DNA of 64,000 nucleotides from Candidatus Bathyarchaeia archaeon. GTDB taxonomy: Archaea > Thermoproteota > Bathyarchaeia > 40CM-2-53-6. The notes beneath the pieces are model-generated. The model was not told where the DNA came from. It was given only the letters and a program-made list of their open reading frames with translations, and did not search any database. Positions within the stretch are counted from its first letter, which is position 1; every line of letters starts with the position of its first letter. Both the position numbers and the translations under genes were made by a program. The DNA lies in contig JBEKFP010000001.1 of assembly GCA_050013255.1 (NCBI GenBank), positions 448,001 to 512,000 of the forward strand, in the 5' to 3' direction. Shown here in pieces: positions 1 through 64,000 of this stretch.

Positions 1-1
1 A

Positions 2-139
2 ATCTCCAAGGCTGGCTCGATGGCTGCGGAGCTCGTTACACTGGAATTCTCGTCTAACATGCCCGTAAAACTAGAGTACGAAATGCCTCAACAAGGAAAG
101 TTGCTCTATTTCCTGGCCCCGAGAATTGAGGCGGAGTAG
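2..139 (+). CDS. pcn: DNA polymerase sliding clamp PCNA, C-terminal fragment (truncated by window edge)
   Basis: Own translation: ISKAGSMAAELVTLEFSSNMPVKLEYEMPQQGKLLYFLAPRIEAE*. The YFLAPRIE C-terminus is typical of PCNA; lies upstream of primase. Confidence 0.9.
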   Translation: MSKAGSMAAELVTLEFSSNMPVKLEYEMPQQGKLLYFLAPRIEAE

Positions 140-203
140 AACTATTAACGCTAAGACGGCATAACCAGCTTCGCCTCTCCCTAACCATTTAGAGGCGGTC
201 AGC

Positions 204-1280
204 ATGCAGGCGCTTCTTACCAAGTTGGACTTGGCAAAATTCCCGTTCACTATAGAAGCGTCTAACTACGTAAAGTCAAGAAACATTGATCCCCTAGAAC
301 TTGTGAGGCCTGAACTAATTCCCATACTCGAACGCGCTATAGAACGAATCAGGCAAGGCGTCTTTACCGGGAGAATCTCAGCTGACCTGACCCAAGAAGA
401 TGTGGACATACTCGCCTACCCCACAGCGCTGATGCTGATCAGCTCCATCGGCGACGACAGGACACGGCGCCGATATGCTCTCGCTGAGTCAAAGCGAGCC
501 TACCAGCTGCTGAGAGAGGAAAGCCCAGACAAGCTCTTGCAGATAGCGACTGGCACGTTCGCTTGGGACGCGAAGCTTGTAGATCGAGATGTTGGCGACA
601 CCCACTTTGAATTCGCGCTTTATTTCACATTCTATGTGAGCAATTCAGCCCGAATACACGACCTGAAATGGAAATTAGTCAATAGGGTCCTCGCTGAAGG
701 CTATGTCTTGCTTCCGCGTGAAGATTTCGCGAGACTGCTGGAGGAGGAAGTTCAATCTAGAGTACTCGAGAAAACCGCCGACACAACGGTAGCGCTCCCC
801 GCGGAATTGGACAAGCGCGTCGAACCGTTGCGTTCTACGCTAAAGGCTAGGTCACAATATTTAGCCACTGACGAAATGCCTCGAGCAGTGATGTCATCCG
901 CAATGCCGCCATGCATGAGGAATTTGCTCGGCCTCCTGCAAACGAGTAAACACATCTCTCACATGGGAAGATTCGCGATGGCTGCCTTCCTACTGAACAT
1001 TGGAACGAACGAAGAGGACCTGCTTAAAATGTTCAAGTCTTTCACCGATTTCGATGAAAGGATCGCACGTTATCAAGTGGAACACATTGCTGGTAGACGC
1101 GGATCAAGAAGACAATACACTGCGCCAAACTGCAGTACTATGCGGACCCACGGCCTTTGCGTCAATCCTGATGAACTATGCGGCTCCATAAAACATCCAT
1201 TGTCCTACTATAGGAGAAAAGCAAGAAGCCTTCTCAGACAAGAAAGAGGAAAAGCCCCCCGTGTGAAAGCGCGCAGCTAG
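204..1280 (+). CDS. priL: DNA primase large subunit
   Basis: WKLVNR, PPCM, H..RF, YQVEHI.G, Y..PNC.TM...GLC, HPLSYY Fe-S domain motifs. Confidence 0.95.
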   Translation: MQALLTKLDLAKFPFTIEASNYVKSRNIDPLELVRPELIPILERAIERIRQGVFTGRISADLTQEDVDILAYPTALMLISSIGDDRTRRRYALAESKRAYQLLREESPDKLLQIATGTFAWDAKLVDRDVGDTHFEFALYFTFYVSNSARIHDLKWKLVNRVLAEGYVLLPREDFARLLEEEVQSRVLEKTADTTVALPAELDKRVEPLRSTLKARSQYLATDEMPRAVMSSAMPPCMRNLLGLLQTSKHISHMGRFAMAAFLLNIGTNEEDLLKMFKSFTDFDERIARYQVEHIAGRRGSRRQYTAPNCSTMRTHGLCVNPDELCGSIKHPLSYYRRKARSLLRQERGKAPRVKARS

Positions 1281-1295
1281 AGATGTAATTCGCCC

Positions 1296-3668
1296 TTGAA
1301 GAAAAGATTGGCAGCTCTCTGCATACTTGCAATCTTAACGATTCTCTCCAGTTTAGTACCTCCTACTCAAACAGCTCACGCTGCTATTGTTTTTCGTGGG
1401 TCGCAGAATCCCAGTGGTCAAGTCTCGATTTTCGTTGAGAGTGACCATGATTTTGTCCCCGGCGAGGTTCAGTTGCTGAATGAGTACGGCACAGTCACGA
1501 CGACCGCAGGCCCCATTGCTGCCGTTCACACCCCAGTAGCCAACCTCCCCGAGATTGGAGGTTTGCCATTTGTCACACGGATTGAGAATTCACATTCCCT
1601 CAGCATTGATCTTGAGAGCGGCGTACCCGATACCGGGGCGCCACAAGTATGGAATCAAGTAAAGGATCCAAATGGCAACAATGTAACTGGCGCAGGAGTA
1701 ATCATTGGGTTCGTCGATACTGGGATTGATACGACACACCCAGATTTCACCTTCCCCAATGGAACCACCAAGATTCTCTACGTCTGGGACCAAACAACCC
1801 CCGGCCGCCCACCTACTGGTTTCGACTATGGCTACGAGTGCACGTCAGCTGACGTCCAAGCGAAGAGCTGTCCTGAAACCGATACATTCGGCCACGGGAC
1901 ACACGTAGCCGGAATAGCGGCAGGTTCCGGATTGGCTACAGGAAACTTTACAGGAGTAGCTCCGGGGGCGAGCATAATCTTCGTGAAGAGCGGGTATGGC
2001 GTATGCAACGGTGCTAGCTGGAATTTCGATACAACTCACATTTTAGATGGCGTAAGTTACATTGTGAAAAAAGCGGCCAAGCTTGGAATGCACGCTGTGA
2101 TAAGCCTCAGCTTAGGTGGAAACATTGGAGCCCACGATGGAACTGACCCGTTCGAACTCGCCCTGGACGCAATTGTGGAGGCGGGAACACCGGTCGTCGT
2201 TGCCGCCGGAAATCAGGCACGAGACAACGCCCACATTCGAGGCCAACTTTCACAGGGAAGCAACGCGACTTTCCAGGTGCAGGTTCAACAAACAACTGTG
2301 GACCTTCAGATCGATGTCTGGTATTCACCTCAGGATCAGATCGACGCGACGCTCACAACACCAGATGGGCAGCATTACCGTGCTCCGACAATTCCTGGAG
2401 GAGTTGTAAGCAACTTCGGCAACGTAACAACCACAACAAGTTCCTCGAACAACGGTGACGAATTGTACCTTGAAGTCAACTCGACTACAAACCTGCCACC
2501 CAATGGATGGAGCATAACTCTAAAGGCGACCCAAATTCAGTCTCAAGGCTTCTGGGACGCGTGGACCGATGCGGTAACTTGCTCCAATCCTGGACCCTTC
2601 TTTACACCCGGTATTGGATACGAGATCGACAGCCACGACACTGTGGGCATACCGGGTACAGCGAGACATGTTGTGACGGTGGGCGCTTACGTAACAAACG
2701 CATCATGGACGGGAATAAATGGTCAGGTCTACGGCCGTACTGACATAGCGCCCGGTGGAATTGCACCATTCAGCTCCTGGGGACCTACAAGGGATGGAAG
2801 AATCAAGCCGGATGTAGTAGCACCTGGGACCAGCATCACTTCCGCAAGATCGAATACGATACGCGAGCAAGGAGGTGACCCTGACGCGTTTCACAGAGTC
2901 CTATCGGGCACAAGCATGGCGACACCACACGTCGCTGGGGCAATTGCTCTAATGCTCCAATACGACCCGCACCTACAAGCGATCGATATCCCTGGAATAC
3001 TCACACGAACCGCACGTTTCGACGCAGACACTGGCGTGTTTACGAACGGCTCTCCGGTTTGGGGCTTCGGGAAATTAGACGCACGCACCGCTACCGGGTT
3101 CTTCCGGTTGATACTGGTAACCAGTGGTATTCCAAGCTCCATCACTGTTCCAGTTCAGGTGGACGGCAAGGACAATCTTGAGTCTTCAGGCGGTTCCTGG
3201 GTTGACCTATACTTCCTCAAAGGAGGAACGCATACGGTTTCGTTGGATACTCAGATTCAAGGTAAACTCGGCACCCGGTACGAACTCGAAGATGGCGGTT
3301 TTGCGGTGTCGGCGAATTCACTAAAGATGCTGGATTACACGGTTCAATATCTACTCGTTGCAAACTCGCGCTTCGGACCTACGTTGGGAGGAGGGTGGTA
3401 CAATGCCAATGCAACTGTGAAAGTTGGTGCTCCAGACCGCGTACCTGCTGGAGGAGCATTAGGTTACCTAGGTGTAGCATACACTTTGGCTTACTGGGTA
3501 GGAGAGAATGGTAGAGTTATGACAAACCCTGTTGTTATGAATACGCCAAGGAACGTAACCGCTGTTTATGCTCTGAGGTTTCCCGTAGAGACGTTTGTGG
3601 TCGCTATAGTAGTCCTAGTAGCAATTCTCGTGTCATTCGTTATTATTGCGAGGAAACGGATGAGTTAA
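1296..3668 (+). CDS. Membrane-anchored subtilisin-like S8 serine protease with inserted beta-domain
   Basis: Signal peptide; catalytic motifs VDTGID, HGTHVAG, AAGN, GTSMATPH; C-terminal TM helix plus basic tail. Confidence 0.9.
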   Translation: MKKRLAALCILAILTILSSLVPPTQTAHAAIVFRGSQNPSGQVSIFVESDHDFVPGEVQLLNEYGTVTTTAGPIAAVHTPVANLPEIGGLPFVTRIENSHSLSIDLESGVPDTGAPQVWNQVKDPNGNNVTGAGVIIGFVDTGIDTTHPDFTFPNGTTKILYVWDQTTPGRPPTGFDYGYECTSADVQAKSCPETDTFGHGTHVAGIAAGSGLATGNFTGVAPGASIIFVKSGYGVCNGASWNFDTTHILDGVSYIVKKAAKLGMHAVISLSLGGNIGAHDGTDPFELALDAIVEAGTPVVVAAGNQARDNAHIRGQLSQGSNATFQVQVQQTTVDLQIDVWYSPQDQIDATLTTPDGQHYRAPTIPGGVVSNFGNVTTTTSSSNNGDELYLEVNSTTNLPPNGWSITLKATQIQSQGFWDAWTDAVTCSNPGPFFTPGIGYEIDSHDTVGIPGTARHVVTVGAYVTNASWTGINGQVYGRTDIAPGGIAPFSSWGPTRDGRIKPDVVAPGTSITSARSNTIREQGGDPDAFHRVLSGTSMATPHVAGAIALMLQYDPHLQAIDIPGILTRTARFDADTGVFTNGSPVWGFGKLDARTATGFFRLILVTSGIPSSITVPVQVDGKDNLESSGGSWVDLYFLKGGTHTVSLDTQIQGKLGTRYELEDGGFAVSANSLKMLDYTVQYLLVANSRFGPTLGGGWYNANATVKVGAPDRVPAGGALGYLGVAYTLAYWVGENGRVMTNPVVMNTPRNVTAVYALRFPVETFVVAIVVLVAILVSFVIIARKRMS

Positions 3669-3678
3669 CCTGGCCAGC

Positions 3679-3993
3679 TTATTTCCGCTTCATCATTACA
3701 TCGGAGCCTTCGACGCGAACATCAAATAGAATTTCGTCCTTAGTGGGTGGAGGCCCAACCACCTTCCCCGTTGTAACATCAAACTGTCCCCCATGCCATG
3801 GGCAGATGACATTATTTCCTTCAATTTCACCTTCATCAAGCGGACCTCCTCTGTGCGTACAGGTGTTCGCTATCGCATAGAGCTTTCCGCCAACATTTGC
3901 AACGAGAACACCTTCGCCGCCAAATACAACCTTCTTCAAAGAACCAACGGGGAATTCGACCGCTTGGCCGACCTTGACATACCCTTCGCTCAT
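3679..3993 (-). CDS. Rieske-type [2Fe-2S] ferredoxin
   Basis: CTHRGGPL and CPWHGGQFD motifs; start reassigned to ATG 3993 (MSEGYVKV). Confidence 0.9.
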   Translation of the reverse strand: MSEGYVKVGQAVEFPVGSLKKVVFGGEGVLVANVGGKLYAIANTCTHRGGPLDEGEIEGNNVICPWHGGQFDVTTGKVVGPPPTKDEILFDVRVEGSDVMMKRK

Positions 3994-4104
3994 CCCGTAA
4001 AACCGCCTGGGACTATATTCGGCTAGGTTTATGAACTGAGTGCATATGGAAGGATGTATTCGCGCCAAGTACTCAACAATGAAAATATCTGAAGTTACTC
4101 TGAC

Positions 4105-5394
4105 ATGAACATGAGGAAGAGCAACCTGCCACCCAACACCCAAACGCAACGCTTCGAATTCCTAAAACAGAAATTCCAAGAGTACTATAAAGCAGCAAGT
4201 CCTTCCCTCAAACCCCCTCCCGCAATGACGGAACGCGAATTCGGGTTTCTGCTTTTCCCTCAGAAGATAATGGTAAGGCACAAGGCCTTCCAGAATCTCG
4301 AAACCTTCACTGATTCGCTCTTATCGCTGGCACCTTCAGATGTTTACTATTCTACCGCGTACTATGCACACCCCACTCTTGAAATGGACCAAAAAGGCTG
4401 GAAGGGCTCAGATGTTGTCTTCGATGTTGACGCTGATCACATTGACACCCCCTGCAAGGAAACACACGACATGTGGGCATGCACCAAATGCAAGGAGACG
4501 CGAAGAGGCAGGAAACCTGCAAAATGTCCCAAATGCGGAACCGAGAAAATAGATGAGAAACCTTGGCTTTGCGTTCGGTGTCTTATAGCTGCGAAGGAAG
4601 AAGTCCTAAAACTAATTGAGTTTCTCTCAGAAGACTTCGGAATTGAATCTAATCAGATGCACCTATTTTTTTCCGGTCACAGAGGATACCACCTCCACAT
4701 AATTTCCGACAAACTGAAGACTCTGGACGATCTGCAGAGGAAGGAGATCGTAGATTACGTCCTCGCCCTCGGGCTGGACCCAGCTGAGCAGGGACTTTAT
4801 CAGGACATTCTAGACAATAGGCATCCGGTTGTGGTCGGGCCTGATCTGACGGAGCCAGGTTGGCGCGGCAGGCTTGCTCGCGGAGTGTACCAAATCTTAA
4901 CGGAGTTGAATCAACAGCAGTTGGTTGAACTCGGATTTACACGAGGAGCTGCCGAGCAGATTCTGAACGACCGTGAAACAATCAAGAAGGAATGGTCGAG
5001 AAAGATGCTCTGGAGTTCTTTCCAGGACAAGTGGCGCATAAACGAGAAGATCTGGAGAAACATCGTTGATAAAGCAATGAGTCTCGTGGCTCTACCTGCA
5101 CAGATCGACACCGTCGTGACCACGGACATACACAGATTGATCCGGATGCCGGAAACATTGAATGGGAAGACAGGCCTCAAAGCCGCATCAGTCGAATTGG
5201 AGCGCCTTGAAGAATTCGATCCCTTCTATGAACCGGCAGTCTTCGAAGGGGCCCAGGTCGTTCAAGTAAGCGAAGCACCTGAAATCATGCTGCGCGACCA
5301 AAACTATGGACCGTTCACCAACGAAAAAATTGAATTACCGCTAGCCGTCGCAATCCTGCTGATAGCCAAGGGCGTCGCATACCCGGTGAAATAG
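4105..5394 (+). CDS. priS: DNA primase small (catalytic) subunit with Zn-ribbon insertion
   Basis: EREFGF, DVYYS, VFDVDAD, FSGHRGYH, IDTVVTTDIHRLIRMP motifs. Confidence 0.95.
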   Translation: MNMRKSNLPPNTQTQRFEFLKQKFQEYYKAASPSLKPPPAMTEREFGFLLFPQKIMVRHKAFQNLETFTDSLLSLAPSDVYYSTAYYAHPTLEMDQKGWKGSDVVFDVDADHIDTPCKETHDMWACTKCKETRRGRKPAKCPKCGTEKIDEKPWLCVRCLIAAKEEVLKLIEFLSEDFGIESNQMHLFFSGHRGYHLHIISDKLKTLDDLQRKEIVDYVLALGLDPAEQGLYQDILDNRHPVVVGPDLTEPGWRGRLARGVYQILTELNQQQLVELGFTRGAAEQILNDRETIKKEWSRKMLWSSFQDKWRINEKIWRNIVDKAMSLVALPAQIDTVVTTDIHRLIRMPETLNGKTGLKAASVELERLEEFDPFYEPAVFEGAQVVQVSEAPEIMLRDQNYGPFTNEKIELPLAVAILLIAKGVAYPVK

Positions 5395-5396
5395 AC

Positions 5397-5984
5397 ATGT
5401 ACAACGACCTCTACAAGGCTTGGAAGGCCGAAAAAACCTCCGAGAAACCGCAGCCGCTATCGAGCGACTTTTACCAACGGGCCACTGGCTACCTAAAGGG
5501 ATTAGAAGACGACTCCGTTGCTGACGACACACGTACAATCCAGGGCCGCCTACTCGTCGAAGAGAAGGATGTAGCAAAACGCCTGCTCGACGAAATTAAG
5601 CAAACAAGGCTGCATAAAATTGTTAACGCAGCAAGAGATGGCAGCGAAATTAGCACGAGTGACTTAACGGATGAAGAAAGAAGGCTCGTGGAACACTTCA
5701 ATGAATCCCTCTCAAACTACAAGGAACACGACACACCTAAGCAGGGTGGCTCCCTTCCCGAAGATCAACCGGAACTTTCAGTCGTAAGGTTCCTTGATAA
5801 TGTTCCCGAAATTGTTGGCGTTGACTTGAAAATATACGGCCCGTACAAGAAAGAAGACGTAGGTTCCCTTCCAAATCAAAACGCCCAGGCACTGATTAAA
5901 CAAGGCCTCGCTAAGGAAATTGATGTTAAGCGTGTCCATCATGCTTTGCCTGAAGAATTGACGAAACAACTCCATCAACAATAA
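5397..5984 (+). CDS. GINS subunit (Gins51/Gins15 type)
   Basis: Helical A domain (FY..A..Y, R..KI) plus C-terminal B domain VRFL..VPEIVGVDLKIYGPYKKEDV; follows priS. Confidence 0.85.
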   Translation: MYNDLYKAWKAEKTSEKPQPLSSDFYQRATGYLKGLEDDSVADDTRTIQGRLLVEEKDVAKRLLDEIKQTRLHKIVNAARDGSEISTSDLTDEERRLVEHFNESLSNYKEHDTPKQGGSLPEDQPELSVVRFLDNVPEIVGVDLKIYGPYKKEDVGSLPNQNAQALIKQGLAKEIDVKRVHHALPEELTKQLHQQ

Positions 5985-6026
5985 ATAGCGCACGCAAAGC
6001 TAGGTAACGAACTCAGGCTGATCAGT

Positions 6027-6302
6027 ATGAAAGCCCCAAAACAGATTCGAACCTACTGTCCAAAATGCAAATCACATACTGATCACCAGGTATCAATCTA
6101 CAAGAAGAGCAAGGAACGGGCGATGTCCGACGGAGCAAGAAGGCAAAACCGAAGGAAGCACGGATATGGCGGACAGAAATTCCCGGAACTGAAACGTACA
6201 GCAAAGACAACAAAGAAACAATTGCTGAGGCTCAGCTGCAAGACCTGCAGCTCTGAGGTCTACCGACTCGGAATTAGACTCCGAAAACTCGAAATCACCT
6301 AA
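6027..6302 (+). CDS. rpl44e: 50S ribosomal protein L44e
   Basis: RTYCPKC..HT.H, GYGGQKFP, KTTKK..LRL.C..C. Confidence 0.97.
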   Translation: MKAPKQIRTYCPKCKSHTDHQVSIYKKSKERAMSDGARRQNRRKHGYGGQKFPELKRTAKTTKKQLLRLSCKTCSSEVYRLGIRLRKLEIT

Positions 6303-6389
6303 ATTACCTTCGAGTGCGGAGAAACAAGCCATAACACTTATGTTAGTTGCACCCACTTTCTTCGGCCTCCACAAGAACAGTGAATCATT

Positions 6390-6584
6390 ATGGTTAAGGG
6401 CGAACTTATTCCAAAGCCAGAAAGCAGCTTCGTTAGAATCAAATGTCCCAAGTGCGGTAACGAGCAAGTGATATTTGACAGGCCATCAATTCCCCCGCGA
6501 TGCTCAGTCTGCGAAGAGATTTTAGCTGAACCGACCGGCGGAAAAGCAAGAATTAAGTCAGAAGTCGTGCAGGTTCTCGGATAG
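6390..6584 (+). CDS. rps27e: 30S ribosomal protein S27e
   Basis: SFVRIKCPKCGNEQVIF, C..C...LAEPTGGKA. Confidence 0.97.
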   Translation: MVKGELIPKPESSFVRIKCPKCGNEQVIFDRPSIPPRCSVCEEILAEPTGGKARIKSEVVQVLG

Positions 6585-6593
6585 GCCAAGCGA

Positions 6594-7376
6594 ATGTCAG
6601 TAGCGCCGCGTTACCCAGAGGTCGGCGACCTTGTAGTAGCCTCTGTAACGCGGGTCGTGGATTACGGGGCATACGTCAAACTTGATGAATACGAAGGTGT
6701 GGAAGGTCTAATCCACATCTCAGAAATCGCAAGCACATACGTGAAAAACATCAGGGTTCACGTCAGAGAGGGCCAGAAGCTGGTCCTGAAAGTTCTGCGT
6801 GTTAGCTCCCAACGGGCTCAAGTCGACCTCTCGCTGCGCAGAGTCACGGGGCGAGAAAAATCCGAGAAAATGCTCGAATGGAAGAAAGTGAAGAAAGCTG
6901 ACTCAATCATCAAGGGCGCAGCTGAGAAATTGAAGACGACCGAAGATGATGTATCTAAGGTCAAGTCGATTATCTATGAAAAATTCGATAACCCATTCGA
7001 CGCATTCGAAGAAGCTACGGATGAGGGCGAAGAGATCTTTAGCAAACTTGGCATTAGCGAAGAATGGGCCAAGACACTCACGGAAGTTGCGCGGAGCAAG
7101 ATTAGGTTAGAAAAGGCGAAGGTCACGGGAACTGTAGAACTAACTTGCGCCAGGACAGAAGGGGTGGAAGCGATACGCCAAGCGCTCCGAGGAGCGAAGA
7201 AGGTTAAGAAGTCACGCGGAACAACCATCAAGATTTACACGGTAGGGTCCCCACGTTACAGGCTCGAAGTTAGGAGCAAAGAGATAACGGATGCCCAAGC
7301 GACATTGAACTTGGCGATTGACGAGGCACTAAACTCGATTAAGAGCCTGGGCGGCGAAGGGCGCAAACTAAGTTGA
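6594..7376 (+). CDS. eif2a: Translation initiation factor 2 alpha subunit
   Basis: S1 domain YPEVGDLV..GAYVKLDEY..EGLIHISEI, VDLSLRRV; C-terminal GSPRYR. Confidence 0.95.
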   Translation: MSVAPRYPEVGDLVVASVTRVVDYGAYVKLDEYEGVEGLIHISEIASTYVKNIRVHVREGQKLVLKVLRVSSQRAQVDLSLRRVTGREKSEKMLEWKKVKKADSIIKGAAEKLKTTEDDVSKVKSIIYEKFDNPFDAFEEATDEGEEIFSKLGISEEWAKTLTEVARSKIRLEKAKVTGTVELTCARTEGVEAIRQALRGAKKVKKSRGTTIKIYTVGSPRYRLEVRSKEITDAQATLNLAIDEALNSIKSLGGEGRKLS

Positions 7377-7525
7377 AATGGCTCCTAAGAAAATGCCCTA
7401 ACTGCAAAACCTACACACTGAAACAGAACTGCCCCAAGTGCGGAGAACCTACAGTTACACCCCATCCACCAAAGTTTTCCCCGCATGACAAATATGCTCG
7501 CCTGCGCCAGCCAAATGAGGAGTAA
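7373..7525 (+). CDS. nop10: H/ACA RNP protein Nop10 (not in ORF track)
   Basis: Own translation from TTG: MKWLLRKCPNCKTYTLKQNCPKCGEPTVTPHPPKFSPHDKYARLRQPNEE*; overlaps the aIF2-alpha stop; canonical position. Confidence 0.93.
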   Translation: MKWLLRKCPNCKTYTLKQNCPKCGEPTVTPHPPKFSPHDKYARLRQPNEE

Positions 7526-7561
7526 GATTCAGGGCAATAGTAGTGGAACAGAGACGCATTA

Positions 7562-10336
7562 TCATGACTTGTTGAGCGTGATTTCCGCCAGTGCTCGGTC
7601 GTAGTTTTGGTTTCCTGGCCAGCTCGCGGCCAATGTAAAGCTCCCAGGTATGTTAACGAACCAAGTGAAGCTCATACTGGGGGAACTCATGATTACATTT
7701 TCGATCGGAACAAAGGTTTTGTTGTCAAAGGTATACGACACAGTTACGTTGGCTCCGCTCACGAACGGGGACATTTGAACCGTCACCGTAACGTTCTGGC
7801 CTACCGTCACTGAATGGGAGGATGTTGTGATACTCAAATTTACTCTTCCGGTTTGCACATTGAGGACTTGAGGCGTAGTCGAAGTATCTGCGTACGGGCC
7901 CACAGCACCTAGGTAGTGGGCTCGAATAATGTAATTGCCAGCGTCAGGCGTCCAGGTGTAGCTATACGTTCCGTTTGGAGAGACAGGCACACCCTGTATT
8001 GGCTGCCACGTTTGGCCACTGTCAGTAGACGCTTCCAATGTGACCGATGGGTTGCTGATGCTCAACGCGTTTCCAGCGGGATCACCAAGATTCCCGGCAA
8101 GGACCACTTGTTGTCCGTATGGGATTTGGTGTTTGATTGGATTGATTGATAAGTGAACTGCCTTTGGAATTCTCACTTGAAAGAGGAATACAAAGTTGTT
8201 CGATGAAGAGAAGACACGTGTGAAGTATTGAGAAGGCTGCTCATTGGCCGCATTTGTTGCCAAAGCCATCATGTAGCCTAACATCGTGTGGTCGTTGAGC
8301 TGGTTATTGCTCGCAATCGTATCGTTACTTACGAATTTTCCTTTCGAGTCTTGGAGCAATTGGGTATAGCTCGAACTGGTGCTACCAGTTTGAGTGGCGG
8401 TAACGGTTTCCGTGTAGATCACTTTATAGTTGTTCCACATCGTGTTATTTCCGATGCGTGCCATCCAATACCATTTCCCGTCCTCGCCGAACCCTTGGTA
8501 TCCTCCTTGACTGCCACCTGAAGGCGTGATAAAGATAGCCACGTACGATACGTTATATTTTTCGAGATTAGGGATTGCCATAGTGATGTTATCGAGGAAG
8601 GTTTGAGCTATCACGGCTATCTGCGTGGAGTTTTGGGTACCGTTATCCGCGAGCGTTCTCCGATCGCCGAGAGCAGTGATCCAATACCCATAGTCCCACC
8701 ACGCGAAAACAACCGAACCAGTAGGCGTGTTCTGTCGCATCCACGACAATGCCTCAAGCCAATCTGCATACTTCAATTCCTGCCCAGTTGCTGGAGCTGT
8801 GGGAATACTTGAAGTGACGATTGTTGCAGGTTGGTATGAGCCACGCACCGCCGTCCAGAAGGTCGGAATTATAATTATGAGGAGGATTAGAAAGATGGCG
8901 ACACCAAACTCTCGGCCAATTCTACTTATGACTCGAGTTTTATGTTTTGGATAGATAACCGCCTCGCGCACAATGTCGACTGCAGGTTTCCCTAGTTCCA
9001 CAGTCCCTATGGCAGCTAACAGGCAGAAAGCCGGAGCAAGGAGCAAGGTTAGACGGACGAAGGATGCCGCAAAATAGACAGCAGTGACTCCCCATAGAAG
9101 TAGGAAGATATCGTCGTTCCTAACCCTTTGCAGAATGAAAACGAAGCCGAACAGAATCAGGAAAATAAGGGCTCCAAATTCGTAGAAGAACGACCCCCAC
9201 GTTGCGGGTTGATGTTCCGCAACACTTTGGATGATTGGAACTTGACCGCGGACAAACGGGTCTATTACGGCATAGAATTTGCCATAGGGGAGAGAAACCG
9301 CGTGGAAATACGAAAGAACGGTAACAACTGCTATGGTTCCAAGTACCGTCGCCATTAGCGCGTAAATCTGGTGCTTCCGGTTGGTGACATACGTGGAGGC
9401 TTCGCGAGCAAGTAGGACTACCTCCCCAACCGGTATTACCAGCCAAGTGAAATCGCTAAGTCCACCAAAGCCAAGCTTCGGGACCAAAAATGGAGTAAAG
9501 AGCAAGAATATTCCCATAGTGACAGAATAGCTTAGGAAGAGTTTCTTCGAAGAACGACCCAATATGCCTAAGATAACTGCGTAGACAACCAATAGGTCAA
9601 GCGGGTAGTAGGCCGCTGCCCAAGACGCGGCCAGGTAGAAGAGCGAGAACCCGGTTAAGCCAGCGTATATCAGCGTCTTACGGGTTGAAGAGGTTGGCAC
9701 AGTCGACCTTCTGAAGAAGAGGAAGAGCAGTATCATCAGCAGAATGCCAAGCGGCTCATGGCGGAGAAAACCAAGTTGGGTTCGACCAATACTGCTTGGA
9801 TTCAAAGCCAAAAACAGGGCGGTAAACAATCCTGCGCCTTTTCCCCAGAAATCCTTTCCAAGGAAGTATGCTGCTAGAACGGTTAGGGTTCCGGCGACTA
9901 CTGGAAAGACAACTGCAACCACAAACACGGTTACATTTACGCCAACATAATGCAGTATCATCGTGATGGCCGCTATTACGAAGGCCGTACCGTAGAGGTT
10001 CCATGTGGGCATGTCCGCGCCGTATGGATACCAACTCATCGTGTCATGCCAGCTAAACCACGCCAAGAAACCGTGATCGACAACGTACTGTGCCATGCGC
10101 CATTGCAAGTACGGATCGAATTCGTTTAGGAAGAATCCCCAGCGGATAGGCATTATTCGGACGGCTAGTGCTACGAGAACAATCAAGCCAACTACAATTG
10201 CTTCTATGACCGTTCCTCGAGAGATTCCTGAAAGAACTTTGCGAGTTCCTTCAACACGACCGGCAAGTGTTTCGCGGTTTATGTACTTCCCTAAGAAGCC
10301 ACGCACCTTCCTCAGGGCTTGCCGGGTAGCTGACAT
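7562..10336 (-). CDS. aglB: Oligosaccharyltransferase STT3/AglB with C-terminal Ig-like extension
   Basis: EFDPY, SVAEHQP, WWDYGYWI, ADNGT and EDGKWYWMARIG motifs; many TM helices. Confidence 0.93.
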   Translation of the reverse strand: MSATRQALRKVRGFLGKYINRETLAGRVEGTRKVLSGISRGTVIEAIVVGLIVLVALAVRIMPIRWGFFLNEFDPYLQWRMAQYVVDHGFLAWFSWHDTMSWYPYGADMPTWNLYGTAFVIAAITMILHYVGVNVTVFVVAVVFPVVAGTLTVLAAYFLGKDFWGKGAGLFTALFLALNPSSIGRTQLGFLRHEPLGILLMILLFLFFRRSTVPTSSTRKTLIYAGLTGFSLFYLAASWAAAYYPLDLLVVYAVILGILGRSSKKLFLSYSVTMGIFLLFTPFLVPKLGFGGLSDFTWLVIPVGEVVLLAREASTYVTNRKHQIYALMATVLGTIAVVTVLSYFHAVSLPYGKFYAVIDPFVRGQVPIIQSVAEHQPATWGSFFYEFGALIFLILFGFVFILQRVRNDDIFLLLWGVTAVYFAASFVRLTLLLAPAFCLLAAIGTVELGKPAVDIVREAVIYPKHKTRVISRIGREFGVAIFLILLIIIIPTFWTAVRGSYQPATIVTSSIPTAPATGQELKYADWLEALSWMRQNTPTGSVVFAWWDYGYWITALGDRRTLADNGTQNSTQIAVIAQTFLDNITMAIPNLEKYNVSYVAIFITPSGGSQGGYQGFGEDGKWYWMARIGNNTMWNNYKVIYTETVTATQTGSTSSSYTQLLQDSKGKFVSNDTIASNNQLNDHTMLGYMMALATNAANEQPSQYFTRVFSSSNNFVFLFQVRIPKAVHLSINPIKHQIPYGQQVVLAGNLGDPAGNALSISNPSVTLEASTDSGQTWQPIQGVPVSPNGTYSYTWTPDAGNYIIRAHYLGAVGPYADTSTTPQVLNVQTGRVNLSITTSSHSVTVGQNVTVTVQMSPFVSGANVTVSYTFDNKTFVPIENVIMSSPSMSFTWFVNIPGSFTLAASWPGNQNYDRALAEITLNKS

Positions 10337-10454
10337 TTCTGCACCTAGGGATTTTTCAGGTTACACTTTCAGTGTGTTATAAAAGGTTGGTGAGTTATAA
10401 CTCAGTATCCAGTGTCAGGTTGGACCTAGATCGGTCCGCAAAACCATCTCGAAG

Positions 10455-11606
10455 TTAATCTACTTTGACTACCGCAAACTCACGATATCCCACCACAATA
10501 CGCCAATAGCCAACCAATTCGTTGTCCAATGGGACATCGCCAGTGTCAACATGTAATTTCCGTTCAGGAAGATTGGCCAATTTGCTTCTAGTACAAATCA
10601 CTATGATGTTTTCTTTTCCAATTGCGCGGATCACGATAGGGGTAATTTGCTGATTTCCTCTGCCTAGGATGTGGCCCTGCCCGCCGATCGGGGAGATAAC
10701 CAACTTCGTTGAACGCATTCGGACTAGTTCTTCCAATTCCCTGCCAGTTACATCTCTCGCGACCAACCTACCCCTAAAAATAACGTCAACTCCGAGCAAT
10801 GTCTTTTGCACATCCAGCAATTCGGCAACCTTACTGGTAGTTGAACCAGGGCCTAGGACGTATTGAAATTCCTTGTCCATATCTTCTACTACAAACTTGG
10901 CTAACGCTTCTTGCTCAATGTCCCCCTCTAATGAGAACGGAGCTGATTTTGCATTTTGCATGAAACGCCTTGAAGAGGGCACGCGCAGTATTCCACAGAT
11001 TCTCGTTTGAATTCTACCATTGCGCATCGAATCTTCATCAAAATCCAACACCTCGGAGTCAACCGTCGCATTCTTATTCTCCATGAACAACGCGACTGCT
11101 CCTCCAACGGCCTCGGGTGAAGACGCGAAAACTCCGGAATAGTTCTTTACGCCGCAAGGTATACCGAGCACGGGAATATTTGCGTCAACAGCTTCCGAAA
11201 TATCACGAGCGGTACCATCTCCACCAGCAAATAATAGCAGGCTTACCCTATGTTCGAGCTCTTTCGCAGCCCTTAGAGTGTCAACCGCAGTAGTTCTTTC
11301 CATCAGCTGAATTGGTATTACGTCACAGTGTACGGCGGCCGCGGCCGCCTCGTTCTCTCCCATTTCGCCAGGACAAGTGATTACGTTCACTCCCGGAAGG
11401 TTCCGTTTCACCGCCCTTAGCGCCCGAATAGAACGCTCGGGCGCGACTGGATGACCTCCGCGTCTCAAGGCTTCCTCTAAGATCTCGGGGCGATCCGTTC
11501 CCTTGAGTCCTACGGCACCACCGATTCCTGCGATTGGATTTACTATAAGGCCCACATTTGGAACCTCCTCGGGTGCCTCAGCATCTCGTGATCCGTCACG
11601 TGTCAA
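10455..11606 (-). CDS. ATP-NAD kinase-like family protein (COG3199-like)
   Basis: NPIAGIGGAVGLKGTD, GGDGTARD, GPGST, GQG.ILGRGNQQI. Confidence 0.85.
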   Translation of the reverse strand: MTRDGSRDAEAPEEVPNVGLIVNPIAGIGGAVGLKGTDRPEILEEALRRGGHPVAPERSIRALRAVKRNLPGVNVITCPGEMGENEAAAAAVHCDVIPIQLMERTTAVDTLRAAKELEHRVSLLLFAGGDGTARDISEAVDANIPVLGIPCGVKNYSGVFASSPEAVGGAVALFMENKNATVDSEVLDFDEDSMRNGRIQTRICGILRVPSSRRFMQNAKSAPFSLEGDIEQEALAKFVVEDMDKEFQYVLGPGSTTSKVAELLDVQKTLLGVDVIFRGRLVARDVTGRELEELVRMRSTKLVISPIGGQGHILGRGNQQITPIVIRAIGKENIIVICTRSKLANLPERKLHVDTGDVPLDNELVGYWRIVVGYREFAVVKVD

Positions 11607-11683
11607 ACTAATTCATCCCGATCGAGAAACCAAAGTTCAACTACGAAAGACTTGTCTGGGGGTGTAGCGAACTTCCATAAATC

Positions 11684-12028
11684 GTGGCTGGTAGAATGTC
11701 AGGTACAATCGTAAGGTGCCCCTCTTGCAAGAGGGCGAACAAGCTGGATGCCAGATATTGCATTGATTGCGGATCAATACTGAAACCTATCTATTGTTCT
11801 TCTTGCGGAACAGCTAACCCCGAAGGCTTGGAGCAGTGTCTCGAATGTGGAAACCCACTGCCGACCCTAATGGGCATACGATGGAGCCCCATCGTCAATG
11901 TTCTAAAGCCCACTTCAGCGATGACCAATGAGGAAATCAGTGATTTGGGTGGGAAGCCCGAAGGGACCGCTGACGAATCCCTATATGGGAACTTAACGTC
12001 GCGACGTAATAAGAAAATTAGGCGTTAG
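11684..12028 (+). CDS. Double zinc-ribbon protein
   Basis: Four CxxC pairs (CPSC, CIDCG, CSSCG, CLECG). Confidence 0.75.
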   Translation: MAGRMSGTIVRCPSCKRANKLDARYCIDCGSILKPIYCSSCGTANPEGLEQCLECGNPLPTLMGIRWSPIVNVLKPTSAMTNEEISDLGGKPEGTADESLYGNLTSRRNKKIRR

Positions 12029-13172
12029 CAACGTCTGATGAGGGTACCTGTCTCTTTCTTGAATAACCATACTTGCTCGGATCATAGAATGGCGGTCTGA
12101 CAATCTTCCCCTCCTCTAGACGACCTCTTACCTCGATTTCGATACCAATGCCTTCCCGTCCAACGTCAGGTCCAACGTATCCCATTGCGATGCCTTTGTT
12201 CAGAATCGGTGATAGAGTTCCGCTTGTGACTGTTCCGACATTTTTCGCAGAGTGAATTATGTTAAACCCATGCCTTGGGATAACACGTTTCGTTGTTACA
12301 AGGCCGATGCGCGTTCTCAGGGGTCCTTTTTCCTTAATTTCTTGCAATCTCTTCTTGCCGATGAACTCTTTGTCTAGTTTGACCACGAACCCCAGCTTCG
12401 CCTCGTACGGGTTTGTTTTCTCATCCATGTCCGTCCCGTATAGGCAAAGTCCAGCTTCCAAGCGCAGAACATCTCGAGCCCCCAACCCGCACGGTTCAAG
12501 CCCATAAGCTTCACCGGCCTGCAAGACTCGATCCCAGACCATTCGCGCCTTCTCAGGTTTAGCTACAGGAGAATCCCAAACGAACAATTCAAACCCGTCC
12601 TCCCCAGTATAGCCAGTCCTGGAAACCAAGGCCCTGGTCCCAGCAATCTGTGCCCAAGAGCACCCGAACCTAGGCATTGCATCGAGTTGAATACTAAACA
12701 GTGGTTGCATGATGGGGATTGTTTTCGGGCCTTGCACAGCGAACATCGCGACATCATCAGATACGTCTTGGATATCGACATTCAGGCCTCTAGCGTTGCT
12801 CAGAATCCAATCGTAGTCTTTAGATCGGTTCGCAGCGTTGTAGACGATTAAGTGCTCACCCTCTTGCAACCGGAAGACCAGCACATCATCTTTGATGCCC
12901 CCTTCAGGGTTGCACAGAAGGGAGTACTGGCCTTCGCCGTTCGCAAGGGAAGCAACATTATTCGTCGATAGATTATCCAGTAACTTCTGTGAATTGTTTC
13001 CCCGAATTATCGCGCGACCCATGTGGCTAACGTCGAAAATTCCTGCAGCGTTTCGAACAGCCATTGATTCGAGTATGATTCCTTTAAACCAGAGGGGGAG
13101 GTTGAAACCTGCGAATTCCGACAGATGCCCGTTTTCCTCATGAAAACTTTGAACCTGGACATCTTTGGGCAA
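12018..13172 (-). CDS. gcvT: Glycine cleavage system aminomethyltransferase T
   Basis: GIFDVSHMG, AVQGP, SRTGYTGEDGFE, GLGARDVLRLEAG. Confidence 0.95.
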   Translation of the reverse strand: MPKDVQVQSFHEENGHLSEFAGFNLPLWFKGIILESMAVRNAAGIFDVSHMGRAIIRGNNSQKLLDNLSTNNVASLANGEGQYSLLCNPEGGIKDDVLVFRLQEGEHLIVYNAANRSKDYDWILSNARGLNVDIQDVSDDVAMFAVQGPKTIPIMQPLFSIQLDAMPRFGCSWAQIAGTRALVSRTGYTGEDGFELFVWDSPVAKPEKARMVWDRVLQAGEAYGLEPCGLGARDVLRLEAGLCLYGTDMDEKTNPYEAKLGFVVKLDKEFIGKKRLQEIKEKGPLRTRIGLVTTKRVIPRHGFNIIHSAKNVGTVTSGTLSPILNKGIAMGYVGPDVGREGIGIEIEVRGRLEEGKIVRPPFYDPSKYGYSRKRQVPSSDVANA

Positions 13173-13209
13173 GCTACTTCGCTCTTACCGCGCAGCTGTC
13201 TTTACCAGG

Positions 13210-13383
13210 TCAGGTCGTTTCTTCGTAGGGAACTATTTTGACTTTCTCAGTTGCGAAATCTAGTTTTTTCTTGCATTGTGGGCAGATACCGTTGTGTCGT
13301 TGAATGATTTCGGTTGGCGTTTCTAGCTCAAGCCCATGATATAGAATCGAGCCGCAGGCTTCGCATACGATCTTTTGTGGCAT
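13210..13383 (-). CDS. Small zinc-ribbon protein, 57 aa (not in ORF track)
   Basis: Own translation: MPQKIVCEACGSILYHGLELETPTEIIQRHNGICPQCKKKLDFATEKVKIVPYEETT*; two CxxC pairs; fills the gap before gcvT. Confidence 0.75.
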   Translation of the reverse strand: MPQKIVCEACGSILYHGLELETPTEIIQRHNGICPQCKKKLDFATEKVKIVPYEETT

Positions 13384-13467
13384 GCCTTAACCACGTTAGC
13401 CAAGCGGGGACAAGCATGGTAACATATTTTAGCCTCGTGGTCATTCCAGGTGCGAGTGTTGTAAAAT

Positions 13468-13926
13468 ATGTTCGAAGGGCTTCGAATCAAGCTTCGCAGG
13501 CTGCCATGGAGACTACAACGAGCTTTCACAAACGTCAGCTATTCCCTTAGAATTTTCAGGTCGCCCACTGCAAGAAGGATGAAACCCTCGACCACTGTAA
13601 TGATTGTGGCGGTGCTTGTCTTCGTCGGTTTCGTACTGGCTGGAGGAATATACGATATACTAGAACGCCCAATCTCGCTACTGCCCTCCCCTACTGGATA
13701 CTCAGTCGTCATTAAGGGAACCTTAGGGCAGCAGACACTGAACGAGAGCCTGATTGCGGCTTTCCTCTACATGCTCGGTCTGGGGGGGCTGTACATGCTT
13801 CTTCGGAGCACAAGGTTTGCTTACAGGCCACGCAACGCGTACCTCCTCCTCATACTAGGCACGCTTACGGTACTCATTGTCGTATTCTACTCGACTGCGC
13901 TCATTAATCAAAAGATCGGCGGATGA
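13468..13926 (+). CDS. OST3/OST6 family (OSTC/DC2-like) 3-TM membrane protein
   Basis: GGIYDILERP...GQQTLNESLIAAFLY.LG.GGL...LLLILG...QK resembles eukaryotic OSTC (GGIIYDVIVEPP...GQYIMEGL..SFLF..GGLG...LLLFIG...K), compared from memory. Confidence 0.7.
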   Translation: MFEGLRIKLRRLPWRLQRAFTNVSYSLRIFRSPTARRMKPSTTVMIVAVLVFVGFVLAGGIYDILERPISLLPSPTGYSVVIKGTLGQQTLNESLIAAFLYMLGLGGLYMLLRSTRFAYRPRNAYLLLILGTLTVLIVVFYSTALINQKIGG

Positions 13927-13939
13927 TGATAGGGTTAAC

Positions 13940-14473
13940 TCACCAATAGTTCCTCTTAAGCCCGAGACAGTACGCGGCAACATTCGTGAGAAAGTGAATG
14001 GGTGGAGTCACAAAAAGTAATATTGCGATTGCTCCCAGACTTAACCTGTAAACCGAAGAAACAAACAGTAATGCACCTAATACAAAATCCAGTTGGTCTA
14101 TTCCGGGTAATGCGTCGCCCGGTTTGATTCTTAGTCTTCTCTTTAGAAAGGCCCCCCCCAAGTCGCCCAAAAGCGCGCCGACCGACGCCAAGACTGCGAT
14201 TAGGAACAGGTTCCTTGAGACCAAGTAGTAACCAAAAGCCCCTACTATTGCGCCAACCACCAGCCCACTAAGAATTCCGCGGACCGTCTTGTTGTCCCCG
14301 AGAATCCGGTTCCCATCGGAGAGAGATTTGCCTAAATCTATCGGAAGGCCTCCGCCAAAAATGACTGGCGCGCCGTTAGTGCAGTACGCTGGTATTATGA
14401 TGTAGAGGGCCGAAACCAAATCCTGTGTCGAAGGCCACAAACTGTTCACCAGCTGAAAGAAAGACGCTAGCAT
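13940..14473 (-). CDS. carS: CDP-archaeol synthase
   Basis: NGAPV..GG..PID.G, GDNKT.RG, GDL..AFLKRR, IDQLDF. Confidence 0.92.
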   Translation of the reverse strand: MLASFFQLVNSLWPSTQDLVSALYIIIPAYCTNGAPVIFGGGLPIDLGKSLSDGNRILGDNKTVRGILSGLVVGAIVGAFGYYLVSRNLFLIAVLASVGALLGDLGGAFLKRRLRIKPGDALPGIDQLDFVLGALLFVSSVYRLSLGAIAILLFVTPPIHFLTNVAAYCLGLKRNYW

Positions 14474-14493
14474 CCGGTTTATAGAAATAAGAG

Positions 14494-15198
14494 TTAGGTT
14501 GAGACATCCGACAGTCCGGTTTCACTGAGTGCAATGAGGCAACTAGTTCTCGCGACGTCTGAACCTCCGCTTCTCTCCAAAACGAACTCCTTGACATTCG
14601 TCTTGGGAGTATTTCTAAGCCTGAGGATCGTCTGCGGAAAATGGAACAACGCCCTACGTGCGACTGGTTCAATTTCAGCTGCGGGCGTGGTTAGGCGGGC
14701 GTGAACTTGGCTTGTTAGCATACAGGCAATTCTACGAGAAGCGGACAATTCTCCCAAGTACGCAACCTGTCTACTGAGGTCTCTGTTGAGGCTAAAAATG
14801 CTCTCCGAACCTGAAAATGCAGCACGATAGAGGGAACTCATAGAATCGATAATCACCAAACCAAGAGCTGGGGTGACATAGTTTTCGAGCGATTCAACGA
14901 TACTCCGTTGCTCTGAAAAAGTCTCGGGCAGGAAGAGCAGTATTAATTGGCTGATCTCCTCAGAGTTCACTCCAGCTATCTGATGAAACCTCTGTTGGGT
15001 GAACGAATGGTCGGAGTCCAAGTATAGTGTCTTGAGGCCTAACTTGGCTGCGGCAATTGCCGCCTGAATCACTGTAGTTGTTTTGCCGGTTGCAGCTTCA
15101 CCATAAACTAGTGCCACCTCTCCTCTTGCGAGGCCTCCGTTGAGCAGTTTATCCAAACCGCTGCAACCAATTGGAATTCTTTCCTGGCCTGCTCGCAA
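14494..15198 (-). CDS. radB: RadB-like RecA-family ATPase
   Basis: LDKLLNGG, GEAATGKT Walker A, VIIDS Walker B, TSQV; no N-terminal HhH domain. Confidence 0.8.
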   Translation of the reverse strand: MRAGQERIPIGCSGLDKLLNGGLARGEVALVYGEAATGKTTTVIQAAIAAAKLGLKTLYLDSDHSFTQQRFHQIAGVNSEEISQLILLFLPETFSEQRSIVESLENYVTPALGLVIIDSMSSLYRAAFSGSESIFSLNRDLSRQVAYLGELSASRRIACMLTSQVHARLTTPAAEIEPVARRALFHFPQTILRLRNTPKTNVKEFVLERSGGSDVARTSCLIALSETGLSDVST

Positions 15199-15280
15199 CT
15201 AGATTATCCTCACAGGTCGCAGAGAAGCCGATTCCGGGAAGATTTCATCGCCGGAGTTCCCGGGTTCCGCGAGAAGTATC

Positions 15281-15697
15281 CTATTCCTGACTTGACATTA
15301 ATTCCTTTACAATTGCGCGAGGTCTAGCAGCATCAAGTAGTCGAGTGAACTGTTTGATCCATAATGGATAGAGGTGAAGTCTTCCATAGAAAAATTCTTC
15401 GAAAACCAGATTATCTAGCAAGCTCATGGCTCGGCGAACCCTCGAGTAGCCGTAGACCGTTGATAGCCGGTCGACATTATCGAGTGAAGGTAGGCTCATG
15501 AATTCTGAAGCTATAGTTTCGTACACTCCCATCTGCACTTGCCCTTCTTGCAATCTTCGTGCCTGTAACTTACGTAGAGCCAGTCGCTTAAACACCCGCG
15601 ACTGCTGCAGCCGCTCTTCGAGGGTGGAATTATTGGATGAATTCATGCGGGATTCATTCCCAGTATGCGTACGCGATGCATTTTTAAATTCATGCAT
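15281..15697 (-). CDS. Hypothetical protein (start uncertain)
   Basis: ORF fills the gap between gcvH and radB on the same strand; no recognised motif. Confidence 0.5.
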   Translation of the reverse strand: MHEFKNASRTHTGNESRMNSSNNSTLEERLQQSRVFKRLALRKLQARRLQEGQVQMGVYETIASEFMSLPSLDNVDRLSTVYGYSRVRRAMSLLDNLVFEEFFYGRLHLYPLWIKQFTRLLDAARPRAIVKELMSSQE

Positions 15698-15735
15698 GAA
15701 CGATGAAATAACCGTCCTCTCTTCCTGTCGAGTCT

Positions 15736-16128
15736 TTAGGTCTTCTTGGTAAGTTCCTCGAGAAAACTCCCGTAGCCTTCTGCCTTCAACAAGGCCTGCA
15801 GGTCAGTTGGCAGGCGCGAAGGCTTAACTATGACAATCCAACCGGCACCGTATGGGTCTTGGTTCACGAGTTCTGGAGACTCAACCAATTTCTCATTGCG
15901 CTCTGCAACTTCACCAGAAACTGGTGAATAAAGTTCGGAAACGGCTTTGACTGATTCAACTGTCCCGAAAGCAATGTTTTGAGTTAAGGCCTTACCCACG
16001 TTAGGCAGATCCACGTACACGACTTCGTGAAGCGCCTTCTGTGCATGATCTGTTATTCCGATGCGGCATTTTCCATTCTCAAGCTTCATCCACTCATGCT
16101 CTTTAGTGTAGTACAATCCTTCCGGCAC
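15736..16128 (-). CDS. gcvH: Glycine cleavage system H protein (lipoyl carrier)
   Basis: YTKEHEW, GITDHAQ, VESVKAVSELYSPVSG, NQDPYGAGW; start uncertain, GTG 16128 chosen because the longer ORF overlaps the next gene. Confidence 0.93.
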   Translation of the reverse strand: MPEGLYYTKEHEWMKLENGKCRIGITDHAQKALHEVVYVDLPNVGKALTQNIAFGTVESVKAVSELYSPVSGEVAERNEKLVESPELVNQDPYGAGWIVIVKPSRLPTDLQALLKAEGYGSFLEELTKKT

Positions 16129-16268
16129 TTCAGAGTTGGCAACCCTCGTTAGTGAACCCTCCGAGCAATCACGGGATGAATCGATAGTGTATTTAGCAAT
16201 ATGCTCTGACTTCTTGGCTTGCAGAATGCAAAGTGAGTGATTCAACCTATCGAAGATGACTTCTGTCC

Positions 16269-17366
16269 ATGCGATACATCCTCGCACCCAACAACACACT
16301 AATGATCCGAGGTCCTGCATCTTGTAGACTGCTGAATGGGGAGGCTGAAGTTCTGGGCGCCCCATTAGACCGACAACGCAGATTGACGATAAACCGAGAC
16401 AAACAACTTCCAGTTGAAGCTAAAACTGAAGTCCACTTGGAAATTTTGATGGGTAAGTCTGCCGAGGTATTCGAGGTAGAAGGCAGCACGATACCCGCTT
16501 CTTGGACCGTGGCTGCAGATGCTTTAGTTGAGATGGAAAAAGGTAAGGTCATCCTGATCGGAATGACCGACGTCGGCAAAAGCACTCTCTCTACCTACAT
16601 GACAAACAAGTTGTTAGGGAAACAGTTGAGTCTCCACATAATTGACGGTGACATAGGACAAGCCGACATTGGGCCTCCAACAACCATAGGATATTCCATC
16701 CCAACAACTTCCATCTCTTCGCTCGTCGAACTCAGACCGGAATCTATCATTTTCATCGGCCACACAAGCGCAAGTCAGGTCGAAACGAAAATCATCGACG
16801 GGATACGGCGCCTCTCTAATCGCGCCCAAGATTCTCTTACAATCATAAACACCGACGGCTGGGTCCTCGACCCTGAAGCAATTTCATACAAAATCCGAAT
16901 GATAGCTGCAACTGAACCTGACCTTGTAATAGGGTTGGCTACCGGGGCGGAACTTCAGCCCGTACTATCTGGGTCACGGGCGCGCGCGTTGAATGTTGAT
17001 ACTGCAAAGGATGTGTTAGCGCGTTCCCGCAGCGACAGACGCGAGACTCGAATCACAGGTTACCGAAGATTCCTGGAAGGAGCAAGGACAAGAACTATCT
17101 CTTTACGAGCGGTCGATCTTTCAATCCCCGTTGGATTCCCCAAGGTTCATGGGCCAAAAGCATGGGAATTGAACAGCTTAATTGTTGGCCTCCTAGACGA
17201 TGAGGGGTACATGCTTGAGATAGGAGTTCTCATGGGTTTTGCAAATGATACGGTCAGAGTTTACTGCAGGTCGGTTGAGCGTGTTCACAAGATCGAAGTG
17301 GGCTACCTTAAATTGTCGAAGGACGGCACTGAACTTGGATATTTTGAACCACGGGAACCATTCTGA
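16269..17366 (+). CDS. Clp1/Grc3/Nol9-family polynucleotide 5'-kinase
   Basis: G.TDVGKST, DGDIGQADIGPP, INTDGW, R...R lid motif. Confidence 0.88.
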   Translation: MRYILAPNNTLMIRGPASCRLLNGEAEVLGAPLDRQRRLTINRDKQLPVEAKTEVHLEILMGKSAEVFEVEGSTIPASWTVAADALVEMEKGKVILIGMTDVGKSTLSTYMTNKLLGKQLSLHIIDGDIGQADIGPPTTIGYSIPTTSISSLVELRPESIIFIGHTSASQVETKIIDGIRRLSNRAQDSLTIINTDGWVLDPEAISYKIRMIAATEPDLVIGLATGAELQPVLSGSRARALNVDTAKDVLARSRSDRRETRITGYRRFLEGARTRTISLRAVDLSIPVGFPKVHGPKAWELNSLIVGLLDDEGYMLEIGVLMGFANDTVRVYCRSVERVHKIEVGYLKLSKDGTELGYFEPREPF

Positions 17367-17432
17367 AACGACTATCCTTTAATGAAACAAATACCAACAA
17401 ACAGCGAAATTCTATCCGGAGTGTCATATGCA

Positions 17433-18836
17433 TTGAGTACCCTTGAAGAATATAGGGCACAGATTCGAGAAACAGATAAACAACTTCTCTCCGTGATCAA
17501 AGAGCGATTAGTGCTTGGTGACCGGGTTGCCCACCTCAAAGAGAGAAAAGGCCTGCCGACCATAGACGCAGATGCTGAACAGGCCACTATGGTCAGCCTC
17601 GCGAATTTTGCTGGAAACTTGGGGATCGGCAAATCCTTCGCCAGAAGGTTAGGAGAATTACTGATCGAGGAAACCGTCAGCGTACAAGAACAAGCACGAC
17701 CTTCGAAGTCAAAGGATCAGCTTCTGAAGGAAATCTTTGAACTCACTCAGAAATTGATGGCTCAGGGCGAACGAATAACGAGATTCGAGATTGGAGAACC
17801 AAACTTCCCACCTTCACAGCAAGTAATTCGCGGCTTAAGCGATAGCTTCCGAAAGAAGAAAGTGATCGGCTACGGGCCAGCAGCCGGCTTGCTCGAATTG
17901 AGAAATGCTTTAGCAGATGAGATGAGTGAACAACACCGCACCAAGATTGACCCTGACCAGATATTAATCGTACCAGGTGGCAGATTCGCAATTTTCGCCA
18001 CAATTACCAGCTCTCTTTCCCCACTCGAACGCGCAATCATACCCCAACCCGCCTGGCCCGCGTACGAAGAGTGTGTGAACTTCGCTAGAGGTCGAGTAAT
18101 CACCGTGAATACGACTCTGGATAACGGATGGGAAATCGACATTGAACAGCTTGAGTTGGAACTACGAAAAGGGGTGCGTATCCTAGTTTTGAATAGTCCA
18201 AACAACCCGACGGGTAAGATAATCGGCAGAAAGAAGTTTGAAGAAATAGTTGACATGGCCCGCAAATACGAGACAATGATTCTTTCCGACGAAGTGTACG
18301 ACAGATACGCCCGAGCTTCACCCCCGAGCATACTTGAGACTCAATATGACAACGTAGTCTACATCAACAGCTTCTCCAAGCAGTTCAGTCTAACCGGGTG
18401 GAGAATTGCTTACTTAGTAACTACGAAAGAGAGGGCAATGCAGATCCGCCGCGTGATCCAAACTGCCGTAACCTGTGTCCCAGAATTCATCCAGCGGGCA
18501 GCACTCGTCGCGATCAAAAAAGGGCGCCATCATGCGAAGCGCAATATCGGAGCCATAATGAAGAAGGTTGACCTTACCTGCCGCGAACTAGAGAAAATAG
18601 ATGTTTCCTTCTACAAGCCCGAGGGGGCCTTCTACGTATTCCCCAAAGCGAACAAACCTAATTTCGACTCGTTAAGATTCGCTAAGCAACTTCTGGAGCA
18701 ACACAAGGTAAGTATTAGCCCGGGCCAATCATTTGGAGAGTATCCAGCGTTCTTCAGGCTTGCCATCTCACTGCCGGAGCGACAGATCCCAAGCGCCATA
18801 AGAGCGATTGGAGGGGCGATTGATTCATGGCCGTAG
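17433..18836 (+). CDS. Chorismate mutase (AroQ) fused to class I/II PLP aminotransferase
   Basis: N-terminal LEEYRAQI.ETD..LL..IKER...VAHLK; then IGEPNF, NSPNNPTG, SDEVY, SFSKQFSLTGWRI. TTG 17433 follows GGAGTG; the ORF extends to ATG 17382. Confidence 0.85.
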   Translation: MSTLEEYRAQIRETDKQLLSVIKERLVLGDRVAHLKERKGLPTIDADAEQATMVSLANFAGNLGIGKSFARRLGELLIEETVSVQEQARPSKSKDQLLKEIFELTQKLMAQGERITRFEIGEPNFPPSQQVIRGLSDSFRKKKVIGYGPAAGLLELRNALADEMSEQHRTKIDPDQILIVPGGRFAIFATITSSLSPLERAIIPQPAWPAYEECVNFARGRVITVNTTLDNGWEIDIEQLELELRKGVRILVLNSPNNPTGKIIGRKKFEEIVDMARKYETMILSDEVYDRYARASPPSILETQYDNVVYINSFSKQFSLTGWRIAYLVTTKERAMQIRRVIQTAVTCVPEFIQRAALVAIKKGRHHAKRNIGAIMKKVDLTCRELEKIDVSFYKPEGAFYVFPKANKPNFDSLRFAKQLLEQHKVSISPGQSFGEYPAFFRLAISLPERQIPSAIRAIGGAIDSWP

Positions 18837-19708
18837 CAACAGTCATCGGCGGAGCAGGCAGAATGGGTGCTTGGTTTGCAGATTTCCTGAAGAAAAAAGG
18901 TTACCGAATTATCATCTCCGACAAGAACGATCGTCAAGGGAAGAATCTCGCCCGACAGAAAAGGTTCCGTTTCATCAAAGACTCTAGGCTTGCGGTTCAA
19001 CCCGCACAGTTAGTCGTTCTCGCTACCCCCACCGAGGCGACTAAGCACATTTTGTTGAAAATCGAACCTCATCTCTCTAGCAGCTGCCTCCTCGTTGAGA
19101 TATCATCAATCAAGGAACCTGTCAGAGCAATTCTTCAGAGCATGAAAAGGCGTGGAATTACTGTCCTTAGCATTCACCCAATGTTCGGCCCAGGAATCAA
19201 GAATCTCACAGGGAAAACAATTATTACAACTTTGCTTCCTCGCGGCAGAAGTGCCGCCGAATTTCTTTCACTCTTCCGGAAAGAGGGGGCGAGAATTATT
19301 CGCAGTGACTTTGATCAGCATGACAAGTTCGCATCCTTCACATTGGCCCTACCACACTTCATGAATGTCGCATTCGTCAATGTCCTGAAAACCTCCGGGC
19401 TTAGCCCGAACGAATTGAGGGCAGTAGCCGGGACAACATTCAAACTCCAGCTAATCATCGCCGAAATGGTTTACCGAGAAAGCTTTGGAAATGAAATTTC
19501 AATTTTGATGGACAGCAAGAACTTGCTGGAGACGCTGAAGGCCTTCGTGCGGTACAGCAATCGGACACTTTGGATGCTTGGCCGTGAGAAGAGGGGCGAT
19601 TTGCTTCAAGACCTCAGGAAAGGACAATGCTACCTTCAAAAGGATTTGATATTTCCCGGCGTGGATGGGCGCTTCAATGCGGCGGTTGAAGCTTCGAGCG
19701 CCCACTGA
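18827..19708 (+). CDS. tyrA: Prephenate/arogenate dehydrogenase
   Basis: IGGAGRMG Rossmann motif, EISSIK, SIHPMFGP, HD......ALPH. Confidence 0.9.
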   Translation: MAVATVIGGAGRMGAWFADFLKKKGYRIIISDKNDRQGKNLARQKRFRFIKDSRLAVQPAQLVVLATPTEATKHILLKIEPHLSSSCLLVEISSIKEPVRAILQSMKRRGITVLSIHPMFGPGIKNLTGKTIITTLLPRGRSAAEFLSLFRKEGARIIRSDFDQHDKFASFTLALPHFMNVAFVNVLKTSGLSPNELRAVAGTTFKLQLIIAEMVYRESFGNEISILMDSKNLLETLKAFVRYSNRTLWMLGREKRGDLLQDLRKGQCYLQKDLIFPGVDGRFNAAVEASSAH

Positions 19709-20825
19709 TGGGTTCATCGTGGTCCTTGCTGCCCAGAACGCGAGATATCACACCCGCCCGAAGGCAATGGTCAACTAGAACGATTGCAACTGCCGCCTCG
19801 ACCACTGGAACCGCTTTCGGAACTATGCACGGGTCGTGGCGGCCAGTTACCTGCACCATGGTATCGTGCATTTCCTTCAGATTGACCGTCTTTTGTTCCT
19901 TAGGAATTGACGAGGGCGGCTTGAACGCAACATGCACAATAATGGGCATGCCATTCGATAAACCGCCAAGTATACCGCCTGCATTATTGGTAAGGGTCTC
20001 AACCTTGCCCTCCCGCACTGTATAGGAATCGTTATTCTGGGACCCCTTCACAGCTGACGATTGAAACCCTAGACCAACCTCAAACCCCTTAACGGCTGGA
20101 ATGCTGAAAGCAATTTTCGCAAGGTCTGCGTCCAGGCTGTCAAAGAAAGGTTCCCCAACTCCGGGCGGCACTCCTGTGGCAATGCATTCCACAATCCCGC
20201 CGAGGCTGTCCCCCTCGCTTCGAGTTTTCATTATTATTTCCTTCATGTTGTCGGCTGTTTCTGGGTCCGCGCATCGTACTGAGTTCGAGTAAGCGTTCCG
20301 TTTTATGGCTTCATACGACAATTGTCGGTCCAACTTAATCGTGTGAATTTGGATAGCATGTGCGAAGACATCGATACCGACAGCGTGCAATAGTTTCTTC
20401 GCGATCGTCCCTGCCATTGTGATTGGGACGGTCAACCTGCCGCTAGCGCGGCCGCCCCCTCGGAGGTCGTTGAAGCCTCCGTATTTGATTCTCGTGGGGT
20501 AGTCGGCGTGTCCTGGCCTAGCTATGAACTTCAACTTGTCATAATCTTGTGACTTCACATCCTTATTCCAAGTGAGCATGGCAACTGGGGCTCCAGTGGT
20601 GTAACCCTCGTATACTCCTGAGAGAAACTGAACGTCATCCTTCTCACGGCGAGCTGAAGTCAGACCGGGGTCAGGTGGCATTCTGCGGTCAAGTTCGGCC
20701 CGCACATCGTCCACACTTAGCTCAAGCCCAGCAGGGCATCCGTCCACAACAACCGCTACTGCAGGACCGTGACTCTCACCAAATACGGTCACGCAGAACT
20801 GCTTTCCGAAGGAACTATCGGTCAA
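19674..20825 (-). CDS. aroC: Chorismate synthase
   Basis: FGESHG, RPGHAD, RGGGRASGR, NNAGGILGG, GRHDPC. Confidence 0.97.
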   Translation of the reverse strand: MTDSSFGKQFCVTVFGESHGPAVAVVVDGCPAGLELSVDDVRAELDRRMPPDPGLTSARREKDDVQFLSGVYEGYTTGAPVAMLTWNKDVKSQDYDKLKFIARPGHADYPTRIKYGGFNDLRGGGRASGRLTVPITMAGTIAKKLLHAVGIDVFAHAIQIHTIKLDRQLSYEAIKRNAYSNSVRCADPETADNMKEIIMKTRSEGDSLGGIVECIATGVPPGVGEPFFDSLDADLAKIAFSIPAVKGFEVGLGFQSSAVKGSQNNDSYTVREGKVETLTNNAGGILGGLSNGMPIIVHVAFKPPSSIPKEQKTVNLKEMHDTMVQVTGRHDPCIVPKAVPVVEAAVAIVLVDHCLRAGVISRVLGSKDHDEPISGRSKLQPPH

Positions 20826-22086
20826 CTATTTCAACTCCAAGTGATCGCAGATCATTGAAGAATGTGGGATATGATTTGCTTACGCATTCGGCATGCTTAA
20901 TGACAACTTGATCCCTTGCCCTTATCGCTGCTATAGAGAGTGCCATTGCAATCCTATGATCACCATGTGAGTCCACAATACCTGCCTCTAGAGAACATGG
21001 CCCAAACATAATCAGACCGTCTTCGGTCTCTTCGATATCAGCTCCAAGTGCCCCAAGCTCGGTAGCAATTGTCTCTAGCCTGTTTGATTCTTTGTAGCGC
21101 AACCTGCCCGCTCCGGTAATCTGCGTCTTTCCTTTGGCGTAGCAACCGAGAACAGCCACTATAGGGCCTAGGTCAGGGCAATCACGCAGGTCAACGTTGA
21201 TGCCCTTTAGTCTGGCACCTTCCACGAGTAGGCCCTCGGGGAGAGAACGCGCCTCAACCCCCATCTTGGAGAGGATTTCAACCATGACTGAATCAGGCTC
21301 AAGGCTATCCCTCGAAAGACCACGAATCAGTAACTTTGAGTCAGTTATGGCCGCTGCGGACATAGCAAACGCAGCGGAGGAAAAATCGCCCGAGACTCTG
21401 TGGGTAGCAGGCTTGTACGATTGCATTGGTGGTACAGTGAACGTTGACTTCTTGCCGTTTGAGCTAACATCAACCCCATGTTTCTTCATGACATCGATAG
21501 TCAGCGAAACGTAACGGTGTGATTCCAGCGGTGAGGTCAGCTCTAATTTCAACTCTTCTTCCATCAGCGGTGCAGCGAGAAGTAGGCCTGAGATGAATTG
21601 GGAGCTAATATCTCCTGGAATGCTAACCTTGCCACCTTTTGGTGGCCCTCCTTCGACGACAACGCAGTTCCGACTTGCTTCCACATCGACTCCGAGTTGC
21701 TTCATGGCTTCAACTAGTGGTTCGATCGGTCTCCCCATCAAACCCTCTTGACCCGCAAGCCTGATTTTCTCCCCTGTCAGCGAAGCGACGGGTATGGTGA
21801 AACGCAAGGTAACTCCGGATTGACCGCATTGAACTTCCTTTCTGGGCGCTGTGGGGCGTCCGTTACTTTGAATGGCCCAAGCGTTTGGCCCACGTTCGAG
21901 TTTTGCTCCGAGGGACGAAATAGCAGCCGTAGTTGCCTCCGTGTCATCGCACGAGAGCGGATTCATAATCTTCGTAACACCCCGGGACAAAAGTCCTGCA
22001 AAGAGCGCCCTATGGGTGTGGGCTTTGGAAGGTGGTGCCCATATCTCGCCGATTAGAACGCTTTTCGGGGTTACGGTAACGTTCAA
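20815..22086 (-). CDS. aroA: EPSP synthase
   Basis: PPSKAHTHR, SSQFISGLL, GDFSSAAF, KESNR, DHRIAM, KSYP; TTG start overlapping the aroK stop. Confidence 0.95.
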   Translation of the reverse strand: MNVTVTPKSVLIGEIWAPPSKAHTHRALFAGLLSRGVTKIMNPLSCDDTEATTAAISSLGAKLERGPNAWAIQSNGRPTAPRKEVQCGQSGVTLRFTIPVASLTGEKIRLAGQEGLMGRPIEPLVEAMKQLGVDVEASRNCVVVEGGPPKGGKVSIPGDISSQFISGLLLAAPLMEEELKLELTSPLESHRYVSLTIDVMKKHGVDVSSNGKKSTFTVPPMQSYKPATHRVSGDFSSAAFAMSAAAITDSKLLIRGLSRDSLEPDSVMVEILSKMGVEARSLPEGLLVEGARLKGINVDLRDCPDLGPIVAVLGCYAKGKTQITGAGRLRYKESNRLETIATELGALGADIEETEDGLIMFGPCSLEAGIVDSHGDHRIAMALSIAAIRARDQVVIKHAECVSKSYPTFFNDLRSLGVEIVDR

Positions 22087-22964
22087 CTTTTCACCCTCGA
22101 GGATTGAGCTTTCTGGAAGTTGAATGATGTTTCGATGATTCTGCCCGGGAGCAAGTTCCATGCGGAAAGAACACCCTTCACCTTAGTCCTTGGGACGATA
22201 GCAGCAACCGCAGGCCCCTTTCCTGTCAGGCCGGCAGCGATAGCCCCTTCGTGAAGAGCCTCTCTAATCGATTTTGTATCGTACCCAAAGGCTTTGCAAT
22301 AAACCAAACCATTCAACGTCATCGAGTTCCAATAGTTTCCGCTCAAGGCCTCTCGGTGTGCAACTTGGACGAATGGCCTGAATTTTCTCAAAGATGCTCG
22401 ATCAACTTCGCTGGTGTACTTTTTGCGGTTTGGAACATGAATGAACACCCGAAAATGATCCTTCGGCTTGAAACGTTTCAGAATCCGCCTGTGCACATTG
22501 TCCGTTACTACGAGCCCGCCGAAGTAGCACGCGCACGCGTCGTCATAGGCTCCGGTCAGCGTCACTCCTGCCCGGAAGCTGGCCTCAACACCCAGTTTCA
22601 CGGTCTGAATATCGTTTACTTTCCTACCCAGAACTTTCAGGCTGGCGATTGCAACGGCGTTGCTTGCAGCGCTGCTGCTTTTCAAGCCGACTGCAATAGG
22701 AATATTGGAATTCGTTTCAATGAGCGCCCCGAAACGTTTGTCTTTTCTGAATCGTTGAAACACATGGCGAGCTGTTGTTTCAATTAGGTTCGGGTCTTCC
22801 TTCGGGTCAGTCAAATTACGCCCAACAAACTGGTGTGGTCGGTTTGTAAGCGTCACTTTCGCTCGCGTCCAAAGCCTAACGCCGAGTGCTGCGCCTCTGC
22901 CGGTGGCCATGGCGTTCACTATGGTTACGGCTCCATGGCTCACTGCCTCAGCTACTTTTCGCAT
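22083..22964 (-). CDS. aroK: Archaeal (GHMP-family) shikimate kinase
   Basis: GAVTIVNA.ATG.G, IP...GLKSSSA, TGAYDDA, GLTGKGP. Confidence 0.93.
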   Translation of the reverse strand: MRKVAEAVSHGAVTIVNAMATGRGAALGVRLWTRAKVTLTNRPHQFVGRNLTDPKEDPNLIETTARHVFQRFRKDKRFGALIETNSNIPIAVGLKSSSAASNAVAIASLKVLGRKVNDIQTVKLGVEASFRAGVTLTGAYDDACACYFGGLVVTDNVHRRILKRFKPKDHFRVFIHVPNRKKYTSEVDRASLRKFRPFVQVAHREALSGNYWNSMTLNGLVYCKAFGYDTKSIREALHEGAIAAGLTGKGPAVAAIVPRTKVKGVLSAWNLLPGRIIETSFNFQKAQSSRVKS

Positions 22965-23835
22965 GCTCCATCGCCAGTATGGTCTGGCTCATTGCACGAC
23001 GCATCTCGATAATTGGAGCGCGCCTTCCTGTCCACAGCTCGAACGCGCATGCGCCTTGGTTGACTAACATGTCTAGGCCGTTGACGCTCTTTGCACCTGC
23101 CAAGTTGGCAAGTTCGAGCAGTTTAGTATGAGGCGGCTTGTAAACAATATCGAAAACGCACTGATCGTGGCTCAACCATTCTGCTGCGATCGGAGGAATG
23201 GACACGCCATCCATCCCCATGGAGGACGCGTTAACCACAATGTTCGCCTGCTGGACGAAATCCTTGAGCATCCTATCCGAGATAGAGGCATATTCGACCT
23301 CAATGTGGAGCTTCCTTCTTATCCTTAGTACGAGCTGCTTAGACTTTGCAACGGTTCTGTTCACGAGTCGAATTGAGGAAGCACGTTGAGCCAGCGTGTA
23401 TGCAATAGCTCGGCTTGCGCCACCAGCCCCGAAAATAAGAACCGACTTTCCGTCAGGCGATACGCCAACCTCCTTTAACGCCCTGAGAGCACCTACCCCA
23501 TCGGTGTTGTAACCTCGGAGTTTTCCATTTTCATTGATTACAGTGTTGACGGAGCCGATCGCGTCAGCTGAGGGTTCAATCATGTCAAGATAGGGCTGGA
23601 CAGTCACCTTGTGAGGCGCAGTAACATTGAAACCCTTCACACCCGAGGCTCGCAAGCCTTTGACAGCGTCCCTCAGATTCCGCCGCGTTACATGGAGAGG
23701 CACGTAGACGGCATTTATTTCGGTTGAGCGAAAGGCAACGTTTTGGATTTTGGGGCTCAAGGAGTGGTCAATGGGGTCCCCTATCAAAGCATAGACCGCT
23801 GTGCTTCCAGAAATTCTTCCGCTACTAAACTCCAA
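22948..23835 (-). CDS. aroE: Shikimate dehydrogenase
   Basis: GDPIDHSLSP, NVTAPHK, NTDG.G, GAGGA, GLDMLVNQG. Confidence 0.95.
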   Translation of the reverse strand: MEFSSGRISGSTAVYALIGDPIDHSLSPKIQNVAFRSTEINAVYVPLHVTRRNLRDAVKGLRASGVKGFNVTAPHKVTVQPYLDMIEPSADAIGSVNTVINENGKLRGYNTDGVGALRALKEVGVSPDGKSVLIFGAGGASRAIAYTLAQRASSIRLVNRTVAKSKQLVLRIRRKLHIEVEYASISDRMLKDFVQQANIVVNASSMGMDGVSIPPIAAEWLSHDQCVFDIVYKPPHTKLLELANLAGAKSVNGLDMLVNQGACAFELWTGRRAPIIEMRRAMSQTILAMEHAKSS

Positions 23836-24484
23836 GTAGTTGCCACGCACTTCGAAGGTTATCAATGGTCAATTGGCCGTCTGCCGTCTTGGAGGCCTCA
23901 GTGAGTGAGGCAAAAGTAAATTCCGCGCCGAAAAGGGGCGAGAGAATTCTTGAGGCGATACCGTGATGTCCCATCGCAAATGACACTAGCCTAGTTTTCG
24001 ATGATTCCTCTTCGAGGAAGCGTAATATGCTCAGGTTGTCGCGTGGACAGAGTGCGGTTGTAACGACCTTGCAGACATCGCTCCCTGCCTTGATTTCGGA
24101 GTCCAAGACCTCACCCAATTCATTTCGTGAAGGAGTTTTTGAAAAGTCGTGGAACGACACAATCACTCCCGATCCCATGGACTTCACCTGACGGACATCA
24201 GACCGTACATGTGGAGAAGCAAGATCTAAATCGATGAATTCAAAACCTGAGGATGCGGCTGTCATGAGGCGCTTTCTTGTCGTGGCTGCGTCTCGATTGG
24301 ACTTGTCGGCAGCTATCGCCGGGAATGTTTTCTTGTGAGCAATATCCTCAAGCGCTGCAAAATTACTCAGGTTGTCGAGTCGAAACTCCACTAAATCTGG
24401 TTTCTTTTGTGATAGCAGGCCCATCAGTTGGTCGAGGTTTTCGCTGCCGTCTACCATGACCGAGAGGCAGATTCGGCAGGTCAA
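23825..24484 (-). CDS. aroD: Type I 3-dehydroquinate dehydratase
   Basis: VEFRLD, IVSFHDFSKTP, K, FAMG..G..SRI, A.GQ. Confidence 0.92.
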   Translation of the reverse strand: MTCRICLSVMVDGSENLDQLMGLLSQKKPDLVEFRLDNLSNFAALEDIAHKKTFPAIAADKSNRDAATTRKRLMTAASSGFEFIDLDLASPHVRSDVRQVKSMGSGVIVSFHDFSKTPSRNELGEVLDSEIKAGSDVCKVVTTALCPRDNLSILRFLEEESSKTRLVSFAMGHHGIASRILSPLFGAEFTFASLTEASKTADGQLTIDNLRSAWQLLGV

Positions 24485-25539
24485 CGCTCTATCGCCATTT
24501 CATCGGCCACGAGCGTTCCGAAATGCCGTCCGCCATCTTCAATCCTGACTAAGACTTCATCGCCCGATTTGAGTTCCGAAACTGACTTCGAAGCCCCGTC
24601 GGAGACTAGGCGCACTGTTTCTGCGTTCTGGACTATGAATGCGAACAAACGTCCATTAACTTCTGTTTCAACCAGAACCATCGGTCGCCTTTCGATTTTC
24701 ACTCGCCCAATGTGCCCCGTTCTCGCACGACCCGACCTGTTCACGATTAGGACCTCGTCCCCTGTTTTCAGTTCTGAAAGGTAACGGGTCTTGTGGTCCG
24801 GGGTTAGGACATAGGATGAAACGGGTCCTGCGTTGACCCTGAAAGGTCGCGGTTCAACATGTGGATTCTTGTGGACCTCAGCTTCCACCAAGAACAAACC
24901 CGATGACTGGGACCCTACTAGCATACCTTCCCCTGGATCCATCAGTTCGCACGTGTCGACGCAGACACGAGCACCCATTCCTATTGGCCTGACCAACGTA
25001 ACGCTCCCTCTAAGTAAAGCGACCTTTTGTTGCATCTGCTTCAGAAATCGTTCCATTTCTTCGATGTCGTTCGGGGAATTTGGTGTAATGACTACTCCAT
25101 CAACCCCAAGTTCTAAGGTTTGCAACGCAACCTTAGCATCACTGACGTTTGCAACATCGGCTAAGAGGACGGCCTTGTTCCTTGTGCGAGCGATGAGGTT
25201 TTCAAGAGGGATAATTTTCCAGTTGGGGCATCGGACTAGGATGTAGCGAATGCCTAACGCAGCCAGCCGAACAACTTTCTGCTCATCTGAATTGTCTTTT
25301 ACTATAACCTCAAGGGCTGAGTTACCTGAAACGCTCTCGCCCACGTCGTGATGGCCTGACAGAAGTTTGATTTCGGAACGTTCATCAGTTGAAGCCGTCT
25401 TTAGTTTCAAGCCACTGGCAAGTGACAGGTCAGCGGGTTGTAGCAATGCAACGTCGCAACGACCTTCAGCGGTTTTGAGTAGCTCCGCTTTGTGGGTTGA
25501 AGTGGTGTTAGGATCGATTCTAATCCAGAGCTGCTTCAC
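24481..25539 (-). CDS. aroB': 3-dehydroquinate synthase II (archaeal type)
   Basis: WKIIPLEN, RVCVDTC, RPFRVNAG, YLSEL, QNAETVRL, RHFG. Confidence 0.95.
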   Translation of the reverse strand: MKQLWIRIDPNTTSTHKAELLKTAEGRCDVALLQPADLSLASGLKLKTASTDERSEIKLLSGHHDVGESVSGNSALEVIVKDNSDEQKVVRLAALGIRYILVRCPNWKIIPLENLIARTRNKAVLLADVANVSDAKVALQTLELGVDGVVITPNSPNDIEEMERFLKQMQQKVALLRGSVTLVRPIGMGARVCVDTCELMDPGEGMLVGSQSSGLFLVEAEVHKNPHVEPRPFRVNAGPVSSYVLTPDHKTRYLSELKTGDEVLIVNRSGRARTGHIGRVKIERRPMVLVETEVNGRLFAFIVQNAETVRLVSDGASKSVSELKSGDEVLVRIEDGGRHFGTLVADEMAIER

Positions 25540-26327
25540 TAAGATGACCCCAGCAACTTCATGGAGCTTTGTGCGCTAGCACCTCCATGAACAATCGCGG
25601 ACAAGGCCTTGCACATAGCCTCTGGTTTTTCGTGTTGGAACACGTTTCGACCAAAGGAGAGGCCTGCGGCGCCAGATTTGATGGAGTTTTCCGCGAGTTC
25701 GAGAACTTCCAAATCGGTTTTCGTCCTAGGGCCGCCAGCCACTACCACTGGAACCGGACAACCGTTGACAACTTTTCTGAAGCTTTCCTGGTCACCGGTG
25801 TAGACTGTCTTAACAATGTCTGCTCCGAGTTCTGCTCCAATTCTAGCTGCGTGGGAAACAACTTCGAATTCATTTTCGCTCTTTATGTTCGGCCCCCTCG
25901 GATACATCATTGCAAGGAGCGGTATCCCGAAAGAATCACACTGCTCAGATAGGTTCCCTAGAAACTCAAGCATCTCATGCTCTTCATCAGCCCCGATGTT
26001 TATGTGGGCCGAAACCGCATCTGCGCCAAGCCTGACCGCTTCCTCAACCGTGCATACGCCGACTTTGAGGTTTGGTTTACTTCCAAGAGTGGTTGAGGCG
26101 GAGACATGGATAATGAGCCCGTGGTTGTGAGTGTCCACGTGTTTTGCAATGCCCTTGTGTACTAAGACCGCGTCTGCTCCACCATTGAAAACAGCCCTTA
26201 TGATTGCTTGCATATTCTCCAACCCTCGTACAGGGCCGAGTGTGACGCCATGATCCATCGCGATCATGAAGGTCTTCGAATCATCCCGCATGATCCGCCG
26301 CATCCTCCTCGTCTTTCCCGATTCCAT
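25539..26327 (-). CDS. aroA': 2-amino-3,7-dideoxy-D-threo-hept-6-ulosonate synthase (DhnA-type aldolase)
   Basis: MDHG, MMYPRG, AELGADIVKT.Y, AGG, GRNVFQ; adjacent to aroB'. Confidence 0.9.
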   Translation of the reverse strand: MESGKTRRMRRIMRDDSKTFMIAMDHGVTLGPVRGLENMQAIIRAVFNGGADAVLVHKGIAKHVDTHNHGLIIHVSASTTLGSKPNLKVGVCTVEEAVRLGADAVSAHINIGADEEHEMLEFLGNLSEQCDSFGIPLLAMMYPRGPNIKSENEFEVVSHAARIGAELGADIVKTVYTGDQESFRKVVNGCPVPVVVAGGPRTKTDLEVLELAENSIKSGAAGLSFGRNVFQHEKPEAMCKALSAIVHGGASAQSSMKLLGSS

Positions 26328-26340
26328 TTCAATATCACCG

Positions 26341-27384
26341 TCAAATGTAGCCTTGAGATTTCATCGACTCGGCTATGAGAACAGCACAACCCGCAGCACC
26401 ACGAACTGTGTTATGGCCGAGGGCAACATACTTCACGCCATCAAACACAGGATCCTTCCTCACCCGCCCCACAACAACAGACATACCACGCCCTTCATTT
26501 CTATCGAAACGCGGTTGCGGCCGGTCCTGTTCTGACCGCACAATGATCGGTCGTTCTGGGGCCGAAGGTAGTTTCAGCTCTTGTGGTTCTGCGGCAAACG
26601 CAGCCATGCAATCGACGACCTGTTCGGGCGTCGATGGCTTCACGGTTTGGACGAAGACGGCTTCTGTGTGCCCGTCGATTACTGGCACGCGGTGGCAGCT
26701 AGCCGATAAATTGAACTCCGCTGAATGCCCAACATTGCCCAGAATTTTCTGAGTTTCCCGTTGAACTTTTTCCTCTTCATCCTTTATGAATGGGATCACA
26801 TTGTCGATTATGTCCAGCGACGCAACGCCTGGGTAGCCAGCGCCGGATACTGCTTGCATTGAAGACATGACGACATTCTTCAGGCCGAATTTGTCAAAAA
26901 TAGGTTTCAATGAAAGGCTGAGGACAGCCGTCGTACAGTTAGGGTTGGTTACTAGCGCACCGTCCCATCTCCGTTTGTGCCTTTGCTCGTCGATAAGTTT
27001 CAGATGATTGAAGTTCGCTTCGGGGTTCAACAGCGGGACATCGGCCTCCATCCTGTATGCTGAAGCGTTACTTACTACAGCATAGCCAGCCCTTGCGAAA
27101 GCCTCCTCAGTTCCAACCGCTTGATCAGCCGGGAGGGCCGAGAAGACAACCTCCGCATCAACTTCCTTGGGATTAGAAGGCTGGATGGTCAGTTCAGCGA
27201 TTCTTTCCTTCAGTCGAGTTTCCATTTTCCAATTAGCCGCTTCGCCATACCGTAGTCCAGCGCTCCTTTCAGACCCCGTTAGAGTTGTAATCTCGAACCA
27301 TGGGTGATCGTTCAATAGCTGTACGAACCGTTGGCCGACAAGGCCGGTTGCCCCTAGGATTGCCGCTTTCACCCTACAACTCAC
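26341..27384 (-). CDS. asd: Aspartate-semialdehyde dehydrogenase (archaeal type)
   Basis: LGATGLVGQRF, NPNCTT, QAVSGAGYPG, RVPVIDGH, HNTVRGAAG. Confidence 0.96.
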   Translation of the reverse strand: MSCRVKAAILGATGLVGQRFVQLLNDHPWFEITTLTGSERSAGLRYGEAANWKMETRLKERIAELTIQPSNPKEVDAEVVFSALPADQAVGTEEAFARAGYAVVSNASAYRMEADVPLLNPEANFNHLKLIDEQRHKRRWDGALVTNPNCTTAVLSLSLKPIFDKFGLKNVVMSSMQAVSGAGYPGVASLDIIDNVIPFIKDEEEKVQRETQKILGNVGHSAEFNLSASCHRVPVIDGHTEAVFVQTVKPSTPEQVVDCMAAFAAEPQELKLPSAPERPIIVRSEQDRPQPRFDRNEGRGMSVVVGRVRKDPVFDGVKYVALGHNTVRGAAGCAVLIAESMKSQGYI

Positions 27385-28726
27385 CCCTCACAACTTGCCT
27401 CATGAGATTCAGAGCCGTCTCCCTCTCGTCCCATGAGACGAAAACAAGAATGCTCGAGGCCAACGTCAGCATTCCGAAAATGTTGATTCCCTTTTCGCGC
27501 AGGCGCTGCGATATTCTACCTATGATCCCGGGAGTGTCCTCCAGGCCAACCCCTTTGACTTTCAGGAAAGCCAAGTTTGCTTGGACTGCCATCGCGAGGG
27601 TTTCGCTGCAACTAGTGACCAAGTCATGGACGCTTGTGAGTGGAAAAGTCTCAGGAGTCTGGGGGACATAGAATATGACGGAGTCGAAGTTGGCTGAGAG
27701 ACCATCGAGCGCCGAATGTTGTCTTATCTCACGCACTACGTTAGCTAGTATCTCCGGGTTTTCGGAAATGGCTTTGCCGGTTATTGTGATCGCCATCGCG
27801 GGGGTCCTGCTGGCAAAAGTAACCTCGATTTCGCCTGATATTCCGCCTGTGATGATTGTTCCGTCAGCTTCTAGGTCGTCTTTATTGTGATTAATCACTT
27901 TGACTGGTATATCGGGATCTTTGTATTTCAGAGCCTTCCTGTGGATGAATTTGGTTCCTGAACCTGCTAACCCCACGAGGGTTCCAACTTCTATCTGCGC
28001 GAGTTTACGTGCGTTTGGAATGATTTTGGGGTCAGCTGTGAGGATTCCATCAGCGTCAGTTACCAAGACGACCTCGTCAGCTCCGATAGCTTTTGCTATG
28101 ATGAAAGCGGTTGTGTCGCTTCCGCCTCGCCCTATGGTGCTTATCTTGCCCCCAGTTGAGCGGCCTACGAATCCAGCGATTACTGGCACCGTCCCCCAGT
28201 CGAGTAGTGGGACGACGTGCTCACGGACTTTCTGCAAGCACAACTCAAGTATTGGGTTCGCGTTGGAGAAGTCATCATCAGTAATGATCGGCCAATCGGC
28301 GTCGGTCGGATCGAAGTATCTCGCTTCGAGACCTTCGGCTTTAAGCGCGGTGGCAAAGATACGTACGCTGGTTCTTTCGCCCATCGCTAGAACGTCATCT
28401 AGATCCGTCTTATCCGGCGCCTTAGTAGAGTCATGATTGACAAGGCCGATAAGCTGGTCAGTCATCTTCCCCATGGCTGAAACTACTACAACGAGTCGAG
28501 TGCCCTTCGCCGTCTCTCTGGATACTAGCCGGGCAGCTTTCGCAATGCGGTCTTTGTCCGCTAGGCTTGAACCGCCGAACTTGACAACAATTCTGCGTGT
28601 CTTTTGTTTAGATGAAGTACCGGGACTTGCTGTGATTACCGTTTGAAGTGTTCTCGGCGCAGAAATCTTACTTGACAGAGTTTGGGGCGTGGTAGAGCCA
28701 GTAGCCCTCACCGTAAATGTAATCAC
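27374..28726 (-). CDS. lysC: Aspartate kinase with ACT domains (true start unresolved)
   Basis: VVKFGGSS, VVSAMG, GRGGSDTTA, TDADGI.TADP; only GTG 28726/28711 lie upstream of the conserved domain. Confidence 0.92.
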   Translation of the reverse strand: MITFTVRATGSTTPQTLSSKISAPRTLQTVITASPGTSSKQKTRRIVVKFGGSSLADKDRIAKAARLVSRETAKGTRLVVVVSAMGKMTDQLIGLVNHDSTKAPDKTDLDDVLAMGERTSVRIFATALKAEGLEARYFDPTDADWPIITDDDFSNANPILELCLQKVREHVVPLLDWGTVPVIAGFVGRSTGGKISTIGRGGSDTTAFIIAKAIGADEVVLVTDADGILTADPKIIPNARKLAQIEVGTLVGLAGSGTKFIHRKALKYKDPDIPVKVINHNKDDLEADGTIITGGISGEIEVTFASRTPAMAITITGKAISENPEILANVVREIRQHSALDGLSANFDSVIFYVPQTPETFPLTSVHDLVTSCSETLAMAVQANLAFLKVKGVGLEDTPGIIGRISQRLREKGINIFGMLTLASSILVFVSWDERETALNLMRQVVRGEL

Positions 28727-28754
28727 CGTGCATTGTACCAGCCATTTGTTTCAT
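28668..28754 (-). CDS. Putative Tyr/Trp-rich leader peptide of the ask-asd-aro operon, MKQMAGTMHGDYIYGEGYWLYHAPNSVK*
   Basis: GAGGGG SD 6 nt before ATG; 4 Tyr + 1 Trp within codons 12-21; first ORF after a TATA-like box; overlaps ask out of frame. Confidence 0.6.
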   Translation of the reverse strand: MKQMAGTMHGDYIYGEGYWLYHAPNSVK

Positions 28755-28793
28755 ACTACGCCCCTCGGTAGCTGAACGCACCACTTGAATGTG

Positions 28794-28801
28794 ACTTAAA
28801 A
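28794..28801 (-). promoter_or_regulatory. Putative TATA box of the aromatic biosynthesis operon
   Basis: TTTTAAGT on minus strand ~30 nt upstream of the leader SD. Confidence 0.5.
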
Positions 28802-28844
28802 GAATTCCTCAGCCAATCAACATAATCTTGCGTCGAAAGACAAT

Positions 28845-29537
28845 TCACATTCCTATGTACAGGCGCTCAGCCAAGAATTTCGGTAGTCCGGCTTGAACAA
28901 TTTTGTCTGCGACGGGGTCAACGTCATATTCGACTCGTATGACATCGAAGGATGCTTGCCCTTCGGAGATCGTAAGGGTTGCGAAGCTTGCTCGAGGGTC
29001 GCTATCTCGCGGCTGGCCCACACTGCCTGGATTACCTACTATGCTTCCTCCAAACGAATACGCCATAGGCACGTGCGTATGCCCGAGCAGCACTATCTCT
29101 GCCCCACTTCGTGCGACCAATTTCCGTGCGGCCGAATCAGTTAAGCTTGGCAAAACGTATTCTGTCAGCGGATTACTTGGGCTGCCGTGAAAGAGGCCTA
29201 AGAGTTTACCACCCTTTTCCAAACTTGCTGAGGGCTGTAAGGTGGCCAGGTATTCATGGTACTGATGTGCGATTTTCTTCCTAGTCCATTCTACAGCTTC
29301 AGCTGCATGGAATGAGAACCCTCCAGTGTCGCCCGTTACAACCGCGTAATCATGGTTTCCCATTAGCACTGCGCTTGGCCTAAGCTGTCTAAGTCTTTCC
29401 ACTACTTCGTTTGGTTGGGGCCCGTAACCCACCAAGTCTCCCAAGCAGAATAGTTCATCATAGTTAGGTAACTTGGCGATGACTGCTTCAAAGGCGTCGA
29501 GGTTCGAGTGAATGTCAGAAATGACAACGATTTTCAA
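28845..29537 (-). CDS. Metallophosphoesterase (calcineurin-like)
   Basis: SDIHSN, GDLVGYG, GNHD, HGSP, GHTH, NPGSVGQPRD. Confidence 0.9.
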   Translation of the reverse strand: MKIVVISDIHSNLDAFEAVIAKLPNYDELFCLGDLVGYGPQPNEVVERLRQLRPSAVLMGNHDYAVVTGDTGGFSFHAAEAVEWTRKKIAHQYHEYLATLQPSASLEKGGKLLGLFHGSPSNPLTEYVLPSLTDSAARKLVARSGAEIVLLGHTHVPMAYSFGGSIVGNPGSVGQPRDSDPRASFATLTISEGQASFDVIRVEYDVDPVADKIVQAGLPKFLAERLYIGM

Positions 29538-29593
29538 CGGAAGCGCCGTGGAATGAGCGACCTCGCCTGAGAAATGGTTAGCGGTTTGTTCTG

Positions 29594-30196
29594 TTAAAGT
29601 TCCAAGTCAATCTGCTCGACGTAGGAGAGATCCTCGCCACAGTATGGACAGAGTTTGAACGTTCTATCAACTTTCTTCCCGCATTCAGGACATTCGACCT
29701 TGAATGGGTACCTGCAGAAGGGACAGAGTGCAAAGTCAGCTGCAACTCTGCGCCCGCATTTCTTACACAGTTGTTCACCGCTACTATCTGCAACATGTGT
29801 TGGGTGCTCCGGACCTTGAATGATGACTGGTAAGGGCTGTCCGGAACCGGAACTCGAGTCTCGAACGATATTTTCACGAAGAATACGGTGAAGTTGGAAT
29901 GCGTCAGGTTTTGCCAGGTTACCAACCTTGATGCTTTGTACTCCTGACCGCATTAGAATTTCGATGCTGGCCCTGCGGACTCCTCGGTCAAGTTTGATGT
30001 TGACCATGTTAGAATAAGGATAATCAACGAAGCTTTTCTTCAGCCCCAATCCGCCTGTTTTGCGAATTATGATACGCTGGTCGCTGACGACCACCGTCTC
30101 GCTGCCGCGTAGGACCCAGATGACTTTCTCATCATAGTTGATGAGGTGTTTCATGTCCTCCGGTACTGGTAGCGTTCCCAAATGATGGAGCCTCAT
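29594..30196 (-). CDS. Bacterial-type PH domain protein with C-terminal double zinc ribbon
   Basis: E.V......VVSDQRIII...G......DYPY..M pattern; C-terminal CKKCG/CPFC/CPECG/CPYCG; start ATG 30196 chosen. Confidence 0.7.
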   Translation of the reverse strand: MRLHHLGTLPVPEDMKHLINYDEKVIWVLRGSETVVVSDQRIIIRKTGGLGLKKSFVDYPYSNMVNIKLDRGVRRASIEILMRSGVQSIKVGNLAKPDAFQLHRILRENIVRDSSSGSGQPLPVIIQGPEHPTHVADSSGEQLCKKCGRRVAADFALCPFCRYPFKVECPECGKKVDRTFKLCPYCGEDLSYVEQIDLEL

Positions 30197-30362
30197 GTAA
30201 CAGCGAACCGTTGAGCGCCTTTTGATGATAAGATGTATTGCACTACAGTACAAAAAAACCTGGTAAATATAGGAAAGAAAACGACCCAGACAATGCAATT
30301 TCACACGCCATCACCAAGTTGAGTTAAGTATGTTCAACTTGCCTAGTTGGTGGTAGATTGCT

Positions 30363-30749
30363 ATGGAAATGAATGAGGCGACAATGGAGGTAAACTCCAG
30401 AACTTTCAGAGTGAACTATTCGGGGCTTGAGAACGCTGTTATAGCCTTCTTCTTTGAAGATCGGATGCGCTTAGGAACACTCGCCATCGCTATGCCTGGG
30501 ATGGATGAGGTCGCTGTTGGCCGCTCTTCTGTCCTTGTCGGTGGAAAATATCTCATGACGAGTCGAGCCTTGGCGGAGAGGCTCGCCGGAAAGAGTGGAA
30601 GGATCGCGCTCGTATCACTATTCACGGAGCTTGATGAGGCGGAAGCGTTTCGGATATACGCAAAACTTCTTGAAAAGGTACAATTGGGAACTCAAAGCGC
30701 AGAGAAGTCTTTGCGGCCTAACAGATCAATACGACAAAACATTGGATAG
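30363..30749 (+). CDS. Conserved hypothetical protein, possibly proteasome assembly chaperone (PAC4-like)
   Basis: RLGTLAIAMP...S..L.G.....SRALAERLA...G.I.LVS pattern, recalled resemblance only. Confidence 0.45.
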   Translation: MEMNEATMEVNSRTFRVNYSGLENAVIAFFFEDRMRLGTLAIAMPGMDEVAVGRSSVLVGGKYLMTSRALAERLAGKSGRIALVSLFTELDEAEAFRIYAKLLEKVQLGTQSAEKSLRPNRSIRQNIG

Positions 30750-32015
30750 TGGCGATTCTCCCAGAACCTTAATCGCGGCCTCAGTTACTCGTTCCCTGTA
30801 TTCTTCTTTAGTGTATACGCGAATTATGTTCATGAACACTCGAAGGTCATCCACGACCTTCGAGAGCTCGGTTATCTTCTGTGGTACCTTTTCACCCAAA
30901 CGGTTCCTTGAGAAAATTGGTATGTCGATTGGGCCGATGTCCATAGCGTAATGATATGGTACGGACGGAAGGGAGGGAACGTCAATTCCGACATCTGACA
31001 AGGGGACCTTTGCTTTGGCGGCGATATCCTCCTCGAGTTTCAGCCGCACGTTTTCGTTGGTGAATACGCTTGAGACGAGTTCATCCTTAGCAAAGAAGGT
31101 TCTCTCGTAAGCGCATTTCAGAAGTCTCCTTTCGGATAGCTCCCGTATGATTTGTCGGGATCTTGGATTCAATAACAGTTTCGACCAAACTGTGTAATCA
31201 TCCCATTCCATGTACTCGTCTGGAGTTTTCACCTTGAGAATTTCAAGATCTTCTTTAGCCGCGTCCAAGGCTTTGAGCATCATCATTTGAACTGCTCTGC
31301 AGGCACGGTGGAAGTAGATAGCCCTGAATGACTCGAGCCGAGCCAAGATGAGGCTCTCAAGGGTAGGGAGTGCGGTTATGTCAACTGCTAAGTTGCCGTC
31401 CAAGATGTCCATCGTGTATATCAGCCGAAAAACATCGACCGATCCATAACCTGCCCCAGTATGGTAGGAGTCTCTAACGACAAAATCCATCTTGTCGACG
31501 TCGAATGAACTGCTGATTATTTGGCCAAGGAATCGCTTCCCGGGCTTGGAATGTTTGCCGACAGCAAGGTTGCTTAATTCCTTAGCATCAAATCCTTGTT
31601 CCTCGATCACTTCACTCAAGCTTGAGTTGGCGATGATCCAAGTCGACATGTCCTCGTGGTTCCGCCCAAGATATTTGAGGAGGAAGGGTTCGAAGAGGTG
31701 TGAAAAGGGAGCGTGCCCAACGTCGTGCAATAAAGCAGCCAGACGCACTTTCTGTTTTTCGTCGGCTGAAAGCTCCGTCGGAATATTCTCAGCGACTACA
31801 CCTGCAAGGTACATAGCCCCTAGAACGTGTTCGAACCGAGTGTGGTTTGCAGCTGGGTAGACATACTCTGCCCCCGCGAGTTGCCTAATCCTTCGTAGCC
31901 TCTGAACAGCGAGGGTATCGATGACGTTACGTTCAATCTCGGTTAAGCGAATGTAACCGTAAACGGGATCCTTGATGAAACCCCAATATTTCTCTTGGTT
32001 ACCATCGACTGCCAA
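30726..32015 (-). CDS. HD-domain phosphohydrolase (SAMHD1/dNTP triphosphohydrolase-like)
   Basis: IKDPVYG, QRLRRIRQL, HTRFEH.LG, LLHDVGH.PFSH.FE, DVDKMDF..RD, IYFH. Confidence 0.88.
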   Translation of the reverse strand: MAVDGNQEKYWGFIKDPVYGYIRLTEIERNVIDTLAVQRLRRIRQLAGAEYVYPAANHTRFEHVLGAMYLAGVVAENIPTELSADEKQKVRLAALLHDVGHAPFSHLFEPFLLKYLGRNHEDMSTWIIANSSLSEVIEEQGFDAKELSNLAVGKHSKPGKRFLGQIISSSFDVDKMDFVVRDSYHTGAGYGSVDVFRLIYTMDILDGNLAVDITALPTLESLILARLESFRAIYFHRACRAVQMMMLKALDAAKEDLEILKVKTPDEYMEWDDYTVWSKLLLNPRSRQIIRELSERRLLKCAYERTFFAKDELVSSVFTNENVRLKLEEDIAAKAKVPLSDVGIDVPSLPSVPYHYAMDIGPIDIPIFSRNRLGEKVPQKITELSKVVDDLRVFMNIIRVYTKEEYRERVTEAAIKVLGESPLSNVLSY

Positions 32016-32250
32016 ACCTTAACCCCTCCATGCCAAAATGACTTTCCGTCTGAGATTCAACCAATCTCGTGCCTGGCCTGATTTGTGTTCATACGATTGG
32101 TATAATGTTGCCTCAGGACTGGCTGGGGAAAATAGGGGAATTGAATTGAACTGTGTAGGAGCCTTCCTACAAGGCCCAAACAGTCTATGTTTGATTGAGC
32201 ACTGCTAAGAAGATTGCAACACCAGAACGAACGATTTGGTCGCTAATCGT

Positions 32251-32844
32251 TCAGTCTTCCCTGAGGATAATAAGCAGAGCAAGAGAGACAGATGTCAAAA
32301 CCACGTAGACTGCTATGTCGGATAGAACGGGAGTAAGTGATGCCACTACCTCAGAAACAAACAGCACTCCTATGGTTAGCACGTAGCACCCCGCAAAGAT
32401 AATCCCGAAACGGGCCAATTTCCGATTGATATCCCTAAGCGATTTATTCACCATACGGGCGTTGGGTTCAAACTCTGTGTCCCCTAGCCAATTCGATACT
32501 TGCTTATGATAGTTCAAAACGAGAGTGAGGAATTCAACACCGAACAAAAGCATGACGAACGTGAGGAGAAGGACGGCTAGATTCGCTGAAACAACTTTCA
32601 GCAGTGTGTCCGAGATGAGTGAGATCGAGAATAGAATGGCTTGAGCGAGGAGTGAAGCTCTACCCCAAGCCGGATTTCCTTTTGAGATTGCCAACAGCGA
32701 GAAGACCGCCACTATAATCGGACCGAGTACGGTTATCGAAATTAACCTCGGTGGATAAGATGACACAATTGCGAACGCGGTGAGCACAAGCCAGAATGAG
32801 GAAAGCCCCCGCAGAAGAATCCAACCAGACCGATATTGATTCAT
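32251..32844 (-). CDS. Multi-pass membrane protein in MoxR operon
   Basis: About 6 hydrophobic segments; 4-nt overlap with the DUF58 gene. Confidence 0.7.
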   Translation of the reverse strand: MNQYRSGWILLRGLSSFWLVLTAFAIVSSYPPRLISITVLGPIIVAVFSLLAISKGNPAWGRASLLAQAILFSISLISDTLLKVVSANLAVLLLTFVMLLFGVEFLTLVLNYHKQVSNWLGDTEFEPNARMVNKSLRDINRKLARFGIIFAGCYVLTIGVLFVSEVVASLTPVLSDIAVYVVLTSVSLALLIILRED

Positions 32845-34106
32845 AATGGTCTCCCCGTTTTTCTTCCCCGTAGCGCTGATTTGATAGGAACGTTTGGCGA
32901 AATCTCAATCACCGTGGCTACTTTGGCAGTTTGCATCATTCTGGCTCTCCTCTCAATAGTCAAGATTCTTCTTGCAATGTTCAAGGACCCTTTTGTTCCC
33001 TTGGACTGTGTGGTCGGTGTGAAGCATACAACATTGTAACCTTTGGTTGCTACGTCTACGATCACCTTCACAATGTCGTCGCTGTCGAGAGGGGAGATGA
33101 CTACGATCACTGACCTTGCGGGTACTGTCGAAACTATTACAGACTGGACAGCGTAATCCATCGGAATAGTGGCTCGTCCCGGTTTTGCAATAGCCAGGTT
33201 GTCCAGAATTCTTAGCAGCTGCCTTCTTCCAAACCCAAGGTTGACCCATGTTCGAACAGCGCCATAGACGGATAAACCAACCCGGTTTCCCTGGCGGATA
33301 AGTTGTGAGCAGAGTGATGCCGCCACATTGACCTCGAACTCAACAGCGTCGAAATCTAAGAGTTCGGGCTGTATCTCCTGGGAACAGTCCAGTAGAACCA
33401 ACACATCAGTGGCTTGTTCGCCCTCGAATTCATTTGTAACCAGTTCTCCCATTTTCGCTGAGGCTTTCCAGTTTACCCGCCTGAGTTCATCGCCCGGAAC
33501 GTAAGGGGATAACTCGAAAAATTCCGACCCACTCCCGATCTTACGGGATGGAATCTGACCTGGCCATGGGCTTATCCGTGTTGCTTTTAGGTTAAGCATC
33601 CCGACTTCCTCCATTCTTGGGAGAACAATTAGCTCATCCGTATTGCCGATTTGCTCGCTCACTTCCCGAAAACCCATTATGTCTGATACGCTGACCGACA
33701 GGGGTCCTAGTACGTAGATGCCTCTTTTCGGCGCTGAAATCGTGTAATGATTTTCAATGGTCTCACCTGATCTCACCGACACTGTGAGAGCCTTCGTACC
33801 CGTCTTGATTGTGAGAGGTTCCGCGATAATTTCGTCCAAGCAGACGTTATCGAAGCTTTGAAGCGAGTTGTTTTGAACCCCCAGCGTAATCTCGACATCC
33901 TCATCGCCTAGCGACCGGTCGGGATGGAGTACTCTTGAGGGTCTCATACTGACCCTGAGATTCGAACCGGGTCTATGTGAGATGAAGAAAAGAAACGCGA
34001 TTGGAACGACAAGCGCACTGACGTAGGGTTCTCCAAAAAAGAGCGCGTAGCCAATGAATGCGTAAGCTATCCCCAAGTAAAGGAGAGCTTTTCTCGAGAG
34101 CACCAT
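32841..34106 (-). CDS. DUF58/vWA-like MoxR partner
   Basis: RG.Y.LGP, EFFEL.PY.PGDELRRVNWKASA, VLLD.S. Confidence 0.9.
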   Translation of the reverse strand: MVLSRKALLYLGIAYAFIGYALFFGEPYVSALVVPIAFLFFISHRPGSNLRVSMRPSRVLHPDRSLGDEDVEITLGVQNNSLQSFDNVCLDEIIAEPLTIKTGTKALTVSVRSGETIENHYTISAPKRGIYVLGPLSVSVSDIMGFREVSEQIGNTDELIVLPRMEEVGMLNLKATRISPWPGQIPSRKIGSGSEFFELSPYVPGDELRRVNWKASAKMGELVTNEFEGEQATDVLVLLDCSQEIQPELLDFDAVEFEVNVAASLCSQLIRQGNRVGLSVYGAVRTWVNLGFGRRQLLRILDNLAIAKPGRATIPMDYAVQSVIVSTVPARSVIVVISPLDSDDIVKVIVDVATKGYNVVCFTPTTQSKGTKGSLNIARRILTIERRARMMQTAKVATVIEISPNVPIKSALRGRKTGRPL

Positions 34107-35065
34107 CAGTCTACCCTAGGCACCGGAACTTTTCTCAACACTTCGTTGATGATGACCGTGGCATCGAACCCACGGATCCAGGACGCAGCCTTAGGGATTA
34201 TTCTGTGCGACAGTGCCTCCACCGCGATTGCTTTCACATCATCAGGTATGATGTAGTCTCTACCCTCAAAAGCAGCGTTGGCCCGCGCAAGTTTGAGTAA
34301 GGCAAGGGAGCCACGGGGGCTAGCGCCTATTGCCAATTGGCCGTGAACCCTAGTCTCTCGAACAATGTCGGTAATGTACGCGAGTACATCATCATCCGCG
34401 TGCACCCCTTCGATCGAATCTTGCATATCTACTAGGGTCTTTGGGTTGACAATCGCGCTAACTACGAAATCATCGCTTCTACGAGCGATTCGCCTCCTAA
34501 GGATTTCAAGTTCGCCGCTCTTGTCGGGGTAACCGATTCTTAACTTCATGATAAACCGGTCGAGTTGTGCCTCGGGCAGTTGGTAGACTCCCTCGAATTC
34601 GATTGGGTTCTGCGTGGCTAGCACTATGAACGGGTTCTCTAGGCGGTGAGTATTGCCGTCAAGAGTTGTTTGTCGTTCCTGCATAGCCTCAAGAAGCGCC
34701 GCCTGAGTTTTGGGGGGGCTACGGTTAATTTCATCGGCAAGGAGAATGTTGGTGAATATCGGGCCTTGCTTAAGTTCGAAGTCTCCTCTTCTCTGGTTAT
34801 AGACATAAGTTCCAGTGATATCTGCTGGCAATAGGTCCGGCGTGAATTGTACCCGAGTGAACTTGCAACCTACGGCAGCAGCTAAAGATTTAGAGATTAG
34901 CGTTTTGGCTAATCCAGGGAAATCCTCTATCAACATATGCGAGTTCGCAAGCACACCGAGTAGAATTTTCTGTAGAGCTACCTCCTTGCCTACGATGACG
35001 GTGTTCAATTCCTGCTGTATTTTCTTGCAGTTTTCCGAAATGTCTTCGATTTTCAAGCTACCCAA
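34106..35065 (-). CDS. MoxR family AAA+ ATPase
   Basis: EDFPGLAKT, RVQFTPDLLPADITG, ADEINR, ATQNPIE, LPEAQLDRF, GASPR. Confidence 0.95.
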   Translation of the reverse strand: MGSLKIEDISENCKKIQQELNTVIVGKEVALQKILLGVLANSHMLIEDFPGLAKTLISKSLAAAVGCKFTRVQFTPDLLPADITGTYVYNQRRGDFELKQGPIFTNILLADEINRSPPKTQAALLEAMQERQTTLDGNTHRLENPFIVLATQNPIEFEGVYQLPEAQLDRFIMKLRIGYPDKSGELEILRRRIARRSDDFVVSAIVNPKTLVDMQDSIEGVHADDDVLAYITDIVRETRVHGQLAIGASPRGSLALLKLARANAAFEGRDYIIPDDVKAIAVEALSHRIIPKAASWIRGFDATVIINEVLRKVPVPRVD

Positions 35066-35574
35066 CCTTCAAGCGTGGATAGAACAGCTTCAATTTCCCG
35101 CGCACCATCTGGAGCAGATGCATTTGGGCCACTAGTCAGCAGTCTTACCAATTGTTCATCTTGTATGATTTGTGAGAAAAGGGAAGTACGGTTTCCCGAC
35201 TGTTCGTCCAATTGACTTCGGGAGACGTCTGTGCGGTATGAGGCAATTTGCAGTGCAAGAGAGCTTAATCGCTTACCCAGAGCAGCAGCCGCTTCACCGT
35301 CGCGTTCCTGCATCGCTCTCCGAACGAGTCTTTCAAGCCTTTGAAGTTCATCCTCGCTTTTTTCCCTAATCTGTGCACGGCCTGTTTTGTTCTTGATAGT
35401 AAGTGGTAGGAGCGAGTTGAAGATGAGAAGTGAAAAGAAAATGAACACAACACCCAAGGTGGGCAATGTCAAGATTTCGTAGTGGACTAGAAAGAACTCT
35501 AGAATTATTACTACAAATACGTAGGCTATTCCTAACTCGACAACGGTTTTGGCAAGTCTCCTCAAGGGTCTCAA
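35053..35574 (-). CDS. Membrane protein in MoxR operon
   Basis: Two N-terminal TM segments; overlaps both neighbours. Confidence 0.7.
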   Translation of the reverse strand: MRPLRRLAKTVVELGIAYVFVVIILEFFLVHYEILTLPTLGVVFIFFSLLIFNSLLPLTIKNKTGRAQIREKSEDELQRLERLVRRAMQERDGEAAAALGKRLSSLALQIASYRTDVSRSQLDEQSGNRTSLFSQIIQDEQLVRLLTSGPNASAPDGAREIEAVLSTLEGWVA

Positions 35575-36464
35575 CCGGCACCTTGGGAAAGAACATTCTC
35601 CAACGAGCCCAGCTTATTCACTGCCAACCTACGTTGGTCATCGTTGATTATGTGAGCACTGTACCTTGCTTCCTCGAACAGAAATGTTAGGGTCTTGACT
35701 GCATCATTGCCCAGGCTTAGTTTCTTCGAGAGGGTAGATCCAAATTCACGCGCCGTTTGGTCCGCGCCAATGATGAACCCTCGACCGGAAAGGACTTCGC
35801 ACATTTGCCTGTAACACTTCACAATTGTCTCTTCGTAGTCGGTATTGTTTCTGAGGCTGTTTACCGCTTGTTGCACAACCTGTAACGCCTCAAGCTTTAC
35901 TTCTTCCCCGGAGGAAGACCCTTCGCGACCTTCCTTGAAGGCCAGCCAAAGTGCGCCAAAAAAGAGGGTGACTGAAAGAAATGCGATTCCGGCAAAGATA
36001 AGAACCGTGTAATATGAGAGCGCTACCATCGTCGCGGATGGCGCCGACTTTATTCCCTGATTCAAATGCGCTATCTGTGCTCCGGATGATACGATAACCG
36101 TGAAAGCTTCTTGTAATAGACTGAAAAAGGATTGAAGTGACCCGATGCGAGCCAGTAGAATCAGGGCAACAAAGACCACGATATACCCTAGGATTCCTGC
36201 TAATAGGCTGACCTTGCTGCGTTCTTGTTTTGGACGATAGAGGAATAATGCGGCAAGCATCTCAATGATTCTTTTTCCATAGGCCAACACTACCAAGAAG
36301 TAAAGCGTTAGGATCGCTGGCAGGATGAAGGGAGCCATGACTCCTAGAGCGGACGCGTGGGGAGTTCTTCCGACAACAAATCCCGTCATCATGAGTATAA
36401 CGAATAACACGCCGACCAGTGCGATGCTATTCCTGTGGACCATGTCTCGCTCTATCGCCGTCAA
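35571..36464 (-). CDS. DUF4129-domain membrane protein
   Basis: C-terminal I..CY..M.......G......T.REF...LT.LFEEARYS.H. Confidence 0.85.
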   Translation of the reverse strand: MTAIERDMVHRNSIALVGVLFVILMMTGFVVGRTPHASALGVMAPFILPAILTLYFLVVLAYGKRIIEMLAALFLYRPKQERSKVSLLAGILGYIVVFVALILLARIGSLQSFFSLLQEAFTVIVSSGAQIAHLNQGIKSAPSATMVALSYYTVLIFAGIAFLSVTLFFGALWLAFKEGREGSSSGEEVKLEALQVVQQAVNSLRNNTDYEETIVKCYRQMCEVLSGRGFIIGADQTAREFGSTLSKKLSLGNDAVKTLTFLFEEARYSAHIINDDQRRLAVNKLGSLENVLSQGAG

Positions 36465-36550
36465 TTCTGATGGTCGGATACAGATTAAAGGGAAGCGTAA
36501 AACGAGCCAACATTATGGCCAGAAGGCGTCGAAGGCTTGGGGTTAATGCC

Positions 36551-36730
36551 ATGAAGTTTCTCCTTCAGCATCCTAATTTCACCTATGACGGACAAAAAAC
36601 TCAACTTGTAGATAGTCTCAAGACGCTTGCATCTGATGCGGAGAATCTCGGTTTCGATTCATTTTGGACAATGGATCATTTCCTCTTATCTTTTGAGTTG
36701 CAAAGAATCATTCCTCTATCATCGCGATGA
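36551..36730 (+). pseudogene. Truncated LLM-class (F420-dependent-type) oxidoreductase N-terminus
   Basis: MKFLLQHPNFTY...AE.LGFDSFWTMDHF matches the luciferase-like N-terminus; similarity is then lost and the ORF stops after 59 aa. Confidence 0.75.
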
Positions 36731-37345
36731 TCGGATCCTAAGTAAGCGAGAGATGTGAGTCCACAATTCCGCGTGGACAGCTTTAGGATCTTGTTCGGCG
36801 TCAATTACTTTCCAGGCGTATCGTCTGGCAAGTCGGAGATATGCGCCTCTCACTTTTCTCAAATACTCGCGATCGGCCTCATGAACGTCCCTCCGATTTC
36901 TCTTCCGCCAGAATGATGCTTGAGGGGCGATATCGAGAACAACCACAACGCCCGGTTTTGGTAAGCCTTTCTCCAACGATTTTAGCCAATCGAGGGGTAG
37001 GCCGTGAGCTATTCCATAGGCTAGATTTGATGGGCTGTAACGGTTTACAATTACGTAATGACCATTCGCAATCTCATGATTGAGTTCTAGGAATCGTTCC
37101 CATTTATTTGCTGCATATAGGAGGTGAACGGCATGGTAATCAAGCTGATTTTTTCCAGCCAGGTAAGCCCTCAACTGTTTTCCGATTGGTGTTGTATAGT
37201 CAGGGAAGTCACAAACTGATGCCCGATACCCTCGAGTGGCCATTTCTCTGGCTAGGAGATTTGACTGCGTTCTCTTACCAGACTGGTCTATTCCCTCAAG
37301 TGCAATTAGCAGGCCACGGGTTCTTTGCAATGGTTCTGCGTCCAA
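36719..37345 (-). CDS. tmk: Thymidylate kinase
   Basis: LEGIDQSGKRTQ, FPDY.T.IG, LLYAANKWE, NRY..SNLAYG. Confidence 0.93.
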   Translation of the reverse strand: MDAEPLQRTRGLLIALEGIDQSGKRTQSNLLAREMATRGYRASVCDFPDYTTPIGKQLRAYLAGKNQLDYHAVHLLYAANKWERFLELNHEIANGHYVIVNRYSPSNLAYGIAHGLPLDWLKSLEKGLPKPGVVVVLDIAPQASFWRKRNRRDVHEADREYLRKVRGAYLRLARRYAWKVIDAEQDPKAVHAELWTHISRLLRIRSSR

Positions 37346-37389
37346 TACCCTTCATGATTCAAGCGAAATAAGTGTGAGCTAACAGGGGC

Positions 37390-37803
37390 CTACTTTCGGC
37401 GTTTCTTCGCCTTCCTGTGGATCCTGTAGATTTCCAGCCAGATGTTTTCGAAGCCTTGCACAAACGCTACTTCCCAGACTCCATATTTTACTGGTCCAAT
37501 TCTTGTTGGATAGCCTGCGGCATTCAACTTCTTGAGCAATCTCTCAAAATCATCTACCTCAAAGCCAAGATGGCCCAATTCCTCTCCTTCCCGAAATGGG
37601 CCGGCCACGGGGCTATCATCCGCGTACTAGTTAAGTTCAAGCCAATGCTTCTCCCCCTTACTGCTCATGCTTGCGAACTCACCCTTGTTTTCTTCAGCCC
37701 TGACATGGGATCGCAATTTCATCCCAAGATAATTCCTGAAGAACTCAATAGCCCCATCGAGATCACGAACTCGGATGCCAGTGTAACTGAATCTAAGTTT
37801 CAC
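37390..37803 (-). pseudogene. VOC/glyoxalase family gene interrupted by an in-frame TAG
   Basis: From GTG 37803: MKLRFSYTGIRVRDLDGAIEFF...HWLELN*YADDSPVAGPFREGEELGHLGFEVDD...WLEI; TAG at 37629-37627. Confidence 0.8.
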
Positions 37804-37814
37804 GTCAAACTTCC

Positions 37815-38804
37815 TCAGAACGACCTTGAAACAAGAAAGTCGGCAATCGATGATAAGCTGTTCCTGGCCTCTGACGGGGGGAGCCTGTTCAACGTCTTCA
37901 TGGCGTTTTCCAAGAAAGTATCAGCCTGCGTTTTAGCGTACTCGGTTGAACCATATTTCTCGTATAAGCCGATTACCTGTCGTATCTCGTTCTTCTTGAC
38001 ATTCTTCTTCCCCAGTAGTCGGCCAAAGACCTTTTTGTCCTGAGGAGTTGCAGCCTTCAGCAAATGAGCTGCCAAGACGGTTTTCTTTCCTTCACGAATA
38101 TCGCCGCCGATCTCTTTTCCGTACTCTTTCACGTCGCCCTTAACATTGAGTAAATCGTCAACTATTTGGAAGGCTATGCCAACGGTTTCCCCAAACTTGC
38201 CAAGTATTTCGAGTTGCTCCTGCGAACCTCCTCCTGCAATCGCACCACCTTCAGTTGATAATCCCGTGAGTGCCCCTGTCTTGAACCTCAGAAGTCGGAT
38301 CACATCCTCTTCAGTGAAATTCTTCCTTTCCCACATACTGAATTCGAAAGCTTGCCCCCAAGTGATTCCGTATGCACGGTCCGCGATTTTCGCAACAAGC
38401 CTTTGGCAGCGTTCTGCGGGAATCTTGCTCGAGTTTGCGATTTCGAATACTTTGATAAGCATCGCGTCTCCAGAATTGATCGCGCTGGGGACACCGTAGA
38501 TTTTGTGAATGCATGGTTTTCCGCGCCGGAGTTCGCTTTGGTCCTCGATATCATCGTGAACCAAGGTCATGTTGTGAAGAAGCTCGATTGCCGCAGCTGC
38601 ACCGACTGCATCTTCTTTTTTGCCGCCGACACATTCACAGGCCAAGAATGTCAGCGCTGGCCGGAATCGTTTCCCGCCTCTATCAATGAGATCCCACACT
38701 GAAGCGTAAAACTCAAAGGGTTCGCCATCCCGCGGCAAGTGTTTTTCCAGTTCAACGTCAATGTCGGCCTTGTACTGGCCGAGAATTTCGAGGGCCGGTT
38801 TCAT
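37815..38804 (-). CDS. Geranylgeranyl/polyprenyl diphosphate synthase
   Basis: GGKRFRP, LVHDDIED.S.LRRG, FKTG, FQIVDD, DIREGKKT. Confidence 0.93.
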   Translation of the reverse strand: MKPALEILGQYKADIDVELEKHLPRDGEPFEFYASVWDLIDRGGKRFRPALTFLACECVGGKKEDAVGAAAAIELLHNMTLVHDDIEDQSELRRGKPCIHKIYGVPSAINSGDAMLIKVFEIANSSKIPAERCQRLVAKIADRAYGITWGQAFEFSMWERKNFTEEDVIRLLRFKTGALTGLSTEGGAIAGGGSQEQLEILGKFGETVGIAFQIVDDLLNVKGDVKEYGKEIGGDIREGKKTVLAAHLLKAATPQDKKVFGRLLGKKNVKKNEIRQVIGLYEKYGSTEYAKTQADTFLENAMKTLNRLPPSEARNSLSSIADFLVSRSF

Positions 38805-38893
38805 GCTCAGGTTGAGTATGGAATGTGGTTCTTCAAGTCATCGGCGACTACTTTACGCTCGCTTACCGAAGCAATTTTGCTTTGAAGTGCGGT

Positions 38894-41155
38894 CTAAGCT
38901 TCAAAGTGTGGCCTGTACTTTGAAGTTAGCACTCGTCTAATTTCCTCTGAGATTTTCTCCCCAATTCCTGTGACTGACATTAGCTCCTCTTTCGAAGCTT
39001 GGAATATGCGCTCGACGGTCTGAAAGGAACTGAGCAGTTTCTTTGCTCGGGTGTTGTCAATGTTTGGTAAGCTGGCTACAATGAATTCCTGTTGATCTTC
39101 AATGGTTGACGGCTTTGCAGCTGTCATTATTCTTGGTTTCCGCTTATCTTGAATCTGCTCGCGCCTCGCTATGGCAAACATCAACTGGGCTGCTTCAGAA
39201 GGTTTCTTTGCCCAAACTATTGGAATTCCATAGTCAATCAAGATGCTCGCATAGGCACCCATCATGGCTTCAGGCCGCACGCGGCCTGATCCCAACAAAG
39301 TCTCGCCTTCAACAACGAAAACCGGTTTAGCGTAAGTTTCCTTGAGCTTTACTGCCTGTTGGAATAATCTTCCGTCAATTATGGAGGACGCGAAATCCTC
39401 GACATCCTTTCGTTCTACCACAATCCTATCTGATAGGACAAAGTCGCCTACTTCCAGGGTCTGGGACGTTAGGAGTGCCCCTAGTTTCGCTAACTCTCTC
39501 GTCACTAAAGCGCCCAGCTCTCTCGAATCGGCCACCACTTCTATTTGTTCTTCCAATTTCTTTTCCTTCACATTTGATGAAATGTATTTCTCCATTCTGA
39601 TCTGGTCGGGGGCGTTCGGTTTCTGCGTTTTCAGGAACTGCTTGATTGCAGAAGCCATTTCACGTTCTCTTCGTTGGGAAATCCAATAGTAGGCTTCATC
39701 ACGCGTACCTTTCGCCATCAGGATAATTGCTTCACCAGGTCCTTTCCGGCCAGTTCTCCCCCGACGCTGAATATAGCGCACTGCGCTCGGGACAGTGTCG
39801 TAGAAAATGACTTCATCACACTCCACTATGTCGAGACCCTCTTCACCAATCTGCGTTGCAACTAGGACGTTGAATGTGCCTGACCTGAAATCGTCCAATA
39901 TCGCAACTTGTTTCCTTTGAGTCAAGCCACGATCTCTTGTGCGTGAAGCCTGCCCGACCAAGCGTACGGCGGATACGCCTTCGACTTTGTTGAGTACTTC
40001 TGTGAGCCTCGCTGCGGTTGTTCGGTAGTTGGTGAAAACCATAACACGCCGTGCGCCCCTGCTGAGAGCGACGCGTATTGCTTTGATTAGCTCGGTAACT
40101 TTAGGATGGTCTGCTTCCTTCGCTACTAAGTCATTCACAATTGACGTTACCCGCTTCATTCTGGGGTCGTCAAGAATCATCTTTAGGCCCGGAGATGAGC
40201 GCTTCTTGGCCTTTTCTTGAAGGCTGTCAAGATGTTCCTTCAGCGCTGGGAAACCTTGGGTCTCAAGAAATTCAATTGCGCGAATTCCATGCACCGACGC
40301 GTACACATAGCCCAGATATGTTCTGGCGTCCCTGTTGCCACCGGCAGCATCTCCTAGTATCCTTTCCCTAGCAGCAAGTATGTCTCGCAAGCGAATCCTG
40401 TCCATTGCCGCCGTTTCCAAATAACCATGATCGCGCACTACGCGCAATTTCTCGCGCAAGAAAGCCTCCAGTTCTCGTTTAACATCGTAGAATATCTTCG
40501 GAAGGTCAACGGTAACCCACTTTACCTCTATTCCGCCAACGTATGGTCTCACATCATCGCTTTGGATCGTTCGCGCTTCCACCCACTCTATGTGAAGATT
40601 CTTACAGATTTCACGAACATCAGCTTCGCTAGAACCTGGCGACGCAGTTAAACCAAGTATGAGGCTGTTGTCGGTGGCTGCATACTTTTCCGCGATGAAT
40701 GCGTATGGGTAGTCGCCGACTCCTCTGTGTGCCTCGTCGAAAATTATCAGGGAGAAATTGTCAAGCGCAACCTTCCCTGTAAGAAGGTCATTCATGAAAA
40801 CCTGTGGCGTTGAGAATATCAAACGCTTCTTCCAAGAGCCCGCCCTTTCCTCGGGCGCAACTTCCCCCGTGAGCCACACTATCGAATCCTGGTCCACTCT
40901 CATTAGTTTCTGAAAGGTCCGGAAATGTTGCAACACGAGAGGTTTTGTTGGGGCAAGCATTACGACGCCTTTGCTTGGGAAAACCTTGAGCCTCTCAGCG
41001 GCCACGTAGGCTGCCACAACTGACTTCCCCAAACCCGTTGGTAAGCAAACCAGAGTGTTAGTCCGCACTGCGGTGCGAGCTATGACTTCTTGGTAGGAGC
41101 GGCGCTCAATAGATTCGAACCTCAGAAGTGAATTGGAGCTGGGCTCTTCAGGCAT
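38894..41155 (-). CDS. hef: Hef: SF2 helicase fused to ERCC4/XPF nuclease and HhH
   Basis: PTGLGKS, DEAH, TASPG, QRRGRTGR; then DSRE, GDF, VERK..DF..SI.DGRL. Confidence 0.93.
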   Translation of the reverse strand: MPEEPSSNSLLRFESIERRSYQEVIARTAVRTNTLVCLPTGLGKSVVAAYVAAERLKVFPSKGVVMLAPTKPLVLQHFRTFQKLMRVDQDSIVWLTGEVAPEERAGSWKKRLIFSTPQVFMNDLLTGKVALDNFSLIIFDEAHRGVGDYPYAFIAEKYAATDNSLILGLTASPGSSEADVREICKNLHIEWVEARTIQSDDVRPYVGGIEVKWVTVDLPKIFYDVKRELEAFLREKLRVVRDHGYLETAAMDRIRLRDILAARERILGDAAGGNRDARTYLGYVYASVHGIRAIEFLETQGFPALKEHLDSLQEKAKKRSSPGLKMILDDPRMKRVTSIVNDLVAKEADHPKVTELIKAIRVALSRGARRVMVFTNYRTTAARLTEVLNKVEGVSAVRLVGQASRTRDRGLTQRKQVAILDDFRSGTFNVLVATQIGEEGLDIVECDEVIFYDTVPSAVRYIQRRGRTGRKGPGEAIILMAKGTRDEAYYWISQRREREMASAIKQFLKTQKPNAPDQIRMEKYISSNVKEKKLEEQIEVVADSRELGALVTRELAKLGALLTSQTLEVGDFVLSDRIVVERKDVEDFASSIIDGRLFQQAVKLKETYAKPVFVVEGETLLGSGRVRPEAMMGAYASILIDYGIPIVWAKKPSEAAQLMFAIARREQIQDKRKPRIMTAAKPSTIEDQQEFIVASLPNIDNTRAKKLLSSFQTVERIFQASKEELMSVTGIGEKISEEIRRVLTSKYRPHFEA

Positions 41156-41280
41156 AGTGCGGCCCTCTTAGTTGGATTGGTATGAAAACCATCCAGGGGC
41201 GTATAAGTCACGGGGGTTGAACCCGTGTCCAACTGCCGAGTTCCTTGGGATGGACTGCGAGCGAAAAGAGTGAATGCGGC

Positions 41281-42171
41281 CTATGGCTGGTTTGCGCCGC
41301 ATGTACCGCAGAACTTCGCAGACGCGGGAAGTTTCGCCCCACAGCTCACACAGAACTTTTGGCTCTCCGCAACGGGAGTTGGAGGCGGCGGGGTTGGTGC
41401 AGCTGCGCCACAGGTCGGGCAAAACTTATGGTGCGGTTGAAGTGGAGTTCCGCACGAAGAGCAAACTAGACTGCTTACTGCGCTTGGTTGGACCCGTAGC
41501 TCGGGCGGGGCTCCCTCATTATACAGCAAACCAAGTGACCTGAAGATGAAGACGCTTAAGATGGGCGAGATTATTGCGGAAATTACCCAACCTACGTATG
41601 GTATCAACCCAGCCACACCGCCTATTATCATGCTGATTATGACGAGTACTACTATCCAGGCGATGTATTTGCCCCAACCTATTCCGCGAATAATCCTGAG
41701 TATTTCGCCGAACGCGAAAGCTTTCCCGAATTTCCCGGTCTTCAACATGTGAGCCATGCCAGCAGCGAGCAGGAGCAAAAGAATGATTCCTAGGAGAATT
41801 CCAACAAGCAACAAAACCACACCACTTCCCCCAAGCATCACACTCGGGGCGGCGAATCCACCCTGCAAAGACAGCATGCCTGCAAATAACGAGGATGCAC
41901 CCGTCGCGATCAGGATTGTCGGAACCAGCATGTAGATTAGCGATGCAAAGGTGACTTTCGCGCCGTCGACGAACATCTCGCCGTACTTCTCAAGTTTCGG
42001 CGGTGTTTCGGTGCCTGGAGATTCCCTCAGCACGCGAGCGGCGTATCCAATCACAATCCAGTTGACGATGGGGATAATATCGAGCACTATGAGAATTATT
42101 AGCCTCCCGCCATCGCTGAGCAATCTCTTCGCAAATTCGAAACTGTTGCTGAGGTTTTCGCTAAGGTTCAA
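41281..42171 (-). CDS. DUF4013-like membrane protein with C-terminal zinc ribbons
   Basis: IIPIV...GY..RV.R......P......F.DG N-terminus; C-terminal CSSCG/CPTCG/CVSCG/CGTCG. Confidence 0.75.
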   Translation of the reverse strand: MNLSENLSNSFEFAKRLLSDGGRLIILIVLDIIPIVNWIVIGYAARVLRESPGTETPPKLEKYGEMFVDGAKVTFASLIYMLVPTILIATGASSLFAGMLSLQGGFAAPSVMLGGSGVVLLLVGILLGIILLLLLAAGMAHMLKTGKFGKAFAFGEILRIIRGIGWGKYIAWIVVLVIISMIIGGVAGLIPYVGWVISAIISPILSVFIFRSLGLLYNEGAPPELRVQPSAVSSLVCSSCGTPLQPHHKFCPTCGAAAPTPPPPTPVAESQKFCVSCGAKLPASAKFCGTCGANQP

Positions 42172-42323
42172 CTTGGCTGCCTTCTAGTGAATTAGTATAA
42201 GTTATCTCTAATATCTATTAGTGGGCGTTAGCGCAGAGCCAACGTGCTCATAGCATATAAAATGGTACGAAGATCATAAGTTAGGATGTACTCCATCAGC
42301 ACACCATGCTTGCTGCTCAGCTG

Positions 42324-42683
42324 TTACTCGGAACTCTGGCTTCTGAGGCGTTTCAGCTTTTCTAGCGTACTCAGCCAACTGGCCAAGGAGTTGCCGTAGA
42401 CGAGCAATTTCTCGGGGTCCGTCTCGTTCTTCATCGCTAAATTGATTTCCCGGATTTTGGAGAACAATATCATTTCGGAGTCCTCGAGCACCTTATCGGC
42501 CATGAACCGTGTCTCTTGCTCAGCGGATTGAATGATCACTACCGGTTTGTTGCATTTTGGGCAGAAGGTTTCCTTGCCTTTTCGGAAGAGGGGGGTTCCG
42601 CACTCAGGGCAGGTCTGAGATAACATCGTTGCCCCGGATTTGAGAAGTTCAGCCATTTTCTTGACTTCAAGGGCCAAAGACAT
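42324..42683 (-). CDS. UPF0148 / autoantigen p27-like Zn-finger protein
   Basis: KKMAELLKSGATML..TCPECGTPLF......CPKC. Confidence 0.85.
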   Translation of the reverse strand: MSLALEVKKMAELLKSGATMLSQTCPECGTPLFRKGKETFCPKCNKPVVIIQSAEQETRFMADKVLEDSEMILFSKIREINLAMKNETDPEKLLVYGNSLASWLSTLEKLKRLRSQSSE

Positions 42684-42827
42684 CGACCATGCAGAGTATG
42701 GCAAACGACTATTACACCTTGTTGGCGGCTGAGGGGAACCGTTCCGTATGCGAATTGAGAAAGACTTTAGATATTGCCCTTGAATGAAGCTGAGTGAAAG
42801 GTCGCCTGTCATGCGGGGTGGTCCGCT

Positions 42828-43109
42828 ATGTCAACTAAGGTCAAACGCAAAGAAGAATACGAAGGCCGAATCAAGCAGGCACTGGGCGTTCTCAACGAGG
42901 TTTCTAACGACACAACGACGCCTCGCAATATACGCCGCGCGGCCAAGAGTGCAATGGACACACTCCAAGTTGGGGATCTAAGTATAGGCGTCCGCGCCGC
43001 AAACGCAATCTCCATTTTAGATGACATAAGCCAAGACCCAAACATGCCGCCTTACACGCGAGTGAAGATTTGGAACTCCGTAAGCCTACTCGAAGCCATC
43101 AAGGATTGA
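42828..43109 (+). CDS. UPF0147 family protein
   Basis: [35 protein letters not shown]. Confidence 0.9.
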
Positions 43110-43189
43110 GATTACAGGATAATCTTAATTATCGCATCTAACGGTCGGTGCGCAATTCTTAAGGCAGTCATTTCAGACGGTTCCCACCA

Positions 43190-44128
43190 ATGGATTTAGC
43201 TGTGCAGACGTTTGGGATTACGAAAAAATTCGGCGACTTCACAGCGGTTGATCATATTAGTCTTGAAATTAAGCAGGAAGTTTTTGGTCTCTTAGGTCCT
43301 AATGGAGCAGGAAAAACAACCTTAACACGCATGTTAACAACAATTCTGTTGCCTACCGAGGGCACGGCTACGGTCGCAGGTGCGGATATTATACACGAAG
43401 CAAACAAGGTACGTGAGCGCATAGGGGTTGTTACACAGGCGTCAACCTTAGACAATGAGTTATCGGCGCTTGAAAACATGAATCTATACGGGAAATACTA
43501 CGGCATGTCTCGCAAGCAACGCCAAGAAAGAATACCAGAACTCCTCAAAGTGGTAGAGTTACAGGATCGAGCCAGAATTCCCGTCCGAAGTTATTCAGGA
43601 GGCATGAAACGGCGTCTAGAAATTGTAAGGGCCCTTGTCCATGAACCTGAAGTCCTATTGCTTGATGAACCTACCACAGGTCTCGATCCTCAAGCGCGTG
43701 CCGCAGTTTTGGAATATGTTGAGCGAATTCATGAAGATCGCGGCATCGCGCTTTTGATCACAACCCATTACCTAGATGAAGCGGAGAAACTTTGTGATAG
43801 GCTCGCAATCGTAGATCACGGCAAAGTAGTCGCCTTAGGAACACCAACGGAACTAAAGCGGAAGGTTTCAGGAGGCGACGTAGTTGAAGCCAACTTCTCA
43901 AACCTCCCTGATGCTGCTCTCAAGGCATTGGAAAGAGCAGAATTCGTTCTGGAAGTCAAAAGGCGGGACAGCGGCCTAACGATTCTAGTGAAGAATGGTG
44001 CGGAAGCAGTTCCGAAGATAGTTGGACTCATTGACTCCAATGGAGGAAAACTTCGGACAATCACTCTGCGCGAGCTTACCTTAGATGACGTTTTCCTGAA
44101 CTTTACAGGTCGGAGTCTGGGAGATTGA
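43190..44128 (+). CDS. ABC-2 exporter ATP-binding subunit (DrrA-like)
   Basis: GPNGAGKTT, YSGGMKRR, LLDEPT.GLD, TTHY. Confidence 0.93.
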   Translation: MDLAVQTFGITKKFGDFTAVDHISLEIKQEVFGLLGPNGAGKTTLTRMLTTILLPTEGTATVAGADIIHEANKVRERIGVVTQASTLDNELSALENMNLYGKYYGMSRKQRQERIPELLKVVELQDRARIPVRSYSGGMKRRLEIVRALVHEPEVLLLDEPTTGLDPQARAAVLEYVERIHEDRGIALLITTHYLDEAEKLCDRLAIVDHGKVVALGTPTELKRKVSGGDVVEANFSNLPDAALKALERAEFVLEVKRRDSGLTILVKNGAEAVPKIVGLIDSNGGKLRTITLRELTLDDVFLNFTGRSLGD

Positions 44129-45276
44129 AAGGCAGCCTAGCCGTATGCGAGCGGGATGTTCGAAAATTCTTTAGGCAACCATTCCTCGTCCTCTCCACGG
44201 TTGTTGGACCATTTCTGACTTTGGTCTTGCTCGGGAGCGCCTTTGGTGGAGCAATAACGCATGCACCAATCGCAATCGTACAAGAAAGCTATGGCCCATT
44301 TTCATCAAATTTCATAGACATTTTGCAGAACCACCAAAGCTGTGAATTGGGCGTAATAAATTGCCAGAATTCCTTTCAGATAACATACGTTCCCGATATG
44401 GATACGGCACAGCAAATGCTCCGAGAAGGCCTAGTCAAAGCGATAATTCACATTCCCGAAGGTTTTGACACGTCATTAAGTGACAACTCTAAAGTCATCC
44501 TTACAGTAACGTTAGATAATACTGACCCATTGAGTGCTGCCGCCATTGGGCCTGAAATTGCCCAAGCAAGTCAACAGCTCTCATCTCTAATACAAACATC
44601 AACCGCAGCCGGCGCAACGATAGATGTGGATTTAGAGAATGCTTACAGAACCTTCTTGTACATTGAATTCATGGCGCCCGGAACATTTGTTCAATCAATC
44701 ATGTTCGTTTCAATCATCGCGGGCGGCGTTCAAGTCGTAAACGATAAAGAAAGAGGAATAATTGAGGGATACTTAGTCACACCTCTGAAAAAATATGAGA
44801 TCATCGTCGGCGTCCTACTTGCAGGAGTTATTAAATCGCTCATCTCAGCGATCGCACTATTCTTCTTAGCCATCTTAGTGGTAGGCGTTCGCCCCCTGAG
44901 CGTTTTCCCAACACCAGACCTGATAGGAATAACACTCACAATGTTCACACTGGTGCTCACCTCACTGGGACTTATCGCTATGATGACCGCCTACGCGGTG
45001 AGGTTTTCGACAGCCGACATTTACAGGGTTTCATCATTTCCCATCAACTTGACGCTGTATTATACAAGCGGCGCGATATACCCACTGGACGGGTTTCCCA
45101 CTTGGATGAAGGAGATATCGGTAATCAACCCAGAAACCTACGCGATTCATGCCCTACGACTCTTGATGTACAATGGGGCGGGATTTGTGGCGGTCGCAGG
45201 CGACTTTGCCTTCTTGGGGGTGTTCACTGGCTTGATGGTGATATTATCGCTACTCGCGTTTAGACGCGGATTGTAG
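44125..45276 (+). CDS. ABC-2 exporter permease
   Basis: 1+5 TM layout with extracellular domain; KERG..E.YLVTP; INP.TY.I.ALR. Confidence 0.9.
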   Translation: MKGSLAVCERDVRKFFRQPFLVLSTVVGPFLTLVLLGSAFGGAITHAPIAIVQESYGPFSSNFIDILQNHQSCELGVINCQNSFQITYVPDMDTAQQMLREGLVKAIIHIPEGFDTSLSDNSKVILTVTLDNTDPLSAAAIGPEIAQASQQLSSLIQTSTAAGATIDVDLENAYRTFLYIEFMAPGTFVQSIMFVSIIAGGVQVVNDKERGIIEGYLVTPLKKYEIIVGVLLAGVIKSLISAIALFFLAILVVGVRPLSVFPTPDLIGITLTMFTLVLTSLGLIAMMTAYAVRFSTADIYRVSSFPINLTLYYTSGAIYPLDGFPTWMKEISVINPETYAIHALRLLMYNGAGFVAVAGDFAFLGVFTGLMVILSLLAFRRGL

Positions 45277-45476
45277 TCAAATCGCGATAGCCCATCGCTG
45301 TAATCATCAACTAATGGTTGGACTAGAGGCTGCAGCCTTCAAACGCGCACTACACGAAAGAACGTGTAAATCCGAATAGGGAACGACCGATTTTTCGAGC
45401 GCGACTTTAAAGCCCAACTGCCAGGTTAAGAAAGAAAGGAATATGGATTAATTCTCGAAGCGCAACCTTAAATCCC

Positions 45477-46778
45477 GTGTACTCGGAAGTCACAAAAGGA
45501 TTAGAAGAGGAAGCCGATTTGAAGGCTCGGAATGTCATAATAGTCACCGTCGCTTTACTCCTCGCCATTAGTGCTTCTGCAAGGTACGTTGTGCCTCCCA
45601 GTAATGCAATTGGAATAGCTAATCTTGCTGTAACGAGTGTCTACTGGGGTAGCAACCCAATGGATCCCAGCACTGCTCATCCCGGTGACATTAACGCTCA
45701 ATTGTCCATCGTAATAACTAACGTGGGTGATGATGTAGCGCGTGGTGTGAATGCTACTCTGTTTCTTGGCCCACCATTAGTCTATACTTACACTTTAGGT
45801 GGAGTCCAATACAACTCGACCGTAACATCGAAGACGGCTGGCGATATGCAAGCAGGTGGTAGTTTCACGCTCGCTTACACAGTCAGTGTCGATCCTAATG
45901 CGAAGGAGGGAATATATCGTTACGACCTCCACCTCTCATACAAGTCTGCGCGTGAACTTCAACAAATCGATAATGACATCATGGTGGACGTTCCACTGTG
46001 GAATGGCGAACTTCATGTTCAAAGCATCGCCACCGTTCCCACGAAGATTTACCCCGACAGCAAACAAGTCGCACTCAAAGTTTCGATTGTGAATTCTGGG
46101 AAGGGAGAAGCCAAAGACCTGCAACTGCAATTGGTCCTGAACGCGCCCTTTAACGCATCATCAAGCGGTTCAGACAGCTTCTATGTGGGAATAATACCGT
46201 CGGGGCAAGCTTCAGAAGCGGACTTTGTTATTGACGTCGCGAGCAATGCGCAATTCGGCCAGTACGAAGTCATATTGGGTGTACAGAATAGTGGAGAGAT
46301 TATTCCTATCGGGCAGGTCCCACTCTATGTGGCAGAGAAAGTGAACTTTGATATTGTAAACGTCACACCGACTGTGGTGCACGCTGGAGACTCTGGCGAT
46401 GTCATCAGTGTCGAGATAAAGAATGCAGGCACAGTGAAGGCGGACTCCGTTAGAGTAGAGTTGCGCACGGGTAATTTCTTCACCGGTACCTTAACTGACT
46501 TTCTCGGTACGATGCTCGCAGGGGAAACTAAGGTTGCTTTTTTCACGGTAGACATTGATAGCAAGGCTCAACAAGGGCAGTATAACTTAGACCTTAGGTT
46601 CGATTGGACCCAGGACAACAACTCACTTGACAATACGCAAAGCATCACCTTAACCGTTAGCTCACCAGCGGTGCCAGCTTCACTTATCGTCGTGGCCGTG
46701 GTTGTAATCGCCGGCGCTGGTGGATTCTTCTTCCTCCGAAAGCGTAGGATGAAATCTGCGGAATCCAACAAGAAATGA
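45477..46778 (+). CDS. COG1361-like S-layer-domain, membrane-anchored Ig-fold protein
   Basis: Three repeats of (I.N.G...A..V...L ... G.....G......F.V.V...A..G.Y.L); signal peptide; C-terminal TM plus RKRR. Start may be TTG 45519. Confidence 0.75.
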   Translation: MYSEVTKGLEEEADLKARNVIIVTVALLLAISASARYVVPPSNAIGIANLAVTSVYWGSNPMDPSTAHPGDINAQLSIVITNVGDDVARGVNATLFLGPPLVYTYTLGGVQYNSTVTSKTAGDMQAGGSFTLAYTVSVDPNAKEGIYRYDLHLSYKSARELQQIDNDIMVDVPLWNGELHVQSIATVPTKIYPDSKQVALKVSIVNSGKGEAKDLQLQLVLNAPFNASSSGSDSFYVGIIPSGQASEADFVIDVASNAQFGQYEVILGVQNSGEIIPIGQVPLYVAEKVNFDIVNVTPTVVHAGDSGDVISVEIKNAGTVKADSVRVELRTGNFFTGTLTDFLGTMLAGETKVAFFTVDIDSKAQQGQYNLDLRFDWTQDNNSLDNTQSITLTVSSPAVPASLIVVAVVVIAGAGGFFFLRKRRMKSAESNKK

Positions 46779-46815
46779 GTGTGGAAGGAGAACCTGATTC
46801 GGAGCAGAGAATTGT

Positions 46816-49800
46816 TTGGCTCCACGATGGGTTCAGGCAGTACTCGTTTTAGCATTGACCGCAAGCATGCTCACCCCCGTCTACGCACACACCACCCTTG
46901 GAAACCTAACCGGTTCAAACACGTACTTCCGGTATAATGACCACGAGCTGAACCCAACCAACACGTTCGGAACAGCACACGTTCCCGGGCCACTTGGCTA
47001 TGTCTGGCCTGGGGGCGGGTTGAACACGTACACTGGCAACCCCTCTAACCCGCCGGGCTATCAATCTCCCTTCGAAGACTTTGAAGGGCCTATACAAGAA
47101 GGCGCCAACGCGTACGCACCTGAAGGCGCTATTCTTACCTCGACTGCCGACCACGATAGTGTTGGCGACCTGATCTTCGCCGTAAACTTCTCGCAACCGC
47201 ATGCATTTCCTCACCCGGGCAACTTCAAATATAGCACACTGGCCTTGTACATACCAGCCCCAGTCTTCGACAAGACCGGGAAATTAATCCAAGATGGCTT
47301 TGAACCCGCCGCCGGCATTAATTGGGATAACGGCGAGAACACTAACATCGTTACAACGATCACCGATAGCTACGCCGATATATTCGTCACGAGGGCAGAC
47401 AGCAACGACCCATTCGAACCCGGCTCGTGGATCATATTCATCACCGCACCAAACAACATAACCTTCACATCCGCGAGAGGCTGGTCCGAGTGGTACTACC
47501 TTCGCATCAACCAAATGAAAGCACCCCTAATTGCCGGCAGATATTTCTTCAAAATGTTTCTCGACAACCATTTCCCGCTCCACAGACAAGGAGCCCTACC
47601 GAAATTGGTAAACAGCACGATGCCCATGGAGAACTGGCCAGTACTCCTAGTCAAAGGAGAAGTTGACCCTGCAATCATCACAGGAACGGTAAAGTTCGGC
47701 GACCAATCCAACCCAAACTTCTATGGACTTCCGCTAAACCTCCCTGGAAGAATTAGAGCAGTTGGAACCGCAACAGACCCCACAACTGGAATATCGACTG
47801 GACGGGGAGTAGAGGCTCGCGGTTACTTCAACGCTACCTCGCAAGGCCACTTTGAGATTGAAGGCGTCGCTCCGGGGATCTATGACCTCTATGCTTCTGC
47901 TGCCGGCTTTCCTGAACAACAAATTGCAACAGATGTCAGAGTAAGTCGAGGTCAATCCTTAACGTTTGACGCATACCTGAAGGCCGGGCCACAAATTGCA
48001 GGAAGAGCCTACTCAAAAGCATTGTTTGGGTCATTCCCCTGGCCTGGCCAACTACCAATCACCGTAGTGATCTATAACAGCAACACGTACGATACTGATA
48101 GTATCGTCACATATTCGCCCGCGAACCTCACAGACGCCCCCTTTGTATCATATGTTACCGGGAACACTATGTTCGCCGGCAGCCGTTTGGCGGGGACGAA
48201 CAAGCCTAGGTCAGTAGCCTTTCCATGGGAAGGGCCAATTAGTTATTACGCCCTGACAACCGCCCCGGCATTCAAGGACCCCTTCGGAATTTTCAACGGG
48301 GTCGGACCCGCGCAACCCTGGTGGGTAGATCCAGTAGGCAATGCAAACCCGCTGACTTCGCTTGGTTCATCGAGTAGCGATTTTGCTTTCCAATTCGGTG
48401 CCACGGGAGCATATGGTGCACCCGCTCAATTCTCCGGTATGGTACCACAAGTATTCGCAACATGGACCGACAGCCTCACCCCAGGCAAGTATTATGTTCG
48501 TGTCTACGTGAACGGGTACGTTCAGACCACACCCGATGGAACACAACCAATCGACTACGCTTTCGACGTCCCCCAGAACGGTTTTTCAACCAACGTGTTC
48601 CTCCCCATCGACTTGGAGAAATCACCAGCAATCAACCTCATGATTCACTTCCACGACCTGGCCGAAACGATCATAGACGCGCCTATTGGAGGCCCAGACC
48701 CGAATAGATTTCTGATCGCGGAAGCCTATGCGAGGGACGGAACACTCGCAGCTTTGAATTTCACCCAAGTCTCATCCAAGAGCGCCCAAGCCACTCTGAG
48801 TTTGGATGGTTTGGGGATGGCTGGCCCGATTCTTCCTCCTGACCCCCGCGCCTCCATCAAATATTCACTCGCTAGATATCAAGGCCTATTCGACTACGGC
48901 CTGCCAACCGACACCTACACCATTCGAGTTTACATGAGGGGATACATCCAAGCGTTGCCCCCGGCCACCTCTTTCGAGGACTTGGACCAGCCGGTGACTA
49001 CGACTGTTTCAATTGGGTTGGGGGTAGCAATCGTAAGCACGCACATGTATAGAGGTGGCGAAATCAACGCGACTGTCTTCTCCGTCGACTGGGAAAGACC
49101 AGCAGTCACGAGAAACTGGGTGTGGAACAGCGCACCCGTTAGCACACTAATCTACGACGTTTCTTCAAAGAATTTCATTGACGTGATCTACTTTTGGAAT
49201 TCTAAGCTAAACCAATGGGTCTTACCCACACAGAATTCAAAGTTCCAAAACCTACCCTGGCCAGGTTGGCAAACAATATTTGGCGCAGGCGCAAGCCTGC
49301 TAGTAACTAACGGCTCCACGTTAGTCGATAGATTCGGACCGGACTTACCGAGCCTAAAGTCATTGGACCCAGCTCAAGATAAAGCAACAACCATATTTCT
49401 TGAAGAGAATTTCCGTACGGGCTTCTTGTACAGCTCCAGTTCCTACCGAACAAACGCGTTTCGCTCCGCTCTGGCCATTTATCCAGGAGTCTACGCGTTG
49501 AATTCTTGGACCTACGGCTACGTCCAAGACAACGTGGCCAGCCTCGGCGATTTGGGTAACGTACTCGTTTCCGTCTCCTGGTTAGGCTCCCTAGCTGACA
49601 CCCAAGTCCAATTGATTGTTGGCCTCAACTTGACCATTACTATGATCTTCAAGACAGAAAACATTTTCTCGGAAGTTCCCTTCAATTCCTCAGTGCGAAT
49701 TCGAGTTTTTGACGATGGAGACACTCTCATCGCCGCCGCGACAGTATTCTCCGACGCGGGCACGCTCGCTCCCACTTCCAACGCTGGGTTCTTCGCAGAT

Positions 49801-50580
49801 GGAGTCAAGTTGCTTCAGCGACCAGTCCCAGCGGGGACGAAGACGCTGCAATACACAAACCTAGCAGGACTCTTCAGTTACGTCGAACCAAGCTCAGGCC
49901 CAACCAATTTGGGGATATCCGCCGGAGTGCGCAGTGCCACACTTTTCTCTCCAGACCATGGAATCTGGGGCTACTCTGATCATCCCGGCGCGTACGGCGG
50001 CGGATGGACTGTTATGGTCGACTTTGTGAATTGGTCAACGTTGACCAGCAACTACCCGCCCGTGCCAGGCCTCTTACAGGGCGAGTCCCCATACTTCTAC
50101 CCCTACAATCACCTCGGGCCGTTCAGACAGGTGACCTACACCAAGATTTCGAATGCGCCACAGGGAGGCGAGGCCTCAGCCGAATTTGAACTCGACTTGA
50201 GAGGTTACGTTAGTGGGCTCATTCTTGGAATGGACTGGGACAACAATGTGCGGACAGTAAGCTGGGCAAGCATTGCGTTCACCAGCAGTGGCACGAGTCT
50301 TTACTGGTACACTTGGGACGGGTTTTTCGATGGCTACCTCGATCCTAGCAATTATCATGCATTGATCACCGAGTGGACGAGCGCGAACCAAGGGCATATG
50401 TCACGCTCACTAGATTTGTCCGTGTCCTTAGGTCAAGCGAATAGCGTAACGAATGTGGTACTTGACGAGAGCGGAATCCCAATCCCGGAAACACCCGGCT
50501 ACTCCGCTCTTCTACTGACTACACTCACTCTATCTTTGGGTGCATTATACTTCGGTCGTAGACGGAGAAGCAGGAAGTAG
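46816..50580 (+). CDS. Large secreted cell-surface protein with repeated beta-sandwich modules and PEF-like C-terminal sorting signal
   Basis: Signal peptide; repeats PG.Y.L.A/V...GY/F; C-terminus IPIPE-TM-RRRRSRK. Confidence 0.75.
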   Translation: MAPRWVQAVLVLALTASMLTPVYAHTTLGNLTGSNTYFRYNDHELNPTNTFGTAHVPGPLGYVWPGGGLNTYTGNPSNPPGYQSPFEDFEGPIQEGANAYAPEGAILTSTADHDSVGDLIFAVNFSQPHAFPHPGNFKYSTLALYIPAPVFDKTGKLIQDGFEPAAGINWDNGENTNIVTTITDSYADIFVTRADSNDPFEPGSWIIFITAPNNITFTSARGWSEWYYLRINQMKAPLIAGRYFFKMFLDNHFPLHRQGALPKLVNSTMPMENWPVLLVKGEVDPAIITGTVKFGDQSNPNFYGLPLNLPGRIRAVGTATDPTTGISTGRGVEARGYFNATSQGHFEIEGVAPGIYDLYASAAGFPEQQIATDVRVSRGQSLTFDAYLKAGPQIAGRAYSKALFGSFPWPGQLPITVVIYNSNTYDTDSIVTYSPANLTDAPFVSYVTGNTMFAGSRLAGTNKPRSVAFPWEGPISYYALTTAPAFKDPFGIFNGVGPAQPWWVDPVGNANPLTSLGSSSSDFAFQFGATGAYGAPAQFSGMVPQVFATWTDSLTPGKYYVRVYVNGYVQTTPDGTQPIDYAFDVPQNGFSTNVFLPIDLEKSPAINLMIHFHDLAETIIDAPIGGPDPNRFLIAEAYARDGTLAALNFTQVSSKSAQATLSLDGLGMAGPILPPDPRASIKYSLARYQGLFDYGLPTDTYTIRVYMRGYIQALPPATSFEDLDQPVTTTVSIGLGVAIVSTHMYRGGEINATVFSVDWERPAVTRNWVWNSAPVSTLIYDVSSKNFIDVIYFWNSKLNQWVLPTQNSKFQNLPWPGWQTIFGAGASLLVTNGSTLVDRFGPDLPSLKSLDPAQDKATTIFLEENFRTGFLYSSSSYRTNAFRSALAIYPGVYALNSWTYGYVQDNVASLGDLGNVLVSVSWLGSLADTQVQLIVGLNLTITMIFKTENIFSEVPFNSSVRIRVFDDGDTLIAAATVFSDAGTLAPTSNAGFFADGVKLLQRPVPAGTKTLQYTNLAGLFSYVEPSSGPTNLGISAGVRSATLFSPDHGIWGYSDHPGAYGGGWTVMVDFVNWSTLTSNYPPVPGLLQGESPYFYPYNHLGPFRQVTYTKISNAPQGGEASAEFELDLRGYVSGLILGMDWDNNVRTVSWASIAFTSSGTSLYWYTWDGFFDGYLDPSNYHALITEWTSANQGHMSRSLDLSVSLGQANSVTNVVLDESGIPIPETPGYSALLLTTLTLSLGALYFGRRRRSRK

Positions 50581-50638
50581 TTGAAGCCGCTTACATAGTG
50601 CGTTTGGACAGCATGATCGCGATCGGGCCACAGCCGCG

Positions 50639-50942
50639 TACCCACCAGCCCCAGCTCTCCTTCAGGGCGAATCGCCCTACTGGTATACATGGGACGGATG
50701 GTTTGGTTGCTACCTAGACTCAGGTACCTACCAGGTAACTGTTACTGAATGGATCCATAACGGAGGTCACCATCAAATCATGTTCACGCTCAGTGTGAAT
50801 CAAGGAGAACAAAACGATAGCGCTCAACTACATTCTGGAAGAAAGCCAAATCCCCATACCAGAACTCACATCGATTCCCCTAAGCACCTTGACAGTATGC
50901 GTCGCAGCAGTATTCCTGTTAAAGAGGAGAAAACGCAGGTAA
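50639..50942 (+). pseudogene. Degenerate paralogous copy of the C-terminus of the upstream 1254-aa surface protein
   Basis: YPPAPALLQGESP-YWYTWDGWFGCYLDSGTY.VTVTEW...LSVNQG, then after a frameshift LNYILEESQIPIPELTS-TM-KRRKRR*; matches the upstream YPPVPGLLQGESPY...YWYTWDGFFDGYLD...LDESGIPIPE. Confidence 0.85.
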
Positions 50943-51056
50943 CTCTACGTCCCGGGTTTCGATAGCTGTATCGCGATGGGCTAAGTTCGTTCTCGTCCTG
51001 AAACCTCTACGAACATCTGCTAAGATTTCCTGCATAATCCGTGCTTCGAATTCGCG

Positions 51057-52187
51057 CTAAATTGTACGTTTGGACAAAAGTATCGCGATGGGCATTAGTA
51101 TCAGACTGCTAACGAACAGGATGAGCAGGTCGCCTACGATAGCGTTGGGCCCAGCGCCCAAATAGATCAGGCGTCTAAGCGCATCATTACCATACGTCCA
51201 AGGCAGGCTGTCCGCAATCGCCTGGCCGCCAGGCGCAAGGAGGAGAGGGGAGTTTACTGTTCCGGCTAGGGAGAAGAGTGGGAAGGTCATCGCTATCTCC
51301 AGAACCGTAAGAGTGGCTGTACTTCGGATTCTCGTTGATATCGTTAAGCCTAGGGAGAATGTGAAGATGGCGATCAAAACGGTTGTCAGGAAGATGAGTA
51401 TAAGGTTTCCATGAATCACCAAACCGTAAAGACTGAAGATAACCAGCATCAATGCAGTGCGCAGAATCGTAAGAACTATCGTGGCGGACATTTTACCGGA
51501 ATAGACTGCGAAAAGGCTCACTGGGGACAGAGTCAATCGCGGGAAAGTGCCTCGTTCTCGTTCCCTGTTGATCGCGTTTACAATATCATCAAAACCGCCA
51601 AGGATGGCGATTAGGCCCAAGAAGCCTGGCAGGATCGGGTCGCCGCTTGGCGGACGCCCAGTCATGGTCCTTGTGATCACCTCGATTGGGGCGATCTTCA
51701 GTCCGAAATTAATGCCGCCCTCACCGGAGGTTACCTGGTTGACGAGATCCTGAGCGCCCTGGTTCACCGCGCCAACCACGAACTGCGAAGAGGTCAACTT
51801 GGAATTATCCGTAGAGACGATAACGAAGGCGTCTCCCGCCAAAAGTGCCTTTCCGAATCCTTGAGGTATAATTATGGCTCCAACGGCTTGCGCATTATTA
51901 ACCGCTTGATAGGCTTGATCTTCGGTTTGCACGAGTTGAGTTACGTGGATGAAGCGTGATCGCGTTAACTCGTTGAGCATCGCGTCCGAGGCCGGCGTTC
52001 CATCTAGATCAGCAACGACCACGGGCACATTATGGGTGGTGGCGCTGAACGCCGCAACGATCACTATGAAGATACCAATCAGGATAATTGGGAACATAAC
52101 CGTCAAAATGAGGGAGACAGGGTCGCGGCGGAGCTGCTTCAGTTCCTTCATCGTAATAGCAGCCGTGTCGCGAACGAAATAGCTCAA
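51057..52187 (-). CDS. ABC-2 exporter permease
   Basis: KEL.QL.RD, AIIIP.GF, RERERGT..RL..SP, LPWTY..DALR. Confidence 0.9.
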   Translation of the reverse strand: MSYFVRDTAAITMKELKQLRRDPVSLILTVMFPIILIGIFIVIVAAFSATTHNVPVVVADLDGTPASDAMLNELTRSRFIHVTQLVQTEDQAYQAVNNAQAVGAIIIPQGFGKALLAGDAFVIVSTDNSKLTSSQFVVGAVNQGAQDLVNQVTSGEGGINFGLKIAPIEVITRTMTGRPPSGDPILPGFLGLIAILGGFDDIVNAINRERERGTFPRLTLSPVSLFAVYSGKMSATIVLTILRTALMLVIFSLYGLVIHGNLILIFLTTVLIAIFTFSLGLTISTRIRSTATLTVLEIAMTFPLFSLAGTVNSPLLLAPGGQAIADSLPWTYGNDALRRLIYLGAGPNAIVGDLLILFVSSLILMPIAILLSKRTI

Positions 52188-53350
52188 GCAATCAACCTCT
52201 CCCGGAAGCTGTGAAGCAGCACGAAGGCGAGTGCGAACGAGACGATTATGAATCCAATCATATATTCAAGATCAAAGGTCAGAGAGAGCAATGGCCTACC
52301 GAGCAGTATTGTACGCCTCAACGCGTCGAATGCATAGGTAAAGGGTAGAGCGCTGCTTATGGTCTTCGAGATACCAACCAGCAAATTGTTGTCAATAACC
52401 AAGCCGCTGAACGCGAAGAGGAATAGGATCAGAAAGAACGTTATGATCACCACAGCTCTCTGCCCTAACTTCAAGGCAGCCGCCACGAAGCCAATCCCCA
52501 TCGTTACGATCGCAACGATCAGAGACAACGCGAGAATCGTGCCGAAGTCCGTACTCGGCTTGGCTCCGTACCCGTAGATGCCCATCCCAAGAACAATGAA
52601 AGTTCTCAAAACGCTCAAGAGAATGTCAAAGAGTGTTTTCCCCAACATGATTGAGCCGATTGGAATTGGCGAGGCGAGAAGACGGGCATACGTTCCCTCA
52701 TCCCGTTCCCGAGCCATTCCTCCTGCAATCTCATAGAATACTGAAAAGATTTGCACGATCGCTAGTATAGTGGTTAATCCAACATTGAAGCTGGCGAATA
52801 TGGCTCCCTTCCGAACAACCCCAACTCCCGCAACTGACTGCTTCTGCAGCTGACTCAGGGCGGGTTGGACCTCCACGTTGGGGTCGAAATTCTGCGCGTA
52901 TCCCGTCAGGGTGCTCTGAATTTGGTCGGATACGCCGGGTTCACTGTCATCCGTATAGAGTACCAGCCTCGCCTGATTCCCGTTTTCTAAAGCATCTTGG
53001 AACCCCTTGGGAACGACAATCACAGCATAGATGCGTTTAGTCCCGAGCTCAGCTATGGCGGCTTGCTCATTGTAGCTTTGTATCAGGTTATGGAAGTCAG
53101 GTGACCTGGTCAACGTTTGCCAGAGGCGGAGTGAGGCGATTGTATTGTCATTATCTACGAAACCGATTGGAATGTTCGCCGTAGGGGAGAACGACGTTCC
53201 CGCGCCACCTTGACCGGCACCGAAGGAGACCGTGAAGAACAGAGGTAAGACGACGAGTGAGATCAGTATGGCGCTTCTATTCCTGCGGAATTGACGAAAC
53301 TCGTTCTCAGCAATGGCAAGAGAATCACTGAGAAATGTTGCGACCGACAT
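52184..53350 (-). CDS. ABC-2 exporter permease (second paralog)
   Basis: EFRQF.R, VIVVPKGF, RERDEGT..RLL.SP, LPFTY..DALR; start ATG 53350 chosen. Confidence 0.9.
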   Translation of the reverse strand: MSVATFLSDSLAIAENEFRQFRRNRSAILISLVVLPLFFTVSFGAGQGGAGTSFSPTANIPIGFVDNDNTIASLRLWQTLTRSPDFHNLIQSYNEQAAIAELGTKRIYAVIVVPKGFQDALENGNQARLVLYTDDSEPGVSDQIQSTLTGYAQNFDPNVEVQPALSQLQKQSVAGVGVVRKGAIFASFNVGLTTILAIVQIFSVFYEIAGGMARERDEGTYARLLASPIPIGSIMLGKTLFDILLSVLRTFIVLGMGIYGYGAKPSTDFGTILALSLIVAIVTMGIGFVAAALKLGQRAVVIITFFLILFLFAFSGLVIDNNLLVGISKTISSALPFTYAFDALRRTILLGRPLLSLTFDLEYMIGFIIVSFALAFVLLHSFRERLIA

Positions 53351-53369
53351 TCGCAACCCCGACTGCACT

Positions 53370-54356
53370 CTATGCCTTTCGGCCTGCCCCCTCAAGGAAT
53401 CGGTCGATTTCTTCTTCGCCGCCGGTCAATGCGATGAAAGCGTCTTCAAGCGTCGGATCCTTCGTGTTAATCGTTCTAATCTTCGCCCCTACTTCAAGCA
53501 GAGTGGCTGCGACTTCTTCTGCGAGCGTCTCAGTGCGTTCACAGCTAACTTGAAGTTTCGAATTCACATACTTCACGTTACAAACGTGACTCATCACTTT
53601 GAGTTTGAGTTTCACCTTGTCGAGTTGAGCCTTAGTCAAGTCGGGAGTCTCAACTTCCACAACGGAGAGTTCGCTCACGCTATGCTTCAATTCGTTCGGC
53701 GTGCCAACCTGAACTAACCTACCCGCGAACATTATACCAACCCGGTCACAGATCTTCTCGGGTTCACCCATGTAGTGGGTCGTCCAAATCACGGTCACTC
53801 CCTGATCACACTGTTTCTTCGTGAAATCTTGAAGGGCGATGGCAGATTGAGGGTCGAGGCCAGAAGTAACTTCATCCAGGAATAGAACCTGTGGACTGTG
53901 AAGCAAAGCTGCGCATATCATCGCCTTCTTCGCCCACCCAGTCGACAGAGCCCCCACCAGTCGGCTCGCTTTTTCCCTGAAAGCAAACATATCCATCAGC
54001 TCCCGTATCCTAACCTCAGCTTTGTGACGGGGGATCTCGTAGAGCGTGCTGAGCAGCTTCAAGTTCTCCTCAATCGTCAAGTCCTTGTACAAGGAGACCC
54101 CTTCAGAAACCACCCCAATCCGTCGCCTGACCTCGGCTGCCTGCTTGTGAATATCATATCCCACAACACTGGCCGTACCTCGTGTCGGTTCGATCAGTGT
54201 GCAAAGCATCCTGACCGTGGTGGTTTTTCCGGCGCCGTTGGGCCCAAGCAGGCCAAATAGCTCTCCTTTACTGACGCCTACGTTTAGACCGTCGACCGCG
54301 GTAGAATGACCGAACGCTTTCGTCAGGTTCTTTGTAACAATGGCTTCCTCAGGCAT
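53370..54356 (-). CDS. ABC-2 exporter ATP-binding subunit
   Basis: GPNGAGKTT, variant signature LSTGWAKK, FLDEVTSGLD, TTHY. Confidence 0.92.
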   Translation of the reverse strand: MPEEAIVTKNLTKAFGHSTAVDGLNVGVSKGELFGLLGPNGAGKTTTVRMLCTLIEPTRGTASVVGYDIHKQAAEVRRRIGVVSEGVSLYKDLTIEENLKLLSTLYEIPRHKAEVRIRELMDMFAFREKASRLVGALSTGWAKKAMICAALLHSPQVLFLDEVTSGLDPQSAIALQDFTKKQCDQGVTVIWTTHYMGEPEKICDRVGIMFAGRLVQVGTPNELKHSVSELSVVEVETPDLTKAQLDKVKLKLKVMSHVCNVKYVNSKLQVSCERTETLAEEVAATLLEVGAKIRTINTKDPTLEDAFIALTGGEEEIDRFLEGAGRKA

Positions 54357-54467
54357 GACAAATCATTCCTAGGATAGCTTGAATTTATGAGGGTTCTATC
54401 CTCTGAGCCACTAAAGAGGTTTACGCGGAAAACTGTTGGCTAATGCAAGGAAAGAAATGAATGCGCG

Positions 54468-55013
54468 TTAGGTTGACGAGTGCCATTCCACTTCCGGCTT
54501 CCTCTCTCGATAGTTGACCGCACGGGCGAGTACAAATAGCAGGTCGGATACTCGGTTGATATAAGGTACCATTAGGTCGCTGACCTTCTCAGCCTTGCTC
54601 AATGTGACTATACTTCTTTCGGCACGTCTTGCAACAGTTCTTGAGAAGTGTAGGATTGAGCCAGTCGGACCACCGCCTGGAAGAATGAAGGCTTTCAATG
54701 GGGGAAGTTCTTCTTGTAATTTGTCGATTATTCCCTCGAGTTCAGCTATTCTTTCCTTCGTGATTCGCGGAACCCTTTCGTGGCTCTCTTTTGAGGCAAG
54801 GTCAGCACCTGCCACAAACAGATCTTGTTGAAGGCCGTCTAAGATCATATCAAGCGCCGTATCATTCAAGAAGGATCGAACCAAACCGAGCACGGAATTG
54901 AGCTCATCGACGTTACCATATGCTTCTACGCGGAGCGAGTCCTTCGGAACCCGCCCCCCTCCTACGAGGCCTGTCTCGCCTTTGTCTCCTGTTCGAGTGT
55001 ATATCCTCGCCAA
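54468..55013 (-). CDS. ATP:cob(I)alamin adenosyltransferase, PduO type
   Basis: IYTRTGDKGET, RVEAYG.VDELN, FILPGG, RTVARRAER, YINR.SD.LF. Confidence 0.93.
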   Translation of the reverse strand: MARIYTRTGDKGETGLVGGGRVPKDSLRVEAYGNVDELNSVLGLVRSFLNDTALDMILDGLQQDLFVAGADLASKESHERVPRITKERIAELEGIIDKLQEELPPLKAFILPGGGPTGSILHFSRTVARRAERSIVTLSKAEKVSDLMVPYINRVSDLLFVLARAVNYRERKPEVEWHSST

Positions 55014-55075
55014 TTCCGAATACTCGCAGTTAATGAAGCGAGACAGCAATTTAGAGGCGTTGGTAGGTACTGACT

Positions 55076-55963
55076 GTGGCGAAGGGATTGAGGATCGGGG
55101 TACTCCTAGACGAGCCGATGGTCATACCAGGATTTGACTACACATTCTACGAAGTGAAACCATCAAGCGGGAGAATCAACCAGCCGCTTCCGCAAGCGTG
55201 GAATGTCGTAAATTGTTTCGCCGACAACACGATTACCCAAACCAAACCTGAGCTTGTCGCAACTTCGAAAGGAGAACGAGCAATGAGGGGGACGCCTAGG
55301 CGTTTCCTATGGGATTGGATTTGCCCTAGCCGGACTGAATACCGCGACTATTGCTTGAAGGTCATTCAAGATGTTGCGCGGCACAACGATGTTGCAGGGA
55401 TTCGTTTGGATAGCGTCTGTTTTCCACGAGAAGGCTACTGTGATTGCTCGATTTGCAGGGACTTAAGCGCGAAAAGTGGAATGGATTTCTTTGAATGGCG
55501 CGCTAGTCAAATCGAATCCTTTGTTCGTATGGTGCGCGAGAGCATAACGTGCGGATTGGGCCTAACATTGGAACCCGACCCTTGCTACGGAAAAGAAAGA
55601 TTCGGTTTGGACTTAGATAGAATAGCAGAGTATGTTGATTTCATTTCGACACCACTCTACATGGATTACTCGATTGTCTATTGGCTGGACATAATTGCGA
55701 ATTGTTTCCGCCGGAAAATATCGAAACCGTATTTCATCGAACTCTACGCGGGACATCCGAGAACTCCCACGAAGCATCTTATGTCTGCCTTAGCTGTGGC
55801 CTCGGGATACGCCGACTGTATCGTCCTTTCAACCTATGAAGCTAAGATCGCAAGAAGCCTGCAACAGGAATTGGTTCGAGAAGAACAAGTGGCGGGCTTT
55901 TTCAAAGAGCGTGAATGTACGGAAATGATAGAACTTCTAAACCGGTGGCGGAAGATTGTATGA
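55076..55963 (+). CDS. Putative glycoside-hydrolase-like TIM-barrel protein with Cys cluster
   Basis: W.CPS..EYR.Y, GIRLD...FP....C.C..C, WR...I..FV, G.D...IAEYVDFI.P.Y resemble GHL10-like families. Confidence 0.5.
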   Translation: MAKGLRIGVLLDEPMVIPGFDYTFYEVKPSSGRINQPLPQAWNVVNCFADNTITQTKPELVATSKGERAMRGTPRRFLWDWICPSRTEYRDYCLKVIQDVARHNDVAGIRLDSVCFPREGYCDCSICRDLSAKSGMDFFEWRASQIESFVRMVRESITCGLGLTLEPDPCYGKERFGLDLDRIAEYVDFISTPLYMDYSIVYWLDIIANCFRRKISKPYFIELYAGHPRTPTKHLMSALAVASGYADCIVLSTYEAKIARSLQQELVREEQVAGFFKERECTEMIELLNRWRKIV

Positions 55964-55987
55964 AACTACAGGCGCCGAGCCTTTCGA

Positions 55988-56003
55988 CGTACATTTTTGT
56001 ACG
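55988..56003. promoter_or_regulatory. Palindromic operator CGTACA-TTTT-TGTACG (TRP-box-like)
   Basis: Perfect 6-4-6 inverted repeat 7 nt upstream of the trp TATA box; each half is one base from TGTACA. Confidence 0.55.
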
Positions 56004-56010
56004 CTGTAGC

Positions 56011-56018
56011 TTTAAATA
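56011..56018 (+). promoter_or_regulatory. TATA box of the trp operon
   Basis: TTTAAATA upstream of trpE. Confidence 0.65.
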
Positions 56019-56037
56019 AAGTACTGATGTCAATTGC

Positions 56038-57474
56038 GTGGCACCGCATTATTCGAGGAAGAAAAAATGGGGTATAGCCTTTGGGCGGCCTGCCCAGCAA
56101 CTAACGACGCAAACAGAACATAGGCTAAAGCTTCAGAAATTCCGGTACTCGACAAACCCCGTACAGACATTTCTTGCACTCAGTCATCAGAGCGAATACT
56201 GTTACCTCCTCGAATCTGCTGAAGGCCCAAGAAAACTTGCGCAATATTCGTTCATTGGCTTCTCTCCTGAAAAAATCGTTGAAGTGAAAGATGGCCGCTA
56301 CACCGAAACGATCCCCGGAAACGCATCCACCACCATTCAGACAAACGATCCTTATCTCGCGCTCCGGAAGACGCTAGCCGAAAACTTCACAACGTATCAT
56401 GGGTTCCGGTTCGTAGGCGGCTTGGTAGGTTACTTTTCCTACGATGCAATTCGCTACCTCGAATCGATACCGACGCAAGCTCTAGATGATTTGAAACTTC
56501 CAGATTTCGAGTTCGGAGTTTACGATGATGGGATCGTATTCGACCACCTGAACGGCCAGGCTTACTATTACTGGTACAAGAATAACAGGTACAAAGAGAT
56601 TGAACGACTTCTCGCACAAAGGATAACGCCAACAAGCCTGGCCGTTGACCAACCGAGAGTAAACCTGAGGCAAGAAGAATTCGAAACAAAGGTGGACGAC
56701 GCGAAGAAGTACATTAGAGCTGGAGACATATTCCAGGTCGTACTTTCAAAACGCCTTGAATTCGCTTTCAAAGGCGACCTCCTCAATTTCTACAAAGCAT
56801 TACGGGAGATCAATCCTTCCCCTTACATGTACTTCCTCAAAATGAGAGACCGGGCTTTGGTTGGCTCAAGCCCCGAGATGCTTGGAAGAGTTGACAAAGG
56901 CCGCGCGGAAACATTTCCGATAGCGGGAACGCGCCCCGTGGGAACAAACAGCGAAGAAGACCGTCGCTTGGCGGACGAGCTATTGAGTGACCCAAAGGAA
57001 CGAGCTGAGCATATTATGCTGATAGATCTTGCCAGGAACGACCTTGGAAAAGTTTGCCAGTTCGGGACGGTTGAAGTTCCAGAGTTTATGGTGGTCCAAA
57101 GGTACAGCCACGTTCAGCACATAGTTTCGCGGGTTTCAGGTCAACTGAAGCCGGGTTGCGACTCGCTTGACACATTCAAAGGAATTTTCCCTGCAGGAAC
57201 AGTGTCTGGAGCGCCGAAAAAAAGGGCGATGGAAATCATTGAAGAGCTGGAACCGAACCGGAGAGGGCCATATGCTGGTGCAGCAGGCTACTTCTCGTAC
57301 AACGGCAACGCTGATTTCGCAATAACCATCCGAACGTTAATCGCCAATGGAAATATGGCCTACATACAAGCCGGAGCAGGCATAGTCGCGGACTCTCAAC
57401 CCACACGAGAATGGTTTGAAACAGAACATAAGGCCGAAGGCCTCATGCACGCCCTGAAAGTCGGTGGGATATGA
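56038..57474 (+). CDS. trpE: Anthranilate synthase component I (true start unresolved)
   Basis: YLLES, GG.VGY.SYD, GDIFQVVLS, NPSPYM, PIAGTR, KERAEH.ML.DLARND, PAGTVSGAPK. Confidence 0.96.
   Translation: MAPHYSRKKKWGIAFGRPAQQLTTQTEHRLKLQKFRYSTNPVQTFLALSHQSEYCYLLESAEGPRKLAQYSFIGFSPEKIVEVKDGRYTETIPGNASTTIQTNDPYLALRKTLAENFTTYHGFRFVGGLVGYFSYDAIRYLESIPTQALDDLKLPDFEFGVYDDGIVFDHLNGQAYYYWYKNNRYKEIERLLAQRITPTSLAVDQPRVNLRQEEFETKVDDAKKYIRAGDIFQVVLSKRLEFAFKGDLLNFYKALREINPSPYMYFLKMRDRALVGSSPEMLGRVDKGRAETFPIAGTRPVGTNSEEDRRLADELLSDPKERAEHIMLIDLARNDLGKVCQFGTVEVPEFMVVQRYSHVQHIVSRVSGQLKPGCDSLDTFKGIFPAGTVSGAPKKRAMEIIEELEPNRRGPYAGAAGYFSYNGNADFAITIRTLIANGNMAYIQAGAGIVADSQPTREWFETEHKAEGLMHALKVGGI
56067..56123 (+). 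CDS. Putative trp leader ORF MGYSLWAACPATNDANRT*
   Basis: GAGGA SD 7 nt before ATG 56067; contains CTT-TGG; trpE frame is +1. Confidence 0.5.
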   Translation: MGYSLWAACPATNDANRT

Positions 57475-58057
57475 AATGAAGGTCTTGATAGTAGATAATT
57501 TCGATTCGTTCGTATACAACCTCGCGCAGTACGTAGGCCAACTAGGAGCCGAACCTATCGTCTGCAGAAATAATCAGATCACCTTGCGGCAAGCAGAAGA
57601 ACTAGGACCCGACCGAATCATCCTATCGCCTGGCCCAGGCAGACCTGATGACCGCAGATATTTCGGCATCTGCTTGGACATAATAAAGAAACTAAGCCCC
57701 GGCGTCCCCACGCTCGGCGTGTGTCTAGGGCATCAAGGTATAGCGTACGCATTCGGCGGTTCAATAGTACCCGCGAAACGGTTGATGCATGGAAAAACTA
57801 GTTTGATTGAACATGAAGGCGGCGGGTTGTTCAAAGCTGTTGAGAACCCGCTCCGGGCAACTAGGTACCATTCCTTAGTTTGCGAAAGAAAGAGCCTTCC
57901 AGAGTGCTTGGAAGAGACCGCAACATCAATCGACGATGGTGAGATCATGGGATTTCAGCATCGAAAGTATCCGATATATGGCGTCCAGTTCCACCCCGAA
58001 TCCATCCTCACTTCTGAGGGCCTAAAGATTATCAGAAATTTCCTGGATGGATCCTGA
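57464..58057 (+). CDS. trpG: Anthranilate synthase component II
   Basis: DNFDSF.YNL, SPGPG, GVCLGHQ, RYHSL, QFHPES; start may be ATG 57476. Confidence 0.96.
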   Translation: MGYEMKVLIVDNFDSFVYNLAQYVGQLGAEPIVCRNNQITLRQAEELGPDRIILSPGPGRPDDRRYFGICLDIIKKLSPGVPTLGVCLGHQGIAYAFGGSIVPAKRLMHGKTSLIEHEGGGLFKAVENPLRATRYHSLVCERKSLPECLEETATSIDDGEIMGFQHRKYPIYGVQFHPESILTSEGLKIIRNFLDGS

Positions 58058-58059
58058 GA

Positions 58060-59121
58060 ATGATCAGGGAAGCTATTCAACTGTTAGTGGACCGAAACGA
58101 CCTGCCCTTCGAACTCGCGCAGCAATCCATGCGAGAGATCATGGCAGGCGAAGCAACACCATCACAAATTGGGGCTTTTCTAACATCGCTTAGGATGAAG
58201 GGAGAAACTATCGACGAGATAACCGCCCTAGCAATGGTAATGCGGGAAAATGCAGTTCGAATCAACCCCCAGGTCAATGGAAGGACTGTTGATACATGCG
58301 GGACTGGAGGGGACCGACTGAAAACATTCAATGTGAGCACTGGTGCGGCGCTCGTCGCGGCCGGCGCAGGAGTGCCCATCGCGAAGCACGGCAACCGTTC
58401 GGTCACAAGCAAATGCGGGAGCGCGGACGTTCTGGAAGCGGTTGGAGTCAACCTAAACGTACCACCATCAGTGGTCCAGAAATCGATAGAGCAAGTAGGA
58501 ATCGGGTTCATGTTTGCGCCTGCATTCCACCCAGCAATGAAAAACGCAATCGCGCCACGTAGGGAAATAGGAATCCGAACAGTCTTCAACATCCTCGGAC
58601 CACTCACAAACCCAGCCAACGCAAACGCCCAAGTGCTAGGAGTTTACGATTCAAGTCTCGTCGAACCCATGGCGAAAGTGCTGCACAAACTCGGTACCGA
58701 AGAAGCCATAGTAGCACACGGCGTGGACGGCTTAGATGAAATATCAACTATAGGCAAAACGAAACTCGCGTGGTTGAAAGATGGAGAGATCACAACCAAG
58801 GAGATTACCCCGAAAGATCTGCACCTCAAACAAGCGCGGCCAAACGAAATCTCCGGTTTTGATGTCGACCAGAGCGCGAGGCTCCTGGTGAACATGCTCA
58901 ACGGGACGGAGGGCAAGCAATCTACACGGCTTGAAATGGTTCTTGCAAACGCCGCAGCTGCCATAGTTATTGGCGGAAAGGTCGACGACTTGGCGTCGGG
59001 TGTAGAGGTCGGACGTGAAGCCATAGCAAGTGGAAGGGCCTACGGCAAGCTCAAGCGACTAATTGAATGCACAAACGGCGATGCGTCAAGACTTGAGAGG
59101 ATAGAATCACAAAATGCCTAA
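58060..59121 (+). CDS. trpD: Anthranilate phosphoribosyltransferase
   Basis: DTCGTGGD, FNVST, KHGNRS, GSADVLE, RTVFNILGPLTNP. Confidence 0.97.
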   Translation: MIREAIQLLVDRNDLPFELAQQSMREIMAGEATPSQIGAFLTSLRMKGETIDEITALAMVMRENAVRINPQVNGRTVDTCGTGGDRLKTFNVSTGAALVAAGAGVPIAKHGNRSVTSKCGSADVLEAVGVNLNVPPSVVQKSIEQVGIGFMFAPAFHPAMKNAIAPRREIGIRTVFNILGPLTNPANANAQVLGVYDSSLVEPMAKVLHKLGTEEAIVAHGVDGLDEISTIGKTKLAWLKDGEITTKEITPKDLHLKQARPNEISGFDVDQSARLLVNMLNGTEGKQSTRLEMVLANAAAAIVIGGKVDDLASGVEVGREAIASGRAYGKLKRLIECTNGDASRLERIESQNA

Positions 59122-59890
59122 TCTGTTAACCAAGTTGATCGAAGATGCCGAAAGAAGGGTTCACACAGGTTACTACGATATCAGAGAAACCGTCGAGCAC
59201 GAACCCGTCAGCCTCAGACACGCACTCAAATCATCTCACGGGAACGCCATAATAGCTGAGATTAAACCGATTTCCCCCGCCCTCGGTCCACTCCGTCCAA
59301 GCATGGATCCAGTTGATGCGGCAATCAAGCTCGCCAAGGGTGGCGCAGTTGCTTTATCCGTCCTGACGGAACCAGACAACTTCGGCGGAAAGATAGAGAA
59401 CCTTCGACGAATTAGACGAAACGTAAACCTACCGCTGCTCATGAAGGACATAATCATTCATAGGTCACAGATTGATGCGGGCAAGAAATCTGGAGCCGAC
59501 TGCATCCTCCTCATCGAATCAGTTTTCTCAGCACATCCCACACCCTCCCTTGAAGGCCTGATTCATGAAGCACACCAAGAACAACTTGAGGTAGTCCTCG
59601 AAGTCCACAGCGAAGACGAATTGCAAAAAGCTCTGGCAAGCGAAGCGGACATTATCGGTGTAAATAACCGAAACCTCGCCACATTAGAAACCGACATCAA
59701 CACAACCGCACGATTAGTAGGCAGGATAAATCAAAGGGCTGGAAAGGTTCTCATAAGCGAGAGCGGTTTCGAGAACGCGAATGACATTCGCAAATTGAAA
59801 ACTGCAACAGTGGATGGATTCCTTATAGGTTCTTCAATTATGCTCTCAGAAAATCTGGAAACTAAAGTTCGTGAGTTCGTGCTCGCATAA
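59114..59890 (+). CDS. trpC: Indole-3-glycerol phosphate synthase
   Basis: IIAEIK..SP, LSVLTE, L.KD, LEVH, GVNNRNL, SESG. Confidence 0.95.
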   Translation: MPNLLTKLIEDAERRVHTGYYDIRETVEHEPVSLRHALKSSHGNAIIAEIKPISPALGPLRPSMDPVDAAIKLAKGGAVALSVLTEPDNFGGKIENLRRIRRNVNLPLLMKDIIIHRSQIDAGKKSGADCILLIESVFSAHPTPSLEGLIHEAHQEQLEVVLEVHSEDELQKALASEADIIGVNNRNLATLETDINTTARLVGRINQRAGKVLISESGFENANDIRKLKTATVDGFLIGSSIMLSENLETKVREFVLA

Positions 59891-59901
59891 GGAAATTTGC
59901 T

Positions 59902-60546
59902 ATGCGAGTCAAAATTTGTGGTTTAATGCGACCGGAGGATGTGCGGACTGCCTTTGACAGCGGCGCAGATGCTCTTGGTTTCGTAGTATCAAGCCCCTCT
60001 TCGCCAAGAAACCTGTCGCTCAACGCCGCACATAAATTAATGAAAAACGTTCCAGTCTTCGCAACGAAAGTGACGGTTACCTCCGCGAATGACCCGAGAA
60101 CTGTCGCCAAGATCTGTTCCAAGCTAAAGCCCGATACACTGCAACTTCATCGATACCGACAACAACTAGTAAGATTGATCAGGCGCAAACATCCTGAAAC
60201 TAAGCTTATCCTAGCCAAGGCTATCAGTGACCGTTCATCTCTGGGACTAGCAAGTTGGACATCAAGAGAATCGGACGCGGTTTTGGCCGATTCACCAAGC
60301 CCTAGCGGGATGGGCGGTACAGGCCGAACTCATGACTGGTACCTTACAGCCGCGCTTCGAGATAGAATATACCCACACCCACTAATCCTAGCTGGAGGAC
60401 TAACACCAATCAACGTTCAACAGGCCATCAGGAAAGTCAGGCCGTTCGCCGTCGATGTCTCAAGCGGCGTCGAAAAGACGATCGGAGTGAAAGACCGCAA
60501 GAAGATTCGTGACTTCATCAAGAAAGCAAAGGAGAGCGTATATTGA
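59902..60546 (+). CDS. trpF: Phosphoribosylanthranilate isomerase
   Basis: VKICG, SPR, QLH, GGTG...DW, LAGGL, DVSSGVE. Confidence 0.95.
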
Positions 60547-61745
60547 TCCATCAACATTCCAAACCTGCGGATGGCAAATTCGGGAAATATGGTGGCCGTT
60601 TCGTCCCGGAAACTCTGATGAGTGCTCTTATCGAACTGGAAGAAGAATACACACGGCTAAAGAATGACCCTGAATTCAAGTCCCAGCTTGACTATCTTCT
60701 AAGAGAATTCGCAGGCCGACCAACGCCCCTGTACTATGCTGCGAACTTAACACGAAAGGCGGGAGGCGCGAAGATCTACATAAAACGTGAAGACTTGGCA
60801 CATGGTGGAGCACACAAGATCAACAATACGATTGGGCAGGCGCTCCTCGCGAAAGGAATGGGCAAGGAGCGAGTCATAGCCGAAACTGGGGCGGGTCAAC
60901 ATGGAGTCGCAAGCGCAATCGCTTGTGCCGCGCTAGGCCTGAAGTGCGAAGTTTACATGGGCTCAGAGGATGTGGAAAGGCAGAAGCTGAACGTTTTCCG
61001 CATGAACCTTCTAGGAACAAAGGTTCATACTGTACATTCAGGGTCGAAGACGCTCAAGGATGCGATAAATGAGGCCTTTCGAGACTGGGTAACAAACGTT
61101 GGGAACACCTACTATTTACTGGGCTCAGTCGTAGGCCCCCACCCGTACCCGACTTTGGTTAGGGATTTTCAAAGCGTCATCGGACTCGAAATTAAAGAGC
61201 AGATCCTGCGGAAAGAAGGACGCCTCCCAGATGCGATAGTTGCATGCGTAGGAGGAGGAAGCAACTCGATGGGAGCGTTCTACCCATTCATCGCTGACGC
61301 GCAAGTAGGCTTGTATGGTGTGGAAGCAGGCGGCCTAGGCTTAGCGTCTGGAAAACATGCAGCGACATTGTGCGCTGGACAAGAAGGCGTCTTTCATGGA
61401 ATGCTCACTTACATACTCCAAGATGAAGACGGCCAAATAGAATCAACCCACAGCATCTCCGCCGGCCTCGACTATCCTGGAGTTGGCCCAGAACACGCGT
61501 ACCTTAAGGCTACTGGCCGGGCTCAGTACACTTCGGCAACGGATCAACAGGCCCTAGAAGCCTTCATGGAGTTAAGCAGACTTGAGGGCATTATACCGGC
61601 CCTCGAATCTGCACACGCAGTACATTATGCAGTCATTCTAGCCTCTAAGATGCGCCGAGATCAACTCGTGGTGATTAACCTGTCAGGACGCGGGGACAAG
61701 GACGTCAATGTCGTCGCCAAGAGTTTGGGCGTAAAGATACAATGA
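60543..61745 (+). CDS. trpB: Tryptophan synthase beta chain (TrpB1 type)
   Basis: [51 protein letters not shown]. Confidence 0.98.
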
Positions 61746-62554
61746 GAATCTCAGAATCATTCGCTCAACTGAAGAAGAAGGGCGAAGGTGCGCTCATTGC
61801 GTACCTGACAGTGGGTTACCCGACCCCGAAACAGACTCCGCGCCTAATAGGAGCCATGATCGAAGGCGGAGCGGACATTATCGAACTCGGCATCCCGTTT
61901 TCGGACCCGATTGCGGATGGGCCTACGATTCAAAACGCTGTCATGCGTTCCTTGGCGAGCGGAACTAAGCCACTCGATGCTCTCGAGATAGCTCAAGCAG
62001 TTCATGAGAAACATGACACGCCTCTAGTTCTAATGACTTACTTCAATCCTATCTACAGGGTAGGATTACGGAAATTCCTAAGCCTCGCCAAGAATTCCGG
62101 GATCTCTGGAATAGTCGTCCCTGACCTTCCTGTAGAAGAATCGAAAGATTACAAGAAGGAATGCGTTGCAACCAACATCGACACCATCTTCTTGGCTTCG
62201 CCTTCAACTCATCCGGACAGGCTTAAACAAATTCTGGCGCAAACTTCTGGTTACCTCTACCTGATTTCATTATACGGCGTCACAGGTGTCCGGTCAGCAG
62301 TCTCTGAGTCGGCGCTGGCTCTAATCAAGGAATACCGGGCCATTGTAGGAGGGGCCATACCCCTCGCCGTAGGATTCGGAATTTCCAAACCTGACCACGT
62401 AAAAGAAATGATCCACGCGGGAGCAGATGGAGCAATAGTGGGAAGCGCATTCGTGAAAATAATTGGCGAAAATTCGCGGAACATGCCTCGCTCCCTCAAG
62501 AAATTGGAAGGCCTCGTCAGGGCCATGAAGAAAGCAACAATAAAGACCAAATGA
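61742..62554 (+). CDS. trpA: Tryptophan synthase alpha chain
   Basis: [42 protein letters not shown]. Confidence 0.97.
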
Positions 62555-62562
62555 GGTACGCG

Positions 62563-63282
62563 TCATAGGGCAATTGCCGAATGTGAACTTAGGAAGCTAC
62601 GAATTTTGAGAAAAACCGTGTCGAACATTTCTTCCGTCAGCTTCCCCGTCTGTGTGTTCTGCCGGCTTGGATGGTAAGACGCAGAAAGTGCCGGATAGGG
62701 ATCTGGAAGCTGGTAGAACGCTGCGTGGTGAAAACGCAGACCTTTCGTATCTAACCCCTTCTCCTTGAGGAGCCTGACGTAGGTATCGAATGCGACCCTT
62801 CCCAGCGCTAATATGACCTTAACATCGCTTAGGAGCCGCAGCTCCTCCGTCCAGTAACGCTTGCAGTTCCGAATCTCTGTGAGGGCTGGTTTGTTCTTAG
62901 GTGGAGCGCACCTTACAATCGCCGTCATGTATGCGCCACGAAGCTCGAGGCCGTCGTCCCGCCTGTTCGATGTTGCCTGATTAGCGAAGCCGTGTCGGTG
63001 CAAAGCAGCCATCAAGAATTGGGCCGAACCGTCCCCCGTGAACATCCTCCCAGTACGATTTCCGCCATGTGCAGCAGGAGCTAAACCGAGGATCAGGAGT
63101 TCAGCATGTGTGTCTCCAAAACCTGGCAGTGGCTTACCCCAGTAGTTCCAGTCAATGAATTGTCGGCGTTTCTTCTTTGCAACCAGTTTACAGTATCGCC
63201 TTAGCCTTGGGCAGATTTCGCATGAGATTGCAGCTGAGTTTAGGCGATTAAGTGACTTGAATGATACCGGGCGTTCAGGCAA
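62563..63282 (-). CDS. Uracil-DNA glycosylase family 5 (UdgB-like)
   Basis: C..CPRL, GLAPAAHGGNRTGR.FTGD, RCAPP.NKP, YHPSRQNT.TG. Confidence 0.92.
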   Translation of the reverse strand: MPERPVSFKSLNRLNSAAISCEICPRLRRYCKLVAKKKRRQFIDWNYWGKPLPGFGDTHAELLILGLAPAAHGGNRTGRMFTGDGSAQFLMAALHRHGFANQATSNRRDDGLELRGAYMTAIVRCAPPKNKPALTEIRNCKRYWTEELRLLSDVKVILALGRVAFDTYVRLLKEKGLDTKGLRFHHAAFYQLPDPYPALSASYHPSRQNTQTGKLTEEMFDTVFLKIRSFLSSHSAIAL

Positions 63283-63317
63283 AGCGACTGACCATTGGCT
63301 GACCTGTAGTAACCGGT

Positions 63318-63800
63318 TCAGAGGCCCTCTCCGGGCAGGCTGGAGTTAAGCCTTAGTCCTTGATATTGGTCGTCGCCAAAATACGTGAAGGTAACCGGCA
63401 GCGACCCAGTCCAATTCATTGGGAAATGAATTTCGAAATAACCATCCTGGCCAGTTGTTGAGACTTGGGTTTGGTATGCTCCATTCAGATAATATTGCAC
63501 GTAGATTTTCGACCCCGCCACGGGTTGTCCGGATGTCGTGTCAAGATAACCCTTCACACCCACGGCCACTCCTTTCTGGCTGATCGTGCTGATTGAGACA
63601 AGCAAGACGGTCTGCCCATGATTGGACAAGGGCGTTGTGGGTAAATTGACGAAGGTGGAGGGTGGAATCTGGCTTATGTTGCTAATCGTCACGAGGGCCC
63701 ACGCTGACATAGAAACCAGAATCACAAGAATGAGCAGAGCGACTATGCCCTTGACACTAGGGCGTTTTCTTCTAAGTTCCGCTTCATCATTGCTAGCCAT
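63318..63800 (-). CDS. Membrane-anchored Ig-like domain protein
   Basis: N-terminal TM; G.L....G.PV.G..I, TT..DGYF, Y.GD..Y motifs. Confidence 0.65.
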   Translation of the reverse strand: MASNDEAELRRKRPSVKGIVALLILVILVSMSAWALVTISNISQIPPSTFVNLPTTPLSNHGQTVLLVSISTISQKGVAVGVKGYLDTTSGQPVAGSKIYVQYYLNGAYQTQVSTTGQDGYFEIHFPMNWTGSLPVTFTYFGDDQYQGLRLNSSLPGEGL

Positions 63801-64000
63801 CGCAGTACACATCGGCGGATTTGAAAATCGCCTGCAAACGCCCCAATCAGAGTTAAAGTCTTTCCGGCGCTCAGGCGGCACGGAGCAAATGGCCGCTCGT
63901 TGTGTGCACAAATTTATCTATAGCGAGCCGAATGCTCTGGCGGAGTTTGCAATATTGTCTGAAGCCACGGTTCCTGTCCTAATTTTGAGAGAAGGCGCAA

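Follow-up and report, generated by a model that had tools for sequence, protein, structure and literature searches.

The question raised by this locus is how the first enzyme of an operon comes to be translated when its reading frame has no start codon near its conserved core. The window, the whole 64,000-nt stretch analysed here (forward strand, positions 448,001-512,000 of contig JBEKFP010000001.1, assembly GCA_050013255.1), belongs to a Candidatus Bathyarchaeia archaeon and poses the question twice. An earlier note on this DNA had described two operons for aromatic amino acid biosynthesis, and both were found where it placed them, with Pfam assignments giving trpEGDCFBA on the plus strand (56038-62554) and, on the minus strand (28726-19674), ask followed by asd, a DeoC-type aldolase, DHQ synthase II, aroD, aroE, a GHMP kinase, aroA and aroC. 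In both operons the frame of the first enzyme is offset by +1 from a short leader ORF, and TrpE and Ask are otherwise intact and conserved. The reported lack of start codons near the enzyme cores also holds, as the next trpE-frame start after GTG 56038 comes 68 codons past the TTT of the proposed shift site, and the nearest ask-frame start, GTG 28711, lies 40 codons before the kinase core. From the sequence and its relatives, we consider it reasonably likely that programmed +1 ribosomal frameshifting takes place in both leaders, by the design known from bacterial prfB, which encodes release factor 2 (RF2); if so, an uncultured archaeon would possess an amino-acid sensor built like the RF2 frameshift.

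Features of the two aromatic operon leaders in the window (SD, Shine-Dalgarno)
Feature	Position	Strand	Remark
Palindrome GTACA-TTTT-TGTAC	55989..56002	+	directly 5' of trp promoter
TATA-like box TTTAAATA, trp operon	56011..56018	+	similar distance to leader start in relatives
GTG, sole in-frame canonical trpE start before conserved domain	56038..56040	+	about at predicted transcript 5' end
SD-like GAGGA	56055..56059	+	7 nt before leader ATG
trp leader ORF, frame 0, ATG GGG TAT AGC CTT TGG ... TAG	56067..56123	+	18 codons
Internal anti-SD-complementary GGGGT	56069..56073	+	predicted pairing with 16S tail
Proposed shift site CTT-TGG	56079..56084	+	P-site Leu CTT 56079-81, A-site Trp TGG 56082-84
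trpE frame, putatively entered after shift	56080..57474	+	anthranilate synthase component I domains begin ~24 codons later
TATA-like box, ask-asd-aro operon	28795..28803	-	inside promoter block conserved in genus
SD-like GAGGGG	28761..28766	-	6 nt before leader ATG 28754
aro leader ORF, frame 0, ATG 28754	28668..28754	-	28 codons, 5 Tyr + 1 Trp
Internal anti-SD-complementary GGTGATT	28721..28727	-	7 predicted pairs with 16S 3' tail, -10.3 kcal/mol, ends 2 nt before ATT
Proposed shift site ATT-TAC	28713..28718	-	P-site Ile ATT 28718-16, A-site Tyr TAC 28715-13
Leader Trp codon TGG	28698..28700	-	TGA in relative L033
In-frame ask GTG codons, rival ordinary starts	28726-24 and 28711-09	-	ask frame
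ask frame, putatively entered after shift	27374..28717	-	about 41 variable stop-free codons, then aspartate kinase core from ~28594

The leader anatomy, its conservation and its nucleotide-level constraints are directly visible in relatives of the window. We compared 60 trpE loci from the same order and 40 further loci across the class, and the leader layout was present in 60/60 of the former and in 36/40 of the latter, from 11 other families. Motif statistics, taken over 95 loci from 21 families, gave the conserved pattern start-RGG-NRT-NRY-NTT-TGG in frame -1 of trpE, or, more generally, a start codon, a stretch complementary to the anti-SD, a 2-nt spacer, NTT and TGG. For trpE, the comparison with relatives that the earlier note had proposed thus finds all three elements conserved: a start codon out of frame, the +1 offset and NTT-TGG. 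The first motif position is A in 85 loci, G in seven and T in three, so that only canonical start codons occur (ATG 85, GTG 7, TTG 3), TTTGG is invariant in all 95, and every gap 3' of the motif is a multiple of three. Elsewhere in the genome, the six-codon pattern stands upstream of an open +1 frame only within unrelated genes. In the window, the trpE frame is +1 to the leader, and a +1 slip at the proposed site would place the ribosome on TTT 56080-82, reading TTT GGG.

The motif is also constrained as a predicted partner of the ribosome, the mean energy of pairing between its nucleotides 2-12 and the 16S tail GGAUCACCUCCU being -7.7 kcal/mol, compared with a background of -2.8 kcal/mol in trpE coding sequence. 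In most other families the SD-like stretch forms 8 pairs and ends at motif nucleotide 10, 2 nt before the slippery codon, which is the spacing also seen in the ask leaders and in Escherichia coli prfB; in the window's genus it forms just 5 pairs with a spacer of 5 nt. The invariant G positions face rRNA C, U9 faces A, and positions 4 and 8, which vary between A and G only, both face rRNA U, while positions 11-12 (R, Y) are unaccounted for by rRNA pairing.

Upstream of ask, three clades including the window's genus carry a comparable module, GGTGRTC, 2 nt and NTT-TAY/TTC with Tyr or Phe codons, leading through about 43 stop-free, unconserved codons into the kinase core; in two ask clades it matches the six-codon geometry of the trpE leader exactly. 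NTT-TAY/TTC sites occur in 41/42 ask loci with a long open 5' extension, the exception (L054) being a class II locus open by chance, and NTT-TAY in 16/16 alignable loci of the genus. Most of these sites are preceded by GGTGRTC-type stretches, and the median pairing energy over all sites is -11.4 kcal/mol. Within the genus the core of the aro leader peptide is kept, and changes that are synonymous for the leader (TAY, GAY) alter the ask frame non-conservatively. Over the extension, the ask frame has 0 stops and the two remaining frames have 88 and 83, a count that is partly circular because an open frame was what defined the class I ask loci. After a +1 slip at ATT-TAC, the ask frame would read TTT ACG. 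The proposed match between sensed codon and pathway is borne out, as Trp codons stand before the trp operon (TGG in 95/95 trpE leaders) and Tyr/Phe codons (TAY/TTC) before the common aromatic pathway.

Ordinary initiation at in-frame GTG codons, 56038 for trpE and 28726 or 28711 for ask, with the leaders acting as uORFs that regulate in some other way or being incidental, is the rival that survives best, and we consider it unlikely. GTG 56038 sits ~27 nt past the start of the trp TATA box, a place that could be the 5' end of a leaderless mRNA, and leaderless TrpE is possible in the window genome and its closest relative. However, this GTG, which the earlier note had named as a rival N-terminus, is not conserved, being present only in L001 and L002; 43/60 same-order loci have no in-frame trpE start upstream of the motif, TGA closes the trpE frame over the leader start codon in 36/95 loci, and the first trpE-frame start downstream of the motif is often past the beginning of the conserved domain. 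For ask, the extension of the scheme in the earlier note stands in part: the leader, the +1 offset and NTT-TAY/TTC are conserved in those 41 open-extension loci, but every module-type leader has an ask-frame GTG three codons before TTT (in the window GTG 28726, 45 codons before the Pfam AA_kinase domain), and some also have an in-frame ATG near the aromatic codons. Since this GTG, part of GGTG, always lies inside the anti-SD-complementary element, ordinary GTG initiation is possible there. Against such initiation, the GTG has a place in that element in its own right, it is the leader start and not the GTG that lies 6-7 nt from the upstream SD of ask loci, and a ribosome stalled on the aromatic codon would mask the GTG, so that less enzyme would be made in starvation, the wrong direction for feedback control.

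A rather smaller likelihood attaches to a required +1 shift that occurs earlier (at RGG-N, directly behind the start codon, for instance) and is constitutive or senses a signal other than Trp, the trpE-frame peptide G-I-A-F-G then being translated. In the trpE frame, the free motif positions 7, 10, 13 and 19, like the variable position 4, fall on third codon positions, and the peptide read there, G-[IVM]-[AVIT]-F-G, looks protein-like, with conservative residues at one codon (I 85, V 5, M 4, A 1) and mostly A/V/I/T at the next, suggesting that a shift upstream of NTT-TGG is possible. However, position 16 is T in 95/95 loci even though Phe is preferentially encoded by TTC: where it overlaps TGG, the Phe codon is TTT in 26/26 cases, whereas eight other conserved Phe columns show 61 TTT versus 145 TTC (30% TTT). 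Position 4, as A or G, cannot be explained by coding in the trpE frame (TGG or TGA) yet faces an rRNA U, and Leu is never seen at the Ile position. In addition, two families without the motif (f22 and f27) serve as natural controls, their TrpE having ordinary starts and no N-terminal extension, and the parallel ask leaders have Tyr/Phe codons at the same place.

Far less probable is initiation of TrpE at a non-AUG codon of its own frame within the motif (ATA, ATC or ATT at nucleotides 8-10), with the ATG ORF as a competing uORF. These nucleotides are ATH in 85/95 loci and ATG in 4, but GTN or GCT in 6; the spacing of the upstream SD fits the ATG, whereas the ATH codon is 12 to 17 nt away from it, the internal GG stretch is only 0-1 nt from it, and the invariant start codon, TTT and TGG would be left unexplained. 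Similarly improbable are classical leader-peptide attenuators, in which ribosome position selects an RNA structure and each enzyme has a start of its own further downstream. Other families of the order have exactly such a layout before ask, namely a separate Phe/Tyr-rich ORF, a 14-15-bp hairpin, U5 and then an SD-ATG (z -4.9 and -4.05). By contrast, RNAalifold detected no conserved structure in the trpE leader from -30 to +100 across 40 loci, the ask leader of the window folds no better than its shuffles (z -0.55) and contains nothing resembling a terminator, and in the window genome both enzyme cores lack a nearby start codon, nor was any SD-like stretch seen near the core-proximal starts on reading the window sequence. 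Assembly indels or decaying genes can be dismissed, for although the source genome is a metagenome assembly and two relatives (L042 and L048) do show 1-nt breaks within the ask extension, the same +1 offset is shared by 95 independent loci of trpE and 41 of ask, which excludes the indel that the earlier note had asked to have checked, and both enzymes are intact.

Taking these observations together, we return to programmed +1 frameshifting, an interpretation for which the support is good in trpE and moderate in ask. It appears highly probable that translation of TrpE begins at the conserved start and goes through a +1 shift; that this shift is located at NTT-TGG and senses Trp is likely, though less so, and for the ask of the window a like shift at ATT-TAC is somewhat better than an even prospect. 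The occurrence of the shift, its NUU-U site and its response to aminoacyl-tRNA supply are what we infer from these comparisons. The ribosome would initiate at the SD-led out-of-frame start (ATG 56067 in trp, ATG 28754 in ask) and proceed until NUU reached the P site (CUU 56079 or AUU 28718), with a U-starting aromatic codon, UGG in trp and UAC in ask, in the A site and the 16S rRNA 3' tail then able to pair with the SD-like stretch ending 2 nt upstream of NUU. With ample charged tRNA-Trp or tRNA-Tyr, the codon would be read and translation would terminate at the leader stop (TAG 56123 or TAA 28668); with charged tRNA scarce, the P-site tRNA of the waiting ribosome may re-pair on UUU and enter the enzyme frame, yielding TrpE or Ask. 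As a counterpoint, GTT or ATT in the P site re-pairs on UUU at only 2/3 anticodon positions. The downstream genes of each operon would probably be translated via overlapping stop/start junctions.

The earlier note knew of no archaeal control of this kind, and our literature search likewise found no description of one. The closest counterpart is the bacterial prfB, whose autoregulatory +1 programmed frameshift occurs at AGGGGG-UAU-CUU-UGA-C. As in prfB, a short ORF stands at the 5' end and the main product is encoded in frame +1; the P-site NUU (mostly CUU) is followed by U, which would let the tRNA re-pair on UUU; the pairing of an internal SD-like stretch with the 16S tail stops 2 nt short of the slippery codon; and, as proposed here, the A-site codon is read slowly and the logic is one of negative feedback. 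Unlike in prfB, the A site holds no stop but a sense codon specifying what the pathway itself makes (UGG, UAY or UUC), so charged tRNA instead of the release factor would be sensed. The trpE shift would take place at codons 5/6 of the mRNA, the duplex sits in a register 4 nt deeper on the rRNA (to G2 of GGAUCACCUCCU), and the setting is an archaeon, in which a biosynthetic operon would be regulated.

Antizyme likewise uses a +1 shift as the sensor of a metabolic feedback loop; it is eukaryotic and polyamine-sensing, its site UCC-UGA contains a stop codon, and the shift is stimulated by polyamines and a downstream pseudoknot. The antizyme shift turns on a negative regulator, whereas here scarcity of the product would turn on biosynthetic enzymes. 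The enterobacterial attenuators trpL-trpE and pheL-pheA also combine a short translated leader, containing codons for the product of the pathway, with the ribosome as sensor, and their layout is comparable to the pre-ask region of the other families in the order. By contrast, the window has no alternative hairpins or terminator, its enzyme genes have no conserved (trpE) or nearby (ask) start of their own, and the proposed output is a change of reading frame instead of transcription termination.

The Ty1 site CUU-AGG-C and the 'hungry codon' +1 shifts of Gallant and co-workers (summarised in PMC5009743) resemble the leaders in placing a P-site CUU before a slowly decoded A-site sense codon, with the supply of one aminoacyl-tRNA setting the shift frequency. 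In Ty1, however, a constitutively rare tRNA fixes the product ratio, whereas here the codon specifies the pathway end product, and the hungry-codon shifts of E. coli are experimental errors and not conserved gene control. Aromatic biosynthesis in archaea is also regulated by TrpY (Methanothermobacter) and Tar (Thermococcus), whose binding sites have been described (PMC6737238). The GTAC palindrome by the trp TATA box is a candidate operator for a TrpY/Tar-like regulator, and GTAC repeats of a similar kind are found in relatives. TrpY and Tar control the same archaeal pathways as DNA-binding proteins at promoters, whereas the feature proposed here would act during translation.

Pfam assignments bore out the two operons that the earlier note had read from the sequence, with trpE, G, D, C, F, B and A on the forward strand, and nine genes on the reverse strand encoding aspartate kinase, aspartate-semialdehyde dehydrogenase, a DeoC-type aldolase, 3-dehydroquinate synthase II, aroD, aroE, a GHMP-type kinase, aroA and aroC, a set that makes up the archaeal aspartate-semialdehyde/DKFP route to chorismate. 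A short leader ORF overlaps the first enzyme gene of each operon, trpE or the aspartate kinase gene ask, whose frame is +1 relative to that leader. Both leaders carry conserved codons for amino acids of their pathway, TGG at codon 6 in the trp leader and five Tyr codons plus one Trp codon among the 28 codons of the aro leader. GTG 56038 is the sole in-frame trpE start in the window, the next start lying 68 codons past TTT 56080, and the kinase domain begins, by Pfam, 45 codons past GTG 28726. In the window's genome and clade, neither the TrpE nor the Ask core has a start codon nearby, and no SD-like stretch near either core was seen on reading the window sequence. In each operon the first gene shares 11 bases with the second, and overlaps recur at several later junctions of both, an arrangement that fits translational coupling.

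Features of the two operons and their leaders in the window
Feature	Coordinates	Strand	Sequence or content
trp operon	56038-62554	+	trpE to trpA
Palindrome adjoining the trp BRE/TATA region	55989-56002	+	GTACA-TTTT-TGTAC
TATA-like box upstream of trp leader	56011-18	+	
GAGGA upstream of trp leader	56055-59	+	GAGGA
In-frame trpE start	56038	+	GTG
trp leader	56067-56123	+	ATG(56067) GGG TAT AGC CTT TGG ... TAG(56123)
trpE-frame TTT	56080	+	TTT
trpE/trpG overlap	57464-57474	+	11 bases
Second operon	28726-19674	-	nine genes, ask to aroC
Promoter block 5' of ask leader	~28795-28830	-	..TGAGGAATTCTTTTAAG..
GAGGGG preceding aro leader	28766-61	-	GAGGGG
aro leader	28754-28668	-	ATG to TAA
In-frame ask GTGs	28726 and 28711	-	GTG
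aro leader slippery and Tyr codons	28718-13	-	ATT-TAC
aro leader Trp codon	28700	-	TGG
ask/asd overlap	27374-27384	-	11 bases

In many relatives, GTAC-containing repeats occupy the place of the trp palindrome, a possible operator for a TrpY- or Tar-like regulator that would add a second layer of control to the trp operon. The promoter block 5' of the ask leader is near-identical genus-wide and exceeds the needs of a TATA box alone.

To follow the trp leader across relatives, we compared the trpE 5' regions of 60 loci in 10 same-order families and of 40 loci in 11 other families of the class, and found the motif at all 60 of the former and at 36 of the latter. Its composition was taken from the 95 loci with standard spacing, which amount to 68 distinct 19-mers. 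The out-of-frame leader start proposed in the earlier note was conserved throughout, the first triplet being always ATG, GTG or TTG and always in frame -1 of trpE; at one locus (L067) it lies two codons further 5' with the frame unchanged, and in most families an SD-like stretch stands 5-11 nt 5' of it. The proposed slippery site was likewise invariant as NTT-T in all 95 leaders (CTT 46, GTT 34, ATT 9, TTT 6), with UGG as the A-site codon in every one.

Composition of the trpE leader motif at 95 loci, counted from the first nucleotide of the leader start codon, and its predicted duplex with the 16S rRNA 3' tail
Motif position	Composition	Facing rRNA nucleotide (predicted)
1	A 85, G 7, T 3	
2-3	TG	C10 (faces G3)
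4	A or G only	U9
5-6	GG	C8 (faces G5), C7 (faces G6)
7	free	
8	A 89, G 6	U4
9	T 94	A3
10	free	G2 (faces C10, when present)
11	mostly purine	
12	mostly pyrimidine	
13	free	
14-18	TTTGG, no exception	

In-frame alternatives to this start are scarce. Upstream of the motif, as far back as the preceding stop, the trpE frame holds no ATG, GTG or TTG in 43 of the 60 same-order loci, the remaining few starts being scattered, and in 36/95 loci a TGA of the trpE frame overlies the leader start itself; GTG 56038 is common only to the window and its closest relative. The families diverge 3' of TTTGG, yet every alignment gap is a multiple of three, which argues that the trpE frame is translated from TTTGG onward. 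As in-frame upstream starts are mostly absent and the downstream frame is translated, we infer that trpE is entered from the out-of-frame start, inside a four-codon window. The four loci without the motif (L245-L247 in family f22 and L252 in family f27) have a TrpE that begins at an ordinary Met just before the conserved domain, with no FG... extension, and the motif is thus dispensable as protein.

A survey of 59 ask loci of the order revealed two layouts. The first occurs in the window's genus as well as in a sister genus and a second family, and counts 42 loci by an open-frame criterion, one of which, L054, really has the second layout and is open by chance. Here the ask frame is open for 45-99 codons 5' of the kinase core and overlaps a translated leader that lies in frame -1, has its own SD and starts with ATG, GTG or TTG. 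The genus core reads ...TTC GGT GGT CAC ATT TAY GGT GAY CAC TAC TGG..., with the anticipated NTT-TAY conserved at 16/16 alignable loci, and NTT-T sites occur in 41 of the 42 leaders with a long open extension, the A-site codon being UAY or UUC. In the sister genus (ATG GGT GGT CAT CTT TAC TGG) and the second family (ATG GGT GAC CGT CTT TTC GGT GAT GGC GTT TAC), codons 5 and 6 are the slippery and the aromatic codon respectively, exactly the geometry of the trpE leader. At the closest-but-two relative (L033), TGA replaces the Trp TGG and ends the leader right after Tyr, and the upstream GTT-TAC is kept.

TAT/TAC and GAT/GAC changes are synonymous in the leader frame but exchange Met/Thr and Ile/Thr in that of ask, so that amino-acid selection there appears to act on the leader frame; variation in the genus core by codon position is even (19/20/24) and singles out no frame. 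Past the site lie 35-55 unconserved, Ser/Thr/Pro-rich codons with no stop in the ask frame against 88 and 83 in the other frames, a count that is partly circular given that an open frame defined the class. Two loci (L042 and L048) have one-base frame breaks in the variable extension between leader and kinase core, and a single base in a purine run of this extension separates L042 from the near-identical L043; these breaks may be assembly errors, or the extension may tolerate them.

The main alternative is ordinary initiation at an in-frame GTG. Absence of a usable start of the enzyme's own applies to trpE but not strictly to ask, in which the GGTG always makes an in-frame GTG three codons before the TTT in all leaders of the first layout. 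However, this GTG sits within the SD-like stretch, the spacing of the upstream SD suits the leader start, and a ribosome stalled at the aromatic codon would mask the GTG under starvation. Taken jointly for ask and for trpE at GTG 56038, we consider ordinary initiation unlikely.

For trpE, a second alternative retains the out-of-frame start but places the shift just after it, and the free motif positions 7, 10, 13 and 19 are indeed third positions of the trpE frame, which reads in a protein-like manner as G-[IVM]-[AVIT]-F-G. Against this, the Phe codon overlapping the leader TGG is TTT in 26/26 full-length genes and at all 95 loci, despite a preference for TTC elsewhere (145 TTC vs 61 TTT over eight other conserved TrpE Phe columns, each of them mixed), and the TrpE of families f22 and f27 does without the motif-encoded extension. 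Judged by sequence, the invariant third-position T is without coding rationale in the trpE frame, and it makes the frame-0 codon Trp and the +1 codon UUU. An early shift thus appears quite improbable, and a shift at NTT-TGG is favoured.

Pairing with the 16S rRNA 3' tail would better explain most of the remaining constraints on the motif, the exception being positions 11-12 (R, Y), the predicted E-site codon. The 16S rRNA gene is absent from the three contigs of the window's genome assembly, and the tail, GGAUCACCUCCU-3', was taken from five relatives. The two A/G-only positions of the motif are exactly those facing rRNA U, where A-U and G-U are both allowed, and position 4 is without coding sense in the trpE frame (TGG or TGA). 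Predicted pairing of motif nucleotides 2-12 with the tail averaged -7.7 kcal/mol, against -2.8 kcal/mol for trpE coding background, and the median of 59 same-order motif windows, -6.1 kcal/mol, ranked among that background's best 7%. A GGUGRUC-type stretch that pairs with the tail, its R facing U4, precedes most NTT-T(A/T)Y sites of ask, and all 66 ask sites together had a median of -11.4 kcal/mol, with a few weak sites further 3' in the extension. In trpE, ask and E. coli prfB alike, the predicted duplex stops at nt 10, 2 nt short of the slippery codon; trpE of the window's genus has a weaker duplex of 5 pairs with a 5-nt spacer.

No terminator or attenuator was found in the window's ask leader, which has a folding z of -0.55 and no terminator-like site, and RNAalifold on 40 trpE leaders found 0 conserved pairs from -30 to +100. 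The second ask layout, in other families, combines a normal SD-ATG near the core with a separate upstream ORF rich in Phe and Tyr codons (seven consecutive Tyr codons in one example) and, directly 3' of it, a 14-15-bp hairpin followed by U5, with z of -4.9 and -4.05. Six loci (L053, L054, L056, L057, L051 and L058) have such a perfect hairpin and U5 and then the ask SD-ATG, a bacterial-style attenuator layout in archaea. An assembly error as the source of the +1 offset, which the earlier note had named as possible grounds for refutation, was rejected, as relatives keep the same offset.

Taking these observations together, we infer that a frameshift occurs at the leaders, and the model with the best support is a +1 shift like that of RF2, but with a sense codon where RF2 has its stop codon. 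A ribosome with NUU in its P site would meet UGG (trp) or UAY/UUC (aro) in the A site, and scarcity of the charged tRNA would lengthen its pause there, with the rRNA tail paired to the SD-like stretch next to the E-site codon. Re-pairing of the P-site tRNA on UUU could follow, at three of three positions for tRNA-Leu on CUU and at two of three for GUU or AUU, and the enzyme frame would be translated; with ample tRNA, the leader would be completed. Overlaps between genes could carry the decision down each operon by coupling. What speaks most for sensing, and against a fixed shift, is that the codon matches the pathway, TGG throughout trp and Tyr/Phe in aro. A tRNA-Leu(GAG) gene is predicted, although tRNA calls are unreliable in this intron-rich genome, in which the tRNA genes appear heavily intron-split (by ARAGORN, 7 without and 30 with an intron option, some anticodons being implausible).

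trpE is the only gene start in the window's genome at which the six-codon pattern precedes a long open +1 frame, and genome-wide scans with the strict six-codon and relaxed start-less-ORF patterns gave nothing convincing beyond it. Four look-alikes in this genome were examined and rejected, as each falls within an unrelated gene (for an ABC-2 transporter, a pyruvyl transferase, a thiolase and, in one case, no assigned product). In line with the earlier note, which knew of no precedent, our literature search found no account of a frameshift that senses Trp or Tyr, be it in Archaea or in trpE. The available portion of a 2016 recoding review names as archaeal cases only viruses, magnesium chelatase and a Sulfolobus candidate, and treats hungry-codon shifts as an experimental phenomenon (PMC5009743). 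Little is known of the control of archaeal aromatic amino-acid synthesis apart from TrpY, to which the activator Tar was added, these two DNA-binding proteins being the only regulators named (PMC6737238). New here are the single geometry that unites trp and ask leaders, the explanation of the A/G-only positions by rRNA pairing, the TTT/TTC control and the use of motif-free families as natural controls.

The broadest reading is a class-wide archaeal family of RF2-like +1 switches whose A-site codon fits what the operon ultimately makes, Trp for trp and Tyr/Phe for the common aromatic pathway, with the ribosome as amino-acid sensor and recoding as output in place of attenuation, T-boxes or repressors; on the sequence comparisons we judge it about evenly balanced between right and wrong. 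If true, amino-acid feedback control would have a widespread mode not yet described, Archaea would have their first translational amino-acid sensor, and hungry-codon frameshifting would have a natural regulatory use. For annotation, the consequence is that gene callers have to truncate, extend or mis-start a trpE that lacks a start codon in most of these genomes. At just 18 nt and with clear predicted mutations, the motif is open to direct testing by reporters or mass spectrometry.

Leader-peptide attenuators such as trpL and pheL share with these leaders a short translated ORF rich in codons for the pathway amino acid. In contrast, attenuators possess mutually exclusive hairpins and a terminator, which are absent from the window's leaders and were seen only in the ask leaders of other families, and their structural gene has its own RBS and start, unlike in the window's genome and clade. 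With hungry-codon and Ty1 +1 shifts the leaders share, in sequence, a re-pairable P-site codon beside a sense codon whose aminoacyl-tRNA can become limiting. The closest likeness in layout is to the prfB/RF2 frameshift: a main product that lies in the +1 frame of a short 5' ORF and lacks a usable start of its own (trpE, and not strictly ask), a slippery P-site NUU followed by U that allows re-pairing on UUU, and an internal SD-like element a few nucleotides 5' of the slippery codon. In prfB, however, the A-site codon is UGA, a stop that the product of the gene itself reads, whereas here it is UGG in trpE and UAY/UUC in ask. The leaders would thus work like prfB but stand outside the prfB family, because their A-site codon is a sense codon and not UGA; if so, the prfB design has been independently re-used with a sense codon.

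What the first reader, a model, noticed from the sequence alone, without database searches (positions are those of the whole stretch)
28668..28766. Tyr/Trp-rich 28-aa leader peptide ahead of the shikimate operon
Seen: GAGGGG-6nt-ATG on minus gives MKQMAGTMHGDYIYGEGYWLYHAPNSVK*, with four TAC and one TGG in ten consecutive codons. It is the first ORF after a TATA-like box and heads a nine-gene aromatic precursor operon. Established: clusters of cognate codons in leader peptides are the hallmark of bacterial attenuators (trpL, pheL). Inference: a translation-coupled sensor of aromatic amino acids, acting by frameshift, RNA refolding or transcription polarity. No U-tract terminator is visible downstream, so classical attenuation is not supported.
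Basis: partly seen in the sequence, partly recalled or inferred. Interest (0 to 1): 0.85.

Follow-up and report, generated by a model that had tools for sequence, protein, structure and literature searches.

The report
Aromatic-codon leader overlapping aspartate kinase
A tiny conserved gene carrying Phe/Tyr codons sits at the head of the aspartate-kinase/shikimate operon of this uncultured Bathyarchaeia archaeon. It overlaps the kinase frame by one base, which suggests a starved ribosome slips +1 into the enzyme frame, a control not described in archaea.

Summary
The 28-codon ORF is real, and its start, ribosome-binding site and stop are conserved in about 65 related sequences. That frame is +1 relative to the leader, has no start near the kinase domain, and stays open through a 38-58 codon variable linker.

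The conserved core is not the Tyr/Trp cluster. It is a 15-nt cassette: a 16S-complementary GGTGRY, a variable 3-nt spacer, NTT-T, then a Phe (TTC) or Tyr (TAY) codon. There are 1-4 tandem copies in relatives and one intact copy in this window.

In other Bathyarchaeia the same operon is preceded by pheL-like leaders that end in Phe/Tyr runs and are followed at once by a hairpin. Ribosome sensing of aromatic codons at this operon is therefore well supported.

My best reading for this window (about 0.4) is a hungry-codon +1 frameshift from the leader into AK. The main rival is independent GTG initiation with the leader acting as an occluding uORF. No terminator or significant RNA fold is present.

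This scan found the same device earlier on other DNA (e1-5228272; hairpin type: e1-2779646, e1-3784711). I found no published report.

The parts
28794..28808 (-). BRE/TATA-like promoter box (GGAATTCTTTTAAGT)
   Evidence: The block is nearly invariant in 18 same-genus upstream regions. Its distance puts the inferred transcript start about 15 nt before the leader ATG. That start is inferred from usual archaeal promoter geometry, not mapped.
28761..28766 (-). Shine-Dalgarno GAGGGG of the leader ORF
   Evidence: It is complementary to the 16S 3' end read in six same-genus genomes. Its aligned spacing to the start is 8, at the genome-wide peak of 7-11. The same spacing is kept in most of about 65 relatives, whether the start is ATG, GTG or TTG.
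28668..28754 (-). Leader ORF, frame 0: 28 codons plus TAA
   Evidence: Searches give the ORF. Start and stop are conserved in the genus. The stop column reads TAA, TAG or TGA, while the +1-frame residues at that place vary.
28713..28727 (-). The single intact cassette: GGTGAT (28727-28722), spacer TAC, proposed P-site codon ATT (28718-28716), A-site codon TAC (28715-28713)
   Evidence: GGTG and TTTA(C/T) are invariant columns in an unbiased alignment of AK upstream regions. There are 76 distinct cassettes in relatives. The AK-proximal cassette always has TAY and the upstream one always TTC. The motif is unique in the genome.
28595..28726 (-). N-terminal extension of the AK frame (+1 relative to the leader), from GTG 28726 to the start of the kinase domain
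   Evidence: The Pfam AA_kinase domain starts at residue 45 of this frame, and no canonical start lies near KFGG. The cassette-to-KFGG distance keeps one frame over 11 or more different lengths, without stops, in about 65 sequences.
27374..28594 (-). Aspartate kinase proper (AA_kinase plus ACT domains)
   Evidence: It is the only AK found in this genome with this query.
19674..27384 (-). Eight further operon genes: asd, ADH synthase (DeoC family), DHQS-II, aroD, aroE, GHMP shikimate kinase, EPSP synthase, chorismate synthase. Most junctions overlap or are under 15 nt.

Best explanation
The element is a translated leader ORF that reports the supply of charged tRNA-Tyr (and tRNA-Phe in relatives) to the ask-asd-shikimate operon.

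The proposed steps are as follows. Ribosomes start at ATG 28754, which has the good Shine-Dalgarno. After 13 codons the P site holds ATT (28718-28716) and the A site holds TAC. GGTGAT, three bases upstream, can pair with the 16S 3' tail. If Tyr-tRNA is plentiful, the ribosome reads on and stops at TAA 28670, and the AK frame stays poorly translated. If Tyr-tRNA is scarce, the peptidyl-tRNA slips from AUU to UUU (+1) and the ribosome continues through a variable linker into aspartate kinase. The tightly coupled downstream genes would follow.

What is shown: the anatomy, its conservation, the frame relation, and the aromatic identity of the A-site codon. What is inferred: that the leader is translated, that ribosomes pause there, that the slip occurs, and that the whole operon follows.
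For: 1. **The leader is a real ORF.** Its SD sits at aligned spacing 8-10 before an ATG, GTG or TTG start in most of about 65 sequences. Its stop column is kept as TAA, TAG or TGA while the +1-frame residues there vary.
2. **AK translation must enter at the cassette.** The kinase domain starts at residue 45 with no start nearby. The cassette-to-KFGG distance keeps the +1 frame, stop-free, over 11 or more lengths. The only exceptions are L012, a 1-nt indel against its near-twin L013, and L022.
3. **The conservation is a nucleotide signal, not a peptide.** GGTG and TTT(T/A)Y are invariant while the spacer codon varies in both frames. dN/dS is equal in both frames.
4. **The geometry resembles bacterial prfB.** The cassette has an SD-like hexamer, 3 nt, NUU_U, then a codon that can be slow to decode. 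In prfB the SD stimulator lies 3 nt from the CUU_U shift site (PMC5009743). GGUGAUC pairs fully with the 16S tail read in the genus.
5. **The A-site codon is always aromatic.** It is always Phe or Tyr. The upstream cassette always has TTC and the AK-proximal cassette always TAY.
6. **Relatives sense aromatic codons at the same place.** In other families, and in all 19 upstream regions read from other orders of the class, the same operon carries leaders ending in Phe/Tyr runs, followed at once by a hairpin. Some of those leaders contain S-G-Y-W-F, which resembles S-G-Y-I-F of the genus. This suggests frame 0 descends from a true aromatic leader.
7. **L022 points to a delivery role.** There the +1 ORF is not fused to AK. 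It runs 65 codons and stops 2 nt before AK's own start, as expected if its job is to deliver ribosomes.
8. **The direction of regulation fits.** A frameshift raises expression on starvation. Simple occlusion by a stalled ribosome would lower it.
Against: - A GTG in the +1 frame is part of every GGTG, three codons before the slip site. An independent start for AK can therefore never be excluded from sequence.
- About half of the genus also has ATG in the +1 frame at aligned spacing 11, which is within the range this genome uses.
- The SD-like hexamer pairs with GAUCACC, not CCUCC. Its effective spacing to the P site is therefore 7, the relaxed initiation-like value, and not the compressed 3 that is thought to drive the prfB shift.
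- After the slip, AUU, GUU and CUU keep only two of three base pairs.
- The window has a single cassette, and its nearest relative L002 has ATA at the SD-proximal start.
- No expression, ribosome-profiling or proteome data could be obtained.
- Archaea have no demonstrated cellular +1 frameshift (PMC8211752).
Confidence: 0.4

Rival explanations
1. There is no frameshift. AK starts independently at a GTG (or ATG) inside the cassette region. The leader is an overlapping uORF that competes for or occludes that start, setting a low fixed level of AK or lowering it further when ribosomes stall.
For: - A +1-frame GTG is present in every cassette. In f2 and g2 it lies 4 nt after the leader ATG (ATGGGTG) and can share its SD at aligned spacing 12.
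- Half of the genus has a +1-frame ATG at spacing 11.
- The SD-like hexamers never take the GGAGG form, which would remove the GTG.
Against: - In this window GTG 28726 has no SD, and GTG 28711 lies at aligned spacing 14, near background.
- The ATG/ACG polymorphism shows that the +1 ATG is dispensable.
- A stalled ribosome would block AK exactly when aromatic amino acids are short, which is the wrong direction for a biosynthetic operon.
- It does not explain the invariant TTT (never TTC) or the strictly aromatic frame-0 codon after it.
- It does not explain why a conserved out-of-frame ATG with the better SD would be kept just upstream of the true start.
Confidence: 0.27
2. The 15-nt repeats are a nucleic-acid signal read by something other than the translating ribosome: a repeat-binding RNA or DNA protein (TRAP-like), or a small-molecule-binding RNA. 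On this reading both peptide frames are by-products.
For: - Conservation is at nucleotide level, with equal dN/dS in both frames.
- The repeats are tandem, with copy number varying from 1 to 4.
- GTGATCAC in the genus is palindromic, and RNAalifold pairs two neighbouring units.
- A helix between the SD region and a downstream segment has weak support (permutation p about 0.03).
Against: - The leader RNA of the window folds no better than shuffles (z -0.40).
- The paired units are not complementary in the window or in L003.
- There is no Rfam match.
- The motif occurs once in the genome, so it marks no regulon.
- It lies 35-50 nt downstream of the inferred transcript start, an unusual place for an archaeal repressor.
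- It does not explain the conserved frame-0 start and stop, or the fixed frame to AK.
Confidence: 0.13
3. Classical bacterial-style transcription attenuation acts in this window. Ribosome position on the leader would choose between terminator and antiterminator hairpins.
For: The aromatic codons lie in a leader at the head of the operon. Relatives with separate leaders do have a strong hairpin right after the stop, in family f8 followed by a T-run.
Against: - No terminator-like site is found.
- No significant fold is found.
- The AK frame is open across the whole region where a terminator would have to lie.
Confidence: 0.05
4. The leader is a chance ORF with no function.
For: Y/W-rich 10-codon stretches are common: 88 in the genome and six in this window.
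Against: The start, SD, stop and cassette are conserved in about 65 sequences from three lineages whose AK is only 50-57% identical to the window's.
Confidence: 0.02

Closest known systems
E. coli prfB (release factor 2) autoregulatory +1 programmed frameshift
   Same: Both have a short frame-0 ORF, with the functional protein in the +1 frame. Both have an NUU_U shift site, and CUU_U itself occurs in many relatives. Both have a 16S-complementary hexamer three bases upstream, and an A-site codon whose decoding rate reports the regulated quantity (PMC5009743; cassettes).
   Different: Here the sensor codon is a sense codon for Tyr or Phe rather than UGA, so the input would be aminoacyl-tRNA supply rather than a release factor. 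The hexamer pairs with GAUCACC rather than CCUCC, giving a relaxed rather than compressed spacing. The cassette is repeated in tandem. An in-frame GTG always offers an alternative entry. The organism is an archaeon. Nothing has been shown experimentally.
Ribosome-mediated attenuators of amino-acid operons (E. coli pheL-pheA, trpL, hisL)
   Same: Both have a short leader ORF with its own ribosome-binding site in front of the biosynthetic operon, carrying codons for the end-product amino acids. The relatives with separate leaders ending in Phe/Tyr runs plus a hairpin look very much like pheL.
   Different: In this window there is no terminator, no alternative fold and no gap between the leader and the first gene. 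Only one or two aromatic codons are conserved.
ermC leader with ketolides: drug-induced frameshift in a uORF that opens the downstream start
   Same: In both, a frameshift inside a short leader lets ribosomes run on in the new frame towards the main gene (PMC5009743). L022, where the +1 ORF ends 2 nt before AK's own start, fits this pattern best.
   Different: In the window the +1 frame is fused to AK, so no re-initiation or unfolding step is needed. The trigger would be starvation rather than an antibiotic.
Antizyme (OAZ) +1 frameshift sensing polyamines
   Same: Both use a +1 shift as sensor and effector of a metabolic feedback loop.
   Different: Antizyme is eukaryotic, the shift occurs at a stop codon, it is stimulated by a downstream pseudoknot, and it senses a small molecule rather than charged tRNA.

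Membership tests
Ribosome-mediated transcription attenuator (trpL/pheL class) | Short leader ORF with its own ribosome-binding site in the 5' leader of the operon | tested here: met
   GAGGGG, 6 nt, then ATG. The SD spacing and start are conserved.
Ribosome-mediated transcription attenuator (trpL/pheL class) | Run of codons for the regulating amino acid | tested here: inconclusive
   The window has four TAC and one TGG in 10 codons. Across relatives, only the Phe codon of the upstream cassette and the Tyr codon of the proximal cassette are fixed.
Ribosome-mediated transcription attenuator (trpL/pheL class) | Intrinsic terminator between the leader and the first structural gene | tested here: not met
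   No terminator-like site lies in 28400-28950. The AK frame is open through the region.
Ribosome-mediated transcription attenuator (trpL/pheL class) | Mutually exclusive terminator and antiterminator folds | tested here: not met
   The fold z-score is -0.40. RNAalifold finds only one 8-bp hairpin, which is not formed in the window.
prfB-type regulatory +1 programmed frameshift | Short frame-0 ORF overlapped by the main ORF in the +1 frame | tested here: met
   Searches show the overlap. The frame is kept in all but two (L012, L022) of about 65 sequences, over 11 or more linker lengths.
prfB-type regulatory +1 programmed frameshift | Slippery NUU_U shift site (CUU_U in prfB) | tested here: met
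   The window has ATT_T. Across 76 distinct cassettes the site is ATT, GTT, CTT or TTT followed by T, and TTT is never TTC.
prfB-type regulatory +1 programmed frameshift | 16S-complementary stimulator 3 nt upstream of the shift codon | tested here: inconclusive
   The hexamer lies 3 nt upstream and pairs with the 16S tail. It pairs in a different register, so the effective spacing is 7 and not 3.
prfB-type regulatory +1 programmed frameshift | Slow-to-decode A-site codon that reports the regulated quantity | not testable with these tools
   The codon is always TTC or TAY. Decoding kinetics under starvation cannot be computed.
prfB-type regulatory +1 programmed frameshift | Frameshift is obligatory: no start codon for the +1 ORF | tested here: not met
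   A GTG lies three codons before every slip site.
prfB-type regulatory +1 programmed frameshift | Trans-frame protein product | not testable with these tools
No proteome data were available.

The most novel reading that the evidence does not exclude
This would be an amino-acid-sensing programmed +1 frameshift in an archaeon. A ribosome waiting for Tyr-tRNA (or Phe-tRNA) on a short leader slips into the frame of aspartate kinase and so switches on the whole aspartate-to-chorismate operon. On this reading the device is built from tandem SD-like/NUU_U/aromatic-codon cassettes and evolved from a pheL-like leader peptide.
Probability: 0.4. Interest if true: 0.9.

Novelty: new variant of a known kind. 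Interest (0 to 1): 0.8.

Why it matters
- **Leader sensing in archaea.** Leader-peptide sensing of amino acids is textbook in bacteria. I found no report of it in archaea in four full-text searches.
- **Frameshifting in archaea.** A 2021 review lists only one demonstrated archaeal frameshift, a -1 event, and a +1 event only for a virus (PMC8211752).
- **Two solutions in one class.** One archaeal class shows two ways of sensing aromatic supply at the same operon: a pheL-like leader plus hairpin, and the overlapping cassette type found here.
- **If the frameshift is real.** It would be the first cellular +1 recoding event in archaea. It would also be, as far as I could find, the first case of hungry-codon frameshifting used as a designed metabolic sensor, a possibility so far discussed mainly as incidental (pheL; PMC5009743).
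- **Annotation.** Gene callers will give this AK a 45-residue false or uncertain N-terminus.

Tried and rejected
- **Rfam.** A scan of 27500-30000 at E up to 10 gave only a noise-level snoRNA hit.
- **Genome-wide motif search.** The cassette, with up to 5 mismatches, and cassette-like +1 arrangements were sought across the genome. Only the AK site qualifies, so there is no regulon and no similar device on other operons.
- **Other leaders in this genome.** A generic scan for single-amino-acid-rich short ORFs upstream of long ORFs was too noisy to use.
- **dN/dS by frame.** This was meant to decide which frame is coding, but the values are equal and therefore uninformative.
- **SD-sequestering helix.** I tested a long-range helix between the leader SD and a segment after the cassettes, comparing cognate with non-cognate duplex energies. 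The difference is marginal (-21.8 against -20.8 kcal/mol, p about 0.03), and I do not rely on it.
- **Alternative RNA folds.** Another first-reader note on this same stretch (e1-5578981) proposed them. The thermodynamic signal is absent (z -0.40).
- **16S rRNA.** It is not in this assembly, so it was taken from six same-genus genomes.

Full report
**1. The observation**

On the minus strand, GAGGGG (28766-28761) is followed after 6 nt by ATG 28754. This opens a 28-codon ORF that ends at TAA 28670-28668. Ten consecutive codons contain four TAC and one TGG. A TTTTAAGT box lies at 28801-28794.

Pfam confirms the nine downstream genes: aspartate kinase (AK), aspartate-semialdehyde dehydrogenase, a DeoC-family aldolase (ADH synthase), dehydroquinate synthase II, aroD, aroE, a GHMP-type shikimate kinase, EPSP synthase and chorismate synthase. 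The upstream gene is a metallophosphoesterase. No terminator-like site is present.

The composition alone is not remarkable. The genome has 88 stretches with at least 5 Y/W in 10 stop-free codons, and six of them lie in this window. Only three lie in short ATG-started ORFs.

**2.

The AK frame is open from GTG 28726, inside the leader ORF and in the +1 frame. The Pfam kinase domain begins only at residue 45 of that frame. No ATG, GTG or TTG lies between GTG 28711 and the K-F-G-G motif.

**3. Organism and relatives**

The closest public contigs are Bathyarchaeia MAGs from peat and Danish soils. I read the region upstream of this AK from four sources:
- 29 relatives;
- 32 further genomes of the order;
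- 80 metagenome contigs;
- 20 genomes of other orders of the class.

**4. Two architectures**

*Type I.* This type is found in five families of the order, in 28 of the 80 metagenome loci, and in all 19 readable upstream regions from other orders (one of the 20 fetched could not be read).
- A separate short ORF ends in a run of Phe/Tyr codons. Typical endings are F-F-D-F-F-Y-Y-Y-F-Y-F-E, seven Tyr then C-F-F, and F-S-G-Y-W-F-T-Y.
- Within 0-5 nt of its stop comes a 10-15 bp hairpin.
- In family f8 a T-run follows the hairpin. Then come a Shine-Dalgarno and an AK start about ten codons before K-F-G-G.
- The hairpin differs in sequence between families but keeps its place.

*Type II.* This type is found in the window's genus g1, its sister genus g2, family f2, and one hot-spring contig (L142).
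- The short ORF overlaps a +1-frame ORF.
- That ORF runs without stops through a variable Ser/Thr/Pro-rich linker of 38-58 codons into AK.

**5. Anatomy of type II**

The conserved core is a 15-nt cassette: GGTG(A/G)(T/C), a 3-nt spacer, NTT, then T(T/A)(C/T).

In an alignment of AK upstream regions that was not chosen for the motif, GGTG and TTTA(C/T) are invariant columns. The spacer codon varies in both frames.

Copy number varies:
- one in g2;
- two in f2;
- one or two intact cassettes, plus a degenerate third unit, in g1;
- one extra in L002.

Among 76 distinct cassettes, the AK-proximal one always has TAY (Tyr) as the codon after NTT. The upstream one always has TTC (Phe). NTT is ATT, GTT, CTT or once TTT.

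The window has one intact cassette, at 28727-28713: GGTGAT, TAC, ATT, TAC. Its first unit is degenerate. That unit varies freely across the genus, with W replaced by R, S or Q and Y replaced by C, N, H, I or L.

**6. Both frames are used**

*Frame 0 (leader).*
- Its start is ATG, GTG or TTG, and in most of about 65 sequences it lies at aligned spacing 8-10 from a GAGG or AGGTGA element.
- That spacing is the peak of SD spacing in this genome, 7-11.
- Its stop falls in one alignment column in 16 of 18 genus members, as TAA, TAG or TGA. The +1-frame residues at that place vary among K, N, S, R, D and E.
- The same holds in g2, where TAA and TAG alternate at one position.

*Frame +1 (AK).*
- The distance from the cassette to K-F-G-G is congruent to 1 modulo 3 in every sequence, over at least 11 different lengths, and no stop intervenes.
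- There are two exceptions. L012 has a 1-nt indel relative to its near-identical twin L013. In L022 the +1 ORF is unfused, runs 65 codons and stops 2 nt before AK's own SD-led TTG start.

Neither peptide is conserved as a protein. dN/dS is 0.41 in both frames within the cassette and about 1 on either side.

**7. The ribosomal RNA link**

This assembly lacks a 16S gene. Six same-genus genomes all end ...GGCCGGAUCACCUCCUU. GGUGAUC is therefore fully complementary to the 16S tail, and GGUGGUC is complementary with one G-U pair.

**8. Mechanism**

The cassette has the layout of the bacterial prfB +1 frameshift site: an SD-like stimulator, 3 nt, CUU_U, then a slow A-site codon. The published features match: a 3-nt spacing for +1 shifts, CUU_U as the conserved shift site, and a short frame-0 ORF acting as sensor and effector (PMC5009743).

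Here the A-site codon is a Phe or Tyr codon. [quoted passage not shown]

The proposal is as follows:
- Ribosomes start on the leader.
- With the A site waiting for Tyr-tRNA, the P-site tRNA slips from AUU to UUU.
- Translation then continues into AK.
- Ribosomes that do not slip stop at the conserved frame-0 stop.

This is the only simple model in which starvation raises expression. A ribosome stalled three to five codons past the +1 GTG would block independent initiation.

The type I relatives show independently that ribosome sensing of aromatic codons has been selected at this operon. The S-G-Y-W-F motif of some type I leaders resembles S-G-Y-I-F of g1, which suggests that frame 0 of type II descends from such a leader.

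**9. Caveats**

- Every GGTG contains a +1-frame GTG, so an independent AK start can never be excluded from sequence.
- About half of g1 also has a +1 ATG at aligned spacing 11, which is within the used range.
- The hexamer pairs with GAUCACC, not CCUCC. The effective spacing to the P site is therefore 7, the relaxed initiation-like value, rather than the compressed 3 of prfB. It may hold the ribosome rather than push it.
- RNA structure adds little. The fold z-score is -0.40. RNAalifold finds one 8-bp hairpin between two units, which is not formed in the window. A possible helix between the SD and a downstream segment has only marginal support.
- No expression data could be obtained.

**10. 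Novelty**

Four full-text searches found no report of leader-peptide control in archaea or of this element. A 2021 review states that only one archaeal programmed frameshift (-1, fucA1) has been demonstrated, and that +1 is suspected only in a haloarchaeal virus (PMC8211752).

Within this scan the same device has been noted before on other genomes:
- type II with the same frameshift reading: e1-5228272;
- type I: e1-2779646, e1-3784711, e1-2408602, e1-743684, e1-1245442.

I wrote down the frameshift reading before seeing those notes. They are AI notes on related DNA, not independent evidence.

**11. Verdict**

| Claim | Probability |
|---|---|
| Real, conserved regulatory leader ORF | about 0.8 |
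| It senses aromatic aminoacyl-tRNA through the ribosome | about 0.6 |
| It acts by +1 frameshift into AK | about 0.4 |

It is not a member of the classical attenuator class, because two defining features were tested and not met. It works like a prfB-type switch, but two membership features are inconclusive or not met.

Noticed in passing
L021, L023, L024, L026-L028, L058-L065, L120-L164 (28 loci), L165-L184: In most Bathyarchaeia lineages sampled, this AK is preceded by pheL-like leader ORFs that end in Phe/Tyr runs. A 10-15 bp hairpin follows within 0-5 nt of the stop, and in family f8 a T-run follows that. These look like archaeal ribosome-dependent attenuators.
   Followed up: partly
L022:about 2739-2940 (minus strand), genome G034: This is an intermediate form. 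It has two cassettes and a 65-codon +1 ORF that is not fused to AK. That ORF stops 2 nt before AK's own SD-led TTG start, which suggests termination-reinitiation coupling.
   Followed up: partly
whole genome G000: With this query only one aspartate kinase is found in the window's genome, whereas many relatives carry a second paralogue of about 33% identity. Supply of aspartate semialdehyde for Thr and Met would then also depend on this aromatic-controlled gene. In the +1 frame the cassettes encode Val, Thr, Phe, Met and Ile.
   Followed up: no
L012 (G006:C14) against L013 (G010:C293): These are near-identical leaders, but L012 has a 1-nt difference that puts the cassette out of frame with AK (open frame 419 against 451 aa). 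This is either an assembly error or an inactivated switch.
   Followed up: no
L018 (G013:C4:108961-110139): The AK match has two in-frame TGA codons and a frame change near its 5' end. The gene is broken or misassembled.
   Followed up: no
L002 (G014:C20), nearest relative of the window: The SD-proximal leader start is ATA instead of ATG. One extra 15-nt Phe cassette has been gained. This shows recent turnover of cassette number.
   Followed up: no
G000 assembly: No 16S rRNA gene is found in the three contigs, although marker completeness is reported as 100%.
   Followed up: partly
window 28627-28700 (+): A weak Rfam hit to the C/D snoRNA family sn2343 (15.8 bits, E 4.4, gathering score 60). 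It lies on the opposite strand and is taken as noise.
   Followed up: no
L142 (Ga0073934_10071900): A distant type II variant from another habitat. It has GGAGG at spacing 7, a GTG start, and one cassette (GGTGGT, AAC, GTT, TAC), with AK in the +1 frame. AK identity is only 56%, so the cassette type is wider than the three lineages first seen.
   Followed up: no

Follow-up and report, generated by a model that had tools for sequence, protein, structure and literature searches.

The trpE gene of a peat archaeon belonging to the Bathyarchaeia apparently lacks its own usable start codon and seems to be made only through a forward slip of the ribosome at a tryptophan codon in a short overlapping leader. 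We analyzed this locus in a window of 64,000 nucleotides, to which all positions refer (Table 1), and compared it with trpE loci of other archaea. A Trp-sensing +1 frameshift start is the explanation that we favor, and we give it a probability of roughly 0.7. The layout of the locus, its conservation, the constraint on individual nucleotides, the complementarity to the 3′ tail of 16S rRNA, and the point where the frames join in naturally in-frame alleles were all observed directly.

Table 1. Positions of features at the trpE locus and at the sister leader
Feature	Position	Strand	Remarks
GTAC boxes (three)	55989-92, 55999-56002, 56021-24		Flank the TATA box
Archaeal TATA box TTTAAATA	56011-56018	+	Sequence read
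Shine-Dalgarno GAGGA	56055-56059	+	7 nt 5′ of leader ATG
Zero-frame leader ORF MGYSLWAACPATNDANRT	56067-56123	+	18 codons, TAG 56121-23
SD-like GGGGUAU	56069-56075	+	Complementary to 16S 3′ tail GGAUCACCUCCU
Slip codon CTT	56079-56081	+	tRNA-Leu (P site) would re-pair on TTT 56080-82
Zero-frame Trp codon TGG	56082-56084	+	Proposed sensor (hungry A-site codon)
Local hairpin UGGGC-GGCCU-GCCCA	56082-56096	+	5 bp, UGGGC/GCCCA
TrpE body, +1 frame	56083-57474	+	463 codons from GGG 56083, plus stop
trpG, trpD, trpC, trpF, trpB, trpA	57464-62554	+	Downstream of trpE
Sister leader, chorismate operon	28668-28754	-	ATG 28754-52 to TAA 28670-68

Layout of the trpE locus

TrpE was identified as anthranilate synthase component I by both of its Pfam domains (Anth_synt_I_N, PF04715, 2.9e-34; Chorismate_bind, PF00425, 2.6e-102) and by its position at the head of the trp operon, where the last 11 nt of trpE are shared with the start of trpG. 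The leader opens with ATG 56067-69 and continues with GGG, TAT, AGC, CTT, and TGG; its coordinates, as first given in a preliminary description of the locus, agree with ours base for base. We propose that this ATG is the true initiation codon of TrpE, in which case the predicted product is MGYSL joined to GRPAQQ... (468 amino acids), with the trans-frame N-terminal peptide MGYSL-GRPAQQLTTQTEHR. TrpE sequences of bacteria and methanogens can be aligned only from about residue 29 of the TrpE frame here. Within that frame GTG 56038, located 27 nt downstream of the first T in the TATA box, is the sole ATG, GTG, or TTG before the YLLES motif, and the next in-frame start is GTG 56284, both as previously described.

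The transcription start is expected at about 56038 to 56042, as inferred from known archaeal promoter geometry, and in most Bathyarchaeia loci a TATA-like box is found 40 to 60 nt 5′ of the leader start. Of 115 loci, 101 carry GTAC between −80 and −61 relative to the start codon, compared to 27 for a control stretch within the gene. We regard these boxes as a candidate operator, at which a transcriptional repressor would provide a second, separate layer of control. The Shine-Dalgarno sequence (SD) of the leader is likewise conserved: purine-rich positions −13 to −9 are kept across loci, and the duplex with the 16S tail reaches its lowest energy at −16 to −5 (116 loci).

Conservation across archaeal trpE loci

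In 168 of the 189 trpE 5′ ends parsed, far more than chance would give, the start codon is offset by one base from the TrpE frame; all of these come from Bathyarchaeia and ammonia-oxidizing archaea, and closed genomes that carry archaeal amoA share the layout. Leaders in the 166 unique loci begin with ATG (153), TTG (7), or GTG (6) and with no other codon, and their lengths range from 6 to 51 codons. Exactly one Trp codon is present in 164 of the 168 leaders and two in the other four. NUU-UGG is found in the 166 unique loci, with TGG as the sixth codon in 159, the seventh in 5, and the eighth in 2; since TTTGG served as the search anchor, the presence of TGG in 168 of 168 leaders is partly so by construction. 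A TGA overlaps the leader ATG in many loci, and the whole island is absent from lineages whose trpE has an ordinary in-frame start. The out-of-frame start is preceded by an SD in Bathyarchaeia. Among ammonia oxidizers it lies 21 to 22 nt after a TATA-like box in 14 of 16 loci and has no SD, which suggests that their AUG is leaderless. The trans-frame peptide predicted for ammonia oxidizers begins M-G-G-x-L-G.

The preliminary description had likened CTT-TGG to the frameshift site of release factor 2 (RF2) and proposed a comparison of orthologous trpE 5′ ends, and in that comparison CTT-TGG proved to be conserved as NUU-UGG. The comparative evidence thus favors an RF2-like site, because an out-of-frame start and NUU-UGG are conserved in 168 loci, an SD-like element lies upstream of the slip codon, TTT is constrained at the nucleotide level, two frame-restored alleles carry a deletion inside TTTGG, and a sister cassette with Phe and Tyr codons is found on the chorismate operon.

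Alternatively, there may be no frameshift, and TrpE may start in its own frame, either leaderless at GTG 56038 or from a near-cognate codon, for example AUA 56074, while the overlapping Trp leader is a separate small ORF that regulates by occlusion or coupling. GTG 56038 is near the expected 5′ end of the transcript, the Ile position is ATA, ATC, ATT, or ATG in most loci, and ammonia oxidizers carry GTG in the TrpE frame at +5. However, the TrpE frame lacks any ATG, GTG, or TTG between the last stop and TTT in 109 of the 168 loci, and GTA and ACT also occur at the Ile position. The leaderless GTG, which the preliminary description had offered as an alternative, is restricted to the two closest genomes (L001 and L002), with a stop or no start in the next relatives, and we therefore reject it as a general start. 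Furthermore, the SD is correctly spaced for the leader ATG and not for 56074, a ribosome stalled at UGG would cover an own-frame start and give regulation of the wrong sign, and the frame-restored alleles fuse the leader to TrpE. Altogether, we consider initiation in the TrpE frame unlikely. The TTG inside TTTGG was also considered as a start and was rejected, as it lies in the third frame.

Nucleotide constraint at the proposed slip site

The P-site codon is always NUU in the 166 unique loci (CTT 94, GTT 45, ATT 17, and TTT 10). The TTT at the slip site is never TTC, that is, T 56082 is never C, despite TTC being the commoner Phe codon in trpE genes overall (314 TTC versus 190 TTT) and despite a mixture of TTC and TTT at all six of the other invariant Phe columns of TrpE that we tested. 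The base after TTTGG, here a third G, varies across loci (GGN). Between ATG and TTT, variation falls mostly at third positions of the TrpE frame (G-I-x-F-G), a pattern that, taken alone, looks like protein-level selection.

Upstream of the slip codon, the SD-like element was evaluated against a 16S 3′ tail taken from three genomes of the same genus, as the assembly to which the window belongs yielded no 16S rRNA. Positions 2 to 12 have a mean duplex energy of −7.7 kcal/mol with this tail, compared to −1.9 for background and −6.3 for the true SD; within this span, positions 3 to 10 after the start are no weaker a match to the tail than the true SD, as in prfB. The purine (R) at position 4 is compatible with A-U or G·U pairing to CCUC, and the element is kept where the start codon has moved. 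Its distance to NUU is 2 to 6 nt, depending on the register assumed, where the spacing in bacterial prfB is 3 nt. We propose that GGGGUAU acts as a frameshift stimulator.

These constraints bear on the possibility that recoding is real but constitutive or located elsewhere, for example at RGG_N at codon 2 to give M-G-I-A-F-G..., which would make the Trp codon a by-product of a conserved Phe-Gly. Variable positions 7, 10, 13, and 19 are indeed third positions of the TrpE frame, and G-I-x-F-G is better conserved in that frame than the zero-frame peptide is. A preference for the peptide, however, leaves the absence of TTC at the slip site unaccounted for, and GIAFG is absent from lineages with ordinary starts. 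The conserved GG and AU can be explained by pairing with the 16S tail, and the variants GUGAUC and GGUGG keep pairing, with an adjacent part of the tail, and do not keep the peptide. It is to this pairing that we would attribute the third-position pattern of G-I-x-F-G, an explanation that leaves positions 10 to 12 (M-R-Y) outside it. Given also that the Phe/Tyr cassettes of the chorismate operon argue for a sensor codon, and that an early shift would put both of the frame-restored alleles described below out of frame, we find early or constitutive recoding improbable.

Frame-restored alleles

Two genomes, G213 and G477, carry natural alleles that read straight through from the leader ATG, as ORFs of 465 or 471 codons. 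Both keep zero-frame codons 2 to 5, and both have lost TGG, one base being missing inside TTTGG relative to sister genomes. Since this single loss lies inside TTTGG in both alleles, we place the shift at NUU_UGG. In G477, a metagenome-assembled genome (MAG) that is 66% complete, the allele and that of the sister genome are a single G apart, and the difference could be an assembly error.

The frame offset itself might be such an error, or the gene might be a pseudogene; the genome is a MAG, and a single-base offset is a typical signature of misassembly. The preliminary description had named a single-base assembly error among its reservations. We could find no indel in the compared stretch (55950 to 56300) in contigs of four other DNA runs, and two co-occurring strains have identical letters between 56057 and 56104. 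The same offset recurs in 166 unique loci, closed genomes included, and the full 463-codon TrpE frame is intact and conserved, so that we regard error or gene decay as scarcely credible.

A further possibility is correction at the RNA level, in which polymerase slippage or editing removes one base of TTTGGG in some transcripts. The in-frame alleles do show that loss of one base there yields an intact gene. However, at T3G2-3 the run falls well short of the slippage tracts known to us, with their 7 or more identical bases, and its third G varies among loci. Moreover, correction of the transcript would leave the SD-like element, the fixed distance from the start, and the Phe/Tyr counterparts unexplained, and we judge it very unlikely. 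Reading of UGGN as a quadruplet by tRNA-Trp was rejected, as it leaves the invariant UUU unexplained and predicts regulation of the wrong sign.

RNA structure around the leader

A small hairpin beginning at TGG, noted in the preliminary description, is present in the window, but comparison did not bear out its conservation outside the genus, and its region folds no better than shuffled sequences (z = −1.08). We therefore reject this genus-local structure as a conserved stimulator. The region downstream of the slip site is A/C-rich (66%) and near-random across loci, and in only 37% of loci does the downstream 32 nt fold at −5 kcal/mol or better. A search of Rfam matched no known RNA family, and no terminator-like site was found on the plus strand.

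Proposed mechanism

In the model that we favor, a ribosome would initiate at ATG 56067, served by a good SD, in a frame one base behind TrpE. Once Met-Gly-Tyr-Ser-Leu has been made, the P site would hold CUU and the A site UGG, the only Trp codon of the leader. With ample charged tRNA-Trp, this codon would be read and translation would terminate after 18 codons, yielding no TrpE. When charged tRNA-Trp is scarce, the A site would remain empty while the upstream GGGGUAU pairs with the 16S 3′ tail; peptidyl-tRNA-Leu could then move one base, from CUU to UUU, and Gly-tRNA would read GGG. From there the ribosome would follow the TrpE frame, and the overlapping start of trpG would probably carry translation on to the remaining genes of the operon. 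We infer the slip at CTT-TGG from comparative evidence, and its predicted increase under Trp shortage from the identity of the codon only.

Comparison with known recoding and attenuation systems

The closest parallel is the autoregulatory +1 programmed frameshift of bacterial prfB, which encodes RF2, at AGG GGG UAU CUU UGA C (PMC5009743). Both sites combine a short zero-frame ORF with a main body in the +1 frame that has no start of its own, and in both a P-site CUU is followed by U, allowing the tRNA to re-pair on UUU. In prfB the A-site codon is read slowly, and its decoding rate reports the abundance of the regulated product, as we propose for the UGG of trpE. The GGG-UAU of prfB recurs in the trpE element that precedes the slip codon, which is complementary to the 16S 3′ tail and may be the counterpart of the SD-like stimulator of prfB. 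The A-site codon of trpE, however, is the sense codon UGG in a gene for anthranilate synthase rather than a UGA stop read by the gene's own RF2, so that charged tRNA-Trp would be sensed in place of the gene's own protein. Unlike that of prfB, the trpE slip site is only five codons from the start, with one extra codon between GGG-UAU and CUU; its host is an archaeon, which has no RF2. The proposed trpE device would thus work like prfB without being a member of the prfB type.

Frameshifting at hungry codons was reportedly described by Gallant and Lindsley. In such cases and at the yeast Ty1 +1 site, CUU_AGG_C (PMC8211752, PMC5009743), the A site is vacant for want of a scarce aminoacyl-tRNA and a P-site tRNA-Leu slips +1 from CUU, as proposed here. 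Hungry-codon cases, however, are artifacts of laboratory starvation, and the Ty1 site, which depends on a rare tRNA, serves to express a retrotransposon; in neither case does a conserved device regulate the operon that makes the sensed amino acid. The antizyme +1 frameshift, which senses polyamines (PMC5009743), resembles the trpE model in that a metabolite of the controlled pathway sets the efficiency of the shift, but it operates in eukaryotes at a stop codon and with the opposite logic, a high metabolite level giving more shifting.

As in trpL attenuation, a short leader with codons for the end product would report the charging of tRNA-Trp and set expression of the operon. The trpE leader differs from trpL in having one Trp codon rather than two, in lacking conserved terminator/antiterminator hairpins and a U-tract, and in overlapping a structural gene without a start of its own; its output would be a change of reading frame rather than the folding of a terminator or antiterminator. 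A search of full-text literature and reviews returned no published description of a Trp-sensing frameshift device. For −1 programmed frameshifting, a 2021 review reports just a single archaeal example, and it mentions none that involves tryptophan or trpE (PMC8211752).

A sister cassette on the chorismate operon

Elsewhere in the window, the chorismate operon is headed by an aspartokinase gene in the +1 frame relative to a second leader. This sister leader contains GGT GAT TAC ATT TAC (28727-13), in which an SD-like stretch is followed, after a spacer of 3 nt, by AUU and a Tyr codon. In 25 of 30 loci of the order, the aspartokinase that opens the chorismate operon is preceded by a comparable cassette carrying TTC (Phe) and TAY (Tyr), and because its codons are those for Phe and Tyr, the sensor codon appears to fit the pathway. 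The aspartokinase at the sister leader may begin at an ordinary GTG.

Two scans of the genome, one at fixed distance and one general (SD-like element plus NUU_U), recovered only the trpE and aspartokinase leaders. Seven other candidates (C1:788246, C1:387480, C1:689136, and four more) were rejected as antisense frames or genes with ordinary starts, and the aspartokinase of family f17 has an ordinary ATG and no cassette. The tRNA set called by ARAGORN was incomplete and unreliable, with many introns, and tRNA-Trp was not among its calls.

At slightly better than even odds, the trpE site may be one instance of a modular archaeal cassette of ~15 nt that senses tRNA charging by +1 frameshifting and is reused across operons. 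It would consist of an SD-like stretch separated by a short spacer from NUU, which is followed by a codon that starts with U and specifies the end product. On trp operons that codon would be UGG, and the chorismate operon would carry UUC and UAY in tandem, as an OR gate. Such a cassette would be spread over Bathyarchaeia and ammonia-oxidizing archaea.

Implications

Gene callers must misannotate trpE in hundreds of archaeal genomes, giving it the wrong start, truncating it, or calling it a pseudogene, and tryptophan synthesis may consequently be scored as broken in metabolic reconstructions. If the amoA-carrying closed genomes are those of cultured ammonia oxidizers, the idea of a trpE frameshift would be directly testable. 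To our knowledge, how archaea match amino acid synthesis to tRNA charging is largely unknown, and we know of no archaeon with the coupled, terminator-based attenuation of bacteria. If our reading is true, trpE is controlled by a very compact sensor of about 20 nt that requires no protein factor, a sense-codon analogue of the RF2 switch. If the modular cassette is also real, archaea would have in it their counterpart of bacterial attenuation.

An out-of-frame leader precedes trpE

The first gene of the trpEGDCFBA operon in the window encodes a protein with Pfam domains Anth_synt_I_N and Chorismate_bind, but the long TrpE frame lies one base ahead of the leader ATG at 56067. On rereading the sequence, the layout claimed in the preliminary description (TATA box, GAGGA, ATG, CTT TGG, and TAG) proved exact (see the table of features). 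GTG 56038 is, as had been stated, the sole canonical TrpE-frame start before the conserved YLLES motif, the next being GTG 56284, within the domain. Leaderless initiation at GTG 56038 had been offered as the alternative. The codon proved to be confined to the window and the nearest relative, so a leaderless start there is no general solution. A hairpin described at the TGG is present in the sequence but restricted to the genus.

Features of the trp and chorismate operon leaders and related alleles
Feature	Position	Strand	Description
GTAC boxes (three)	55989-56024		flank the trp TATA box; sequence read
TATA box	56011-18	+	TTTAAATA; sequence read
GAGGA (SD)	56055-59	+	7 bases before ATG 56067; sequence read
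Leader ORF	56067 to 56121-23	+	ATG, then GGG TAT AGC CTT (56079-81) TGG (56082-84); stop TAG 56121-23
Sister leader	28668-28754	-	MKQMAGTMHGDYIYGEGYWLYHAPNSVK*; ATG 28754 to TAA 28668; overlaps aspartokinase
Aspartokinase	27374-28612	-	+1 frame relative to sister leader; heads nine-gene chorismate operon reaching 19674
Frame-restored allele, genome G213 (L212)			ATG AGG AAC CAC CTT GAC...; 465 codons
Frame-restored allele, genome G477 (L241)			ATG GGG AAT CGC CTT TGC AGC...; 471 codons
trpE cassette loci, families f37 and f76			L340-L348, L354-L356, L338-L339, L039, L043

A single-base assembly error could have produced such an arrangement. The locus DNA occurs in peat and wetland metagenomes, and contigs from four other DNA runs had no insertion or deletion in 55950-56300. 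Furthermore, two co-occurring peat/wetland strains differ at 17 listed positions in 55982-56265 (e.g., 56048, 56049, 56056, and 56105), but none of these falls from 56057 to 56104. Together, these observations exclude an assembly error.

The cassette is conserved in Bathyarchaeia and ammonia oxidizers

We compared trpE 5′ ends from the window's genus and order, other orders of its class, one large genus in depth, and other classes of the phylum. This comparison, proposed earlier as a check, returned a single layout, NUU-UGG after an out-of-frame start, in 168 of 189 parsed loci (166 unique). The leader start codon (ATG in 153, TTG in 7, and GTG in 6) was in every case one base behind TrpE and was followed as a rule by four codons before NUU (five in 5 loci, six in 2). 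The ATG was often overlapped by TGA. The codon before UGG was CUU in 94 loci, GUU in 45, AUU in 17, and UUU in 10, and the +1-frame codon next after the slip was GGN in all layout-bearing loci. Leaders were 6 to 51 codons long, with exactly one Trp codon in 164/168, and in 109 loci the TrpE frame offered no ATG, GTG, or TTG from its last stop codon up to the TTT. Because TTTGG was the search anchor, the constancy of UGG in loci with the motif is in part a product of the search design. We consider the informative comparison to be the contrast with the motif-less loci listed, which either carry an in-frame start of the ordinary kind farther upstream (f22, f27, f40, f50, and other families) or are frame-restored alleles.

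The conserved sequence is limited to a 20-nt island, A-U-G-R-G-G-N-A-U-M-R-Y-N-U-U-U-G-G-N-C. The SD is the one conserved element on its 5′ side, and its 3′ flank, starting at position 21, is A/C-rich and close to random. The N-terminal extension of TrpE 3′ of the island (56085-56160) is poorly conserved, and its roughly 28 residues are absent from bacterial and methanogen TrpEs. Its coding sequence, 66% A+C and G-poor across loci, suggests an unstructured linker. The codon before NUU (56076-56078; island positions 10 to 12, MRY) is nearly always NRY (CGC, CGT, AGC, AGT, TGC, CAT, CAC, etc.). It would occupy the E site at the time of the proposed slip, where it might influence release of the tRNA, as happens in prfB.

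The frame appears to change at NUU_UGG

A shift directly after the ATG, with the island translated in the TrpE frame as G-I-x-F-G, was suggested at first, since variable island positions 7, 10, 13, and 19 are third positions of that frame. Four results argue instead for a shift at NUU_UGG. First, the TTT of the island is never TTC in any locus, whereas TTC outnumbers TTT (314 to 190) among Phe codons in the order's 21 full-length trpE genes and each of the six invariant Phe columns of TrpE mixes the two, which indicates that this T is held at the nucleotide level. Second, lineages with ordinary starts lack GIAFG entirely, so it is not a feature of the TrpE protein.

Third, two alleles from one genus (G213 and G477) have uninterrupted ORFs from the leader ATG. 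Both keep zero-frame codons 2 to 5 and, compared with sister genomes, are short of a single base inside TTTGG; under an obligatory early shift, they would fall out of frame. With trpE joined in frame to the leader ATG, they would act as natural constitutive alleles. That of G477 could be an assembly error; that of G213 looks evolved, given its further changes (AAT to AAC and GGC to GAC).

Fourth, the conserved GG and AU of the island are explained by predicted pairing with the ribosome. The 16S rRNA 3′ end in same-genus genomes is GGAUCACCUCCU. When 10-nt windows were paired in silico with this tail and the duplex energies averaged across 116 loci, two minima emerged, at the initiation SD (-6.3 kcal/mol) and at island positions 2 to 12 (-7.7 kcal/mol), over a background near -1.9 kcal/mol. 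The R at position 4 is compatible with A-U or G·U against CCUC. Lineages with GU in place of GG carry GUGAUC or GGUGG, which pair with the adjoining part of the same tail, and a start codon shifted one or two codons away leaves the SD-like element beside NUU. The assembly that contains the window (G000) is rated 100% complete but lacks a 16S rRNA gene. ARAGORN made only about 30 tRNA calls on it, mostly intron-bearing, and tRNA-Trp was not among them.

Ammonia oxidizers carry a probably leaderless version

Families f37 and f76, in which archaeal amoA is present, include closed genomes among their cassette carriers. ATG GGT GRN NNN NTT TGG lies 21 to 22 nt after a TATA-like box in 14 of their 16 loci, and a search for an upstream SD in these loci found none. 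Given archaeal promoter geometry, their trp mRNA is probably leaderless, beginning with the out-of-frame AUG. If so, the zero-frame AUG is the only plausible initiation codon, and the internal SD-like element would not serve initiation.

A probable sister cassette on the chorismate operon

The leader that overlaps the aspartokinase gene probably acts as a second frameshift sensor, sister to that of trpE. It contains GGT GAT TAC ATT TAC, made up of a stretch resembling an SD, 3 nt of spacer, AUU, and a codon for Tyr. After the aspartokinase gene come asd and the genes for a DeoC-type aldolase, DHQ synthase II, dehydroquinase, shikimate dehydrogenase, a GHMP kinase, EPSP synthase, and chorismate synthase. 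Among 30 loci from the order, 25 have leaders with one or two such 15-nt units, GGT GAY NNN NTT TTC (Phe) and GGT GRY NNN NTT TAY (Tyr), most with both in tandem, and the kinase is in the +1 frame. The Tyr unit mostly gives duplex energies of -9 to -12 kcal/mol and the Phe unit -6 to -12 kcal/mol. In one family the leader opens with ATG GGT GAC NNN CTT TTC, the trpE cassette with a Phe codon replacing UGG. Alternatively, aspartokinase may begin by ordinary initiation, as the +1 frame there holds a GTG (a by-product of GGTGAY) and sometimes an ATG; family f17 aspartokinases have ordinary starts. Whole-genome scans returned no third convincing cassette beyond these two. The strongest argument at hand for a sensing role of the A-site codon is its agreement with the pathway: Trp in the trp operon, and Phe and Tyr in the operon of the common aromatic pathway.

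Proposed mechanism and relation to known systems

Initiation at AUG 56067 would lead to synthesis of MGYSL. When charged tRNA-Trp is short, the ribosome would pause at UGG, base pairing between the SD-like element and the 16S tail would help the slip, and the P-site tRNA would move +1, from CUU to UUU, so that GGG is decoded and TrpE made. With ample tRNA-Trp, translation would terminate at 56121. The likeness to the RF2 gene, prfB, noted in the preliminary description extends to the proposed architecture, but the slow codon here would be a sense codon. The trpE device lies outside the prfB family because no stop codon fills its A site and its product plays no part in decoding. Unlike trpL attenuators, the trpE leader has no terminator hairpins. 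Full-text literature searching returned no case of this kind, and none is among those covered by a 2016 recoding review (PMC5009743) or a 2021 review of archaeal recoding (PMC8211752).

A GTAC box just 5′ of the TATA box (-80 to -61 from the leader start) was found in 101/115 loci, compared to 27/115 in the control. The GTAC boxes suggest an additional layer of transcriptional repression and are a candidate operator for a TrpY-like repressor. Within the operon, trpG begins at a GTG inside trpE, so that the two genes share 11 nt (57464-57474), and trpD, trpC, trpB, and trpA likewise abut or overlap their neighbors; thus, translational control of trpE could spread down the operon by coupling.
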